Source: Zancudomyces culisetae HAW-14-8
Lineage: Eukaryota > Fungi > Kickxellomycota
Reading direction: 5' to 3'
NCBI GenBank assembly: GCA_052426225.1
Contig: JBNJNM010000023.1
Span: 992,001 to 1,056,000 of the forward strand
DNA length: 64,000 bases
The stretch's first letter is position 1, and every line of letters begins with the position of its first letter. The notes under the pieces were generated by a model. The model was not told where the DNA came from, searched no databases, and saw nothing but the letters and a program-made list of their open reading frames with translations. Shown in pieces: positions 1 through 64,000 of the stretch. Both the position numbers and the translations under genes were made by a program.

Positions 1-88
1 GCGGTAGTTCTGTTCGATCTACCTGTAGTACCAGGTTGCTGTTTGCTGCATATTGATACTGATTTGCTCGGTTCGCCTCATCTGCCAT
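1..88 (-). CDS. BRR2: 5' end of U5 snRNP helicase Brr2/SNRNP200 (runs off the window edge)
   Basis: Reverse strand from ATG at 88 reads MADEANRANQYQYAANSNLVLQVDRTELP, closely matching the conserved Brr2/SNRNP200 N-terminus (QYEYxANSNLVLQxDR). Not in the ORF track. Confidence 0.88.
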   Translation of the reverse strand, partial: MADEANRANQYQYAANSNLVLQVDRTELP

Positions 89-974
89 TTTATTTTTATT
101 ATATTTTATTATATTATATTATATTTTTACTTTACAGGGCTTTTTATTATTATTTACTATTAAAATATTATTATTATTATAAAAAAATTTTTTTATTAAT
201 TTTATTAAATTTTGTTTATTTATTGGATTATTTGTTTATTTTCCAATACTCTATTAAACTACAATTACGCGATTTTTGGATCAATATGTATACATTTATT
301 TAAATTTTAGAAATTTTGTAATTGTACTTATTATTTGGTGAATAAAAACCTCACCCCGCCCCCCCTCCCCAAGGACAATAAATGGCAAGTTGTTATAACT
401 TAACTTTTATGTTTTTCAAATCGGACTTGTAAAAATATGCACCATATATTCAATACTACTGTGTTTTATACTGTACTATACTATACTGTACTATATTATG
501 TTATAATTATAGATTTATTTCTCAATTTTGGTTAGGTTGAGTTTCTAAATAGTCTAGTAATTTCCAAATTATTTTGATTTCTATTGATGAAATTTGTTAG
601 TCTGTTACAGTGTATTTTTGAAACAAATACTGGTATATTTGAATTATTAGCACGTGGGTGGGCATACTGGGTATGTGCAACAGGTTTTATCATGTAGTTT
701 TCCCAATATTTAAACAACGAAAAAAACAAAAGAAAATTGATGTATTGATATTCAGATTAAACAAAGTCTCTCAAACTTGGTTGATTAGAAACTAAAAAGC
801 TAAAAAAAATAAAAAAAATACCATCCATTTATTACAACCAAACTTCTATATTATATCCTCTCCCACCCCTCCCCCTTCCCCTTGTTTCTCTCCATTTTAT
901 TATTGTAAAAGTATATTTATATATATTATTCAACGATATATTATATATATATAACTATTAAACAATAAGCTCAT

Positions 975-996
975 ACACACACACACACACACACAC
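975..996 (+). repeat. (AC)11 microsatellite immediately 5' of the Ap4A phosphorylase start codon
   Basis: Direct reading; the repeat ends 3 nt before the ATG at 1000. Confidence 0.95.
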
Positions 997-999
997 AAA

Positions 1000-2573
1000 A
1001 TGCAACTACTAAGCCTTATTAAAACCAGGTACAACCAAGCCCTAAATAAAGGGAGTCTCATATTCTTCGAATCCAACCTACTCAATCTGTTTGAAAAACA
1101 AGTCAAGGCAAGTCCTTTTGAGATTTAATAATAACAGTAAAAACAAAAATACAATTTCGTAATTGGAAGGGGGGGGGATGTGAGTTTCACATTCTTTACA
1201 ACCCCTCTCACCCTCTCACCCACCCACATTCTTTATCTCTCTCTTTGTATTCAAAGAGTAAATGATATATTACGTTATTCTCTTTGCTAAATTATAATAA
1301 ACTAATTGTTTCATAGTTTGAAGCCAGGGTTGCTCCAGTACTGGCAAAACTTGCTGATACAAGCCCAGAAGACAAGAAAAAAGAAAAAACCTTTGTTGAC
1401 CCTTTCAAAACCATTGAAAAGGACCTACTGCTATACGAAATCGATCCAGGCCACAGTCTTGTATTAAACAAGTTTTGTATTGTCCCTTACCACCTACTAA
1501 TTGTTACCAAAGGTAAAAAAATAAAATTAAAAATTAAAAACTCCTCACTCTCTCTCTCTCCCCCCCCCCCCCATTAACTTATCTATCTCGTATCCCATTC
1601 AATCTATTTTTATTTTTTTAATATTTTATTTACAACTTTACCAATAGATTTTATTGAGCAAGGAACTCCCCTAGACCATGTAGATTTTAAAGCAATTGTA
1701 TCTACAATCTTTAAAATTGCAGAACCTACTGTTACTTTTTATAACAGTGGTGAAAACTCTGGTGCAAGGTATGTATTCTTCCCCCTACCCCCACCCATAC
1801 CCCCCATCCCATTCTTTTTTTTTTACCTTCTACCATTGATTTTTTAACCATGTATTCATAATTACGATATTACCAAGTCAACCGCACAAGCACATTCAAG
1901 TTGTCCCATTGTTAGCTGAACTGGATGATTCGCCAGTTGCAAAACTCTGGATGCGATCAAACCCACCACTAGGTAACTTGCCTTATTGTGTTTTCATTTA
2001 CTCTTTTTATCATAAAAGCATGGTAAATTTTGAAAATTCTTCTTTTAATGTTTATAACTGTAATTAGATCAAGTATTTACCTGCTCAGAACTTCCGTTTG
2101 CACATTGGGGAGTTAGGTTAGACTCAAAGATCATGAATCCCAATGGTGAACACTCTGCTACCACATCCACCACCACCGATTCACATGCTACTGATGTAGC
2201 AGTTGAAACAGCAACTCTTTACCTAGTTGAACAATACAACAAAATTCTCGTCAAATTGTGCGAGTTTTGGTATGACCATGTTGATACCTCCAAACCAAAC
2301 TCTACCGAGTCATCATCATCATCATCACCAATGACAAATATTGATATCGCTCAGACAATCAAAATGTCATACAACTTGATTCTCACCAGAAACGCAATGA
2401 TTTTGATCCCCAGAAGTGTTAGGGATTATGAAGGTATCCCTATCAACTCCCTTGCCTTTGCTGGACTCTTGCTCTGTAAGAGTGAGGAACAAATGGATTT
2501 TGTCAAGAACTTTGGTCCCCTAAACACTTTGGCAAAGACTGCTTATCCTATATCCTTTAATTCCAAGATTTAA
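1000..2573 (+). CDS. APA2: Diadenosine tetraphosphate (Ap4A) phosphorylase / ATP adenylyltransferase, APA1/APA2 family; 5 exons (1000-1107, 1317-1512, 1648-1768, 1878-1972, 2068-2573)
   Basis: Manual splicing gives one continuous frame containing LNKFCIVPYHLLIVTK, FYNSGENSGASQPHKHIQ (HxHxQ motif) and SYNLILTRNAMILIPR...INSLAFAGLLL. Introns 2-4 are GT-AG; intron 1 is best read as GC-AG. Confidence 0.92.
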
Positions 2574-2907
2574 TCTTTTTCTTTCTTTTTTTTGATTATC
2601 TTTTTTATTCCCATTTATTGTATCCCTCTCACTAGTTTTTTGTTCTCTTAATAAACACATACAAAACTTCTAGTATAAAAAACAAGGTTATTTTTGTATT
2701 GCATCATAATTATTCCAACATCTCCCCCCCCCTTCCACTTTTACAAACCTTTTATAAGCCAAGCTTTTTATTGTAAATCTAATATATCTATTAAATAAAA
2801 GACAACAATATTCTAGACAAAAAGTTTTTAATTCAACTTATCCCCCCTGCTAAACTCGATACATGTTGACAATCTTTTACGATTATGATTATGCTTTATA
2901 ACTAAAA

Positions 2908-4019
2908 TTACATCATTTCCATATTTTCGTTATCATCTTGGGTCCTGGAAAAGCTGTTGATGACCTTTCTAAATAGATTTTGTCTCTTCTTGCGATTTCC
3001 AGATGGATCTAATGAATATACCAAAAAAAAATACACACACACAATAAGTACATACTTGGTATGAAAATTAACCCTAGAATTCATTATCATGTTGAAAAAA
3101 AAAAGCGTAATAAAGTGTGGTTGTTCAAAAGACTTACCAAAGCTTGGAAGTGTATTATCTGGTGTATCAAATGATATCAAATAAAATATCGGTAATGTCC
3201 AAACGCATATTGTCATAAACGACACAATTTCCCAAGTACCCAATCCGTCCTTGGCTTCAAGAAAATACGATAGCCATGCAAAGTGATTTGCAATTGTGCA
3301 CACTATATTGATTAGCATTTAGTTATTTAATTATTCCCTTAGCGTCTTTATTTTTTTTTTTCCTTTTTGTAATTTTAGTGGTATTTTGAGTATACTTTAC
3401 AGAATGGTAAAAGTGAACGTGTATATTGGTATTGGATACTCACCTCCAAAAAACATAAAGGAAAAACTCAGCATGTTTATAATCGGGAATGTCTTTAGCA
3501 ATAACTGATAAGAACTTAGCGAAACCAGTGACAGTGCTGTATAAAGTATGGGATATCCATCTACTATCACCAGTATTATATGTATGGCTGCAATCACCTA
3601 TTCATTTTGCAACACAATTTATGTTTTCATCAAAGCTTTTTGAAACATGGTTTTGATACATATTGTTGGCAAATTTGCTAGCTTGTTCAGGTGTCTATTT
3701 GCAAATAATATCAACTAGACAAGCCAAAAGACTATAAAAATATAGTACCAAAATCCAACAGGTAATAATAGCAGAAACCTTACCATAGACAAGTAATAAA
3801 TCGTCTTTCGCGCGAAATAGGGATGTTCATCTATAAATGTCGCCGCTAAGTATAACGCCGAACCTATTTAATCGCACCTCTTCCGATCAGTTCTCACCAG
3901 GATATAATTGCAATCCAATAGTATTTAAAACACATTTCTGGCTTACCTATACTAAATACACCAAAGAACACCACCAAAACCAGACATACTACGGAAAGAA
4001 CCTTAGAGGCAATGTACAT
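2908..4019 (-). CDS. SVP26: SVP26/TEX261-family ER-Golgi cargo adaptor membrane protein; 5 exons (4019-3947, 3863-3784, 3597-3444, 3302-3138, 3008-2908)
   Basis: Spliced product includes GSALYLAATFIDEHP, FPIINMLSFSF, NHFAWLSYF and EIVSFMTICVWTLPIFYLISFDTPDNTLPS, as in TEX261/Svp26. All introns are GT-AG with compatible phases. Confidence 0.87.
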
Positions 4020-4056
4020 TTTCAAGCTCTATTCGTTATTATTATTCTGTATTCTG

Positions 4057-4100
4057 TAGTAGTAGTAGTTGTTGCTGTTGTTGTTGTTGTTATTGTTGTC
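4057..4100 (+). repeat. (GTA)n/(GTT)n trinucleotide tract upstream of the SVP26-like gene
   Basis: gtagtagtagtagttgttgctgttgttgttgttgttattgttgtc read directly. Confidence 0.85.
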
Positions 4101-4725
4101 GTGGTCTAAAATTCAAGTCTCGAACTTTACTATGAACAAGTTGCATATTCAAAAAAAAAAAGAGTTAGGGCACAGCTGGTATTGGCTTATTCGGGATTCT
4201 CATCTTTTTCAGTCACTTCATTCGTCTATTGGCTGTTTATCAATTTTTTTATTTTGAGGAATCTTATTAGCCAAAGAACATTTTTGCTGGACTTGAAAAT
4301 AATCTGGCTTTGGACCAAAAAGTAGTAATAATAACAATAATTCCGCCAAATTTCACGAATTCCATGTTTTTTATCCATATTTTGGTACTATTCATAGCAA
4401 AGTATCTGCGATATTTAAAAAAAATTTTTTTTTTTAACCTCCACCTTTCAACTACAAAAGCAGGTATAAATTTGGAAAAGCCTGGAAAACAATCTTTATT
4501 GCCAAAACCAGGCTAGGCTCGGCGTTATCTATTGGCCCAAATTCGTAATGCACCTTTTTTTTTTTACTTTCTGCCAAGTATATTTGCCAAATCAATACAC
4601 ATGTGCCATTTTGTAATATTTATAGACTCTTTTTATATTTCCAGACGAGTTGTTCTATCAAACTAAAACAACACAATAGATTCCAACTACAACTTATACT
4701 TATAAATAGCTACACTCCATTAAAA

Positions 4726-5448
4726 ATGAATAACGCACTATTTAATGCGAAAAGATTTTGTAGACCTGGTTTACAAGCAGGAAATCTTTTCAAGTTGGGC
4801 CACATTTCACCATCTCTAGCAAGGTTTCCCAAGCCAACTTTTCCTATAAATTGCGGCATTGGTACCAAAAACTATAGCTCTTTTGCATTGAGATTTTCAA
4901 ATATATTTTCAAAGAACCCCATACTTTTAAAAAATACAGCTTCGATAGAAAATAATGGAATTACAATGACTCGAATTATGAAGCAGAATCGCAATTCTGG
5001 AAAACGATCGTATTCTTCCAATCCCAAGGACAACGCCGAACCTAAAAAGAAACAATCAAAGATTAGAACATTGATTACCGAGTATGGAATAATAGCTCTG
5101 CTTGGATACAGTATAGTTGGAACCATTGATCTTGGACTAAGCATAGCATTTATATACTGGAATGGAGACGAATTCGTTTCAAAACTCAATGATCTTCTGA
5201 TCAAGTACGTTCCAATTTTGGCACCATCTTCCTCTTCTGAATCAGACATGTCTAAAGACTCAAACGGTAGCTTTATGAGCAGACTGGATCCAAAATTGAC
5301 AGTAATTATTGTTTCTGGGTACGCTTTGCACAAACTGTTGATGCCGCTTAGACTGGTTATAGTTGCAGCTTTGTGCCCACCAGCAGCCAGATATGCCAAA
5401 AGAATGGGCTGGAACTGGTTGATTAGATCTAAAAACAAAATAAACTAG
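4726..5448 (+). CDS. FAM210/NAT2-like (DUF1279) mitochondrial membrane protein
   Basis: Basic, acid-poor N-terminal presequence from ATG 4726; motifs LITEYGIIALLGYSIVGTIDL and YALHKLLMPLRLVIVAALCP. Confidence 0.82.
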   Translation: MNNALFNAKRFCRPGLQAGNLFKLGHISPSLARFPKPTFPINCGIGTKNYSSFALRFSNIFSKNPILLKNTASIENNGITMTRIMKQNRNSGKRSYSSNPKDNAEPKKKQSKIRTLITEYGIIALLGYSIVGTIDLGLSIAFIYWNGDEFVSKLNDLLIKYVPILAPSSSSESDMSKDSNGSFMSRLDPKLTVIIVSGYALHKLLMPLRLVIVAALCPPAARYAKRMGWNWLIRSKNKIN

Positions 5449-6748
5449 TACATTTTGACACCAGGAATAGCTATTTTATTAGTTTCTTAGAAGCATTTTT
5501 GCTATAACATTACTCTGGTTATTCTGCGAATTTCAGCTTGTTAGGCTTGTTTGGTATACATCTTTATAATATTACTGTTTATATTGACGTTGATATACTG
5601 TTTAATAGGTATATTCAATGCGATTATAGAGATATTGGGGTCATGTATACATTCTTTGATTAGTTGACTAGTTAATACAGTATTTATACTCATCAGCGAC
5701 TTTCTGTTATTTTCTACGTTCTATATTGGTTAAAAGATGAAAAATGAAGTTTTTTTAAAAGACATTACCACAATTTACTACTCAGTTTTGGTTAGCTCAA
5801 TATTTAACCAACATCACCTTTAGTTCCTTTTGTAGTATGATAAAGATACCCATATTAGTCTTTCAGTATTTTTTATTTGTATGAAATATCCTTACTTTTT
5901 CTACCAAAGTACTGATTTGTTATTGGATCGCCTTGCCTTATTTTTTTATATTTTCGCAAAATGGTGTTACATTGATGGTACCAGGAATATAAAATTATAT
6001 TGAAAGTGGCTTGTGGATTAATGTGTTACAAAATATAGTGTTAATCCCCTCCATTGTGTTAGGATTGTTGTGTGCCATTGTACCAACAATGTAAAGGCCG
6101 ATTGACACTTAACTTTAGTGTACCTAAGGTCATCACAGATTGGACAAAATTGAAAAAAAAATCCAGCTAAAGAATGCTTCCGAAAAATCCATCCAACACT
6201 TTTTTTTATGAAGTGACATATCATAATAAAATTGTTGAAAAGTTTAATTATTTAATAACAAGTGTTTATAATGAATGCTTTTTTTCTCAACATATTCGCG
6301 CCAAAACGTTTGAATAATACAGTAAACCTATAAAACATTCCCAGAGTTACAGACGCGTGTATTGTACCCCAGACCAACGATTACTATTTGCGTTCTTTTG
6401 TTTTCTCTCCTTTGCTGCTAACTGGGGTTGGCCACAAAGTTGTATATCTGTTATCACCTTATTGTTTTTAGAGCCAATACAAAACGCACTTCAGTATCCT
6501 GTGTAGACTTTTTTCATATTTAATTCGAAACAATCTTTACCTTACCTATTTGCATATATTTACGATTCCTTTTAGTATAGATTTTGTAGCTTCACAAATA
6601 TACAATACGAATATGGCTTAGCAATTATTCGATTCCTTAACACCATAATAGTATATTATAACTTTTTTCTTATAAAATTACACATTTATCTGAAATCTTC
6701 AATGAGGTACCATAAAAATATACAATTCTGAACACAAATATAGAAAAA

Positions 6749-7864
6749 ATGGTTATGTTTTCACTACGAAATCTAATAACGCTAACGGTAACCTTTGTAT
6801 TTATAAGTACAAGCAAAGCTGCTGAGAATAAGAACGGGGTTACAAATAATCAAAATGTACGCGGAGGTGCAGACCAATCAAGAAATGCAAATGGAAATTG
6901 GAATAACAGAGGAAACAGGAATAAAGGATACGATCGCAACAACCACAAAAACAATAGATGGGGTGGTAAACATGGCGGCGGCGGTGGTTTTGGCGGAGTT
7001 GGAGGGTACTGGGGAGGAGTAAATCGGCCTATGTTTCCTGGACCAATTATCGGAAATATCGGAAATCAAATAATACCGTTGCCTGGAGTATCAAACACCT
7101 GCAACTTTCCATGGGGCGATGGGAATTTTGATAATGTGGTAGCAATTACCCGAGGAGCAGCAAACGCGGGATGGGCAATGTCACCAGATCAGACGTGCAA
7201 ACCTGGGAGCTGGTGTCCGTATGCCTGTAAACCGGGCTACTACTCAGCTCAGTGGGACCCCAAAGCTCTCTTGTATAACGGCCCTGGATCAATGAATGGT
7301 GGGTTGTATTGTGGACTAAATGGTGTACTTCAGAAACCTTTTCCTGACAGACCATTCTGTAAACCCGGGATGATGAACGTAAAAATGGTAAATGCGTTGA
7401 GGGGACCAGTTTCAGCATGTCAAACAGTATACCCAGGGAATGAAGCTATGATAATCCCAACAGTTGTTTATCCCGGACAGATTTCAGACATCAATGTTGT
7501 GCCTAGAGACTACTGGCTTGGTACTTCTTCACAATTTTATGTCAATCTAGAAGGCTCTACTAACACACAATGTATTTGGGGACAAGCAAACAAACCAGTA
7601 GGAAACTGGGGTCCCTATATTTTTGGTGCTGGCCAAGGAAAAGATGGAAACACGTATGTCAGCGTACAATACAACCCGCTTTACAAACAGTCTGGGTTTG
7701 ACCCAAAAAATGCATACAATGTAAAAATTGTGTGTAGGTTTGGGAAATGCAATTTTGGGGCTGGTAATGAGTGTAAATGCGAGAAGGGTGTATGTTCGCA
7801 AGCAAATGGATGTACAGTGACTTTAACGCAAGGAGCAGTGGCGCATTTTGTCTTATATCGTTAG
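6749..7864 (+). CDS. Secreted SUN-family (GH132-like) beta-glucanase/glucosidase, ADG3/YMR244W type
   Basis: Signal peptide, Asn/Gly-rich linker, then NAGWAMSPDQTCKPGSWCPYACKPG, SMNGGLYC and CQTVYPGNEAMIIPT. Confidence 0.88.
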   Translation: MVMFSLRNLITLTVTFVFISTSKAAENKNGVTNNQNVRGGADQSRNANGNWNNRGNRNKGYDRNNHKNNRWGGKHGGGGGFGGVGGYWGGVNRPMFPGPIIGNIGNQIIPLPGVSNTCNFPWGDGNFDNVVAITRGAANAGWAMSPDQTCKPGSWCPYACKPGYYSAQWDPKALLYNGPGSMNGGLYCGLNGVLQKPFPDRPFCKPGMMNVKMVNALRGPVSACQTVYPGNEAMIIPTVVYPGQISDINVVPRDYWLGTSSQFYVNLEGSTNTQCIWGQANKPVGNWGPYIFGAGQGKDGNTYVSVQYNPLYKQSGFDPKNAYNVKIVCRFGKCNFGAGNECKCEKGVCSQANGCTVTLTQGAVAHFVLYR

Positions 7865-9330
7865 AAGTATTTTCCACGTTTTTCTGGGGCTTATTTGTGA
7901 CTGTTTGTGCGTGTACATGTGTTTTTTTTTCTTTTAGCAGCTTGTAGGTGTCTGAAAAAGTGAACATAAGTGTAAATAAATTAACCAATATTTTTTTTGC
8001 CATGCTTTGATCAACCAAAGCGCAGGTTTTTTTTTTAAAAAAAAAAGAGTATTAGACCGTGGTATGATATGTTCGTTATATGAAAGGGCGGGGGGGGGTG
8101 TTGTTTTAGGGCGAAAAGATAAAAGCTTGTCAAGATTTTTTAGTCCTTAATGATCTTCAATACATATAGTTTGTTTTAAAATAACAACAACAAAAAAAGT
8201 AAAAAATTGTACTGAATGAAATGGATGAGGTTATGAGTGGTGTTAGAATGCAATCAACAGCAGGAATCACAACTTTTTGTATCTGGAATTTTTTTGCCTA
8301 GAATAATGCATACAAAAAAATACGCAATTAAGTCTTATTAAAGATTCTAGAAGAAGGGAGGGAGGTAGCTCAATTGGGGATATGAGGGTAATATCGTTTT
8401 TTTTTACTTGGCAAGTAATTTATTAGGGTTTATTAGGTGTTAAAAACATTGTAAAAGAGATGAATACGAGTTGGAAAAAAATAGTAGCGTAAGTTCCCAT
8501 GGTAATTCTTATCTAACAGTCTAGGATAAGTTTATGTACAAAAGGATACTAGTGTATTTCAAGCTGGGCTTGAATTCGGGAATGGAATAAGTTAATAGCT
8601 GCATTAAATTGATCCACAGAGTCCTCTATGAACACCAATTTACAGCATGCTTATTCTATTATTTATTAGAGCCTAGATTTTATCAAATATATTACTGAAG
8701 TTCTTTAAGCTTTCCAAATGGAATAAAATAGGATCAGCATTAAAGTAGACGTGTGTCATTTAAATTACAGAATTAGTTTCTACACCTAAACTTACTATAC
8801 ATAAAAAAAGCTAGTTACACAACTTCAATTCTTGAAATTGATAGACATACAATTATTTGGGATTTGACTTCGTGTTAACTATGAATACGAAAACATTTTT
8901 TTTATTTCATTTTATTTTTCACTTTTTCGTGTAAGAGCCATTTATGCATTATTTCGGAGTAATATTCTGTATAACGAAAAGGTAACAAAAATGATATAAT
9001 ATATATAGCGCATTTGAGGAAAAGTTAGAAATACTTAAAGAATATCTCAACATATATTAAATGGAGCTCGAAAAGTTAAAACTATAATGCTTCAAACTTT
9101 AAAAAAACTTTATGTGTTTATGGATTTAAAACAAAAAGTAGAAAAAGTAGTCGAGCTAAGGCTGTATAAAACCGATAAGGCTACATAAAATAAATAAGGC
9201 AAACACAATGTGGTATCGGCTGATACTATTGCTAATACCAAGCATTGTCTTTTCCATGAATATGCAATCAGATGCTTGTAAGTACGATCACTATTCAAAA
9301 AAATATTAAAAATAAATAAATAACTAAAGG

Positions 9331-10135
9331 ATGCTAAAGTATAAAGTGACGAACAGTGTACATATTTTTGTGGATGAATATATAAAGCACAAGATATTTG
9401 ACATAAAATGCCACAAACTATGTTATATAGTGCAGGGAAGATCGAAATTTGAAAGACAGCCTGGTATGTTGGCCAGTGCCAACAGCATTAAAAACGGACT
9501 CACTAGTATAATCCAGAAAAATGGGATAGGAAACACACTAAAGTCAGGCGAAAGTGCGTCTATATTGCTTCCTAAGGAGCTAAAAAGTAGATTGGAGGTG
9601 TACCTTGAGGACAATGGTACCATATCAAACTGGAATATCACAAACAAATCAAAAGGTAATTACATACCATAGGGTACTTTAGAGTGTTATATTTATTTTT
9701 TTGATTATGTTATTAAAGTGCGTATAGTGAGCAAACCAAAAAAAAAAAAAGGTTTATATCTTGATTACTACAAAAATAAAAATAGATGTGCATTTGGTAT
9801 ATGCAAACAATAACAAGGTACTGAAAAGTCATAATCCCGGGTATAAAATACGGCTTAGATTCAATGCGTTGATTGAACCAGAAGTAGATTATGTAATAGT
9901 TATGGAAGTAACTGTGGTAACAATGGAAGATGTAAAAATAGTTAGAAACTTTCCTATTTATTCGACATTAACAGAAAGCATGGCCAGCCCTACAGTTGCT
10001 ATAGTCAATAGAAGCAGAGATAGTGGCAGTAATAGACGTGGTACTAACGGAATTAAAAAGAATAGTATTGATGATGACAGTGATAATGAAATGTTGGGAG
10101 CTATAGAGGATATTTATGAAAAGTATCTATTCTAG
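9331..10135 (+). CDS. Hypothetical protein, 2 exons (9331-9655, 9786-10135)
   Basis: Two ORFs join in frame through a GTAAT...ATAG intron (phase 1, G+AT = Asp). Acidic low-complexity C-terminus; family not confidently recognised. Confidence 0.6.
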
Positions 10136-10768
10136 CATTTTGAGTATGAAGAAATGTTTGGCAAAGCGGTTTTGTAATACGTAATTAAGTGCTTTTAGTG
10201 TTTATGTCTAATTTTCAATAAATATATAATATGGTATTTCAAACTTCAGAATACCTTGGTTATCTATGCGGGTAAAGTGAAAGTGTATAACCTCATAGTA
10301 TAAGGGATATTAGTTTAGAATGTACATTTGTGTTCAAGCATTAACACGAAAAAAATTAGGAGAAAGATCAGAAATTATATATTTTCAGGTCAGTTTTAAA
10401 GTCCATCAATTTTACTTCATCATGCACATCTTTTTCTGGTTTTACCAAAATAGGTGGTCAACTAAACTAACCACAAAAGTGGCTATTATTTTTTACATAA
10501 TTTTGCAAGAAAAAATTCCTCGTCCTCCCAGAAAACTACTGAATGTCATCTGCTATTTTAATGTCAATATTGGATTTTTCTAAAGAAATATTTTCCATTT
10601 AGTTTGTAAATAAAAGAAACTGTATTTTTTTTTAAAAATTCGGACCATATGTTGTACCCAGGTATATTCAAATCTGATACATGAAAAAAGAACAGGATAA
10701 AAGTTGTTGGAAAAAGTAAGAATCACTCACATTAAATCTCAAACAAGCCAATTCAAAAAATAGAATAG

Positions 10769-13700
10769 ATGAATGTCGCTATAATGGATGGAAAAGTGGT
10801 GAATCCAAGGGAGGAAGGCAACCCACAGAACCCCAAAACAATATCCCAAAAACATCAGAGTAAGTTAGCCTTTTTCCATAAAATTAGGATATAAAGCTTC
10901 TAGGCTGATTCTTCGCTAAAACCCTTGTAGAATCGCGAGCCCCTTATCTTTTCTTTTTTCGTTAAAAAAAAGTAAAATCCATAACATAGATGCTTCCAAT
11001 AAATATACAATAGAGATTAGTGAGATGATTTGGGGAATGTACAAACTGAGAAAAAGTGAATTAACAAGCCAGCAAGGAACACAACAGAATCTCAAAACTA
11101 CAAATGTGTTCAAAACAAATTTAGAATACGGAAACGAATTGCTAGCGGAAATAAACAAAAAGGATGTAAAGACGGAAACCATTTTAACAATATATAAAAG
11201 ATTGTTTTATGGGGATCTAGATTCAAAAGGCTTGGTTGATCAGATTGCTAGAGGAGTGTAAGTCTTTGATTTGAATAACTGACCTATAATTTGCACAAAC
11301 TACAAAATTGTAGAGATTTGTTTGGAAAGTGCTTTAGATTGTGGCTATCAAGGTATTATAGTGATAGATATGTCAATATTAGACAAGAGAATAGTTTTGA
11401 ACATAATTTGTAAATACTAATATATGTAGATTCAAAACAAATGAAGAGAAGAATATGATTATAAGAGTAGTAATGGAGCTTGCAAAGAAAATGAATGAAA
11501 AAGTAGAATGGATACTTGGATATTTAGAAAATGCAATGTACCAGATAAACAATGAGGGGCGTGGTAAACGAGACAAGGAAAGGGTAAAAACAAAAAGAGT
11601 GACAGGTATAGTTGAGAGGAATAAAGAGGTTGAAGATGATAGCGAGGCACAAAAGTTGGTTATGGGAATGCTAGAAAGAGTGTTGATGATAATAAACAAA
11701 CGGCAAGATGGAGAGTTCGAGGCAAAGCAAAAAAGAAGGGAGGTAATAATGAAGGTGAACGAGATTGTAAATTCATTTGAACAAAAGAAGCTAGCATTGG
11801 CAGGGTTAAAAGTAATCTACCAAGCTATTAAGGGAATGAAAAATAGATATAAAGAGGATATGGGAAAAGAGTGGCAAGGTATTGTAGGGACATATGCATA
11901 TATGCTGGAAAGTGCAGTAGAAAGATATAACATCGATAGCGAAGTGGATGAAAGGGATGGAGAGGGGTTGGTTTTGGCGATACGAGAAATCCTCCGTCTT
12001 AAAAAAAAATCTGGGTTATTGAAGAGGTATGTTGAAAATTTGATGGAAAAGCTGATTAGAATTATCAAACTGGTGGAGAACGAAATGTATTTGAGAGGGA
12101 AGAATAGCAGGATAGATATACAGCTATATACAGACTTTGAGTGTTGTAATATATTGGTTCATGAGTATTTGGATAAAGAGGCAATTTTAGATAAATCTAT
12201 AAAAGAGCTCTTGACAAACGAAAAAGACATTGAGAAAGCGAGGAGCAAGATCATGGCAGAAAAGGTTATAAATGTAGTGGATTTGATCGAAGTGGGAATT
12301 AGACTGGCGAATTTATACAGTAGCGAATATTCATGGACAAAGCTAGTAGGGGTTCTAATTACAAGAACGATCTCGGTGAGAGACAACCTTCTTTACAATA
12401 AGCTAGAGGCGCTTTTAAAGATGAAAACAATATTTCACGATAAAATGGAAAACGATGTTGGGGATTACGAATTCAACATGTTTAATTCGGGAATGAGGGG
12501 CAAGGAGTTGAATAGCCTAGCAAAATATGTCTATTCAGTATTGTTGTTTATAAAAAATTATACAAAAGAAATAGAAAATGGTGACAAGAAGATCAAGGAA
12601 TTAGTTATTTCCAGCTTGTTTGGGTATGAAACCATATGGGGGAAATTGCTTCGAGTTTCGGCTAAACACGGCGAGCGTGGAATTGCGGAAAATGTGATGA
12701 ATATAGCATATACTTTGGTTGGTAAAGAGCCTTGTAATGGGATGCCGGGATTGGTGGAAATGGCAAATGCAAATTGGATCAGGAGGATTGAGGAAGTGGA
12801 TATAAAAGCTCGGGAGTTAAAAGTGATACATTCAGAAATTCTACAGCTTTTTACAGAAAAAGATCTAAGCGAAAGTAGCAAAAGTAGGAAGGTGGATAGC
12901 AATATTAAAAGCTACGACAATGAACTGTGGGTTGCCGACTATTACTTTTATTTACAAGCGTACAGAAGCCATGTGATGGAGAGAAGCAAGATAGAAAGTA
13001 CGTTGGGGGTAATATCAGTGGGCATGGTTTTGATGCTATCTGATTTGATTCTGCTAAACAAAAATGAAAAGAATAAAATGGAATACAATGGAATCTGGGT
13101 GGCAATTATGGAAACCATTTGGAAAGTGGTGAAAGACGTAAAATACATTGCAATTATTATTAGAATTACGTGTAAAGTGTTGCATAAACTACCAATCGAT
13201 AGTTTAGTTGGATTTCTAAAGCTAAATATACAGGTTTATGGATCGCTCGATGTAGAAACGCTGGAACAGTTGCTTGAAGTGTGGATTCATCGCAGCTTGG
13301 TCGAGCCCAATCCTGCTGTTCGGTTTTGTATTGTTTCAGATCTTTTAACAGGTGTAAATGACAGATTTCCAGACTTGGAGGCATGGAAAAATGACACAAA
13401 TTGTCAAATTCTCAGGGCTAAATGTTTTGATGTGAATGAAAAAGTATCCTCTCAGCATATTTCTCTATGGGAGAAATTATATTCTAATCTGGATGCAAAC
13501 CACCAAAATAAACACGCTTATTACCTATTAGCAAATTTGGATAAAAGCTCTACAAACCTGTTTGCACTAAGATTTAACCGACATATCAAAGGTGCCAGAG
13601 TCAATCTCGATATCCATTATCTGTTTCTACAATTGATTTCTTGGAACACTTCGTGTAGGCTTGATTTCGAAATTCCAACTTTGAATCACTTACTACCTGT

Positions 13701-16700
13701 TGCAAAATACATCGAGAATTACAAATGGAACCAAGAAAAAATAACCACAGTAAAAAATATACTACATCTAGCGAGACAGTTTCTCTATATTGAACTCGAA
13801 GAAGGTCAACAAAATGCAGGAATGTTAAATAATATGTCGGTGGTAGTCGATTGCGTTTCCCGACTTGCTGCTGATCGACTTGATTTTGGTGAACTGTATA
13901 ATTCGTCTTCGACTTTGGCTGCTCCTCCAAAAAACGATTCATCAGTAATTGATGAGTATTTTGCGTTTCTTGACGTGGTTTTGGCCAGCCATTTTGACCT
14001 TTATTTTTCGATCCCATCAACTCGAAAAAATATTTTTTCTACATTGATGGTTAGCGATACCGAAAAGACAAGACAGGATCAGTTGTTTGATGCCACTTGG
14101 CCAATAATATCACTTTTAACGTTCGTTTCTCAGCTGGAAATCAGTAGATATACACTATGGAAAAGAAAGCTGGAAAGCTGGATAGAAACCAACCTGCTGA
14201 AACTAGCAAAGTTATCATTTTTGGTTTACCGAGTGGATGAATGTAAATATTTTACTTTAAAATTGCTAGACACTATAAACACCAGTGATTTCAGCATGGA
14301 CAAAGATTTCAGTGTAACTTACAACAACATTATTGAGGTTGTTGAATTTGTGGAAAGCTCAAACTTTTTGAAGACTGACTTGGATTTCTATGAGACTTTT
14401 ATTTCCAGGCTACAGTCTAATGTCTTGGAAAACCGAATTTTACAGATCGAAAAGAGGTTGGGATCACAGGTTGAGTATAAAAAAACTTTTAGCACCGAAA
14501 AGATTTTGGTAAAAACGAGGAGAGACGTTTTTGGTTACGACAACACCAAAATGAAACACGAACAAGAAATGCTGGCTAACTTGAATACCAAATCTATCAT
14601 ACCAATTGTCGATAAATTTAACGTGCTTCAAGGACAGTTTTATCATGATCTAAATGCTTACAACAATAACAATGAGTTTTTGCTACAAGAAATCAATGAC
14701 GATAACTTGTTAAATTTGGAAAACAGCCGTTTATTTGTTGACTCTATCCAGAAAATAGAGAGTTTTAACATTAATCAGACCTTTTACAATCTCTCCAATT
14801 CTACAGCAATTAAACTTGCCAAAGATCAAACGAATCTTTACAACTCGAAAAACTATGCGGCACAGTTAATTATGGATAATAGCAATTCCAATAGGCATAC
14901 AAACGGGTACAACAACATGATCAAATATGATCAAATGGTGGTTGAAAAGCTTTATCAAATTTCCTCCAACTACTCAGCCTTAAGGGTTGGCGAAACAAAC
15001 ATTGGTAGTATTGGCGGTATTAGTACTGAGGCTAGTACTAGTACAGACCAGGTTGCATTGGCTGTGTTGAGGTTAAAAGCGGGAGGTATGCTTTGGAATT
15101 TGGGCAATACTGTGGATGATATTTCCGAATTTTTGAAAAAAAGCGGAGTGTCCACAAATCAAATATGGAACGAGTCGTTGTTTGAAATTGGAAACAAGCC
15201 TTCGGCCGTTATAGAATCAACTGTTTCCCAGGGCAAACGGAAAGAGTTTACTGAGTTGGTTAGCGAAAGTAAAGATGACGACAGCTTTTTGGAATATTAC
15301 AGTAAATTGGGTCTGTCAGGGTACTATTATTGTAAATCCGAATCGAATATCCAGGATGAAAATTGCGATTCTTCTGAGTTGGTTGGTAAATCGATGCAAC
15401 TTTTGACATCCTTGCTTGAAAAATATAAAAATGACATGTCCAAAAAACGTCAACTTTCAAGCCGTATTTACAAAATGATGACAAGCAGTACAAAGCTTCA
15501 ATTCCAACCAAATCCAAAGGATTACAGCTTATTGGGCTGGGTGGTTGGAATGGACGCTTTTATTCCGCAGCTCGTGGCCGCACTTAATCACCACAATGCC
15601 GTTATTGCTGAAAACATCTACAATCTGTTGTTGGCAATGCTAAACCTCAGCGATGAGCTGATTGATAAATCGCTGATACATTTAATCTCTACCGAATTAT
15701 CCAATGCTGCCAGCCTACACTATTCGAACCAGTCTCGATGGATTTGTCTTTTGTTGGATTATATCAAAACTAAAGATGGCTATATTAATGTTCTTAACAA
15801 TACCCAGACCTTTGTAGCTGAAAGCTCTAAAATGATGGAGTTGGAGGAGGAAAAGATTGAACGGTTACTAGTAAAATACCATCAACTACTATCTTCCCAG
15901 CCCATCCCTGGAAAGTGTATGGATACTGCAAAGATATATGACGCAATTGAGGAACAAGTTAAATTTATTCTATATGGAGTTGGTTCTGATCCCAACAATG
16001 AGTCTTCAACTCTGAAAACGAAAACCTTAATTCTCAAATCCAACCGAAACCAGACTTTTACATCCAAATTTGGCTCGAGGTTATTAGAAGCTGTTCATAA
16101 AAGCAAAGAAAATAACGATTGGAATTGTGATGATGGATTGGGCAAGCTTCATTCCGAGATTTTTACCTACATAAATGTCAACAACAACACTGAGGTGAAA
16201 AACCTTTCCAACTTTTTGTTTTCGGCGTGTTGGTATTCTCAGCAATACATGTACATTACTCTCCCACTGGACAATTCATACAACTATTACGGCGCAGACA
16301 ACCTAATTAGATTTTGTGGAGTTGGAAAACATGTTACTATTTTGCCAACAAAGACTCGGCCAAAAAAGATTACCTTCTTTTCAATCGATGGGTATCAAAT
16401 TGAGTTCATTTTGAAGGGTAATGAGGATTTGCGAGCAGACTACTCCATTCTGTCTATTTGGAACTTGTTGAACACCGAACTGTTCAGCTCTCCCAAACAG
16501 GGATTTTCTACGTTTGGTGTTTTGCCTATGGGTAGATCTGGTGGCTATGTCGAAGTCATTCCTGACATTTTCCCATTGTTTGATCTGTACAAATCGCACT
16601 ACAAGACAACTGGTGGATCATTCCTTTCACCTGCAAAAGTCCATGCAAATGTCAAATCCAAACTCACGAATCCAAATGATCTGTATTCAGAATTGGCAAA

Positions 16701-17631
16701 CACATGTCCAGATAATTTATTGCTTAATCATGTTTTGCGTATGAGCAAAAATCTTGCTCATTATTATTTATCCGCAAAATCACTAGCTATTTCAGCCGGA
16801 ATCATTTCGCTATTTGGATATCTCGTGGGTCTAGGAGATAGGCATTTGGATAACATTTTGTTGCTCAACAACAATCAATTTGTGCTAATTGATTTGAATG
16901 TATGTTTTGATAAAAGTGGCTTGTTGGCGGTTCCAGAGACTGTACCCTTCAGACTTACCAGAAACATCTCGCATTTTATTGATAGTACATTTGCAAAGCT
17001 TTATCCCCGAGTCATGACAAAATTGCTGCTTTCTATTAGAAGCAACCCCAATCTAGGTATTCTGGTCGAGTCATTTGGTTTGAAGTGTTTAGAATTCGAT
17101 CCTCTTTCTGATTGGCTGAAAATGCATTCTCTCAAAACTATGCCAAATAACACAACTGACGCTTTTGTCACAAAAAATGTCGATAATTTCAATTTGGATG
17201 ATTGTAAATCGTTTGATGAGCTAGCTTCTGCGGTCAGAGTATACACAAGAAGGCTCTGCCTGGATAAAGGCACATTAGCATCACACTTGGACCACTCTAA
17301 CCTCATCCCTCTGGTTCCATCCATACTTGTAAACTCCGGTAAAGCCAGCTCTCCAAACACTTCATCAGTATCAGCATCTCCATCGCCGTGTTCCATGAAC
17401 GAGCCATCAAGTTCTCTGCTTTTGGATGATTGTTTGAATTTTGCACGGCTAGTGGGTGTTAGTAACACACTGAGAACCGGATCTAAATTCAAAGACCTAA
17501 CCTTGGCAATTCAACATAATAGTGCTGACAATTTGGTAAATGTGGAAAGAATTGTTGAGAATTTGATTTCGTGTGCTACCAGCGAAAAAAATCTAGTGAG
17601 GATGTATGCGGGGTGGTCATTTTGGTTTTAA
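10769..17631 (+). CDS. SMG1: PI3K-related protein kinase, SMG1 (NMD kinase) type; exons approx. 10769-10859, 10990-11257, 11314-11352, 11430-17631
   Basis: Kinase motifs ILPTKTRPKK, LKGNEDLRAD, GLGDRHLDNIL and IDLNVCFDKS..LAVPETVPFRLTRNI, and FATC tail ATSEKNLVRMYAGWSFWF. The PTKTxPKK and DxNVCF signatures are SMG1-like rather than TOR/ATR/ATM. Three upstream GT-AG introns splice in frame. Confidence 0.85.
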
Positions 17632-18209
17632 ATGGTGACTATATTATTTTACGCGTTTTTCCTCGGCAAATTTGAATTGGTAATGTTTGTACTACCAGCT
17701 TTTGTTTTTCAATAATTTCTAGTGATGTTTATAGCTATGTTATGTGTATGGGAGATTGCATGCGAATAAAATCCAACACTATCCTTGGTTTTGACTTGAT
17801 TGTTTGTCATGTCTTTATAATGCGCAGTGTAGTATTTGCATACAACTTGTGCGGTTTTCATATTGAATGCAGTATAAAAATAAATAACAATAGGCAATAT
17901 TTACAATGCCTGATCAATTGAATGAAATTGGTGATTTTCTTCAAGCGTTTACAAGAGCGTTTGGATCGTAAAAGCTGTATTTAAAAGCTAAGTAATATAA
18001 TTTAAGGGTTGAAGTGAATAAATGCGGAAGAACAGGGTTTTGTTTTATATAGGTCGAGAGGAAAAACAAATATACTAGAAATCAATAAACTCATTTACTC
18101 CTATGGTATTTCTCGTTGAAAAACGACAATATTTTTTTGAGCGCAATAGCAGAAGAAATTAATACTGAACAATGTTTATGATTTTTTCAATACATTTTAT
18201 CTGTTGGAA

Positions 18210-18214
<5 letters not shown>

Positions 18215-18244
<30 letters not shown>
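18215..18244 (+). repeat. (GA)15 microsatellite
   Basis: Direct reading. Confidence 0.95.
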
Positions 18245-18247
<3 letters not shown>

Positions 18248-18561
18248 AAAAGGGAGATAATGCGAAGGGTGTTATACACATCGTTTTGTCGAGGTTCGAG
18301 GAGTATAAAAGTGGTGATATCACTTTAAGATTCCAAATCGAGTTTCCAGAATTTTTATTTTCTATTTTCCTACGTGTATATCAACATTACATTGATTCAT
18401 AAACATCCATAAACGTACAGGTGTCTGGATAAAAAAAAGTAAATACGAATAATAAGGTGGCACAATTATCCAAGTTTATATTAAAAGCATAGGCTATATA
18501 TTAATACTACAATAATAACCAGTATTTACCAAACACAGCCAACTAGATCGTGATTGGAAAA

Positions 18562-18684
18562 ATGATAACAGTTCAAATGGAAGACTCAAACAACTGCAGT
18601 TTTATCTATAGTGACTGCTTTTGCCGAACCGGAAGAAAATGCGTATCAAATTGCCGTTGCAGTTGTGGATATTGTTTTAACTAG
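18562..18684 (+). CDS. Putative metallothionein-like Cys-rich microprotein (40 aa)
   Basis: MITVQMEDSNNCSFIYSDCFCRTGRKCVSNCRCSCGYCFN*: 8 Cys arranged as CxC, CxxxC and CxCxCxxC. Below the ORF-track size cut-off. Confidence 0.5.
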   Translation: MITVQMEDSNNCSFIYSDCFCRTGRKCVSNCRCSCGYCFN

Positions 18685-19456
18685 CTAAAAGAAAGGGCAT
18701 ACTATTTTTATATCCTATAAACGTTGTAGGAGGTTATACGTTAATAAAAACAGTCCACACATAAATATACATAATATCTGATTTGTTCAAACATGTTCAT
18801 TTTCTAGATGGGATTGTGAATGGGTTTATTAGAGTCTCTGTAAAAGTGTATTTCCCACCAATTTTTAAACATGAAAACTCAATATTATGGGTGTATTGGT
18901 ATGAACAGCTGGGCTAGTAAAATAAAAGCTCTTTTAAAAGTAGTGCCAACTGACAAGTAAACCTAAAATACTGTCAAATCCACCAATTATTATAGTGGAA
19001 AATGTGCACTATCCCTTGTACATAAGAGAATATTTAATACTTTATGTGCTTCAAAACATTTCAGCTCTTTCAGTTTTGTAGCCTTTTGACGATGAAATGA
19101 AAGTTGTGAAAAACCGTCCTCCCCCAAAAAACTTTATAAAGTAACTTGTGCTTGCCATCCTTATAAAACCGGAGCTATACCCCTCCCCCACCTCCCTCGG
19201 ATTCAATTGACCTTTTGGAGGCCAAAAACCCTTTACAGATACCTAAGTTTCCTCCTTTTTTTTTAATTTAGAAGTCAAATTTGAATGAAATATAGCCAAA
19301 TGATTGTATATTGGTAAAAATAGTATTAATTTTTCTTGGAATAGTTCCATATTGATGGTACCAACTCGATTATTACATTGTACATTACATAGAGTTCAAA
19401 GCTTCGGATTGAAAATCAACACATTAAACAATCAAGTGTCCAAGCCAAAAAAAAAA

Positions 19457-21029
19457 TTATAAATCGCATCCAAACTCCTTCAAAGTATTAGCAACGCGCT
19501 GGATTCCAGAATCGATTTGCTCAATGGTGGCAAAACTATAGGCCAGTCTGAAATAAGGGTAGTTTTTGACAGGCTCGGTATCTTGAGATGTATGGCATTG
19601 CCACCCAGAAACCAAAAGTATATTGTTTTCTATAAGCTTGTTAAATATAATATCTGCAATTCCGGGTGTTGACTTGTGTGGTTCAGGCAAGTTAATTTCC
19701 ATCCAGATAAACATACCACTGTCGGGAACAACTACCGAGACAGCTTTATTTCCGAGGTATTTTTCCATTGCATTGAGCATGCAGTTACGCTTTGATATAT
19801 AGTCAACTTGTAGGAAGCGAATATGTTCTTCAAAGCCAGCATCCTTCCACTCATCGTTGAGGAGTTTAGAAATAAGGCCCTGTGAAAACCCACTGGCTTG
19901 TTGAACGGTGCTCTCAGTGCTTTTAAGAATGGCGTCTATAAAATAGTCTTGGCCAGTGATCCAACCAATACGCGTGTTTGGCGTGATGAGTTTGCTGAAA
20001 GTATCCATTCGTACTACACGACCATCTACATCAAGCGAAAGTAGCGAAGGCAGCAGATTTTCAACACCAGGCAATTTGGAAAAATAAGATTCTGACTGCT
20101 CTTCATGGTGGACAACTGGAAGGCCACCAAACTGGATGAAGTAGTACGGGTCATCTTCAATAATCATCAAGTTGTGTTTCTGACAGACGCTGTAAATATC
20201 TTTTCGTCGCTGAACAGACATTGTGGCACCAGTTGGGTTTTGACCAGTAGGAATCAGATATACCACCTTGAGCTTTTGTGGACCAGTCCATTCTGTGCAT
20301 ACTCTGTCAAGCGCTTCAGGGTTCATACCCTCATTGTCCATACCCACTGAAACCATCTTGTAGCCAGCACCAGCAAATGTTTCAATTACCGCAGGATACG
20401 TCCATTGACATACAACAACAGGATCCCCGCGCGTCAAAAACAGAGCAGCAACCTTATTCAGCGCATCAGTACTGCCTACAGACATAATACTCTCCATGTT
20501 AGAGTACTGCGGGGTGTGGTATCTGCGCATGTGGTGGCTAAAGTAATGGCTCAAGCTCTTCACCCCGGTAGATGGGCCGTATTGGAGTAAAGAATTGAGT
20601 GACTCGACCTTGCTACCGTTTTCAACGCTTTTTTTTACCGATATCTCGGTATACTCGTTCAGTTTCTCCTCATCATGAGCGCGGGTACCTGGTTTTATCA
20701 CTTTTGCAGAATACTCGAGAAATGGAAAAACACTTGGATGAGGCCAACCTTGTTTATTTATTTTACAAGTAAAGGTCAGAGTTTAATTTAAAGAGTAGAT
20801 TGGTCATGTCCAAAAAGACAAAATATAGTAAAATGGAACGAATTTATGATGACATACCTCCACCAAGGGAAATCAATCCAGGTTTGTTAATGTGTTCAAG
20901 AAATGCTTTCATAGGATTGCTCTTGCGGCTTCTGGTAATCTCACTTAGCATCTCTGTGAAGTCCAAGCCCCTATTGGTAGGAGTAGAGGATGCAGGCTTT
21001 TCAGCGGTTCCAGTTTTCGTTGCAAGCAT
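19457..21029 (-). CDS. ARO8: Aromatic amino acid / 2-aminoadipate aminotransferase (PLP class I/II, ARO8-like); 2 exons (21029-20858, 20748-19457)
   Basis: LISLGG/GWPHPSVFPF spans the intron; motifs YLIPTGQNPTG, IIEDDPYYF, DTFSKLITPNTRIGW (PLP lysine) and YFRLAYS. Confidence 0.88.
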
Positions 21030-22771
21030 ACTAGTCTTTGTTTCCTCTGTGATTTCAACTGGAAAGTTGTATGTAGATTTTGAAGTTGTATATACTCACT
21101 GGCTAGCAAAACTTTAATATTCTAAGAATAAGAAAGGTGTATATATTTATAAGAAACTAAAACTAAAGACTGCTAATATGTTTCAAAAAGAATGTTGCTT
21201 ATATTTTGTATTTATAAAGCTTTTGTTTCATTTTTTCGTTCAATCTACAATACTGAATTTTCATTAGCCTATTACGTCGAAATTAGCGCAAATTTAGTAA
21301 TAGAGTTAATCTGTAAACTACGCGATTAAAATTGTGCTGAACCCAAATCACAAATAGTGACAGAGTATAAAATCAACCGCATGTGATTCAAATTGGTAAA
21401 TGACTCAGTGTGTAGATAAAATACTTCATAAAGAGATTAACAACCAGTGATAAATCAGTTTGTATTTTGCACTTAGACCCATGTAGTTTTTTTTTTTGCT
21501 GGGAAAATCAAACCCCCTGTTAGTTCCATTTGATGAAGTACAGTTTCATAGCTAGTTTTGCAATTTTTTTAAATGTCACGCTTTGTGAGAATCCATAGTT
21601 GCAATACTTGTTTTTACAATTTTTGGAGTTTATTTGATAAAGGCAGATTATCTCGATTCCATGCTAACCAAGCTAGAGTGAATATGGCAATTGGCTATAG
21701 CTCAAAACTGATTAACGAATAAATAATAAAGAAATAAAGGACTAGACCCAGTAAACTTGTAGGGGAAAAAAGATTGCGTTGGCCTATTATATCTGTACAA
21801 CCAAGTTGAACCAATATTGGTATTAGGATTAAAAAAAGAAGGTTATCCGACTTGAGATCCAAACAACAATACCAGAATTGTCCTTAGTATCAGTATTAGA
21901 CTTTTAGATTCAATATTCAAGGCGAGTACTTGCGCAGTCGGATGAGATAATAAAATATATTCAATACAATGCTACTGACATAAAAGTAGAAAATGGACTT
22001 TTACAAGGTTCTGGCTAATGAAAACAGTAAGCAAGGGACAGTATGATGTTCAGGTATGTCAAATCGTTTCTCTACTTCAAGAGTCAGTGAGTTGTGGCTA
22101 GATGTAGAAAAAGAAGACACTGGATTGAAAACTCAACAAATATATGACGATAGCCATCTGAAGCATGTATGTGCTTAAAACCGAGAATGCTTTATCAAAG
22201 TATATACTACAATGTGCTTTGAGTGTTCCCAAATTTGTAAAAACACATTTTATCCATATTATCACACCCCGTGAGATATTAATAAAGGCAGTGCAGCTCT
22301 GTATTAGTTTGAACCTGAATTTCAAAAAAAATACTTTATAAAAATTTAAAGTCGTAAAATCAACCCACTATATATTGAGAAAAGGATTTATCCTCTAGAA
22401 ATATTCAACCTAGCTATTTAGTTTTAAAACGCTAACAAAGTGCGAATATTTAACTTTGTCAGCATTAAAATCTATCAAGTATTATCTCATTTAAATAACA
22501 ATAGTGTAAGGGATTATTCGATATATCTAAATCTTGTGTATATGACCTAGATAAAATATTGATGAGATACACAGGCCACTTGCTGGATTATTTTTACTTT
22601 TTTATCATCAAAAAACTGCAAATAACGTAAAATGTATTTAATTAAAATTGAAATGAACACTCTTCATGAGCATATTGTCGTATATTTATAATGATAGTAA
22701 TGACTTTAAAAATAAAAAAAGCTTATTGCGCATCATTGGATTAAAAGCTTATCAAATCTATGACCCTAATG

Positions 22772-24214
22772 TTATATTATTGCAGCGAGTGGGCTAACAC
22801 CTAAGCTAGGTAGGCTAGAGGTAGAGGTTTCAGTGGATGTAGGGCTTTCACTAGATGTAGAGGTTTCAGTGGATGTAGGGCTTTCACTAGATGTAGAGGT
22901 TTCAGTGGATGTAGGGCTTTCACTAGATGTAGAGGTTTCAGTGGATGTAGGGCTTTCACTAGATGTAGAGGTTTCAGTGGATGTAGGGCTTTCACTAGAT
23001 GTAGAGGTTTCAGTGGATGTAGGGCTTTCACTAGATGTAGTGGCTTCAGTAGATGTAGGGCTTTCAGTAGATGTAGTGGCTTCAGTGGATGTAGAGGATT
23101 GAGCAGATGTAATGGCTTCAGTGGATGTAGAGGATTGAGTAGATGTAATGGCTTCAGTGAATGTAGAGGATTGAGCAGATGTAATGGCTTCAGTGGATGT
23201 AGTAGCTTCAGTGGATGTAGAGGATTGAGCAGATGTAATGGCTTCAGTGGATGTAGAGGATTGAGTAGATGTAATGGCTTCAGTGGATGTAGTAGCTTCA
23301 GTGGATGTAGAGGATTGAGCAGATGTAATGGTTTCAGTAGATGTAGGGCTTTCAGTAGATGTAGTAGCTTCAGTGGATGTAGAGGATTGAGCAGATGTAA
23401 TGGCTTCACTGAATGTAGAGGATTGAGTAGATGTAATGGCTTCAGTGGATGTAGAGGGTTGAGTAGATGTAATGGCTTCAGTGGATGTAGGGGCTTCAGT
23501 GGATGTAGGGGCTTCAGACTCACTTGGTTGACTTTGAGCACTTGAATGGGTAGGACGGTGACGATGGTGCCTACGGTGTCTGCGATGTCTGCGATATCTG
23601 CGACGATGACGATGCGGTGGAGGCGAAGGTGGGGGAGGTGGGGGAGGTGGTGGTCTGTATACTGGTCTACGGATTGGTCTACATGGTCGATGACGATGAC
23701 GACGGTGCCAACATACCCGCTTACACACTCGTTTACATGGTCGATGGCGATGGCGATGAAGATGGCGATGACGACAGCGGTGATGATGGTGACGATGGCG
23801 ATGGAAATGGAGATGGCGATGACGGCAGCGGTGATGATGGTGACGATGGCGATGGCAATGGAGATGACGATGACGATGGTGACAATGACGATGACGATGG
23901 TGACAATGACGATGACGATGACGATGACGATGACAACACTTGAGTTCTACGTATTCTGCGTCATTGCTTGGAAAATAAACGTTATTAAGAGCTACTACAC
24001 CTTTGTTTTTTTTTATGTCTTTTATGTGGTCAAGCTGACCTTGTGGGGATACATTCTTCCCTATACTCTCATCTTTCTCCAAAGTTTTCCCTATAGTCTT
24101 ACTATTCTGTGATGAAAGTTGCTTAACAATCTCGATTTGATTAACCCCATTGCCATAAGAATGTGCGGACACAGAAAAAAGTGCAATGAGATACAGTAAT
24201 TTAAGCTTAGCCAT
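22772..24214 (-). CDS. Secreted His/Arg/Cys-rich protein with poly-Pro hinge and Thr/Ser/Glu mucin-like tail
   Basis: Signal peptide MAKLKLLYLIALFSVSA from ATG 24214; (HR)n/CHH block; poly-Pro run; 6-aa-period repeats such as TSTEAI, TSAQSS and TSSESP. Confidence 0.8.
   Translation of the reverse strand: MAKLKLLYLIALFSVSAHSYGNGVNQIEIVKQLSSQNSKTIGKTLEKDESIGKNVSPQGQLDHIKDIKKNKGVVALNNVYFPSNDAEYVELKCCHRHRHRHRHCHHRHRHCHHRHRHLHCHRHRHHHHRCRHRHLHFHRHRHHHHRCRHRHLHRHRHRPCKRVCKRVCWHRRHRHRPCRPIRRPVYRPPPPPPPPPSPPPHRHRRRYRRHRRHRRHHRHRPTHSSAQSQPSESEAPTSTEAPTSTEAITSTQPSTSTEAITSTQSSTFSEAITSAQSSTSTEATTSTESPTSTETITSAQSSTSTEATTSTEAITSTQSSTSTEAITSAQSSTSTEATTSTEAITSAQSSTFTEAITSTQSSTSTEAITSAQSSTSTEATTSTESPTSTEATTSSESPTSTETSTSSESPTSTETSTSSESPTSTETSTSSESPTSTETSTSSESPTSTETSTSSESPTSTETSTSSLPSLGVSPLAAII
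22820..23517 (-). repeat. Coding minisatellite (18-nt unit; near-perfect 36-nt higher-order unit at about 22820-23040)
   Basis: gtagaggtttcagtggatgtagggctttcactagat repeats about 6 times, followed by variants. Confidence 0.9.
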
Positions 24215-26317
24215 CCTGTGCACTTGGTTTGGCTATTTACTCTTAGTGTTGCTAATACCTTTTATAACCGGGTTCTTGTTAAGCGTGAACTGTAGCTACA
24301 ACAATCCTATGAGCGCCGCAAATAGATGATTTCTATTATATCAGTAGATTTTGACCTGGGGGGCTCAATTTCAAAATATGACGCTGCTAAAATACAACTG
24401 CAATATTTTAACATTTGCTATGGCTTACTATCAAACTGAAGATAAAGTAAATTGATATGAATTACAATCACAGCATGATTCGACACTATTTATATATTTT
24501 CCAGATAGTGGTGTATTTCTACTATCTCTACTTGAATCACACATTAAGAACAAAACTGAAAAATAGAATGATATGTTTATTTTTTGACTAGAATGATATG
24601 GTAATAGCCACAAAATCAACTCAAATTCAGAAAAGGTATTAAACTACAACTTCATATTTCTAAATCATCTGGAAGCATTTAATTATATGTTTACTAGTAT
24701 TTTATTAACTTTACTATACAGAAAATTAATACTTGAACGCTATGATAGGCAAAAAATATAGTTTAACTCAGATACCTATGAATTTTTGACTAGAACCCAT
24801 TTAATATATTCCAAACAATGAAAAAGAAGACAAACTATGTATTTATTCAAGAACTTAATCCTTCATCTAGAGCCAAAAAAATATTATTGAAAAAAACAAT
24901 TTTCACTTTAGAAAATGAAAGGAAAGTAGAGAACTCTAGAAGTAACATAAAGCGAGTGTAACTATATTAATTAGGTTTGTGACAGTTTACATAAAGGTAA
25001 TAGGCCTCCTAGTAAACGTTCAATTGGCATTCAATTAGCAATATTGAAGTACATTTCTAGTAAAGTCAAAAACATATATTAAAGCATGCCAACTTGAACC
25101 TATGATTATTATTTTTTGATTGTCTAGGATCGTCTAGTTACGCTATTTCAAACTTGAACCATTTATTTCCCTCAATGTCGGCTGTCTTTCCTGTGCAAAT
25201 CAATTAGTTGCGCTCCTTCTAACATTTAAAGAATAGATAGCCCACTAGAATTGTATTAGAAAGTATTGCTTTGTACGAGTAGCTAGCATCCTCCATGTTT
25301 CTGTTGGAAGTTTTACTGTTGAACTTAACATTTCTTTCAAATTAAAATTGATTTTAGCCTGGATAGTTGACTACTTGGTTAAAGAGTGAAGTTTACCAAA
25401 AGTATCGGAATACCCTTGCTCAATAACCTTACCTCCACACATTTGTAGTTGTAATAAATGTCAGTACAATATGTCTTAAATATTTTTCAACTTTCAATAC
25501 ATTTTGACCCACCTGGGTCCGTTTTCATTTCTCCGTGCTCCAGAAAGTAATCGTAATAAAGTCTTGATTATTTTTCTATTCTTGGTCATTTAATTTACCC
25601 AATTAATATTGGAACGGAGTATTTTTCTTGGTTAAATTTTTGTTGAAGGTTTGTTAAAACCACGGTAAAACATGTAGTGTTAATGGATTCGTTACAGGCG
25701 TTATTTTGGTTTAATAAAACATTTGTAATAATTATGTTATCGGAGAATAAGTAAGAAACTGGTAAATGCTCCGAAAATAAAAAGATTCGAAAATTTTAAC
25801 CTAGCAACAGCTCCTTAACCCAATAAAATAGTACATTTATGTTTAATATACTCTTTATTTTAACCCGGGAATCCTAGACTATTAGTATATAAAACTAAAA
25901 CATTACGTTATTTTGATTAGTAATATAAATCAGTAAATACCGATTATATATGTACACCATGCCACTATTTCACCGCATAATAACTAGTACTTGTATGTTC
26001 AGCCGAATTTAGGCATATTAAATGAGTATTTTTCTAATAATAGATCTGTTAAATAGTTACAAATACTATTAGGAATCAACATGCGAAAAATTATAGCAGC
26101 AGAGTGTAGCTAGATTTAGTTTTTTTTCTATTACTAAGCTATTTTTAGCATTCGTATATTCAACCGGCATGTAATAAGTGTTTTAGATTTTACACCATAA
26201 TGTATAAAAGGGGTAAAATTTCTTTTAAGATTTATCTTCAATATTTTAACATAATTGAGCAATTCCTTGATTTAAACCATACACTTTAAGCATATTATTC
26301 ATATATTGGAACTAAAC

Positions 26318-26749
26318 ATGGTCAATCTTTTGGTAACAAGTGCATTTTTACTGGCTTCAGGATTTGCAGCTGGCGCAAATATTTCAAGTGTCCAGGTACC
26401 CAACACTAACGGAACCGCTGAAAATTCTGCAAACCACTACAAACGATATGGAGGAGGCGGACCTATCATGAATATTCAAATGTTTAATACATGCTTCTAT
26501 AAAGGCGCAATAGGCTCAATAAAAATACAACCAAATATCTGTTATAACTTGCCAAGTATCAATTCATGTATCCTTGATGGTGGTAATCCTGGTGAAGGTA
26601 AAATCATGTTTTTCACCCAGAATAATTGTATGGGACCAGGAAAAAGCAATCTGAGAAGCCAATGGTTATATCCCGGATGCATGGATGGTGACCTCGGAGG
26701 GCATGCATATTCAGTGCTCTGGCTTGATCCAGTGCCCCAATGTGTCTAA
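26318..26749 (+). CDS. Small secreted Cys-containing protein, crystallin-like family member 1
   Basis: Signal peptide, KR site, motifs FNTCFYKG, PNICYN, FTQNNCMG and SVLW; TATAAAA at 26203. Confidence 0.82.
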   Translation: MVNLLVTSAFLLASGFAAGANISSVQVPNTNGTAENSANHYKRYGGGGPIMNIQMFNTCFYKGAIGSIKIQPNICYNLPSINSCILDGGNPGEGKIMFFTQNNCMGPGKSNLRSQWLYPGCMDGDLGGHAYSVLWLDPVPQCV

Positions 26750-27808
26750 GGTTGTTTAACATTTAAATCATTTTTCAAAATTTGGTATTCTTTTGTTTGT
26801 TAAATAAATAAATAGCAATCATTTTAATTTAACATATAATAAAGACGTTGGAAATAGTAAACAGTATACGTTAAATACCACACCATTACTACTGAAATTC
26901 AGGCGTTGCAATAAAAACAATTGATGATAAAAATTCAATGTACTGCTTTTTATTTAAAGTATCCTGTATTTTCAATCAAGTTAGTTGTAAAATCAATCTA
27001 TGATTATTTTCCTAATAAAGGGATAATCCCATAAAACTCCAATATCAAATCTATGTCAATGTGTGGGATATTAAACCACATAATTAAAGCTTTGATTTTT
27101 TTTATCTACCCAGTCATAAATAAATCTAATCAATAAAAAGCTTACGGGTAGTTACACTTCAAATATGTAAAAACAAAGAGTAATCCAATAGAGGATGTTG
27201 CACGGTTTCTACAAAGTTGTGTAAGTATAAATTTGATCTGAATTAACGGACTTGTAAATCTACAAAGCACCCAACTGGGCAATTGTTCTGAATACAAAAC
27301 ATAATGCACTTTTAGTTTCTCGCACCTCGCCCAGTCTTTCAGATACAGAACGGAGCGCTGCACAGCACCTGTTAGATTCGACATAGAAGGAGCCTATGGG
27401 GGCTACAAATCCATGATGGTAATATAATTCAATTCTCAGTCTTTTACCTAAGCGTTTGAGTCTGTCCTCGTGATCCACCTCATTAAAGTTTGATTCCGAG
27501 ACAAGTTATTAAACTATTGCATATAAATCTTAGTTATGTGCATTTTTTACACTGTGACCAAAAGTTGAGCTAAGTATCAGAGGGTTAGGACTATTGAATT
27601 GATCATTTTCGGGTATTTCCTTTCATTTATTCTACTGCAGTTTAATCTTTGACTTTTAATGGGAATTGATATAGGGATTCTTTAATTCTTGATACTGGAA
27701 AAGTTAAGAATAATAATGGTAAATGAAGGATACTATGTCCAACCTGTGACAGATATATGAAAAAAGTATGAACAAGCGAAACAAAATCGCGAGCTAAAAA
27801 AGCAAGGC

Positions 27809-28634
27809 GTGTCAGTCAGTTCTGTATCACAGCTTAGAAAAAATGTAAAAGCAGCCACGAATACAGCAAAGATAAATAACCGGACAGGAATGAAAAAGAT
27901 AACTCAGAAAAAGAAGGTGGTCAAAACTGAAGACGGGTTATTAGAGATAGATTTGGGTATTTCCAGTTTGCAGGATTTATTTGTTCGAGTAATCGGGAAA
28001 CATATAAAGGATGTCACATCATTTGGAGATATCTCTTCAGATGCCATGAATAAAGTGTGTAGGATTATTAGTAAATATCGGCTTTTGGATAACGACACAC
28101 TTCAGCTCTTCTTAACACCAACGCAGGAACAAAGAACAGACCTAGTGTTGTATGACTGCACAAAAATAGATGCGAATGGGTTATTGAGATTTTATGATTC
28201 TGCTAGTGGAAAACGAATTAAGCGGTTTTTCACTCGTTCATTTGGATTTGGGTGGAGTTTACAATCTTGGTGACAATACTTTAATTTCCATTCTCAGGCA
28301 TTCTAACTCTACAATATTTGAGTCTACACTCTGTAACCAAATTTTAGCAACTAATGGCCTTTCTGCCTTTTCTGGTACTTTTCTTTTCAGTACAGACGAG
28401 GATAATAATAGCAGCAAAGATAAAAATAGCACAGGCACAAACAATTCTCAACTGAAAACACCACCGACAGTTACTCTTCCAACATGCAAAAACCTACACA
28501 CACCAAACCTTTCATTTGTAAGGTCTACTGATCACTCTGCCATACCCACTCTCTTCTCTAATAGTCCTAGCTTATCTACAATGTTTATGAATAGGAAACC
28601 CGAAAGCCATCCCACTAACTTCTTAGTCTGATTG
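27809..28634 (+). pseudogene. RAD7: Degenerate RAD7/rhp7 (NER leucine-rich repeat protein) fragment
   Basis: SLQDLFVRVIGKHIKDVTSFGDI...ISKYRLLDNDTLQLFL...LVLYDCTKI matches Rad7. A frame change near 28190 leads into LRR-like LVHLDLGGVYNLGDNTL. No clear ATG, and most LRRs are missing. Confidence 0.7.
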
Positions 28635-30034
28635 GTCGCGAACCTGGTAGTTTTTAACCGAGATTTATTGTTCTTCCTACCATGTTGGCCATCTATTAAT
28701 ATGTATAGCATTTTATATTTGGTGGGTTTCCGAATTTTAGTTATACCTAATAATGTGTTAATTTATTCAAAATTCCTATACAATATCTTAGATTCCAAAG
28801 TAGTATCCGTAAAAATTAGCGAACAAATCTATTCATTTTGGGGTTTATTGAACTGTGGATATGTTAGGTTTCCAAAGTTGAAATTATTTGATGAAAATGA
28901 TGAAATTCAGTGGAGAATACATTTAATTGTATTTGGATTAAGATTTATAACAATTACAACTATTAGCTTATTTTTTAATTAAAAATTTTTATAAAAATAT
29001 ATAGCATATTGTAATTTAGAACAAGGTTAAAGACTCGGATTTATATAAAATTACTCCAAGCAATTACGACTAGTTGGTATAAAATAACTCGCTTAGTTTG
29101 TTAAAAGTCTGTTGGCTATGCATATTTTGCTTTACAAAATAGCTTAGGTAACATTTGCTAGAAACCAAAAATAGAGCAAATTCTATGATTTTTAACATTA
29201 CTTCACGTAGTCCCATCCCGAGTTTCTATTTTTGTTTATCTTACCAAGGTTCTAATGATATAAAATGACAGTATGAAGAATTTAGTAATCCTGTTCAGTC
29301 GAAACAGTATTCAGAGCAAAATTAGGCTGTTGTTGGTGTTTTTAAAAACGCCACTTACAGTTGAATGCAAGTAAGCAACTGAACTCGATATTATCATATT
29401 AAGCGGAAAGGCTCTTGTTTTAGTATGGCATCACATATTTACTTGATAGAGGTGTTCATCTTTATAACTTATGAGGTTTTGTTATATTATTACTATCTAG
29501 AAATAGAATCAGTAGGTCTACATAAAATTAGACAAATGTGATTGCTATAAGAAATGGGTGATAATGCACTAAAAATATTTAAAATAAGAGGTTGTGTAAG
29601 TCATGGTTAACTATTTGCTAAGATTGGTTCAAATCATTAGATCGGCCAACGGAACAAGTCTTTTTAAATAAAGTGTTAAAGGTCATTACGTTTATGTCAA
29701 TTAGTTACATAATAAACTTTAATATAATGAACTTTTCATCTCTCCGAATCTAAAAAAAGATTTACTTTTCTATACTATTTATATTCACAACTGAAAATAG
29801 AAAGATCTAAATATACACTAAACAGGACTGTAGTTGTTATGGTTAATTATTTTTTAAAAAAGACACGAGAAATGTGTAGGAATTAAAATAAAATTAATAC
29901 AAAGTAGTATATTACAGAAAGTTGTATATAAATCAACGCTATCTACCGATAAACACAATCACAATTCATAGTCATCAATAAATACATCTACTATTAATAC
30001 ATCTTTAACTGCAAAAATAAATTAAAAAATAAAA

Positions 30035-33000
30035 ATGAGACCAAGTGTATATACTGCATCCATATCATTGATAGTAGCTAATCTGCTCTCACCAATAGTG
30101 GGAGCATCCACATCGGCTGGAACTGGAAATGTTAACTGTTCTGATTCGATCAGCCAAATTGAAATTGCACAAGGATCTGGCGATAGTTCAGTTATCAACT
30201 ACAATTGGGATAGCGCTATTGACGTTTCTTGCCCATCCCAGGACTATCTTGTTACATTTGATGTCGATCAAACTTCAGATATATATTTTGCAATTAGCAC
30301 ACAAAAATCTTTGCTTACTGGTGAGGAGGTTATTGAAGGTGTAATCGGTGTAAATACTGGTTCATGGTATGTTGGATCTTCGGTATATGTCGCACAAACA
30401 GATATCGCCTCAGGAGCAGCAGATACTCAAAAAGTATATGTTCAGGTTAGCAGTTCAGGTATTGGAATTGGGTTAGTAGGAAGTAGCAAACCAATTTTGA
30501 CAATTTCATCAGCAGATTATGATGCCAGCGCATTCATTAACTCATATGATGTATGGCTTGCATTCAGTGCCGAGAGGGATTCAGCCAAAATCCAAAATAT
30601 AGAGTATAACTGTAATGATTCTACTTGTGAAAACCCATCATCAACCAGCTCAACACCATCAACTCTATCAACCAGCTCAACCCCATCAACCAGCTCAACA
30701 CCATCAACCCCATCAGCCAGCTCAACTAGTTCAACCAGCTCAACCCCATCAACATCATCAACATCATCAACCTCATCAACCAGCTCAACCCCATCAACCA
30801 GCTCAACCCCATCAACCAGCTCAACCAGCTCAACCAGCTCAACCAGCTCAACCAGCTCAACCAGCTCAACCAGCTCAACCAGCTCAACCAGCTCAACCAG
30901 CTCAACCAGCTCAACCAGCTCAACCAGCTCAACCAGCTCAACCAGCTCAACCAGCTCAACCCCATCAACCAGCTCAACCCCATCAACCAGCTCCACTCCA
31001 TCAACTCCATCAACCAGCTCAACCCCATCAACATCATCAACTCCATCAACCAGCTCAACCCCATCAACCAGCTCAACCCCATCAACCAGCTCAACCCCAT
31101 CAACATCATCAACATCATCAACATCATCAACTAGCTCAACCCCATCAACTCCATCAACCAGCTCCACACCATCAACCAGCTCAACACCATCAACCAGCTC
31201 AACCCCATCAACCCCATCAACTCCATCAACCAGCTCAACCCCATCAACTAGCTCAACCCCATCAACTCCATCAACCAGCTCAACCCCATCAACCAGCTCA
31301 ACCAGCTCAACCAGCTCAACCAGCTCAACCCCATCAACCCCATCAACATCATCAACTCCATCAACCAGCTCAACCAGCTCAACCCCATCAACCAGCTCCA
31401 CTCCATCAACTCCATCAACCAGCTCAACCCCATCAACATCATCAACTCCATCAACCAGCTCAACCCCATCAACCAGCTCAACCCCATCAACCAGCTCAAC
31501 CCCATCAACCAGCTCAACCCCATCAACCAGCTCAACCCCATCAACCAGCTCAACCCCATCAACATCATCAACATCATCAACACCATCAATCAGCTCAACC
31601 CCATCAACTCCATCAACCAGCTCAACTCCATCAACCAGCTCAACACCATCAACCAGCTCAACCCCATCAACATCATCAACTCCATCAACCAGCTCAACCC
31701 CATCAACCAGCTCAACCCCATCAACCAGCTCAACACCATCAACATCATCAACATCATCAACATCATCAACTCCATCAACCAGCTCAACTCCATCAACCAG
31801 CTCAACCCCATCAACCAGCTCAACCCCATCAACCAGCTCAACCAGCTCAACCCCATCAACCAGCTCAACCCCATCAACCAGCTCCACTCCATCAACTCCA
31901 TCAACCAGCTCAACCCCATCAACATCATCAACTCCATCAACCAGCTCAACCCCATCAACCAGCTCAACCCCATCAACCAGCTCAACCCCATCAACCAGCT
32001 CAACCCCATCAACATCATCAACTCCATCAACCAGCTCAACTCCATCAACCAGCTCAACACCATCAACCAGCTCAACACCATCAACCAGCTCAACTCCATC
32101 AACCAGCTCAACACCATCAACCAGCTCAACCCCATCAACCAGCTCCATTCCATCAACTCCATCAACCAGCTCAACCCCATCAACATCATCAACACCATCA
32201 ATCAGCTCAACTTCATCAACCAGCTCAACCCCATCAACCAGCTCCACACCATCAGCATCATCAACACCATCAACCAGCTCAACACCATCAACCAGCTCAA
32301 CTCCATCAACCAGCTCAACCCCATCAACATCATCAACTCCATCAACCAGCTCAACTTCATCAACCAGCTCAACCCCATCAACCAGCTCCACACCATCAGC
32401 ATCATCAACACCATCAACCAGCTCAACACCATCAACCAGCTCAACACCATCAACCAGCTCAACCCCATCAACCAGCTCCATTCCATCAACTCCATCAACC
32501 AGCTCAACCCCATCAACATCATCAACACCATCAATCAGCTCAACTTCATCAACCAGCTCAACCCCATCAACCAGCTCCACACCATCAGCATCATCAACAC
32601 CATCAACCAGCTCAACTCCATCAACCAGCTCAACCCCATCAACATCATCAACTCCATCAACCAGCTCAACCCCATCAACCAGCTCCACACCATCAGCATC
32701 ATCAACACCATCAACCAGCTCAACACCATCAACCAGCTCAACTCCATCAACCAGCTCAACCCCATCAACCAGCTCAACCCCATCAACATCATCAACTCCA
32801 TCAACCAGCTCAACCCCATCAACCAGCTCAACACCATCAACCAGCTCCACTTCATCAACCAGCTCCACACCATCAACATCATCAACACCATCAACCAGCT
32901 CAACTTCATCAACCAGCTCCACACCATCAACATCATCAACACCATCAACCAGCTCAACCAGCTCAACCCCATCAACCAGCTCCACACCATCAACATCATC

Positions 33001-33766
33001 AACACCATCAACCAGCTCAACCCCATCAACATCATCAACTCCATCAACCAGCTCAACTCCATCAACCCCATCAACTCCATCAACCAGCTCAACCAGCTCA
33101 ACCCCATCAACCAGCTCAACTCCATCAACCAGCTCCACTTCATCAACCAGCTCAACCCCATCAACATCATCAACACCATCAACCAGCTCCACTTCATCAA
33201 TACCATCAACTCCATCAACCAGCTCAACCCCATCAACATCATCAACACCATCAACCAGCTCAACCCCATCAACCAGCTCCACACCATCAACCTGTGCTTC
33301 CACCTCTGTCGGTCCTAATTCTATTGTATCATCCACTAGCAAAAACAAAGACTACGATTTTGCGCATGCTCTTACAATTCCATGTGATACAAGCGACTTT
33401 GAGTTTACTGCTAGCGTCTCAACCACATCTGATTTCTTTGTTGCTCTTATGGACAGCGGCGGGTACTACAGTTCTAATGGTGTAATAGAAGCACAATTTG
33501 GTTTATCATCTGGCATCAGTTCCATCAAGAAGGGTAAATACGCTTTGGTTAAACGAAGCAAAGTTTTCACAAGAGCCGACTTACAAGACATCAAGATTGT
33601 TAGCAAGAACTCTCAGCTCCAAATATTTATCAACAATGCGCTCAAGTCCACATATAAGGTTTCCAACTTTAACATGACTTCATTGGCCATGGCATCATTC
33701 AAAGGCACTGCATCAGTTTTCAACTCAACATTCTCTTGCCAGAGTATTTCTAATTGTAGCAACTAG
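30035..33766 (+). CDS. Secreted mucin-like protein: two related Cys-bounded beta-rich domains separated by a ~880-aa (STSSTP)n stalk
   Basis: Signal peptide and an uninterrupted 1243-aa frame. N- and C-domains share C..D...T..V...SD...A...VIE...G...G. No GPI or transmembrane tail. Confidence 0.85.
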   Translation: MRPSVYTASISLIVANLLSPIVGASTSAGTGNVNCSDSISQIEIAQGSGDSSVINYNWDSAIDVSCPSQDYLVTFDVDQTSDIYFAISTQKSLLTGEEVIEGVIGVNTGSWYVGSSVYVAQTDIASGAADTQKVYVQVSSSGIGIGLVGSSKPILTISSADYDASAFINSYDVWLAFSAERDSAKIQNIEYNCNDSTCENPSSTSSTPSTLSTSSTPSTSSTPSTPSASSTSSTSSTPSTSSTSSTSSTSSTPSTSSTPSTSSTSSTSSTSSTSSTSSTSSTSSTSSTSSTSSTSSTSSTSSTSSTSSTPSTSSTPSTSSTPSTPSTSSTPSTSSTPSTSSTPSTSSTPSTSSTPSTSSTSSTSSTSSTPSTPSTSSTPSTSSTPSTSSTPSTPSTPSTSSTPSTSSTPSTPSTSSTPSTSSTSSTSSTSSTPSTPSTSSTPSTSSTSSTPSTSSTPSTPSTSSTPSTSSTPSTSSTPSTSSTPSTSSTPSTSSTPSTSSTPSTSSTPSTSSTSSTPSISSTPSTPSTSSTPSTSSTPSTSSTPSTSSTPSTSSTPSTSSTPSTSSTPSTSSTSSTSSTPSTSSTPSTSSTPSTSSTPSTSSTSSTPSTSSTPSTSSTPSTPSTSSTPSTSSTPSTSSTPSTSSTPSTSSTPSTSSTPSTSSTPSTSSTPSTSSTPSTSSTPSTSSTPSTSSTPSTSSTPSTSSIPSTPSTSSTPSTSSTPSISSTSSTSSTPSTSSTPSASSTPSTSSTPSTSSTPSTSSTPSTSSTPSTSSTSSTSSTPSTSSTPSASSTPSTSSTPSTSSTPSTSSTPSTSSIPSTPSTSSTPSTSSTPSISSTSSTSSTPSTSSTPSASSTPSTSSTPSTSSTPSTSSTPSTSSTPSTSSTPSASSTPSTSSTPSTSSTPSTSSTPSTSSTPSTSSTPSTSSTPSTSSTPSTSSTSSTSSTPSTSSTPSTSSTSSTSSTPSTSSTPSTSSTSSTPSTSSTPSTSSTPSTSSTPSTSSTPSTSSTPSTPSTPSTSSTSSTPSTSSTPSTSSTSSTSSTPSTSSTPSTSSTSSIPSTPSTSSTPSTSSTPSTSSTPSTSSTPSTCASTSVGPNSIVSSTSKNKDYDFAHALTIPCDTSDFEFTASVSTTSDFFVALMDSGGYYSSNGVIEAQFGLSSGISSIKKGKYALVKRSKVFTRADLQDIKIVSKNSQLQIFINNALKSTYKVSNFNMTSLAMASFKGTASVFNSTFSCQSISNCSN
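30635..33292 (+). repeat. Coding minisatellite built from 9-nt units (e.g. accagctca, accccatca, acatcatca)
   Basis: About 2.65 kb of 9/18-nt periodicity, including a pure (accagctca)n run near 30815-30960. Confidence 0.95.
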
Positions 33767-35566
33767 GTTTGTTTAATATTTTTTTTTGGTTACTAGGTTT
33801 TGAAAATTCCACTTTAATAAATTTTAGTAGCAAATCAATTGATTTTCTAATATTCAGCTTATCTACTTATTAGTATACGGAATGCTTCAGACTTTGGAGA
33901 AACAAATATAATTGAATGAAAAATGACGAGATAGAGCATTCAAGAATATATCACAGTATCAACACATTCAAATTCAAGACCAAATCTTATACTGATTGAA
34001 GTACATAAAACTTGAGAGAATGAGTAGTTAGAAATACCTCTTAAACCGGAGTCACATATATGTTTAATACATATTGAAAGAAGAGGCAATCCAAAATTTT
34101 ATCTTTAGTCAAGCTGCGAATAGCAATATTTTTAAATGTAGCCTGTAGAACAAGAATTATTATATGGATCAATTATGAGCATAGATATCATTGATCCAAC
34201 AACCAATGGGCAAGGCTTTCATAGCGGAATAATAAGGTGTTGATTGATAGAGTTAATAAGAGTTATGCCCTGCAAACTTGTGCTTTATTTGCATAGTAAT
34301 TCATTGCTGACAAAGAATAGCCACTGTTGTCCCGTGATGCTAGAACGCATTAAGGCCATATTTTTTGCGTAGTTTCACATTATCTAACAATATTGATGTT
34401 TAAATTGACCTACTAAACTTTTTCAATTTTACTTCATTTATGCTAAAATACTAGGCTAATTGAACCGAAAAATGTGTTTTTTGCATCTCGATAACTCAAA
34501 ATACGTATGTCTTCTCATCATTTATGGTACAGTTTACACTTTTTTTTAAAGTTCTAATTATTAATATAATCAAGCTTAATAGATAAATTATAAGCTATTG
34601 ATATCATCAACATACAAATATGTCGTGTATTCTTCATAGTTTAATGTTGAGTTAAGCCATATCCATTTTTCTGAATATATTTATAACAGAATGAATTTGA
34701 AATTTAATTTGTTAGCTTTGATTATAAAGCGTGTAACTTGCATTGACTGATTGTCTATTAGTATGTCCCCTATATTGGACCGCCGATTAATATTAGAGGA
34801 TGGAGGTAATGGTCGAGACATTATCACTTTGGTTCCGAATTTCAATGTAATTATTTGCTAAAATAAAAAAATCAACACACTTTTTTTCAAAAGAGCAGAA
34901 ATACAGGTGACTCTGTGTTTTGATTCGTTCATGGAATCATGTCTTTTTGTTATATATAATTTTTCTGGTGCACCTATATTAGTGCAACACTTTTTCTATA
35001 TTTAACTCGATTCCAAAAATAATATATCGCCTCTAGAATATTTAATAATGCGTTGTGTGTAAACTATTTCATTTACAAAACTATCTTCCCTAAACGAAGA
35101 ATTTTGTGCAATTTTAATATATAAAATGTATTGCAAATTGAGTACCCGGATTTTAAATCACCATAGTTCTGAAACCGGAGGGTATTGACCGAATAAAAAA
35201 ATCTGTTTGATTGTATTAGATAATAATTATAAAATTTGCTTATATTTTTGTTGGAACTTGTAGGACAGTCAAAAAAGTGTATAACAACAGTTGAACATGA
35301 GTCAACAGAATATCTGAGATAACTCCAAATGCACGTGTGGTTAAAAAATAAAACCATAAGGTGTCAAAATTAGAATACATTTTTCAATATATTTTTTAAT
35401 ACACTCGCTCTAGTATCACCTAAATATAGTTCAAAGTGTAGAATAACAGAATTTTTGTACCATTCTAAAATTAGATTGTTAAATGAACCATTAAAAATGA
35501 AATAAGGTCGTCGGTTTAACACTGTATTAAGAACACTGTAAAAGGTGAACTAGGATGAGGGAAAGG

Positions 35567-35573
35567 TATAAAA
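35567..35573 (+). promoter_or_regulatory. TATA box (GTATAAAA context) of Tyr/Gly peptide gene 1
   Basis: TATAAAA lies 150 nt upstream of the ATG; equivalent elements lie upstream of 44896 (near 45050) and 50030 (near 50180) on the minus strand. Confidence 0.6.
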
Positions 35574-35716
35574 GATTCAAAATATCGTTGACAAAAAGAA
35601 AAATCATCAACTATTGAAGTTTCTTCAAGTATAATCCAAATTAAAAGCATAGTCATTATAATTTATAATAAGTGCATTAGCTACATACAACGCTCATTTT
35701 ATACTAAATATCAAAA

Positions 35717-36175
35717 ATGGTAAAGTCAACACTCGCACTCCTCACAGCCACAGTTGCCACAGTATCAGTAAATGCTGCAGTTGCCCCAAGACCAAGAGCA
35801 AATGTTGGTCCTATGCAACCACCAATGGGACAAGTCCAGGACTTTGGAAGATATGCTCCACCATCTCGCCCTGCATTTAACAGACGCTTTGCTACACCAG
35901 CCTACCGCAAACGTGCTGACGAAGAGGAAGATGCCCCAGCAGAAAATGCTAGCGCAACTACTGATGCCACCCAAACTGCTGATGCTGTTACATCTGATGA
36001 CAGCTCTGCGCTAACTGTTGATGGTTCAGCAGATGGAAACAGTACAGGAAATGGAACTGATGACCGTTGGTGGTGGGGGGGATACTACGGGTACCCATAT
36101 TACGGCGGATACTACGGCTATGGCTATGGCTACGGATACCCATACTATGGCGGATATTACGGATACTACTGGTAA
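35717..36175 (+). CDS. Secreted precursor of a Tyr/Gly/Trp-rich peptide, copy 1
   Basis: Signal peptide; basic Pro-rich segment ending RKR; acidic spacer ending GNGTDDR; C-terminal WWWGGYYGYPYYGGYYGYGYGYGYPYYGGYYGYYW. Paralog at 44474-44896. Confidence 0.9.
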   Translation: MVKSTLALLTATVATVSVNAAVAPRPRANVGPMQPPMGQVQDFGRYAPPSRPAFNRRFATPAYRKRADEEEDAPAENASATTDATQTADAVTSDDSSALTVDGSADGNSTGNGTDDRWWWGGYYGYPYYGGYYGYGYGYGYPYYGGYYGYYW

Positions 36176-37825
36176 TTTGTCACATCCGAATCTCATCTTA
36201 TTCCATTTGTTCCTATAACATCGAGTTTGTAGGATTTAATTTTATTTAATTTTGTTTAAATAAAATATCCGGTAAATTTATACTAGAGGTTCAGATCCTA
36301 CCCATGTATATCAGTCAGATCCTAATCAACATTTGAATTTAAAGCAAAGTCGTAGTTTGTAGTTTAAAAATTATCCTACATTCGGATTTATCAATAATAT
36401 TTAAGCTATTAGTATCTGTAAAGAAAGAATTAATAACTTGTATCGACTGAGTATAAAACTTACTTTGAACGAGCTTTAAGTGTGTATGAGACATTAAAAT
36501 GATAAAGATATAATTGTTATTCATTTTTCTAAAGAATTATTTACCTTTGAACTATAAATATTTACATACTCGATTTGGCAATGTAGTTTTTAATTTTGAA
36601 TTATATACATAAGGTTAGTGTGCATGGAGCAACTTTATTCAAACTTGACGCTTTATCCAAACGTTAGATTATTTTACATTTAAATTACTTTTTTGAATAG
36701 TAAAGCATGGGCACGTGTTCTAAATAATTTATATAATTTTTGATAAATATCATTTCTTTCCAACATACGTGGTTTAAACGGTAAATACCATATCAATATA
36801 AAAAAGTAAAAATATATTATAACAAGAAGTGTCCATTTAAACCTAGTGAATGAATATTGGGTCTTATTGAGATATTCTTGAAAAATATACATGGCTAATT
36901 TTAAAAATCAAGCGTTTACTGTATACGTACTACTACAGTCGTTTTTTCTACATACCAAAATTCCTTCTGATCTAATAGTGAGATTAAGAAATTGCCCTAA
37001 GGTACCCTGTTTGACGTTATAATGATTAATTTTTCTTATCTGAAAGTCGTTTAATACACCAGAAAAATAGTATCTTGAAATCACTAAAATACCAAGGTAT
37101 ATCGAGAGGTTTCTTAGTGGTAATAACTTTATACGTGCAGGGTTTGAGTAGCTGGTAGAAGCAGATGGCATATGTGTAACCTACGCACATTTGTAAGCTT
37201 TTTTGATTTTAGGGAGAGTTTGTAAGCAGATTTCTCTAGTCTAGTCTGGTCAAGTATCTTGTGTTCTATGATATAAGATCTAAATAACACAATTACTTGG
37301 TAAACTATATTCTTGCTGGAAACTAAAATATTACCAAATGAATTCCATGTTATTTATTATGATAACAACCAAAAATAGGAATAAATTTCCAATCACAAAA
37401 TAAAGAAAATATTCAGATCAAAAATCTTAAAAAATTTATAATGGAATAAGAATAGAAAAAGTGTTTAATAATATCAGTATATTTAATATAGCTAAAAATT
37501 ATTTAATTGACCAAGGAAAATGAGACTGGCTATGTGGACGACTACAAACTTATTATGAAGTAATAACGGATATAATAAACATTTATAGGTAAGTTTTATA
37601 ATAGTTTTAACTGTACCAAATAGCAATATCAAAAGCAGGAAAAATTTCATTAGGAGTCTCTTTAACTCTTTTGGTGATTATAAAGAATATTGTAAACAAG
37701 GAATCTGCTTAAAAAAATGTTGATTAAAGAATTACAGGCTATAAGGATAATGTCGTGTGGATCCCGATACATAAATTGATTCAACAATTTCAAATAATAT
37801 TTAAATTACTTATTAAACAATCAAC

Positions 37826-38147
37826 TAATATGTTTAGTTGAATGAAATGAAAACTTATTATTATTATGCGAACATCCAGATACAATTATGTGTGTACCAA
37901 TCTTTATTATAAATCGAAAATTCTTTCCTAGATACTATTTTTATCGATTAATCCATTACCTTAAAATTTGGTAAAAAATTAAATCGATAAAAAGAGTGTT
38001 TAAATTTAGAAACTTTATACGTAATGATGTGTGTAATGACAGACATCACTGTATAATTTTTATAAAATAAGTAAAACTAACTAAATAAAATAAATTTAAA
38101 CCATATATAAACTGATGTCCCCTGTTTCCTGATGAATCTTTACCATC
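37826..38147 (+). repeat. Left inverted terminal repeat of the DIRS element
   Basis: Reverse complement of 42069-42390; I noticed one mismatch (agatacaatt vs agataaaatt). Confidence 0.93.
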
Positions 38148-38224
38148 TTTTCTTTCGCTAGGTACTCAACCAGCTTATAAAAAATACATAGTATTTATAA
38201 AAGTCATTAGTTAAATTTTCAATA

Positions 38225-39106
38225 ATGAGTCAAAATGCAAACGTTACAGTTGAAGTTTTGCAACAGATTTTGGAGAGATTATCAGCTCTTGAAAAACAAA
38301 CCGCACCAAATGATCACATGTCAGTATCAGAAATCAGTGATTCAGCAAACATCACTGCTCCATCAATCGTTGATGCAGTCGACGATGATTCAGTTGAAAA
38401 CTTCGTGGTTGCCAGACCAACACCATCAGACCTGGTCATGTATCCAAAACTGCAAAAGGCGCTACCAACAGTTGAACAGGATTTCTTTTGGACACCACTG
38501 GCAGATGTCGAACGCAAGAAGTTTTACGCAGCCATCCCAAGAAACTCTGGCATGGATTATGAACCACCAGAGGAAAACATCAAGTTATCAGGTGACAATA
38601 AACGTACTGATGCGATGTTATATGACATCCAGTACCGTTTATCAGCCGTTACAAGACCTTTGGATTACTTCATGCACGAAGCAATCCGTGACGGAGGTGC
38701 AGTCAGTGCCGAAAAACTTGCAGTTTTTATCAACTCAATCAGAGTTTTACTTGCGGATGTTGCATCCAATATCACGCAACAAAGAATCAAACTGTCGTAC
38801 AAAGCCTCAGGAGTACCATCAGATCCTCCAGAAATGGTTTCAACATCAAGGAAGCCTCTCGTGGACATACAGCAGATGCTCGAAGTTAAAGCAGCTGCAA
38901 ATACATTGCAGCGTGCAACAAAAAATGTGCAGCAGAGAAGACCAAGATTCAACGCAACCAGGACCTTCCCAAGCATTCCGTTTCAGCCATCAGTTAACCA
39001 GAATGTTCAAGCAGAGCCGCAGCAGATCCAACAACAACGACAACACAAATCCGCTGCTACTGGCGGTAATTTTCGGTTTGCAAACAGCAGCAAACACCGA
39101 AAGTAG
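38225..39106 (+). CDS. DIRS gag-like ORF1
   Basis: First ORF after the left ITR; D..LYDIQYRLSAVTRPLD segment and Gln-rich tail; directly precedes the VGGRL start of pol. Confidence 0.78.
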   Translation: MSQNANVTVEVLQQILERLSALEKQTAPNDHMSVSEISDSANITAPSIVDAVDDDSVENFVVARPTPSDLVMYPKLQKALPTVEQDFFWTPLADVERKKFYAAIPRNSGMDYEPPEENIKLSGDNKRTDAMLYDIQYRLSAVTRPLDYFMHEAIRDGGAVSAEKLAVFINSIRVLLADVASNITQQRIKLSYKASGVPSDPPEMVSTSRKPLVDIQQMLEVKAAANTLQRATKNVQQRRPRFNATRTFPSIPFQPSVNQNVQAEPQQIQQQRQHKSAATGGNFRFANSSKHRK

Positions 39107-39120
39107 GAGGGAGACTGAGG

Positions 39121-40950
39121 ATGTTCCAGGAGGCTTGGATGCGCCTCACAGATCACAAATGGATACTCCAAGTGATCTCAGAAGGGTTCAGAATCCCCTT
39201 CAAAACGCATCCACCGACGGTCAAGCAGAAAAAACCGTTAGGTTACAACTTGAAAAAGCTTCCAGAAAAAGTGGTCGAACAGGAGATAGCAAACCTTCTG
39301 TCAAAGAAAGCAATAGAGGAAGCTTCATCCGCGCAGCCAGGGTTCTACTCAAATCCGTTTACAATCCCAAAGAAGAACGGAGGCACGCGGATGGTACTGA
39401 ATTTAAGACCTTTAAATCAGTACATCCCACAGCGACATTTCAAGATGGAGTCGCTCACAACTATCTCCAGAATGATCCGCAAAGGGGATTATATGACCAG
39501 CATAGACCTCAGCGATGCATTTCTACACGTATTGATCAACAAAACGTCCAGAAAGTATCTCAGGTTTACATGGGGCGGTCGCACCTACCAGTACAGGGTG
39601 CTCCCATTTGGTCTATCTTTAAGCCCACTAGTATTCACAAAAACACTAAAACCAGTACTGAAATGGGCCAGAGCTCGCGGGATACGAATGTCGAGCTACT
39701 TAGACGATTTGTTAATCTTAGGATCAACAAAAACAGAGTGTCTAAAGTTCACAAACATGGTATCCAAGAAACTGGTGAAACTGGGATTCCTGATCAACCA
39801 GGAAAAGTCATCAATACATCCCAAACAATGTATTACGCATCTTGGGATGGACATCAACAGCCGTCAGATGAGTTTCAAGATACCCAAACAGAAACTCAAA
39901 GATTTAGCGAGAGAGGCATCCAGGTTGATACACAAAGGGCCTACAACACTGAAGGATCTGGCATCATTCATTAGCAAAACGCAGGCAGTGAATATAGCAC
40001 TCAGACCAGGACGACTGATGAGCAGGAAGTTGTTAGAGCTCAAAAACAACACTCTGAAACGCACCACGGATTGGAGATCACCGGTAACATTGAATCAGCC
40101 CGCACTGGACAATCTGACGTGGTGGAGGGACCATCTGAAGCAATGGAATGGTCTATGCTTCCTTCCGGAGATCTCAGAGATAGAAGTATATACGGATGCA
40201 AGCGACAATCACTGGGGAATAGTGATAGACAGCAATCAGTATACGGGGACATGGACACGACAACAGATGAAGCTCCTTATCAATGCGAAGGAATTATTAG
40301 CAATCCAGTATGCAGTGAAGCTGCCGCAGGTTCAGGGAAAGAGTATTGTTGTATATTGCGACAACAACACTTCAATCAGCTACATCAAGAAGCATGGGGG
40401 AACCAAATCAGTGAATCTGATGGACATTTCGGAAGCAATTTGGAAACATTGCATCAGCAATGGCACTCGGGTTCAGATTCAGTATGTGCCATCAATACTG
40501 AATCCAGCGGATGCACCATCACGTTTAACAGCTCAAACAGAGTGGTCACTATCAGACAAGATGTTTTAGAAGATACAGAAACAGTTTGGTCCACACGATG
40601 TGGACATGTTTGCCAACAACAACAACCACAAACTACCAACATTTGTGAGTTGGAAATTGACACCAGAAGCAGCGAAAACGAATGCATTCAATCATCATTG
40701 GAGCATTTGGACGAATCCATACCTTTGTTCACCATGGAATCTGATACAGAAAACATTACAGAAGATCAGCCAGGACAAAGTATCAGCGACATTGATAACA
40801 CTGTTTTGGAGGTCAGCACCATGGTATCCAGACCTCAAGAGCATGCTAATAGCTCCACCGATCAAGATATTAGCTCCACAGATAATTCCGGATCCAAAAA
40901 GCGGAAAGCAAGTGACACAGATAAACAAAACATGGTCGCTTACGGCTTGA
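39121..40950 (+). pseudogene. DIRS pol: RT + RNase H + N6-adenine methyltransferase-like domain, interrupted by TAG at 40567-40569
   Basis: RT motifs SIDLSDAFLH, LPFGLSLSP, YLDD; RNase H motifs YTDAS, INAKEL, CDN, NPADAPSR; methyltransferase-like DMFA...NAF...PWNLI. The second copy has Gln at the stop position. Confidence 0.9.
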
Positions 40951-41913
40951 AAATTAAGCGCGCACGCCTTGAAAAAACGGGTTTAAAAGATTCAGTTATC
41001 ACGTTAATGACAACTGGTAAACGAAATATGGCAAAACAAAAACAATATTACAACATCAAGGTAAAGTTTATTAAGTGGTTAGAGTCTGCAAAACTTGATA
41101 TTAATAACGTTTCAGTTGTTGATGTTATCAATTTCCTTGATGAACATCGTATTAGTAACAATTTAAAAGTTGGTACTATAAAAAACTACAAGTCTGCTAT
41201 CATCGATATTAATGCTGAATGGCGAACATTTAGCAGCGATATTTTGATGATTGATTATTTAAAACAGCTCGATTCAACTTCAGTTCGATCTTTTAACAAC
41301 CCTAACTACGATATTAATCCGATTATCGAACATATTAAAAATTTTGGTTCAAATTTTAAAATGAGCAAGCAAAATTTAACAATTAAATTTTGTTGGTTGC
41401 TAGCAATTTGTGGATTTTTGAGACCTTCTGACATTGAACGAATCGATGATTCAAAGACGGAAATCAATAAAGATTATGTTAAATTTGTTATTGTTGGACC
41501 AAAAGAAAAGCGAAGTGGAAATCCGATTGAAAAGGTCAGTATAATCCACACACATAGCGACTATAAATTATGTCCTGTAGTAACATAGAGCATATAAAAA
41601 ACGCATTGCAACTTTTCCGAGTGTTGCAAACCATCCGATCCTCGATGGAGTACAATTGCACTACCTTATCCGCAACTTAAAGTATAACGACAAACACATT
41701 GGGGCACAACGAATCAGTAAACATATTAATTCATTGATGTCACTCTTGCAGTTGCCAGAAAGCGCAAAGTTACCAAAAGCTCGAGCATTAGGATCTACTA
41801 GAGCTACAAAGCTAGGTGCGACATACGACGATGTTATTGCACAAGGATTTTGGGCAAGTAAAGGTATATTTGATACTTATTATCAATTATCACGTAAACT
41901 CGTGAAAATTTAA
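40071..41913 (+). pseudogene. DIRS tyrosine recombinase, frameshifted near 41585
   Basis: GFLRPSDIERID, PKEKR and LCPV, then in another frame PKARALGSTRA and GFWASKGIFDTYY. Confidence 0.88.
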
Positions 41914-41970
41914 CTCAATCTATCTTGAACTCTGAAGCTACATAATTGTATCTGGATAAGTGAAGCATAA

Positions 41971-42036
41971 TAATATGTTTAGTTGAATGAAATGAAAACT
42001 TATTATTATTATGCGAACATCCAGATACAATTATGT
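41971..42036 (+). repeat. Internal complementary region (ICR): 66-bp direct copy of the left ITR outer end, complementary to the right ITR outer end
   Basis: taatatgtttagttgaatgaaatgaaaacttattattattatgcgaacatccagatacaattatgt is identical to 37826-37891. An 18-nt inverted sub-copy lies at 41940-41957. Confidence 0.9.
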
Positions 42037-42068
42037 CCCACCCAATTCCCACCCATACCTAGCTCAAC

Positions 42069-42390
42069 GATGGTAAAGATTCATCAGGAAACAGGGGACA
42101 TCAGTTTATATATGGTTTAAATTTATTTTATTTAGTTAGTTTTACTTATTTTATAAAAATTATACAGTGATGTCTGTCATTACACACATCATTACGTATA
42201 AAGTTTCTAAATTTAAACACTCTTTTTATCGATTTAATTTTTTACCAAATTTTAAGGTAATGGATTAATCGATAAAAATAGTATCTAGGAAAGAATTTTC
42301 GATTTATAATAAAGATTGGTACACACATAATTTTATCTGGATGTTCGCATAATAATAATAAGTTTTCATTTCATTCAACTAAACATATTA
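42069..42390 (-). repeat. Right inverted terminal repeat of the DIRS element
   Basis: Reverse complement of 37826-38147. Confidence 0.93.
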
Positions 42391-42567
42391 TAATAATCAC
42401 TAGAAATACAATTGGCTAATAATTCAGAAAGGTGATCTCACTACCTTACTTTATTGATTTTTTATTAAAAAACTTTTTACTTCAGCCAACTAAACACATT
42501 ATCTATCATACTAAAATATCTCTTATCTAAAATAAAACAATTAACTAAAACGGTTATGCTTGACCTT

Positions 42568-43011
42568 TTAATGAAATGGAGCAATCCAAACGTAAGATAC
42601 TGCCGGACGACCTTGTAGTTCTTTAAATAAATTTATAACTCGGCCTGCTTTACCCACTTTCTCATCGATACATTTACCCGCACAAAAATAATCACTACAG
42701 TACTTCATGAATCCTCTTTTTTCATTGATGCCATCCATTCTTACAGAACGAAACCCAGGTCCATTGTAGCATTTGTTTGGTATGGCATAGAGAGTGTCTT
42801 TAGGATAGTCAAAGTTACTGGAGTTAGATGGTTCAAGTTTCAACATTCTGGGTATGTGTTCGTGGCTGCATTCACAGTGCATGTTGTTAAACTTGGCTTT
42901 TGGAAAACCATTTTCATCAGATGCAAGATTATATTGGTTTTGAGTATTTTCAATACTGTAAGCAAGAGCCGAGCCAAGTACTAAGATACTGAGGATTGTT
43001 GGTTTAAACAT
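42568..43011 (-). CDS. Small secreted Cys-containing protein, crystallin-like family member 2
   Basis: Signal peptide MFKPTILSILVLGSALA; motifs PNKCYN, RGFMKYCSDYFCAGKC and SYVW. Confidence 0.82.
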   Translation of the reverse strand: MFKPTILSILVLGSALAYSIENTQNQYNLASDENGFPKAKFNNMHCECSHEHIPRMLKLEPSNSSNFDYPKDTLYAIPNKCYNGPGFRSVRMDGINEKRGFMKYCSDYFCAGKCIDEKVGKAGRVINLFKELQGRPAVSYVWIAPFH

Positions 43012-44473
43012 TTTTATTCTCAAGTGATTGTTTTTTACTATTATAGTTTGGATTATAGAGTTTATAGTGAAATAGTTGTAGGTTTCTATATATTTAGAAG
43101 TTAATAGGCTTTTTATACTTTTTTTTGTAATCGAAAGGTATGTTTTGAGATTATTTTATAAAGATGCGAATATCTCCAGTATTCTAGAGTTAGTTTTTAT
43201 ATGACCATTTTTAAATTATCTAAAGCTAATATTTTATTAAAGCGGGGATAAAATAATATCAACTAGATCCAGACTAATACTCAGAATAAACAGTTTTAAA
43301 TTTTAATAACTAAAATAGGATTGTAAAGAAAATAAATAATATATTACTCTAGATTTATTGATATAGGATTAAATCCCAAGTTTGTAAGCAAAATATTGAT
43401 AATTATTCATTTTTTTTACCACAAATGGTTTTAAGTTTAAAAAATATTACTTTTTGTTTATTCTACGCGTTATGCTTCTAGACTTTAATAACAAAGACAA
43501 AATTCTCTTTTTAGATTATAGTATAAATTAAATCATTGGGTGAAATGAATTCTCAATCAATTTCATAAAACCAAAATATTTATCACAAACTGGAAATTCC
43601 CAATTTTCTACAAATTATGTTTAAATTTGAAAAAATATATTACTTAGGTTAAAAAATAATATTCAGGAAGAGAAATTCCAGATATTCGCAATTTCTTAAT
43701 CCCACGGATAGGTCAGGAGGAATGTTGGTATGCAGAGAAAACGACTGTAGAGGTGTGTGTACAGTAAATACCAGGTTTTTACAAACTGGTATGTGGGATT
43801 TCCCAGAAGATCTCAAGTCTGGTCCACTTTCAATTAAATGGGTGTCAATGGGTACTGCCCCCAACGAATAATCTTTAATACTCCTTTATAAGAAACAATA
43901 AATCACTTTAGAGTCAAGTTTAGTGAATGAAAATATTATTTTTCTAGCCTTAGAAAGCTAAGATTAATTAAAGTATTAATCTTTGCATAAATAAATTACA
44001 ATATTCTACTTTAAAACTAGGCCAAAATGATCCACAAACATTAGTATTTACATATATTTTAGTTGATAGTATAATTTAATGTCACAACAAGTACACAAAC
44101 ATTAAAAAGATAGTAGGTAAAAAATTTCTTAAAACATAACATGAAAAGTCTGTTTCCACAAGTCTAGAGACAGCATACTCACTGGTAATTGATCAGATGA
44201 TGTATTTTCTGCCTTAGGTAGATCAAAGGCGATTACCTTAATAAACTATGTGTACTTTACCAATGGTAATATTACTAATTTAGTTAACGGAATAAATTAG
44301 ATACTGGTAATTTAATTGCTATTTTTCTAATTCAGAATTTGTATTCGATTCATGCAGCAATTTATGTATCTTCATGTATGTTGTATTATACAATTTATTT
44401 AAATAATATATAAAGACCGTTAGAATTAGTTAAAGTAACGACTAAAACCAATAAAGTTTTAAAGAATGGCAAG

Positions 44474-44896
44474 TTAGTAGTAGTATCCACCGTAGTATGG
44501 GTAGCTGTAACCGTAACCGTAACCGTAACCGTAGCCATACGATGGATATCCGTAGTATCCGCCATAGTATGGGTATCCATAATTTCCATACCACCAACGG
44601 TCATCAGTTCCATTTCCTGCATCACCACCTTCTGCTGAAGGATCAACAGTTTGAGCAGAATCGTCGTCAGCTGGTGCAACTTCCTCCTCCTCGTCAGCAC
44701 GCTTGCGGTAGGCTGGTGTAGCAAAGCGGTTGTTAAAAGCAGGGCGAGATGGTGGAGCATATCTTCCAAAGTCCTGAACCTGTTCCATTAGTGATTGCAT
44801 AGGTCCGACATTTGCTCTTGGTCTTGAGGCGGATGCAGCATTTACTGATACTGTGGCAACTGCGGCTGTGAAGAGTGCGAGTGTTGGCTTTACCAT
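44474..44896 (-). CDS. Secreted precursor of a Tyr/Gly/Trp-rich peptide, copy 2
   Basis: N-terminal 70 aa nearly identical to 35717; RKR site, GNGTDDR, then WWYGNYGYPYYGGYYGYPSYGYGYGYGYGYSYPYYGGYYY. Confidence 0.9.
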   Translation of the reverse strand: MVKPTLALFTAAVATVSVNAASASRPRANVGPMQSLMEQVQDFGRYAPPSRPAFNNRFATPAYRKRADEEEEVAPADDDSAQTVDPSAEGGDAGNGTDDRWWYGNYGYPYYGGYYGYPSYGYGYGYGYGYSYPYYGGYYY

Positions 44897-46169
44897 TTTT
44901 GATATTTAGTTTAATATGAGCGTTGTGTGTAGCTGATTGCCAATGCAGTATTTTAATACAAATGATTGTGATTATGCTTTAAATTGATACTTGAAGAATC
45001 TTCAACCGTTGATGATTTTTTATTTTGACAGTGATACCTTGACCCATTTTATACTTTTATTTTTTTTTGTTTGTAATCTACTTTACTCTTTAATCGCAAT
45101 TCACGGGTATCCTATATCATCTTTAAAGAGATAGTGGAAGATTCTAATTTTAGAACGATATAAATGAGTATTCTTTGCTCTAACTTTAGTATATTTAGGT
45201 TATAATAATAAACGATATAATTAACAGTTAGTAATAATTGTACTATTATTAACCTAAATATGGTATATCGGATTTTTCTAAATACACTTACTTAGATACC
45301 AGCGTTGTAGTACTAGCAAATAAAAGTTAAAGATTGTTGCGCTTAGTCTTATTTCATTGGTAGATTGATTGGCTTATAGTGTTACCTAATACTACGTAAA
45401 TAATATAGATTTTAGATTTTGTATCTAATTCGTTTAAAATATCTTTCCTTAATAAGAAATAAATAAAGTAATTAAAACGAGAGTAAAGTACCTCATTGAT
45501 GGTATCGGTATTTTCAAAAAAACTCTGATTTAGATAATAGTGTCATTTCTAAAAATAATATTGATATTTATAATGTTCTCTTAAAAGGAAAAACATAAAC
45601 TAATATTGGGGGTGCACCTGGAAAAGAGGTAAAATAGACAAAACTACCCGGTCCTGTAAACATTCCAATTCAACTAGCCATTATTTCCATTTTTTTCGAC
45701 AAGGATTAGTCACTACTTGTATACACATACCCATTGTGTTTGTAATGTAGAATAAAATAAACGCCTATTTTGTATAATGTATTATTAAACCACGAAGCAA
45801 CTACTATGAAACTCTCTAGCACAATGAACTTTATTTTTATGTTCATGTAGTTATTTTGGTCCCGTAGGTGTTACTAATAGCAAAAATATATTATACAAGG
45901 GTTTACTGATTGAGTCTATTTATAGATTGATAACTACTTTAGAATATTAGTAGCTATGTTGATCCGATGTATTATTCTATTCAGTATTGTATATAATAGA
46001 ATAATGATTCTTGTATTATTCTTATCAGTTTGCTTTTTTTGTATAAATGTTCCAGCTTTTTCTTTTTTAAAGAACCAAAATACATTGAAACCTTTACCGA
46101 TGTTAAAAGATATAGATCGTTTAACTATTTTAAAATATCTTTGATTATAGACTCTAAACTCATTCAACC

Positions 46170-46709
46170 ATGTTTAAAAAGCTATTGATTTTGGTTGCGT
46201 TATTGCAATTCTGCCTAGCATCCTCAGATTTTCAGAAAGACCTAGCATGTAAGGTTACAGTCACCAACGCATACCCTTGTACGGAACATACATATTGGAG
46301 AGATCTGAGCGGTGAAATACCTATGAATGCGGGAGACTGGTTCAAGTACTGGTCCTTCTCATACAAGGACTTTGACAGAAATCAAATAAAATACTCAGGA
46401 CACGATTTGCCTAATAGTGTAATCAGTCAGTATATTGGCTTTAATGTTGATTCAAATCTGAGAACAGGCGAATCTATATGTACTTGGGTCAAGGCTGGTG
46501 TTACAGTAAAAGTTTTGGCTAGAACCTATATGAGATGTGTTGAACTCGATACTGTGAGTGACTGCAACGGAATGCAAACACGCTTGAGAACCAAAATCTG
46601 TGTAGACCAAAAATGGGATGCACTTGCATATGAAAGATACTGCCATTGGAACAATTGTGGATTAGGGTGGGATGGACCTTTCTCAAAAGAAAAATCAGTG
46701 TTCTGTTGA
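46170..46709 (+). CDS. Secreted Cys-rich protein (179 aa), unknown family
   Basis: Signal peptide MFKKLLILVALLQFCLA; several Cys and Trp; beta-rich pattern; coding-like composition within AT-rich flanks. Confidence 0.82.
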   Translation: MFKKLLILVALLQFCLASSDFQKDLACKVTVTNAYPCTEHTYWRDLSGEIPMNAGDWFKYWSFSYKDFDRNQIKYSGHDLPNSVISQYIGFNVDSNLRTGESICTWVKAGVTVKVLARTYMRCVELDTVSDCNGMQTRLRTKICVDQKWDALAYERYCHWNNCGLGWDGPFSKEKSVFC

Positions 46710-47324
46710 TTTTTTGAAACTGATTAGTACAACTGCTGGTATAACTAATATAGAAATAATACAAATTAACATTTTCTATATATAAACAATTTCATTTTTT
46801 TTGTCTGTCGTGTGTGTTTTGGTGTAGATCGGGATTCAATGATTTCAAATAATATTTTATTATCTACATAAACAATAACTATTATTATTTACATTGTAAT
46901 CACTACTACAACTACAATTATTAATTCAATCAAAAAAATTCAAACAATAATATAAAAATTATAAAGTGAAATATGAAAAATACAACTAAAAAGATTATTA
47001 GTAAAAATCAACCACAGAGATAAAAACAAACTGAATATGATAACGAATGTAAGAACATAACTAAAAGTAAAAAAACAGTAAAACAAGAATGAAACATAGG
47101 TTAATTATATATAGCTATTAGTTGTTTTATTGAAATACTATATATAAACAAAAGTAGACTCATTAAAGATTTCTTAGCTCTTATAACAGTTTTAAAAAGA
47201 TAGAATATTAGGATAAATAAATAGTAATTGTGAACACAAGTTTATTAGGATTAGTGCTACGGCTAATCATAAATACTAGTTTAAAAAAAAACAAGAATAG
47301 CTATTAAAATCTCACAACTAACAC

Positions 47325-47620
47325 ATGTCAGGCTTCATGAGTAAATTTAGACCCAGATGGATCCAGTCAGAAAGAGATGAGGGCAGATACTCATCTGATA
47401 GTGACCGTTCGGGAGCCACTTCCATAGAAGTGGCTCCCGAAATATCACGTGTCCCATTTGCTGAATTATGGATCATGTATTTTTGCAACTAAAGAACCCG
47501 TCAAAGGATGAGGCTGTCCCCAACCTCACCCGACAGAACAGAAACTTAATATTATTATGCGAGCGTCAATATATAATGGAGTCACACCCAATATTCTACA
47601 CAGCTAGCACAAATGATTGG
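47325..47620 (+). mobile_element. Degenerate gag-like cassette (copy A) followed by DIRS ICR-like sequence
   Basis: MSG...DEGRYSSDSDRSGATSIE is shared with 54795-55014 and 63469-63722; tattattatgcgagc...cacccaat...ctagcacaaatgattgg resembles 42001-42075. Confidence 0.6.
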
Positions 47621-48031
47621 CATTCAGATTATTAGACAGACGACACCACATTGAATTGGTTAGTTTATTTATAAAGATTTATAACAAATGTTAACCATTA
47701 TTTACACATCTATGTAAAGAGCACTAAATATTTACTTTCTATATCGAAGAAAAATATACCTGACTTCATGATATCAAATATCTCAACTAAAACGGTAATC
47801 AATAACCACATCTGATTAATATTGGGGAGTAGTTCATAAACTAATTGTATCTAGAATAGCGAAGCAAAATACTACAATACTCAAAAGTGTAAAAAATTAT
47901 TATGGTTGGAGGTACATCCCTTTGTTTGTGAAAATTATAAAAAGAGAACTTTTTTTCAAGTCGGAAGAAGGTAAATCAAAACCGAATTATAATCAACAAT
48001 TCATAATAGCATCGAAAAAAAAAAAGCCAAA

Positions 48032-48484
48032 ATGATCAAGTCAGTAATTCTCAATATATTCAGCATTGGTATACTTTATTTAGCTTTGCCGCAAAGTGCA
48101 AATAACCACACCTTACAAACAGCCTATGAGGATCAAATTTTACAAACCAATCTTGTCAAAAAAAACTTTAGGCGTGATAATATGGCAGTTCAGTTATTTG
48201 TTGGTGGTGGTTTCAAAGCCCTAAAAGGTACCTTTAATGTCAAACCAAACACATGCTACAATGAGAGTAATTTTTCATCTGTTAAAATGGTTGGTGTGAA
48301 TGAAAATAGAGGTGCCTTTATGGTCTGTAGAGAATATAACTGTAGTGGCAGCTGTTATGTTCATATTATGAGTAGTGGAAATGAGATTTATGATTCGTGG
48401 TTTTATACTGGTCAAGTCTATGCGGTATCTTATTTTTGGATTACTCCGTACAATAATGCGATTCAAACCTACAAATGGATTTGA
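48032..48484 (+). CDS. Small secreted Cys-containing protein, crystallin-like family member 3
   Basis: Signal peptide, RR site, motifs LFVGGGFKA, PNTCYN, RGAFMVCREYNCSGSC and SYFW. Confidence 0.82.
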   Translation: MIKSVILNIFSIGILYLALPQSANNHTLQTAYEDQILQTNLVKKNFRRDNMAVQLFVGGGFKALKGTFNVKPNTCYNESNFSSVKMVGVNENRGAFMVCREYNCSGSCYVHIMSSGNEIYDSWFYTGQVYAVSYFWITPYNNAIQTYKWI

Positions 48485-48949
48485 TTTCATTTCCCAACTT
48501 GATCATAATTTAAACATACTTAAAGGTTAAAGATTTAAAGCAGATTTAGGAAACTTTTATTGTTATTTTTAAACTTTTTTATGAATAAACATACCAAACA
48601 TATAGTATAAATAAATAGATTATGTGTGAAAAGAGATAAATTGACTTTACACCAAATTCTTTTGTCAAATTTCGTCAAAATTTCTTATTAATAATATAAT
48701 GAAAGTGTAACAAAATGTATGTCAGTCTTCAGTTTATATATTTTACAAAATGCCAGATTTTATAAACGCTAGTAATTAGCTTATTATCGGTATAAAGATG
48801 TGAAAACCAAAAATTATCTATTAAATAAAAAAAAGCTATAAAAACTGAAACGATAAAGAAAAGGCCCGAAATCAGGCTAATTAAACGCATAAAGTTGAGG
48901 GTTAATACTAAACGACTTGGCCGAGAATAAAAATTCTAGATTAATAGTC

Positions 48950-49363
48950 TAATATGTTTAGTTTGAAATGAAAATTATATTTATTTTGCGAATATCCAGA
49001 TAAGATTATGTTTCACCCAGTTCTGCCCAATCTAGCACACAAATAAATGTAAGGAATCAAGAAAGTAGAAAAATAATCGGTAATATACTTTTACTTTCAC
49101 TTTTGTTTTTATTAATAAAAACCATTTACATACTTTTAACCCTTCATTTTCAAAAATAATTTTATTATCGTGTTAGAAATTACTAAATAAATTTAGTGAT
49201 CACAGTCAGATACTAAATCGCTAACACTTGGAAATTTTTTCGAGTCAAAATATTTATGATCTAGGAAAGATTTCAAAATTATATAAAGATTAAGTAAACA
49301 TAATTATATCTGGTGTTTTGTTTAATAATAATAAGTTTTCAATGCATTCAACTAAATATATTA
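48950..49363 (+). mobile_element. Solo DIRS 3' end (ICR + right ITR) with no coding body
   Basis: Begins taatatgtttagtttgaaatgaaaa...ccagataagattatg and ends cataattatatctgg...cattcaactaaatatatta; collinear with 41971-42390. Confidence 0.8.
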
Positions 49364-49670
49364 GAATAACCTCTTTGAACAAACTACCAGTAGGTATAGA
49401 ATCTTTGAGAAAGTCGAGTAAGAAATGCTTAGTAGATATTATTTGGAGTTTTTTACCTACTAATCTTTGGATATTTAGTATATTTGTGACAAGATAAAAT
49501 TTTTTACTCAAATTAAAATATATCTTTGTGTGTTTGTGTCACTTTGTTAACTATATTAAAGTTAATATGCTAATCATTTTGATAATAGAATTGTAACTTT
49601 ATTCAAGTATACGTTCAAATTAAATAAAAACAAATTTACTACCAACTAAACTATGCTCTAAAGTAACAAT

Positions 49671-50030
49671 TTATTCGTTGGCGGCAAGACCGAATGCTAT
49701 CCATTTCATAGAAAGAACGTTTGTACCGATATCAAGATAGAAGTCCCAATTACCTGTTCTTATAAAATCGGTGTTTGCCGTACATACACCCTGACAATTT
49801 CTTTCCCTACACATTATAAGTGCTCCTGATCTATCAGTGGGGTTAAGGTATTGCCCCGATCTGCCAGGGTTAATGTTATAACATTGATTTTTTACCATCT
49901 GGAGCTCATCCACGACAGCACCAGAAAATCGATATCCTGAAAATATTTTGGCATGCAGGGTTTGAAATTTAGCATTTACTGGAAACGTAGAAACTACGGC
50001 CGCGAGAAGTGCTAGTGTTGACTTTACCAT
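49671..50030 (-). CDS. Small secreted Cys-containing protein, crystallin-like family member 4, with a Tyr/Gly-family signal peptide
   Basis: Leader MVKSTLALLAAVVSTFPVNA; motifs IFSGYRFSG, KNQCYN, GALIMCRERNCQGVC and SMKW. Confidence 0.82.
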   Translation of the reverse strand: MVKSTLALLAAVVSTFPVNAKFQTLHAKIFSGYRFSGAVVDELQMVKNQCYNINPGRSGQYLNPTDRSGALIMCRERNCQGVCTANTDFIRTGNWDFYLDIGTNVLSMKWIAFGLAANE

Positions 50031-52517
50031 ATTTGATACTCGAATTTAAATAAAATTGTGACAAGCTAATGCGCTGATGCAGTATGAAAATGATGATGAC
50101 TATAATATGTCTTTTTGTCTTGTATAAAGAAACTTCAATTGTTGATGTACATCTTGTTTCAATGATATTCTGAACATTTTATACTTTTTTTTTTCTCTCT
50201 GTTACATCTATACTACTCTTGAAACCGCGTAAGATGACCAATTTTAGTGTTTCCAATATATTTTAAAAAGTGTTCAATTTTAAAAAGTCGAGAAAGCATC
50301 TAGTTTCAAAGCATTAGGCTGAATGAAAGTGTACTAAAAAATGATAATTTAGGTGTTATGTAATTCATAGCTTCTAATTTTAATCTTTGACAACTTTTCT
50401 ATATTTGCTAGCCTCGCTTACAATGTAGTGGTATACTAGAACTAGTAATCTTATAAGGTAGTAGAGCAATTTTTTCTGCTCATGAATTGTGCCCTTACTG
50501 TAACTGGTAGATTGAAAATAATTTTGTAATTTTTATCTAATCAACACTAATTCTGTTCCGATTTTTTGATTTCGCAGTTCCGATAGTTTAAAAGCATTAA
50601 ATCCCAACAAGTAAAAACGGTTACGTAATTGAAATAAATAAATAATAACATCCAAATTTGATTTACTATTTGAAAAGGTTTATCTAAAGCGATATTTTAA
50701 TTCATCTAAAAATAACACTATTCCACAAAATTCCCATTAAAAAGAGAAAATAGACCCATAAACTATTATACGTCCTTGAAAAAGACGTAAAACCGACAAA
50801 ATGATCCGTTCCTGCAATTCCAAGGAATAATACTCTTTATTTCGATACTTCCCGACAAGAGGTGGCCATTGGGTTTAATTATTAGATTGGTAATAATTAC
50901 AAATCTGTTTTGAACCTAAAATTACGTTTCTATACCTCTCACCAACGAATACACCAGATAACTAACAAGGCCAAAGAGCATTTTAAAAGACAAGATAGAT
51001 TTCGAGTTTCTAGCCTCGAGAAAGACAGCACTTACACTAATAAATTATTCAAAGGCATTTTCTATTAATAAGTGAGTAGAATTAACCCGTGTTTTAAATC
51101 AAGGTGTATTATCAATCACACAATGTGATGTATTCATATGCTAATGATGCTTTCAGTTTACCTAATAATAATGGCCTTAATATATCTCGATACCAAGCTA
51201 TTTGAAAGCTAAAGTAACGTGCAAAACATTCTTACAAAGATAGAAAAGAACGGAATCAAATTGTTTTTAATGTCTAAATAATAGCCTTATGAATAAATAT
51301 TTACATGTTTCCATCAAAAAGAGTACACTTGGCTTATAATTATAAGTAAACAAAGCCCAATAAAGTAATATTAATCTTTATATGTGGCATGGTCAACCAG
51401 GAGACTACCCTAGCCTCATACTTGTTTTTATTTAGTATGTAAATACTGGAGTTTCAATAGTATACTCCAAGGTGTCGGTTCGATTTATCGTGAAATTGCG
51501 AGTTTTTAATGTTGATCCTTTTTCCTTCAACACTTTAGATTGTTTTTAAAACTTGCTCATTAAATCTTATTTATAAAAAGATTAAATTACCTAAATTAGA
51601 ATCATGCGCCTACCTAGTCTTGAAATTAACATGTAGAAGAGCCTAATTAATATGTCAATTATCTCTAAAGGCATAAATATAATTCGTACTATAATCCCGA
51701 AGTGAGGTTAATAACCATATTTGCTTAAAATGGGCCAATCAATTAAGCGCTAGAATTTGAACAAATCTTTCAACCAATAAGAACTCGGTACATCTATCAT
51801 TACAAATATTCTCGTATCACAATTATATAGGTATATGCAACATATTCAACAAATTATAAATGCTGATTACGATATGATTTAAAATAGAATATGCAATTTC
51901 AAAAAAAAACAAGCGTACTTCGGGTCATCTAGTACATGATAAATAATTTACAAACCCTGAATGCCACCGGTACCGTTTATACTGTGATATGTCTTTTTTT
52001 AGATTTCACATTTCCCTCAAAAACCGGAATAGATTACTAAAAATAATTTTTTTTCGCTTTCGTTCAAATGCAAACGGCCAAAAATATTGATTCTCTAAGT
52101 AAAAGCCTTTGTATTTCTTTAATTTTTAGAGAACATCAAGGTAAAAGCATTGACATTAGGTATCATAAAACAAGTTATGCCCATTAAATGTTAACTCTGA
52201 TACCTATTAACACACTTATAAATATAATAATCTAAATATAGTTCTACTATTCTGAGTGAGCTGATAGAGGAATGAATTCGTCATTGATTCGGATATATTG
52301 ACAATAGTTGTAATGTCATTGTTACCAGCTATCTAGCAATTTTGTCTAGTAACTTTTAATTCAATACACCATTATATTTACAAACAAGAAGGTCACAACA
52401 AAAAAAGTATAAAAAGTCCAGGTTTTTTTCAGAATCCTATTCTATACAATTCAAAAACATTTCAACTGTGTCCTAGATAAAAGGTGTTTAGATTAAATAG
52501 TCAAAAAATAAATTAAG

Positions 52518-52940
52518 ATGGTAAACATTTTGTTGACAACCGCAGTTTTGATTGCCTCAAAGCTTGTAGCTGGTGCTAGCATTCCAGATACCCAGACAAA
52601 TATTTCTAAAAGGCAAGACGACGACAATCGCAACATCTGCTATGGAGACAATAAAAAGCAATACCCTAACAAATTTCTAAATATTGAAATGTTTGCACAA
52701 AGGTCAAGGATAAATAGAATTGGTTTCAAAACAATTAATCCAAATCGATGCTATGTCATGCCAACTACTGGTTCCTGCTTGCTTAATGGTGGTACGCCTG
52801 GTGAAGGAACAATAATGTTCTGCACTGGAACCAACTGCGATGGTTACTGCCGGGCTCAGCCAAGACAAGTCTGGTATACCCCCGGAGATATGCAGAAAGA
52901 TATTGGAGGGCTTGCAAATTCAGTTTATTGGACAATTTGA
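52518..52940 (+). CDS. Small secreted Cys-containing protein, crystallin-like family member 5 (closest to 26318)
   Basis: Signal peptide, KR site, motifs PNRCY, SCLLNGGTPGEGTIMFCTGTNCDGYC and GGLANSVYW; TATAAAA at 52408. Confidence 0.85.
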   Translation: MVNILLTTAVLIASKLVAGASIPDTQTNISKRQDDDNRNICYGDNKKQYPNKFLNIEMFAQRSRINRIGFKTINPNRCYVMPTTGSCLLNGGTPGEGTIMFCTGTNCDGYCRAQPRQVWYTPGDMQKDIGGLANSVYWTI

Positions 52941-54794
52941 TAAGTGATGAAAGTGCATTACTTCACGAGCCGTCAAGAACGCATTTAAATTTGCATAGTT
53001 ACTCTTATTTTCATTATATCATTCACATTTAATTTAGCTACTATTTTATAGCATAGCATAAAAAAACTTTACAAAAATATATTCTCAGAATTTGTTTTTA
53101 TATTAAATTAAAGCTGATCTGAAGATCTTTGAAGTGTATATTGTATTTTTAGTGATATTATAGACAAATTATAAAACAACTTAATATATCTATGGAGACC
53201 GCTTAACTCTAGATTTTTGGTAGTGAAGTACCTAAAATGTAACTTAACTTTGTATATGAAATCAATTAGTCTATTAATTTTCTTAATGTAAATATGCTAT
53301 TGTATCTAAAGTATATCGAACACATATGGACTATCAAAAATTGTTATTAAAATGTATTCATTAATCGAGGAAAAACAGTGTAACTGATTTGAATCGTAAA
53401 GTAAATAGCACTAAAATAAACAGTTATACAAATAAAAACCCCGATAAAATCACCTCATCTTAGCTTCTTTAATCTGTTGATTGTAGTACTAATTTCCATA
53501 GTTGCAGTCTATTGAGAAACCTAAAGTAGTTTAGATCAGACCCTATAGATGTTTTATTTTTGGTTGCTGTTTTAATCTAGTAGAAATGTTTTATGCCCTA
53601 CTTGGAGGCTATTGGCTACTAAGATATACTCGAGTAAAACAACTATAGTTTATAATTAACAATATTGTGTACTATTATAATGTTCAGATACAACAAATTA
53701 ACTTTTCTAAAAATTTTACTAATTTTATAGAACAAACTCAAATGCATAACTGTCAAATAAGAGTATCAATAAAATTAACATACAAATTACAACTGATGAG
53801 AAATCCAATATGTTTAATATTTTGTTATTAATGTATGCATCGTCTATTTAGGCTAAACTCGACTTTGTTCTCTCATAAGTAGATAATGAAATAGGCCTTG
53901 TATTATTTTTCAATATTTTAAAATATTCCAACTATTAACATTCATATTATGAAATAAATTCAATAATTTCTCAAAAGTCGAGACATTAATATTATTAATA
54001 TATTATTTTCTTATTTATAATAAATAACACTTTTTTCATCTGTTTAGTAAATCAAACTATTCTTGCTGTTCAGTTATACTTAACTTTCAAAAAGTATTAA
54101 AAGGTGCTTTATTAATTAAATTAAATCTAAACCACTCCATTAATATACTTTGAACCTTTTTACATACTAACCAGAAATTTAAGTGAAAGGAAAAAGATAA
54201 CCTTTTATTATAATGTAGCTATAAATGGTAATAAGCTTTAAATTGTAGAGTTTTCTCATACAGGCAGTTAAGTTTATAATTTGGGCCTTATTCAGGTGTT
54301 TTGCTCTGAATTACGAATTTCGCAATTGTTAATTGACTTCAACATATCAAAAATAATAAATATAATTCTAGTAATCTTCGGATTAAAGTATTATACAATT
54401 GGTTAAGCTTGCAACGTATTCATTTGTTGAAAGATGTTGTAGATTCTATAAAATATATCATGTGACTATTTCATTCAAGTTGTGAAAAGACTACCTATTA
54501 GATTTACAGCTACATGGTATTTTAATAATCATAATTGTAGAATGGTTTGTGAAAACCATTAATACCATATTTCCCATTTATAAATGAATTTAATTTTAAA
54601 CTTAATTAGTATGTTTAGTTGATTAAAGAATAATAAATTGACATGAAAATGCACGGTTAAAATTAAATCCTACCTACTCTTTATATAACTTCATAATCTT
54701 TTCTTGAGCAATTCTTTACCACGAATTCATTATTAAATGTTAAAATTTTCGCAACTAAAATCTCATCAGTACTTTATAAAATGTATAGATTATG

Positions 54795-55014
54795 TCGGAC
54801 GTGACCGGGTGGATCACGTTCGTTTGTCGGGTTTCTCATGGTTGCAAGCTATTGATTGATTATATCTTCCAAATCATGAAACGGGTCACGTGAGGAGATC
54901 GATTCAATTTCCATAGAAGACACTCAATGGTCGGTCGCTATCTGATGAGTAGCGACCATCATCTCGGAACTGCTGGATTATGGCTGTCCTGATTTGCTTT
55001 ATGAGACCTGACAT
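54795..55014 (-). mobile_element. Degenerate gag-like cassette (copy B)
   Basis: MSGLIKQIRTAIIQQFRDDGRYSSDSDR, then a frameshift; homologous to 63469-63722. Confidence 0.6.
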
Positions 55015-55055
55015 TTAGATTTTATTAATTTTAATCTAATACTTTAAAATAATCT

Positions 55056-58000
55056 TAATATATTTAGTTGAATATAATATAAACTAATTATTATTATGCA
55101 AATGCCAGATACAATTATGTGTGTTACCAAATCTTTATTTAATTTCGAATTCTTTCCTAGATACTAAATAATTAAACCCCAAAATTTATTTCAAATGTTC
55201 CAATATGTTCGAAATTTCGTAATCTGAAATTATGAAATCAAGAATAATCTAAAGAGTTTGAATTCAGTACTAAAATTTCTCATAACATTTGGGTTAAAAA
55301 TATGTAAAATTATCTTAAAACAACAACAAAATGAAAATAAAGTATATAAACCGTCTGTTTTCCAGTTTTCTTGAGTTCCTTACCATCGGTTGAGCTAGAC
55401 TAAATCGGAACAGGGTGAGACATAAATGTATCTGGCATTCGCATAATAATATTAAGTTTTGATTTCATTCAACTAAACATGATAATTTGCTACATTGACC
55501 AGATAAATTTATAATGCTTCAGAGTTTAATACGTAAATGTCAAATTTTCTCTTGTTCTACGTGATAACTGATAGTATGTATCAAATATTCCTCTGCTTGC
55601 CCAAAATCCTTGGGTAATAACATCATCGTATGTTGCACCTGATGAAGTAGCACGAGTAGATCCATGTGCTCTTGCCTTTGGTACTTTAGCGTTTGGCGGT
55701 AATGGTATAAGCGACATAAGTTTGTTAATGTGCTTGCTAATACGCTGTGCTCCAATGTTAGTACTGTGGTCCTTGAGACTCCTGATGAGATAGGATATTG
55801 AGTTTCCGTCGAGCAAAGGATGTGGTTTTACGCATGGTATAACCTCAATCCGCTTTTTGTAAACCTGATAAGTTTCAACCGGAATAATTTTTTGTCAGAG
55901 TGTGCATGGATTATAGAAACTTTTTCAATTGGAGTTCCATTGCGTTTCTCCTTTGATCCAACAATAATAAAATTGATGTATTCTCTTGTCACTGACGTCT
56001 TGCTGTCGTCAATCCTCTCAATGTCGCTTGGCCTGAGAAAGCCACAGATGGCTATGAGCCAGCATAGTTTTGCAGTCAAGTCATACTTTGACATTCTGGA
56101 GTTAGGCCCAAGTTTCCTGATGTGGTCAATGATTGGACTGATGTCATAAAGCGATATGTCAAAGAATCTGACGTTTGATGAAGATAGTTGTTTGAGATAC
56201 TCTTTCATTAGTGGATCGTCACTGAAAGAAGCCCAATCACTGGTTATGCCAAGAATGGCGGACTTGTAGTTTTTGACTGTTCCGAGTCTCCAGTTTAGCG
56301 CTTTGCGTTGCTGCTCCAGATAGTTGATAACGTCAACGACTGTTACGTTTTCTATGGAGATTAAAGATGTAGAAAGCCACTGTAGGAACTTGGTCTTCGG
56401 GCTCAGATATTTCTTCTGCTTGGTCTTAACTCGAGTGTTGTCGAGCATCAAATTGATGACCTGGTCATCTAATCCTGCTTCCTGATACCTTGCGCGCTTA
56501 ACCGCCAAGCCGTAAGTGACCATGTCTTGTTGCGCATTGTCGCTGCTTTTCCGCTTCTCGGGTCTGGGATAACTGCTGACGAATGAATCTTGATTGGCGG
56601 TGCAATTGACAGGCTCTTTAGGTCCGGATACCACGGGGCTGATCTCCAGAACAGCGTGATCAGAGTCGCTGTGATCCTCTCCTGGCGGATCTTTTGGATG
56701 GTACGCTGGATCAGATTCCACAGTGGACACAAGTATGGATTCTTCCACACTGTCCAACTGTGGTTGAAGGCGTTGATCCTGACTGCTTGGGGGCAGTATT
56801 TCCAACACACAAATGTGTTCAGTTTGTGATTGGTGCTGCTCGCAAACATGTCGATATCGTGAGGACCAAAGTATTTTTGAATCCTTTGAAACACTCTTTC
56901 CGATATCGACCATTCGGTCTGCAAAGTAAGCCGGGATGGGGCGTCTGCCGGATTCACAATGGATGGTACGTACTGGATCTGTACCCTGGTCCCGTTGCTG
57001 ATGCAGTGTTTCCACATCAGTTCCGATATGTCTAGCAGGTTGGGCGATCTGGTCCCTCCCTGTTTCTTGACATAGCTGATGGAGGTGTTGTTGTCGCAGT
57101 ATACAACCACACTCCTGCCCTTTACCTGGGGCATCTTGATAGCCTTGTATATGGCTAGTAGCTCCTTGGCGTTGATCGGGAGCTTGGACTGTGCTTTGGT
57201 CCATATTCCTGAGTACTGGCTCTGACCAATAACTATCCCCCAATGGAAGTCGCTCGCGTCTGTGTAGACTTCCACTTCCGGAATCTCTGGGAGGAAGCTC
57301 AGGCCGTTCCATTCCTTCAGATGATCTCTCCACCAGATCAGGTTGTCTAGAGCTGGCTGATCCAAAGATACTTCTGTGCTACAATCCCGCGTGGTCCGCA
57401 GGGTAGCATTCTTGAGCTCCAAAAGCCTCCTGCTCATGAGTCTGCCTGGACGGAGAGCGATGTTCACTACCTGTGTCTTGCAAATGAAAGACGATAAGCA
57501 TCTCAGCGTCGTCTTCCCATTCCTGATCAGTTTGGATGCCTCTCGCGTAAGATCCCTGAGTTTCTGCTTGGGAATCCTGAAGCTCATTTGGCGGGTGTTG
57601 ATGTCCATACCCAAATGGCTGATAGACTGCTTGGGGTTCATTGACGACTTCTCGTTGTTTAAAATGAACCCTAATTTGGCTAGCTTGTTTGCAACCATCG
57701 TAGTGTACTTGCTACACTCGCTTCTGGTTGATCCCAAGACCAGCAAATCGTCCAAGTAGCTCGAGATTCGGATCCCTCGAGCTCTGGCCCACTTGAGAAC
57801 TGGCTTTAATATTTTGGTGAATACTAGCGGGCTTAAGGACAGATCAAATGGCAGTACCCTGTACTGGTAGACGCGATGGCCTCACGTCAACCTGAGATAT
57901 TTTCTTGACGCCTTGTTGAAGAGCACATGCAAGAAAGCATCGCTGAGATCGATGCTTGTCATCCAGTCACCCTTTCGCAACATTCGCGAGATGGTGTTCA

Positions 58001-58455
58001 GTGATTCCATCTTGAAATGCTGCTCGGGGATGTACTGGTTTAAAGGTCTCAGGTTGAGAACCATCCGTGTTCCTCCATTCTTCTTTGGGACGGTGAATGT
58101 CCTTGAGAAGAATCCTGGCTGCGCTGCTGAAACTTCCTCTATAGCTTTTTTGGAGAGGAGACTTGTAATCTCCTGCTCGACGAGCTTTTCCGGAAGTTTC
58201 ATTAAGTCCTTCACGCACGGCTTTGGCTGCTTGACCGTGCGAGGATGCGCATTGAAGGGGATTCGGAACCCTTCCTTGATCACCTGGAGTACCCATTGGT
58301 GATCGGTAAGCTTCTTCCATGCCTCCTGGAATAGCTTCAGTCAACCCCCTACTTTCGGGGTCTGATGCTGCTGCCACCCCGAAAATTATTCTTAGGAGTA
58401 TTGAAACGGGGCTGCCTCTGCTCCTGGACCAACTGTGGCTCTTTGAGCTGTGACT
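55056..58455 (-). mobile_element. Second DIRS element, 5'-truncated and pseudogenised (gag tail, RT/RNase H/MT, YR, ICR, right ITR)
   Basis: Protein-level homology to 39121-41913. Stop within RT at 57882, frameshifted YR, ICR near 55420-55480, ITR about 55056-55387. Left ITR and most of gag are missing. Confidence 0.92.
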
Positions 58456-58897
58456 CTGTTTTATTACCGAAATTATACCAAGTAAAGTTAGTATTAACAA
58501 ATTAACACACAGTTAATTTATAAAAGCTATTATTAATAATTAGTATAAAACTCGCAGTAATACATGCAATAATATTTTTATTAACTTTATTGTCGTTAAA
58601 CGTGATATACAAACAAATTTTACATGTAAAGGTATATTATCTCAAATTATTCAATTAAGTTTGAAATAATTATTAATATATAATTTAAACTAAAAAACAT
58701 ATTTAATTTAAAAAATATTAATGTTGATACGTTCATTATTTATTTTGAGTATCAATATTAATGCTATAAACTAATACTTATCACAAAATAAATAATATAA
58801 ACTTGTAATACAATAATATATGAAACACAAGTATATCATTAATATAAATTAATTTTATTGTATTTAATATACAATATTGTTAAGATACATGTATATT

Positions 58898-59315
58898 CTA
58901 AAACAATGATAGTGGTGGTGGTCATGGCCTACATTTTTGGAGGGGCCAAAATATTTGCCTATACTTTTGCCTACACTAGTGCCTACACTTTCGATTGCGA
59001 TGACGGTGGCAGTAAGGTCTGCATACTTTACGACGACAACATTTGAGATCTACAAATCCTGCATTATAGTTTAAAAGGTAGACGTTTTTGGGGGCTAGTT
59101 CACCTTTTTTTTTACATACCTTGTATTTGGCTAAGTTGGCCGTGTGGAGGTTAGTTTAATCTTTCATTTTTATATTATTTTAATTATTATTTTTAGTACA
59201 CTACCATTATGTGAAAAAAGTTTTTTAAAGATTTTAATTTGGCTAGATCACTATCTTGGGATTGAGCGGAAACTGAAAAGAGTGCAATAAGGCACAACAA
59301 TTTGATTATAACCAT
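58898..59315 (-). pseudogene. Pseudogenised paralog of the His/Arg/Cys-rich secreted gene at 22772-24214
   Basis: Reads MVIIKLLCLIALFSVSA, PHGQLSQIQ, NVYLLNYNAGFVDLKCCRRKVCRPYCHRHRNRKCRH*..., with frameshifts and stops. Upstream ccatcctgtgc and tataaccgggttc are shared with 24211-24275. Confidence 0.78.
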
Positions 59316-61544
59316 CCTGTGCTGTTGTCTGGCTCTTTATTCCGCATGATTTTTGCCTTATATAACCGGGTTCCTACAACTGCGTGACTAGCTAACTAGA
59401 AAAAACACAACGAATTGCTGTTAGATCTTGGCTGCCAGTACCTCTAAGTTTTTTATTTTGTATTCCTGTGCCTGAAGTTTTATTATGACATATAACACTA
59501 CTATATTTTATTACTGCTTCTTGCTTGTTAGCTATCTGTGAGTGCAACGAAATGATACTAAACTAAATCACGGTATTTTTGACATTTTTATATTTTTGTT
59601 AGATGGAATTTTAAATACATATTTTCTACAATATACAGCTCGCTTGTGGATAGTTGAGTTTAGTTGACCTTCTCTCTGATATTTACTTTTAACATGAGTA
59701 TTCCAGTTTTATTTTACTAATAAATAATTATTAAACTATGTATACTTTCTTCTATTTATCATTCTAGATCTTTTATAAGCGTCATTTATGGTTATTAAAA
59801 GTTACAATCAAATATACTTATTAAGAACTAGATCAAAAAAAAGTTAATTTATCGCACTGACAGGAATTTTATTTTAGTTCTAGCTAAAGTCATTAATTTA
59901 TTAAAATTGAGCCCATAAACTTAGCAAACCTGAACTTGATAATTTACTAGAGCCTAAAGAATATAATTGAATGTTAACTTTTATTTAGGAATAATGTGGG
60001 GTAATAATCATCTAGATCAATCACAATATTTACGATATTACAGCTATTGGTTTGGTGGTTATTTATTGAAATGTATGATCTCACACTCACGCACTATTTG
60101 TTCATAAAAAGGTCGCATTTAATTTTTTTTTGATAGAAATGTATAGTAAAAGTGTATGGGTGTTGAGATTTTAGAGTTTCGGAGATCATGAAGTTGGACT
60201 GAAAAGATTTGAAATATAACATGTCCGAGACTTGCCCTAAAAATTCTCACATTTTTTTTGGCTTCACGAACGGAAGTTGACATTTTTTTCTTATTAAACG
60301 GGATTTTTGCTATCTTTATTGGGTAATATTCTTTTTGTTTTATTTAATGCTTTACAAGTCAAGGACAACTATAATTTGATATTTTGTTTAGCTTTTAAAT
60401 TCATAATAATATACTTTGATAAGTTGATAATAGTCCAGATTGTGCTAATAACTTTTTAACAAGTCAAGAATAACATTAATAAATAGTTGAAAATATATTT
60501 TTATTCTCATACACCCAAGCTACAAAGTTGATGTAATAAGCCTTTAGCGTTTTTCAAAACTTTCAAGCATACAACACTTTTTCTAAACATTTTTTTATAA
60601 ACAGGTATTTGTTTTTGTCCTTGTAACATTTTGAATTAAAGCTAATATGAATCATCCATAATTTAAAACCATATTTTAGAATAACTACACTTAAACAATA
60701 CCAATTATACAAAAAAACTGTATCATTTATGAATGTAGCGAAGGATATGACTATTTTTAAAATCAATAAAAAGAGAATAAAGTAAGTGGCTCTACATTTG
60801 GTAAACAAAAAACACTTTATAAGTAGATAATTAAAATATGCCAAATAAAATAGTAGTTTAAAAAGTCATGAATAGATGCCATCAGAATATGTATCCTTCT
60901 TATAATTGTAAAACTAAGTATCGCAGGAATATGATACTATAATTGTTTCTGATTATTTACGCAGTGATAATTGTTTAAACTTCATCCAACTAAACATATT
61001 AAAATTGATGTATTAAATAGCTTATGAACACAAAATTGCACGGAATAAATCACATGTTAGGTGTAAAGAGATGCATGTATTCTCGCACCGTTAGACGATG
61101 CTTTTAAATCTCAAATTATTCATATTACGGGTATTTATATATATGACATAATTATGTTATAATTATGTGTCACATCTTTACCTCTTTAATTAGCACTGAA
61201 AACTATTATAGAAGTTTGAAAAGATAAATGCTGAACATATTTATCAATCTATATTAAAACATTCAGTGTGATAATATATGTCAGACGGAATCCTTACACC
61301 TTTTATGAAATACATTATTTCAAACTGTAAAATCTACTGGCTGTTAAATAATGCCAGGTCATACCCGATTTGAAATTTATTTCTAGTAAAACCACTTTTC
61401 AAATATGCTCCAAACATCATAATTTAATGTTGACGAACTTCACTAAACGTGTTTATTTCATAGATTTCGGTTCTAATATTTAAAAGATTTTCTATCTCTA
61501 AATCAAATATCCATACGTTAAAAATAGTCGAATTCTGACTCTAA

Positions 61545-61952
61545 CTATGCTAGGAACCAAATCATAGAGTTTGCAGGTCCTCCAACATTGTCAGCTTCCA
61601 CATCATATGGGTAAAGCCAGGCTTTTCTACTTATAGTTGTACACTTTCCACTACAGTCATTACTGTGGCATAGTGCAGCCCATCCGCGCCCTGGTTGTCC
61701 ATCGTCAAATCGAAGTGATAGGGCACTTGGTAATGAGACACATCTGTTTGGTCTTATATTTAGGGTTTCACCTGGACTTTGGAGATTTTTCTCTTTGAAC
61801 ACTTCGACCTTCATTCTAGCACTGCGATTTCGACAAGAACAAAGTCTGTTTGGTCCAATTGGGTATCTATTGTGTTGGCGTAAAGACAAGTCACCCATGC
61901 TGTTTGCAAAGGTTAGTCCCAAAGCTGCTGTTCCGATTATAATGGTCTTCAT
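61545..61952 (-). CDS. Small secreted Cys-containing protein, crystallin-like family member 6
   Basis: Signal peptide; motifs VFKEKNLQS, PNRCV, DGQPGRGWAALCHSNDCSGKC, WLYP and GGPANSMIW. Confidence 0.82.
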   Translation of the reverse strand: MKTIIIGTAALGLTFANSMGDLSLRQHNRYPIGPNRLCSCRNRSARMKVEVFKEKNLQSPGETLNIRPNRCVSLPSALSLRFDDGQPGRGWAALCHSNDCSGKCTTISRKAWLYPYDVEADNVGGPANSMIWFLA

Positions 61953-63468
61953 TTTGTCAGTTAATAATTATAATCTGGTAGATATTTGAATTGTTATTCT
62001 TCTTAATTTTTAAAATATTCTCCAAACCAGCTGGATTTATATACTTTTTTGTTTTGAACAAGTCTAGAGTATAAATCAAATTATAATGTGTAGAGACGAG
62101 TGTTGTAAAAGTAAAGTTAAAAGCTATTTTGTTAATTTTGTCAAAACAATAATTTATGATCATCTGCGTTATAAAACAGTCAATCAACCTTTGGCAAATG
62201 TTGAGAAATTACTAGTTTAAAAAGGTAGTAGTGCATATGATGCATAATTCCAAGTGTTAAGTCGCTATACGAATATCATATGACTAGATTATCAATTCTA
62301 ATATATTTATTGTACTTTATGATATGCTAACCTGTTAGGTTTTAAGAGCTATCATATTGAAAAAACAGTAACAAATCGTTTATGACATGTAGTTAGTTAG
62401 CACTTAGTGGAGATCAAACTTTGAGAATTGATTAACAGATTGCTATGCAGCTCAATTTAAGCAAAAAACATTACGTACATATTTGAACTATTTGAGGGTG
62501 TTTCATAAAAATAGTAATAAGATCCTCTTTAGCTAAAGTAGCACACACTCCAGAACAAAAAATTCAATACAAAAAACACTAGAACAATAGTTGTGTAAAG
62601 TTGCATTATAAGCTACTATTCATTCATTTTAGTTTTTTTGATCAACCAAATTTATAAGCTTATTGTAGCTAAGTGAAGTAGGCTAGATATAAATTATACA
62701 TATTCATGATATCCATTCAAAATAAATGTAGTCAGGCTATAGTTGTAGCATAAATAGAATAGCTGTGTATAATGATAGAATGAGAAAAATTAAAGTTATG
62801 CTATGAAAATAATGTCATGGAACTAATGTGCATATAATCTTCAATTCTTTTTTTTTGGTTTGAATATTTGAATATTTGATTTACACTCAATAACACACTT
62901 GAAACTTTAATACAAATTAAAGATGTGTTTTTATGCCAAGTCAATAATTCTCAGTTATGCTTATTGTAGTATATAGCAACTAAACTTTTTGTAAATGTTT
63001 GTATTAGACCATACTAGAATTGTAAACTGCTATACTTCTTTTTGCAAGTAAATCGTAATTAAAAACCTTAACTAAATATACTAAAGTACACGTATATAAG
63101 TAATATACAATAAGCCTGTTAAAAAAAATACACATTAAATTGTTGCATATTTTAAGCAGGAATTTGGTATTTCACAAAGCCTGAATCAAATATGCTTCAA
63201 CTATAGTTCAAAAGTATGTACAGAATATTCCACAAAAGAATGGCTGTTGAACAATAACACAAAATTAAAACACCAACAGAAAATGATATAGATATTCCAC
63301 GCGTTAATTGGGGGAAGGAATAGGTATCTTCATAACCAAAATCATATCACAAAATTTCAAGAATTATAGCCTTTAGAATTTCAATCCTTTTAGGCAGTTA
63401 AATTGGACGAAGATAATTTTATACAGGGCAAGAAATAAAGGAGGGAGTATATTTTACTATGCGGATAG

Positions 63469-63722
63469 TTATTTCGTAACGTAGCTTCTGTCGTGTGTAT
63501 TCTGTTGGACAAAACCGAGCGGGTCACGTTCCTTGGTCGGGTTTCTCATGCTAAGGAACTGTAGTTGTGCATGCTCCTGAACAAAAGCAAATGGATCATG
63601 TGACTCGGTATGATCCAACTCCATAGAGGTGGCTCCGGAACGGTCGCTGTCCGGAGAGTAACGACCCTCATCCTTGAACTGTTGGATGATGGCTGCACGT
63701 AGTTGCTGCATGAGGCCTGACT
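63469..63722 (-). mobile_element. Gag-like cassette (copy C, best preserved; 80-aa ORF)
   Basis: MQQLRAAIIQQFKDEGRYSPDSDRSGATSMELD...; a GC-rich island repeated at 47325 and 55014. Confidence 0.55.
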
Positions 63723-64000
63723 TGAGATTTTTGTAATTTTAAATTTTTACCATTTACTATTTACTATTTAAACTTTTAGCTGAAGCACTATTTTATTATT
63801 TTATTGACTTTTAAATAATCTTGTACTAAAAATTCTTCTTGTTCATTGCCTTTATTACCACATGAACTATTGCGTTTTAAACTACTAAAAGAGCTAAAGA
63901 AACTCAACTTGAGTTATTTTAAAAATATATATAATATTTATTTAATTAAAATAAATGCCTATTTCTTATACACTTAATTTGGTTAATCGCTAACTTATTT

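Follow-up and report, generated by a model that had tools for sequence, protein, structure and literature searches.

Fungal adhesin families are subtelomeric as a rule, and those of Saccharomyces (FLO), Candida glabrata (EPA) and Pneumocystis (MSG) are chromosome-end multigene families copied between ends, in which an N-terminal binding-type domain sits on a Ser/Thr-rich repeat stalk that varies in length and pseudogenes are numerous. Mussel foot protein 3 (Mfp-3) is a small secreted Gly/Tyr/Trp-rich product of many polymorphic gene copies, with interspersed cationic residues, in an organism that also has secreted tyrosinases. In the schistosome eggshell, with its tyrosinase, and in insect chorion and cuticle, structural precursors rich in Gly and Tyr or in His and Tyr are quinone-tanned. 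KEPs, the Kex2-processed repeat proteins of fungi, and the Rep1 repellents of Ustilago maydis carry a signal peptide and dibasic kexin sites and yield small peptide products, and the Rep1 peptides build up on the wall and help attachment.

The locus described here has features of all these systems. It is a span of some 22 kb within a 64,000-nucleotide stretch (the window) of contig C23 of Zancudomyces culisetae (Harpellales), and belongs to that contig's right subtelomere; C23 is 1,070,474 bp long and its right end consists of TTAGGG telomere repeats, so the span (positions 22772-44896) lies 34-56 kb from the telomere. Z. culisetae is a mosquito-gut fungus that glues itself to its host and whose spores release glue (PMC5954228), which bears out the guess of the preliminary description that the DNA came from an arthropod-gut fungus with a secreted holdfast. 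The four genes of interest in the span (one His/Cys/Arg-rich protein, one two-headed mucin and two Tyr/Gly precursors) were confirmed in both ORF position and composition, and signal peptides are found on their products. Several multigene families that evolve fast and encode secreted or surface proteins are represented in the span: Tyr/Gly precursors, two-headed mucins, His/Arg/Cys-polyPro-mucin proteins and beta/gamma-crystallin-like small proteins. It also holds content missing from the preliminary description: small secreted Cys proteins, their gene fragments and a DIRS retroelement (Table 1).

Table 1. Features of the span, in window positions
Feature	Position	Strand	Remarks
His/Arg/Cys-rich secreted protein, 480 aa	22772-24214	-	N domain; basic block (23552-23941); acidic S/T/E tail (22775-23551); hydrophobic C-terminus
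Small secreted Cys protein, beta/gamma-crystallin-like	26306-26749	+	by alignment; outside the proposed toolkit
Two-headed mucin, 1243 aa	30035-33766	+	N head 30035-30634; stalk 30635-33289; C head 33290-33766
Tyr/Gly precursor A, 152 aa	35717-36175	+	tail encoded at 36068-36172
Small secreted Cys protein gene fragment	36881-37084	-	~1 kb downstream of Tyr/Gly gene
DIRS-type retroelement	38225-41913	+	gag-like ORF, RT/RNase H ORF, further overlapping ORF
Small secreted Cys protein, crystallin-like family	42568-43023	-	
Small secreted Cys protein gene fragment	43680-43868	+	downstream of Tyr/Gly precursor B
Tyr/Gly precursor B, 140 aa	44474-44896	-	tail encoded at 44477-44596

Precursors A and B are paralogs with 70% identity, and A has a 99% identical twin at C13:2007825. 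In both, a signal peptide leads into a conserved pro-region whose last residues are RKR; an acidic spacer that closes with DDR follows, and then a tail of 35-40 aa with ~50% Tyr and ~30% Gly. In the family, 30 of 32 loci are intact, RKR is invariant, DDR|W is conserved, and the tails of 30-40 residues contain about 52% Tyr, 28% Gly, 8% Pro and 6% Trp, with a charge near nil (R 1.2%, K 0.3%, H 0.4% of 721 tail residues). Two members have a tail of only 10 residues, with an aromatic residue at both ends, and only paralog L048 has two modules, each window gene having one RKR and one tail. The Tyr/Gly frames are real, since the frame is kept in 30 paralogs, where all length changes are in frame, and the pooled pN/pS of the prepro region is 0.39. 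Synonymous codons are mixed in these genes, and the tail codons (TAC 74%, CCA 100%, GGG 3%) are enolase-like and unlike those of a low-expression kinase gene. The likeness to Mfp-3 extends to small size, secretion, Gly/Tyr/Trp richness, many polymorphic copies and secreted tyrosinases in the same organism, although in Z. culisetae the latter are not linked to the Tyr/Gly genes; however, Tyr is far more abundant here, the Arg, Lys and Asn typical of Mfp-3 are almost absent, the peptide lies at the C-terminus of its precursor, preceded by a kexin site and an acidic spacer, and the two are not homologous. With KEPs and Rep1 the precursors share the signal peptide, the dibasic kexin site and the small peptide product, but KEPs have many repeats between KR/RR sites whereas each window gene has one module, and the tail composition is without counterpart in the KEP survey (PMC7329392). 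Among 1.84 billion representative proteins, the prepro region had relatives in Z. culisetae only, so that none was detected in other holdfast-making Harpellales with proteins in that library; the searches with the mucin heads likewise returned no relative outside this species.

The mucin has a stalk of 885 aa (S 52%, T 32%, P 15%), encoded by ~150 copies of an 18-nt repeat, between two heads with weak homology to each other (22% identity, E 5e-7). Its family comprises at least 26 loci with ORFs of 318 to 2407 aa, and the stalk varies in length from 885 aa in the window copy to about 100 aa in a C12 paralog. The heads matched no Pfam family at E 0.1 or better, PA14, GLEYA and Flo11 all being absent. 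The head model (pLDDT 78, pTM 0.77) gave a Foldseek match at E 4e-6 and compared with known structures at Z 12.9 (9h8i), 12.1 (galectin-9) and 11.8 (CBM66), with TM 0.65-0.68. Both heads are thus predicted to adopt the concanavalin-A-like lectin/glucanase fold, a beta-sandwich superposable on lectin and CBM domains, as in galectins, the GH32 C-terminal domain, CBM66 and Methyltransf_FA, but at 5-13% sequence identity to that superfamily and with no Pfam match; no known sugar-binding residues were identified in the heads. The organisation resembles that of FLO, EPA and MSG in the copying of the families between chromosome ends, the binding-type N-terminal domain and the many pseudogenes, and, as in FLO/EPA/ALS-type adhesins, the Ser/Thr-rich repeat stalk is variable. 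In contrast, the mucin has no sequence relation to these proteins and no ligand-binding domain known by sequence, it lacks a GPI anchor signal because the second head occupies its C-terminus, where those proteins have the anchor, and the Tyr/Gly and mucin-head families were found only in Z. culisetae. In one paralog, a mucin head and stalk are fused to a His/Tyr/Asn-rich tail, which may mean that these modules are functionally linked.

The His/Arg/Cys-rich protein starts with a signal peptide, after which comes an N domain of 91 aa that matched no Pfam family at E 0.1 or better; next are a basic block of 130 aa (H 34%, R 33%, P 13%, C 8%; pI 12, about +49) and a tail of 259 aa (pI 4.1) encoded by 19.5 copies of a 36-nt repeat. 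The family C-terminus has a conserved hydrophobic motif of ~10 residues, below the usual size of a GPI signal. Six of its 16 loci are intact and 10 decayed; five intact paralogs have the same architecture and differ in their period-4 Cys/basic repeats and poly-Pro. For the Cys protein upstream of the mucin, the AF2 core has a pLDDT of ~80 and the best PDB rows are all crystallin domains, with weak matches. The DIRS element, identified by its reverse transcriptase (RVT_1, E 4e-27) and RNase H, separates two inverted Tyr/Gly units.

As the preliminary description had noted, the window contains no match to tyrosinase, multicopper oxidase (laccase) or animal-type peroxidase. The genome search for secreted tyrosinases that it had proposed was positive: there are nine matches genome-wide, and the six full ORFs read all have a signal peptide, giving at least six secreted tyrosinases outside the window. 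The genome has a single kexin gene (P-domain match).

We consider that these families are probably neighbours because the chromosome ends are built from copied subtelomere blocks that bear them, and not through selection for a dedicated adhesive cluster. The zone within 70 kb of contig ends makes up only 7.2% of the combined length of the 14 family-bearing contigs (most of the genome), but 24 of the 32 Tyr/Gly loci fall into it (p 2e-21), as do 12 of the 16 loci for His-rich proteins (p 3e-11) and 10 of the 26 for mucin heads (p 7e-6). The right end of C13 is colinear with window positions 27684-37745 and 43687-54406 and with blocks to the telomere at 88-98% identity, so that the distal part of the span is a segmental duplicate of that end; the DIRS stretch has no counterpart there. 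A unit of a Tyr/Gly gene and a crystallin-like fragment some 1 kb downstream of it occurs at all four chromosome ends examined; at C23-left and C15-left the next gene, within about 3 kb, is an intact His-rich one. His-rich pseudogenes or fragments lie beside intact Tyr/Gly genes at C7-R, C8-R, C9-L, C14-R, C21-L, C21-R and distal C23-R. The preliminary description had derived co-function from composition and clustering, and the argument from clustering finds no support here: a co-selected cluster should keep all partners intact wherever it recurs and show adjacency beyond genome architecture, but the His-rich copies are mostly decayed, the same mix, accompanied by crystallin-like secreted proteins, is copied as blocks at other ends, and end enrichment and the C13 duplicate account for the adjacency. 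Because block duplication of subtelomeres explains the clustering, the clustering is no evidence for a dedicated toolkit. Nevertheless, a subtelomeric site is compatible with co-function, as fungal adhesin families typically lie there, and a few co-locations are internal, among them two on C12: at C12:1.095-1.101 Mb a mucin head is 6 kb from an intact His-rich gene, and at C12:1.742 Mb a degenerate Tyr/Gly locus is 2.6 kb from a mucin head.

A dedicated and co-expressed adhesive toolkit for the holdfast or for spore appendages, in which Tyr peptides with DOPA or dityrosine chemistry, a His-metal protein and mucin stalks stay together because they work together, is therefore quite unlikely. The fungus does make a secreted holdfast of unknown chemistry (PMC5954228) and has secreted tyrosinases, intact His-rich genes lie about 3-4 kb from Tyr/Gly genes at C23-left and C15-left, and the fusion paralog and the predicted lectin-like fold of the heads would also suit such a toolkit. 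However, besides the block duplication, 10 of the 16 loci for the His-rich partner are decayed, in contrast to the intact Tyr/Gly genes, Tyr/Gly genes occur without a His-rich or mucin neighbour at C10:15824, C8:37144, C8:54208 and C11:463208 (which adjoins enolase), unrelated secreted genes are as numerous in the span as toolkit genes, the window has no oxidase, and the prepro search found no relative beyond Z. culisetae. The Tyr/Gly products could instead be diffusible bioactive peptides, antimicrobial or competitive against gut microbes or used in signalling, in a subtelomeric arsenal with the crystallin-like proteins. Their conserved signal and pro-region, variable mature part and many paralogs follow the pattern of toxin and antimicrobial-peptide families, they are interleaved with crystallin-like genes, two members end in the 10-residue tail with aromatic first and last residues, and the Gly/Tyr-rich antimicrobial peptides of nematodes offer a precedent. 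Yet the tails are near uncharged, extremely aromatic and likelier to be insoluble than diffusible, and their composition and length are conserved, the opposite of hypervariable toxin-family mature peptides; we regard this reading as unlikely.

Ribosomal Tyr-cross-linked cyclic peptides of the dikaritin type (RiPPs) would explain the Kex2 site, the Tyr-rich core and the genomic tyrosinases, as ustiloxin and phomopsin require tyrosinase (PMC7329392), but each precursor has a single tail of 30-40 residues instead of many short cores and no tyrosinase is adjacent. UstYa/DUF3328 (PF11807) had no match genome-wide either, in a search unvalidated because control genomes were negative too, and we give this origin very little credence. 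It is just as hard to see the ORFs as functionless by-products that simple repeats leave in subtelomeric DNA as it decays: tandem repeats do encode stalks and tails, with other frames open as well, and many His-rich copies are pseudogenes, but the 30 intact Tyr/Gly genes with their in-frame indels, low pN/pS and mixed synonymous codons, the copies identical across two strains from different places, and the good confidence with which the heads are predicted to fold all argue against it.

Under block duplication, the four genes are still candidates for the fungus's glue or wall material, with product functions read from composition and fold alone. The half-Tyr tails, kexin, secreted tyrosinases and lectin-fold heads are compatible with a matrix outside the cell that is cross-linked or adhesive. 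The Tyr/Gly precursors would enter the secretory pathway and be cut by the single kexin after RKR, leaving the Tyr-rich tail attached to an acidic spacer that is probably N-glycosylated; DDR|W may serve to release the tail. The tails would self-associate through their aromatic residues and are plausible substrates of the secreted tyrosinases, whose DOPA/quinone cross-links would turn them into insoluble extracellular material in the wall, in the spore wall or in the cement of the holdfast. With its two heads, the mucin would be a long, heavily O-glycosylated, bivalent lectin-like linker, and the His/Arg/Cys proteins would be polycationic surface proteins that bind thiols and metal. With the eggshell, chorion and cuticle systems this scheme shares secreted Tyr/Gly- and His-rich precursors and secreted tyrosinases, which would give a sclerotised material, although those are animal systems without homology and cross-linking in Z. 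culisetae is only putative. A more specific proposal, doubtful in our judgement, is that the Tyr/Gly family of ~30 genes, found only in Z. culisetae, encodes the holdfast cement itself, a kexin-released and tyrosinase-cured DOPA/quinone glue bridged by the mucin to the gut cuticle; if true, this would be a fungal innovation that converges on the mussel adhesive proteins.

This locus also cautions that proximity in subtelomeres misleads when it is taken as a functional cluster. For the glue by which Harpellales hold on to the insect hindgut, a fasciclin-domain protein is the only molecule proposed in the literature consulted (PMC5954228), and the ~30 precursors of half-tyrosine peptides, the secreted tyrosinases and the large family of two-headed lectin-fold mucins provide testable candidates for it. 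Like the adhesins of yeasts, they belong to multigene families at chromosome ends, an arrangement which suggests that the surface of the fungus diversifies fast within the gut of its host.

The best-supported reading of the span is that it holds a chromosome-end set of fast-evolving secreted or surface protein families, whose relatives have so far been found only in Zancudomyces culisetae. The four ORFs of the preliminary description are all present with the compositions it gave, and it had missed two small secreted Cys proteins, two fragments of the same family and one DIRS-type retroelement within the span. Its conditional guess that the organism is an arthropod-gut fungus was correct, as Z. 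culisetae is a Harpellales fungus that inhabits the hindgut of mosquito and black-fly larvae and whose spores release a glue (PMC5954228); the SUN-family wall glucosidase encoded in the window also fits a fungal source. Judging by their signal peptides, the products of the families would be extracellular. Pfam searches with all secreted ORFs and an Rfam search of the window gave no match.

Features of the window, in order of position
Feature	Position	Strand	Remarks
His-rich gene	22772-24214	minus	480 aa
Crystallin-like small secreted Cys protein	26306-26749	plus	
Two-headed mucin	30035-33766	plus	1243 aa
Tyr/Gly gene	35717-36175	plus	70% identical to paralog at 44474-44896
Crystallin-like family fragment	36881-37084		
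DIRS-type retroelement copy	38225-41913	plus	between the inverted Tyr/Gly genes
Crystallin-like small secreted Cys protein	42568-43023	minus	
Crystallin-like family fragment	43680-43868		
Tyr/Gly gene	44474-44896	minus	70% identical to paralog at 35717-36175
Secreted Cys-rich protein	46170-46709	plus	179 aa; no Pfam match; 99% identical copy at right end of contig C13
Crystallin-like small secreted Cys protein	48032-48484	plus	
Crystallin-like small secreted Cys protein	49671-50030	minus	
Crystallin-like small secreted Cys protein	52518-52940	plus	
DIRS-type retroelement copy	55828-58500	minus	RT/RNase H 77% aa identity to copy at 38225-41913; Dam-like methyltransferase match behind RNase H
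Crystallin-like small secreted Cys protein	61545-61952	minus	

The HAW-14-8 genome is a PacBio-HiFi assembly (PMC12611240) of 27.09 Mb in 25 contigs. Contig C23, which holds the window, is 1,070,474 bp long and terminates in TTAGGG repeats, and the four-gene span lies 34-56 kb from this telomere. Whole-genome six-frame searches, whose counts are lower bounds, found 32 Tyr/Gly loci (30 intact), at least 26 mucin-head loci, whose open frames span 318-2407 aa and encode as many as three heads each, and 16 His-rich loci, 6 of them intact and 10 with stops or fragmentary. The end zone, defined as up to 70 kb from a contig end, makes up 7.2% of the sequence in the 14 family-carrying contigs (most of the genome), and it contains 24 of the 32 Tyr/Gly loci (binomial p 2e-21), 12 of the 16 His-rich loci (p 3e-11) and 10 of the 26 mucin-head loci (p 7e-6). 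The window from position 27684 onward, and the DNA beyond it as far as the telomere, runs colinear with contig C13's right end at 88-98% identity; this terminal 50 kb (window 27684-64000 and the further stretches L030 and L031 against L032-L038, C13:2000703-2062245) reaches the telomere repeats. Colinearity breaks off only between the inverted Tyr/Gly genes, where C23 holds the DIRS element and C13 a different 19-kb insert, and the His-rich gene sits just proximal to the duplication boundary.

Among the subset of chromosome ends that we inspected, the right end of C13 and the left ends of C23 and C15 carry the same gene mix as the window, with a crystallin-like fragment about 1 kb beyond the Tyr/Gly gene, and the two left ends also have an intact His-rich gene about 3 kb beyond that fragment. 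Seven other ends carry an intact Tyr/Gly gene with a His-rich pseudogene or fragment at a distance of 6-14 kb. The co-location of the families is thus real and recurrent. Subtelomeric residence together with block duplication accounts for it, and the partners are not jointly preserved intact. The preliminary description had read the cluster as a candidate co-functional adhesive toolkit, a specific claim to which the clustering lends no support. Members of the crystallin-like family also turn up at the other subtelomeres that we examined. Its alignment has invariant Cys, Tyr, Asn, Gly, Ser and Trp positions (C-Y-N..S..G..C.G..S.W), and for an AlphaFold2 model of moderate quality (core pLDDT ~80) the best PDB matches were all beta/gamma-crystallin domains, weakly matched (E 0.016-0.5, target TM ~0.6). 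The signal peptide of the member at 49671-50030 (MVKSTLALL...VNA) is almost the same as in the Tyr/Gly family, which suggests exchange of 5' ends between the two families.

In the products of both Tyr/Gly genes of the window, the signal peptide is followed by a conserved pro-region that closes with RKR, then by an acidic spacer with DDR as its last residues, and finally by an aromatic tail of 35-40 aa with about 50% Tyr and 30% Gly; this order of signal peptide, pro-region, spacer, DDR and tail is common to the 30 intact genes. The RKR site is general among them, with QKR in one copy, and the dibasic site is absent from two divergent members (L058:301-708(+) and L059:264-695(-)), in which the Glu/Asp spacer is very long and the tail, with Trp at both ends, only 10 residues. 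An N-G-T or N-E-T sequon is frequent in the spacer of the family. Over 721 residues the tails consist of Y 51.5%, G 27.5%, P 7.9%, W 6.0%, S 4.4% and R 1.2%, and they are not a pure DNA microsatellite, since synonymous codons are mixed. Length differences are in frame throughout, and the pooled pN/pS of the first 75 codons is 0.39. It is unlikely that the ORFs are non-functional by-products of repeats, since the genes are intact and under purifying selection. Codon choice in the tails (TAC 74%, CCA for all Pro, GGG 3%) resembles that of enolase and differs from that of the PIKK gene in the window, a faint and indirect hint that the genes may be highly expressed.

A non-subtelomeric Tyr/Gly gene (L003:1501-1941(-), C11:463208, and stretch L029) adjoins enolase and phosphofructokinase, and its protein is 100% identical in strains HAW-14-8 and COL-18-3; it is one of two family members that do not differ between these strains. 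In large protein collections, all relatives of the Tyr/Gly and mucin-head families come from Z. culisetae. An exhaustive HMMER search of 1.84 billion representative proteins with a profile of the prepro region and spacer gave four matches, all from this species, and a word-based protein search with a 437-aa mucin-head paralog returned Z. culisetae proteins only, while the same kind of search with the mucin head within the full-length protein gave no match. The only ESM Atlas feature match of the Tyr/Gly precursor was a sub-threshold oomycete glycine-rich cluster (0.83), and a look-up of transcript-derived contigs for one family member matched only an older genome assembly.

The two mucin heads align to each other (22% identity, E 5e-7) across a stalk of 885 aa (S 52%, T 32%, P 15%) whose coding sequence repeats an 18-nt unit about 150 times. 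The N head was modelled with AlphaFold2 on a shallow alignment of 11 rows; the model is all-beta (mean pLDDT 78, pTM 0.77) and matches the concanavalin-A-like lectin/glucanase superfamily (Foldseek E 4e-6), with Z scores of 12.9 to a levanase C-domain (139 residues, 3.3 A), 12.1 to galectin-9, 11.8 to CBM66 and near 11 to legume-lectin-like domains; matches in the ESM Atlas (TM 0.65-0.68) include an arthropod Methyltransf_FA cluster. The heads are thus predicted lectin-fold domains, for which sugar binding is putative. In one short paralog the stalk between the two heads measures 100 aa; in another paralog (L026:1501-2646, at C14:353707-354852 of the assembly) a His/Tyr/Asn-rich tail of about 35 residues at the end of the stalk takes the place of the second head. 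Open frames of 1750-2407 aa with two or three tandem mucin-type heads lie at C6:56940-58874, C12:1129101-1131035, C9:1165904-1169353 and C6:79312-82665.

In the His-rich protein of the window, a 91-aa N domain comes after the signal peptide, followed by a basic block of 130 aa (H 34%, R 33%, P 13%, C 8%, pI 12), an acidic S/T/E tail of 259 aa with 19.5 copies of a 36-nt unit, and a short hydrophobic C-terminus. Five intact paralogs share the order of signal peptide, N domain of about 75 aa, period-4 Cys/basic repeats (CRHK, CRPI or HRHR types), poly-Pro run (9 to more than 50 residues), second His block, short acidic T/E/P segment and a conserved hydrophobic C-terminal motif, a possible GPI signal; composition is kept and repeat units differ.

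A single kexin-type P-domain gene and nine tyrosinase matches occur in the genome, none of the tyrosinases in the window, and signal peptides are present on all six full-length tyrosinase ORFs that were read. The proposed genome search for secreted tyrosinases or peroxidases therefore succeeded for the former, with at least six, and gave no match to an animal-type peroxidase. Of the nine tyrosinases, a single one falls in the 70-kb end zone (39 kb from the end of C10), and another is 79 kb from the left end of C23, so there is no real linkage to the Tyr/Gly, mucin or His-rich families; enrichment in tyrosinases is a general trait of Zoopagomycota (PMC10079182). Two multicopper oxidase loci were found, neither near the span.

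It is plausible that the products of the chromosome-end families form cross-linked wall, spore or holdfast material, considering the very high Tyr content, a kexin site, tyrosinases with signal peptides and bivalent mucins of predicted lectin fold. Other readings concern the Tyr/Gly peptides. That their genes are RiPP precursors is unlikely, and we rejected this reading on the absence of a UstYa match in the genome, where control genomes were likewise negative, and on the single long tail per precursor. One precursor (L048:221-787(-), C8:81424) has two RKR-spacer-tail modules. A rival reading is that the peptides are diffusible antimicrobial or signalling agents.

Follow-up and report, generated by a model that had tools for sequence, protein, structure and literature searches.

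A subtelomeric multigene family of small, putatively secreted proteins with a predicted beta-gamma-crystallin fold in the mosquito-gut fungus Zancudomyces culisetae

Zancudomyces culisetae is an early-diverging, mosquito-gut fungus of the Harpellales, and a 64,000-nucleotide stretch of its genome (hereafter the window) raises the question of what kind of proteins six scattered small genes encode and what these proteins do. A first-pass annotation had read the six as one family of secreted, beta-gamma-crystallin-like proteins. We found all six genes to be intronless and intact, and all six products have a typical signal peptide at their start, as the claim of secretion had it. They comprise m1 (26318–26749, + strand, 143 aa, with a KR site), m2 (42568–43011, − strand, 147 aa), m3 (48032–48484, + strand, 150 aa, with an RR site lying 26 aa ahead of the first core Cys), m4 (49671–50030, − strand, 119 aa, lacking a propeptide and carrying a canonical FxxxxFxG first hairpin), m5 (52518–52940, + strand, 140 aa) and m6 (61545–61952, − strand, 135 aa). 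Pairwise scores among the six range from 22 to 97 bits, and profiles built from any five members recovered the sixth (leave-one-out, E = 9e-9 to 7e-24, Z = 6000), so the six sequences do align significantly.

The homology was thus borne out, but a count of six was not. In the 27.1-Mb genome the family profile scored at least 150 matches among 209 candidates, and the window itself holds three further, decayed copies. The first (27100–27605, − strand) is a pseudogene with an early stop after the ATG and further stops and frameshifts, and shares 47% identity over 96 aa with an L039-type member. The second, of m4 type (36911–37180, − strand), keeps a YYFSG hairpin but has another residue in place of its first core Cys and is cut off by a premature stop beyond the CxG region. 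The third is a 5'-truncated m4-type relic (43653–43868, + strand; 44.8 bits) in which only about 70 aa at the C-terminal end of the domain are left, and neither a start codon nor a signal peptide was found upstream of it. Across the genome, the subfamilies share only about 20% identity.

We then searched for relatives by sequence. Neither the six members nor ten relatives matched any Pfam model, including Crystall (PF00030) and Inhibitor_I36 (PF03995), at E values up to 1–10, in agreement with the earlier remark that this is not a named family. PF09207 (WmKT/HM-1) likewise matched no member or relative; a genome search with it also gave no match, but its control gave none anywhere. The MiAMP1 model (PF09117) matched no member either, and the core contains four Cys rather than the six-Cys spacing of MiAMP1. 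When 1.84 billion proteins were searched exhaustively with the profile, confident relatives turned up only in Harpellales, where they occur in three other species and two further genera, with Smittium and Furculomyces among the relatives. The sole sequence bridges to canonical crystallins are two borderline proteins, P0036 and P0039 (E = 3e-4 to 8e-4). Public copies in the 20 clusters that we looked up are all called 'hypothetical protein', except for one UniRef 'Pectate lyase' label, which finds no support in the sequence.

Structure prediction gave a more definite answer. AlphaFold models of m5 and m4, the most dissimilar types, both fit the two-Greek-key beta sandwich that had been proposed, with AF2 domain pLDDT above 95 for m5 (residues 50–140, the modelled domain) and about 90 for m4. 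All listed Foldseek matches have a crystallin fold (probability 1.00; target-normalised TM 0.57–0.65 for single-domain targets). VIA-align agreed, in that the best 17 (m5) and about 22 (m4) matches are almost all crystallin domains (Z 6.3–8.7; rmsd 2.2–3.0 over 74–86 aa), with unrelated folds next at Z of about 4. The fold relatives named by the first-pass annotation were also recovered among the structural matches to the two models (MiAMP1, Z 6.3–6.5; WmKT, 5.2–6.8; SKLP, 4.5; AFP1, 3.4–4.0), and the ESM Atlas model of m5 independently matches Inhibitor_I36 and Crystall clusters. These results support a predicted beta-gamma-crystallin fold, a double Greek-key wedge of one ~90-aa domain, for a family that is an orphan by sequence yet clearly a beta-gamma-crystallin by predicted structure. 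Taken jointly, we put the crystallin-type fold, the secretion and the family structure at a probability of roughly 0.9.

The signature residues can be read against this fold. In the alignment of the six, the scaffold described earlier (N..C, S, G, C, G and S..W) is invariant, m1 does lack two of the four core Cys, as had been noted, and the four-Cys, Ser, Gly and Trp scaffold is retained in 86–93 of 97 distinct sequences. The first Greek-key hairpin, [YFW]-x4-[YF]-x-G, is canonical in m1 and m4, where the motifs FNTCFYKG and FSGYRFSG had been pointed out and were found, as well as in the Smittium and Furculomyces relatives; most Z. culisetae members have loop insertions in it. The second hairpin has the same spacing but reads (C/Y/F)x4CxG, so that in the aligned sequences its aromatic pair is replaced by cysteines. 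A Ser precedes the last strand of each Greek key (S86 in 80 of 97 sequences, with Ala in 13; S135 in 93 of 97), while G109 and W138 are kept in 90 and 88 of 97, respectively. C102 and C111 are co-lost in nine sequences and never singly, with C102 changed to F or Y in eight of the nine; in m1 the pair is absent, with F and G/P in its place. This co-loss suggests the disulfides C78–C107 and C102–C111 (m5 numbering), which we infer to staple the domain, and the family would be a clean case of a disulfide in place of the Greek-key aromatic pair.

Compared with known beta-gamma-crystallins (lens gamma/beta, Ciona crystallin, geodin, Protein S, spherulin 3a and Neurospora APP), the family shares the predicted ~88-aa wedge (Z 6.7–8.7), the Y/F-x4-Y/F-x-G hairpin of motif 1 in the members and relatives noted above, and a conserved Ser per motif. 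It differs in matching neither the Crystall nor the I36 model, in its cysteine-bearing motif 2 and two putative disulfides, and in being a single, mostly basic domain with predicted secretion and Kex2 processing, present in about 150 copies. The calcium motif N/D-N/D-x-x-S/T-S was also not found at either Greek key in the alignments that we read; m5 has M-P-T-T-G-S and G-G-L-A-N-S at the corresponding positions.

Several members had been credited with dibasic pro-peptide sites, and a KR/RR site of Kex2 type indeed lies just ahead of strand 1 in 34 of 58 members, modally 24–28 aa before the first core Cys. At this conserved position m2, m4 and m6 have no dibasic site. The prepro-protein would begin with a signal peptide, followed in most members by a short variable propeptide that ends in the dibasic site, and then by the ~90-aa domain. 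Predicted mature domains span 91–95 aa (typically about 92) with four Cys and a median pI of 9.2; in four of the six window members the mature domain is near-neutral to only mildly basic (pI 6.7–8.6). The mature product may thus be a small, stable, usually basic extracellular protein.

We further examined where the copies lie. Of the 150 matches, 106 (71%) fall within 80 kb of a contig end, a zone that makes up 8% of the genome (p about 1e-80), and TTAGGG repeats were present at all six contig ends checked. The m3-m4-m5-m6 block is repeated at seven chromosome ends or more, and its spacing was found again on contigs C8, C9, C11, C13 and C21. Many subtelomeric copies are identical to one another: m3 has identical copies on C8, m5 at three other chromosome ends, and m6, the most amplified type, has near-identical copies at many ends. 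By its telomere concentration and the blocks common to chromosome ends, this is a subtelomeric multigene family. Copying of multi-gene blocks between chromosome ends is probably how the family grows and decays.

The family had also been described as diversifying, which the substitution rates do not uphold. Across 17 independent pairs, omega was 0.23 in the signal peptide, 0.39 in the strands and 0.72 in the loops, and thus stays below 1 in every partition, which does not point to an arms race. Selection is purifying overall, which indicates that the genes are kept as coding genes. Such selection holds the beta-strand core, while the hairpin and inter-strand loops drift almost freely.

What the proteins do is a separate matter, because the same fold is also found in modules that bind glycans or mucins, in adhesion domains, in protease inhibitors and in spore-coat proteins, so that the fold alone does not pick a function; the m5 and m4 models are no nearer to the antimicrobial relatives than to lens or calcium-binding crystallins. 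We tentatively favour a role in antimicrobial defence or microbial competition, at somewhat less than even odds. The proteins would then be binding or toxin proteins that work in the gut lumen against competing microbes, with surface polysaccharides or wall-building machinery as targets, as in WmKT/HM-1, MiAMP1, SKLP and AFP1, and loop variation would widen the target range. WmKT/HM-1 (1wkt) consists, like the predicted products, of one secreted domain of about 88 aa with a crystallin fold, and WmKT is basic and freed from a prepro-precursor by a Kex2-like protease. The toxin kills sensitive yeasts by blocking beta-1,3-glucan synthesis. MiAMP1 (1c01), SKLP (1f53) and AFP1 (1gh5) are also single-domain, disulfide-bonded, secreted crystallin folds, with disulfides probable in the family too; they have antimicrobial or chitin-binding roles, and a MiAMP1 cluster appears among the language-model neighbours. 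The weak charge of the mature domain in those four window members speaks against this role. In contrast to the family, with its four core Cys, WmKT has 10 Cys and MiAMP1 has 6, WmKT is a single gene in its yeast while the Z. culisetae family is subtelomeric and multigene, and MiAMP1, SKLP and AFP1, which come from plants and Streptomyces and hence different kingdoms, show no sequence-level match to it. A bolder version, which we consider possible but rather doubtful, is a telomere-linked, fast-reshuffled arsenal of killer-toxin-like crystallin domains, diversified into more than 100 variably expressed copies, that shapes larval-gut bacteria and yeasts or acts on the host gut surface. If true, an early-diverging fungus would wage microbial warfare through a contingency-gene system, which would also be a source of new stable antimicrobial scaffolds relevant to vector microbiome biology.

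An unlikely, though by no means negligible, alternative is that the proteins face the host, binding glycans or mucin-like proteins in the cuticle of the larval hindgut or in the peritrophic matrix and so aiding attachment of the thallus or holdfast, or modulating the host as IPSE/alpha-1 does. Among the fold matches are the mucin-glycopeptide-binding X409 domain of StcE (9gsm, 3ujz; Z 5.2–6.0), the C-terminal module of a fungal fucosidase (4ni3; Z up to 7.7), the adhesion protein DdCAD-1 (Z 4.5–5.2) and the schistosome egg crystallin IPSE/alpha-1 itself (Z 7.0–7.7), and one paralogue type, P0030, carries a long Ser/Thr/Ala/Val/Pro-rich stalk ahead of the domain. Fungal adhesin families typically expand in subtelomeres, and subtelomeric diversity would suit the wide host range of the fungus. 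However, an anchor, repeat stalk or wall-linkage signal is missing from most members, and cleavage by Kex2 would free members as 10-kDa proteins. Z. culisetae also sits on the cuticle and stays out of host tissue, which would limit access to host cells. Either an antimicrobial or a gut-binding role would make the family a main interface of fungus, gut microbiota and host, and a natural library of ~10-kDa disulfide-stapled binders, in a commensal of the larvae of disease-vector mosquitoes.

We regard as quite improbable that these are I36 (SMPI-like) inhibitors shielding the thallus from digestive proteases of the larval gut. The gut habitat is protease-rich, the Atlas model of m5 finds its best structural cluster in 'peptidase inhibitor family I36' (TM 0.49 query, 0.55 target), feature searches list I36-bearing clusters, and the outside protein P0039 scores above the I36 gathering threshold (25.8 vs 21.1 bits). 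Yet I36 overlaps generic crystallin domains in Pfam, so the label carries little weight for function; PF03995, although of the same fold clan, had zero matches in a six-frame search of the genome, as in the members. No reactive-site loop was identified in the family, and more than 150 diversified copies seem beyond the need of a generic shield.

Hardly better are the prospects of a structural or stress-related role in spores, holdfast or wall matrix, for which the proteins would be needed in bulk and therefore present in many copies. Such a role would fit the Myxococcus Protein S (1prs, 1nps; Z 6.8–7.3), Physarum spherulin 3a (1hdf; Z 7.3) and Neurospora abundant perithecial protein (5z6e; Z 6.7–6.8) among the top fold matches, and identical subtelomeric copies would raise dosage, but the calcium motif that those proteins require is absent here, the low identity among subfamilies is ill-suited to simple dosage, and the domain is basic and probably disulfide-stapled rather than acidic and calcium-stabilised. 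That the genes are functionless passengers of subtelomeric segmental duplication in neutral decay is very improbable: in-frame stops in 21 of the 150 matches, the three relics in the window, a frame break that splits m3-type copies at three other chromosome ends and the loop omega would fit it, but the constraint on signal peptide and strands, the retained scaffold, about 129 matches without an in-frame stop and the persistence of relatives in the other Harpellales species and genera argue against it.

Finally, known secreted crystallin-fold proteins are single genes or small families, while here there are about 150 copies, concentrated at telomeres. Among fungal candidate effectors and antimicrobials, proteins of the crystallin/WmKT fold form an established class (PMC10462633; bioRxiv 10.1101/127746). 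By description rather than by sequence, we compared the family with Ecp4, Ecp7 and CfCE44 of Cladosporium fulvum and with the 'Crystallin' orphan-effector family (PMC10462633). These candidate effectors of Dikarya are likewise small, secreted, Cys-containing sequence orphans with a crystallin-type predicted structure, no calcium motif and sometimes a kexin site, but they number few members per genome and belong to plant pathogens of the Ascomycota and Basidiomycota, whereas the Z. culisetae family is large, telomere-concentrated and carried by an early-diverging insect-gut commensal. The subtelomeres of this fungus also show swapping of promoters and signal peptides between unrelated secreted-protein genes; the promoter and signal peptide of m4 are common to unrelated Tyr/Gly genes at 35717 and 44896.

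We identified six intact, uninterrupted open reading frames (ORFs) of an unnamed family of secreted ~90-aa crystallin-fold proteins in the window, hereafter referred to as m1 (26318-26749, plus strand), m2 (42568-43011, minus), m3 (48032-48484, plus), m4 (49671-50030, minus), m5 (52518-52940, plus) and m6 (61545-61952, minus), all of which the first-pass annotation had claimed. Each begins with a signal peptide of textbook type, e.g., MVNILLTTAVLIASKLVAGA before Ser in m5 and MVKSTLALLAAVVSTFPVNA before Lys in m4. As had been proposed, the six aligned with a similarity beyond chance (leave-one-out profile of five members against the sixth, E = 9e-9 for m4 to 7e-24 for m5, scaled to 6000 targets; pairwise BLASTP, 22-97 bits), and the columns N..C, S, G, C, G and S..W were invariant in the six-way alignment. 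The count of six members was too low, given three further decayed copies (relics) in the window and 150 scored matches in the genome. The relics, detected by running the family profile over all open frames of the window, lie at 27100-27605 (minus strand; early stop and frame breaks), 36911-37180 (minus; m4-type, lacking the first core Cys and prematurely terminated) and 43653-43868 (plus; m4-type, of which the C-terminal ~70 aa alone remain). We discarded a further candidate at 43984-44130, which scored 30 bits and was riddled with stops, as too weak a match.

We further examined the fold of m5 (residue numbers below refer to this protein) using an AlphaFold2 model built with an alignment of 41 family sequences, which was all-beta with pLDDT > 95 at residues 50-140. 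Among the matches listed, Foldseek against the PDB returned crystallin-fold domains only (lens gamma/beta crystallins, Neurospora APP, IPSE/alpha-1, AIM1 and a Ciona crystallin; probability 1.00, target-normalised TM 0.57-0.65 for single-domain targets, E from 1.5e-3). In an independent VIA-align scan of 48,161 chains, ranks 1-17 went almost entirely to crystallin domains (Z = 6.5-7.9, rmsd mostly 2.3-2.9 over 75-82 aa), and the antimicrobial crystallin-fold proteins of plant, yeast and Streptomyces scored 6.5 (MiAMP1), 5.2 (WmKT), 4.5 (SKLP) and 3.4 (AFP1). For m4, the window member that diverges most, we built a separate model from 49 sequences that included other Harpellales species (domain pLDDT ~90); its best VIA-align Z was 8.7 (rmsd 2.5, 79 aa), with 6.8 for WmKT and 6.3 for MiAMP1, and unrelated folds were clearly lower (Z ~4). 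Moreover, the single-sequence ESM Atlas model of m5 lay nearest to structural clusters of the Inhibitor_I36 and Crystall families, and language-model features of m4 pointed, as leads only, to I36, Crystall and MiAMP1 clusters. Absolute VIA-align Z values are middling, as the program itself cautions; we base the crystallin reading on how uniform the matches are, on their coverage of the entire domain and on the concordance between two prediction methods. Both predicted models are two-Greek-key sandwiches, as the first-pass annotation had anticipated, and place the family among the beta-gamma-crystallins at the fold level.

Aligning 97 distinct family sequences to the family HMM revealed the signature residues of this domain. 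The Ser that ends each Greek key was present in 80 (S86; Ala in 13 others) and 93 (S135) sequences, G109 in 90 and W138 in 88. In the hairpin of the second Greek key, the classical [aromatic]-x4-[aromatic]-x-G spacing is occupied by C102-x4-C107-x-G109, followed by C111, and 86/97 sequences carried all four core Cys (C78, C102, C107 and C111). C102 and C111 were jointly absent from nine sequences and singly from none; all nine retained C78 and C107, and eight had F or Y, the canonical crystallin residue, at position 102. On the strength of this joint loss, we infer disulfides C102-C111, which would staple the a2-b2 hairpin, and C78-C107, which would tie strand c1 to that hairpin. The earlier description of m1 as lacking two of the four core Cys was borne out, and the hairpins FNTCFYKG (m1) and FSGYRFSG (m4) were present as described. 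A canonical first hairpin occurs in m1, m4 and the proteins from Smittium and Furculomyces (e.g., YSKSYYNG); in most Z. culisetae members this hairpin carries insertions. The microbial calcium-binding motif N/D-N/D-x-x-S/T-S was absent from both of its positions in the family alignments.

Consistent with the view that the family is not a named one, every named Pfam model tested failed: m1-m6 and ten relatives gave only noise in a Pfam scan, the family matched none of the Crystall, Inhibitor_I36, Yeast-kill-tox and MiAMP1 models, and six-frame genome scans returned no match to PF03995 or to PF09207, the latter a weak blank as the positive control was silent too. A PDB-sequence profile search likewise retrieved no crystallin (the top matches, to an antibody CDR and to a fimbrial chaperone, had E = 0.1-0.4), and the cysteine pattern differs from those of WmKT and MiAMP1. 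A word-based homologue search with m5 found only itself and one Z. culisetae paralogue ("hypothetical protein"), and an exact-sequence contig look-up of m6, aimed at transcript-derived contigs, returned no record. When 1.84 billion cluster representatives were searched exhaustively with a HMMER profile of the 41-member alignment of diverse sequences, just 38 proteins reached E <= 1e-3. All ten of the stronger matches looked up were Z. culisetae "hypothetical proteins", while the distant ones came from Smittium mucronatum, Smittium culicis and Furculomyces boomerangus. Two borderline matches (E = 3e-4 and 8e-4) were multi-domain proteins, one from a short contig with an adjoining VOMI-domain gene and one from a metagenome contig; one of these proteins, P0039, exceeds the Pfam Inhibitor_I36 threshold and its other domain almost reaches that of Crystall, offering a thin sequence bridge to canonical crystallins. 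At 50% identity we counted ~30 clusters in Z. culisetae versus 1-3 in each of the other Harpellales, which looks like a lineage-specific expansion, with the caveat that short-read assemblies collapse subtelomeres. We found no description of the family in the papers searched on Harpellales genomes, zygomycete secretomes or crystallin-fold effectors, and class it as a new sequence family within the secreted crystallin-fold class. Among its relatives, a 296-aa S. mucronatum protein (P0009) has three tandem crystallin domains that are not separated by dibasic sites. The UniRef name "Pectate lyase" of a distant 117-aa F. boomerangus member (P0038) is supported by neither its sequence nor the Pfam scan and is thus probably an annotation artefact.

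Dibasic pro-peptide sites, which had been noted in several members, were found in m1, m3 and m5 (m2, m4 and m6 lack them) and, as KR, RR or RRRR upstream of the domain, in 34 of 58 distinct members from genomic loci. The modal site lies 24-28 residues N-terminal to C78, directly before strand a1 (e.g., RPRRRR/VRKLTLELF and KR/TLEMQMF, the slash following the basic run), and cleavage there is predicted to free a four-Cys domain of 91-95 aa. The median pI of the mature parts was 9.2. In two Z. culisetae proteins of 312-313 aa (P0030 and P0041), a stalk of ~220 aa rich in Ser, Thr, Ala, Val and Pro precedes KR and a single domain without the C102/C111 pair.

A six-frame search of the 27.1-Mb assembly (25 contigs, designated by C and a number) with the six-member profile yielded at least 150 scored family matches among 209 candidates (E = 4e-54 to 2e-6). 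No in-frame stop occurred in 129/150, and the ~14% that carry stops make this a birth-and-death family. The matches were concentrated near contig ends, with 106/150 located < 80 kb from an end, a zone covering ~8% of the genome (binomial p ~1e-80). TTAGGG/CCCTAA arrays terminated all six contig ends fetched, so that these are real subtelomeres. Within its contig, C23, the window is 14.5-78.5 kb away from the right telomere. The centromere-proximal third of the window (1-24 kb, to ~24300) is occupied by ordinary housekeeping genes, which set the inner edge of the subtelomeric secretome island at ~24-26 kb; among them, 6749-7864 encodes a beta-glucosidase-like protein of the SUN family, 11455-17631 a PI3K-like kinase of 2058 aa that bears a FATC domain, and 19457-20701 an aminotransferase of class I/II. 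A block of m3-m4-m5-m6 types with near-constant spacing (~1650, 2810-2880 and 9000 bp) recurred at three right ends (C8, C11 and C13) and, in inverted orientation, at three left ends (C21, C9 and C8), and the proteins were often identical between ends; this sharing was taken from protein-match coordinates, a 20-kb DNA self-search being dominated by a 3.4-kb repeat element. The recurrence implies that the six window genes did not arise by recent duplication from one another but stand each for a subfamily of its own, and that copying between chromosome ends has involved entire multi-gene blocks. Three m3-type copies (C13:2033147-2033574, C9:57414-57841 and C21:29513-29940) were split at the same point (1-102 and, in another frame, 102-141, with a stop), which suggests that a pseudogene was copied along with its block.

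We also estimated selection on the domain. NG86 pairwise omega ranged from 0.0 to 0.75 in close pairs (median 0.6 over 182 pairs). When 17 phylogenetically independent paralogue pairs were pooled and partitioned by modelled secondary structure, omega was lowest in the signal peptide (0.23), intermediate in strands (0.39) and highest in loops (0.72), with 0.55 across the domain; a global maximum-likelihood (ML) codon model gave 0.36, a rough value because the tree is saturated (length ~47 per codon). The genes are thus kept as functional reading frames in which the core is constrained and the loops evolve almost freely. As no pairwise, partitioned or global ML estimate exceeded 1, the "diversifying" character proposed in the first-pass annotation was not demonstrated, and we dropped the claim of demonstrated diversifying selection; the pattern is compatible with some positively selected loop sites.

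Overall, our analyses show, or strongly support, that the members carry a signal peptide, a conserved dibasic site and a compact crystallin domain with two putative disulfides, that most of them are basic, and that the family has been amplified at subtelomeres and is under purifying selection. The proteins would act outside the cell, presumably in the hindgut of the mosquito larvae that this Harpellales fungus inhabits. To our knowledge, the single-domain, secreted, disulfide-bonded crystallin-fold proteins of known activity are antimicrobial or wall-binding (WmKT, MiAMP1, SKLP and AFP1). Secreted crystallin-fold proteins also form an established category of candidate effectors in fungi, which some authors consider to be aimed at competing microbes (PMC10462633; bioRxiv 10.1101/127746). 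By analogy with these precedents, we tentatively rank microbial antagonism first (probability ~0.4). The fold matches are functionally varied, extending to the StcE X409 mucin-glycopeptide-binding module, a fucosidase accessory domain, the adhesion protein DdCAD-1, the host-modulating helminth protein IPSE, spore and cyst proteins and the I36 inhibitor family, and this variety keeps other roles as candidates: binding to host surfaces is doubtful, and protease inhibition and structural roles are each improbable. That the copies are neutral junk is very improbable, being disfavoured by the selection data. The family is unusual in its Cys-for-aromatic Greek key, its ~150 copies, its telomere linkage and its occurrence in an early-diverging insect-gut commensal.

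Beyond the coding domain, m4 closely resembles, over ~200 bp of promoter (including a TATAAAA box) and the whole signal-peptide coding region, two Tyr/Gly-rich precursor genes at 35717 and 44896 (49951-50400, minus strand, versus 35347-35796, plus, and 44817-45266, minus). These genes are otherwise unrelated to m4, and the likeness stops exactly at the predicted signal-peptidase site (codon ...GTAAATGCT), which indicates that a promoter and signal-peptide module was swapped between secreted-protein families, making m4 a chimera. Both m4-type relics lie within ~1 kb of these Tyr/Gly-rich genes.

The 3.4-kb repeat element is located at 55049-58452 and is GC-rich (48%). At least seven other loci (on C3, C6, C15 and C21) carry copies of it at 95-96% identity, with inverted ~300-bp pieces of its first end adjoining the copies. 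Its long minus-strand ORFs (55828-57333 and 56469-57755) had no Pfam match, and a fragment 75% identical to it lies between m3 and m4 (48950-49366). Several long overlapping ORFs (293-579 aa; 38-42% GC; no Pfam match) at 38225-41588 on the plus strand may be the remains of a mobile element or a gene with frame breaks that has escaped annotation. Finally, a 1243-aa ORF at 30035-33766 (plus strand; no Pfam match), in a region of extreme GC skew (-0.6) where both strands contain long ORFs, resembles a low-complexity, mucin-like secreted protein and is another lineage-specific gene of the island.
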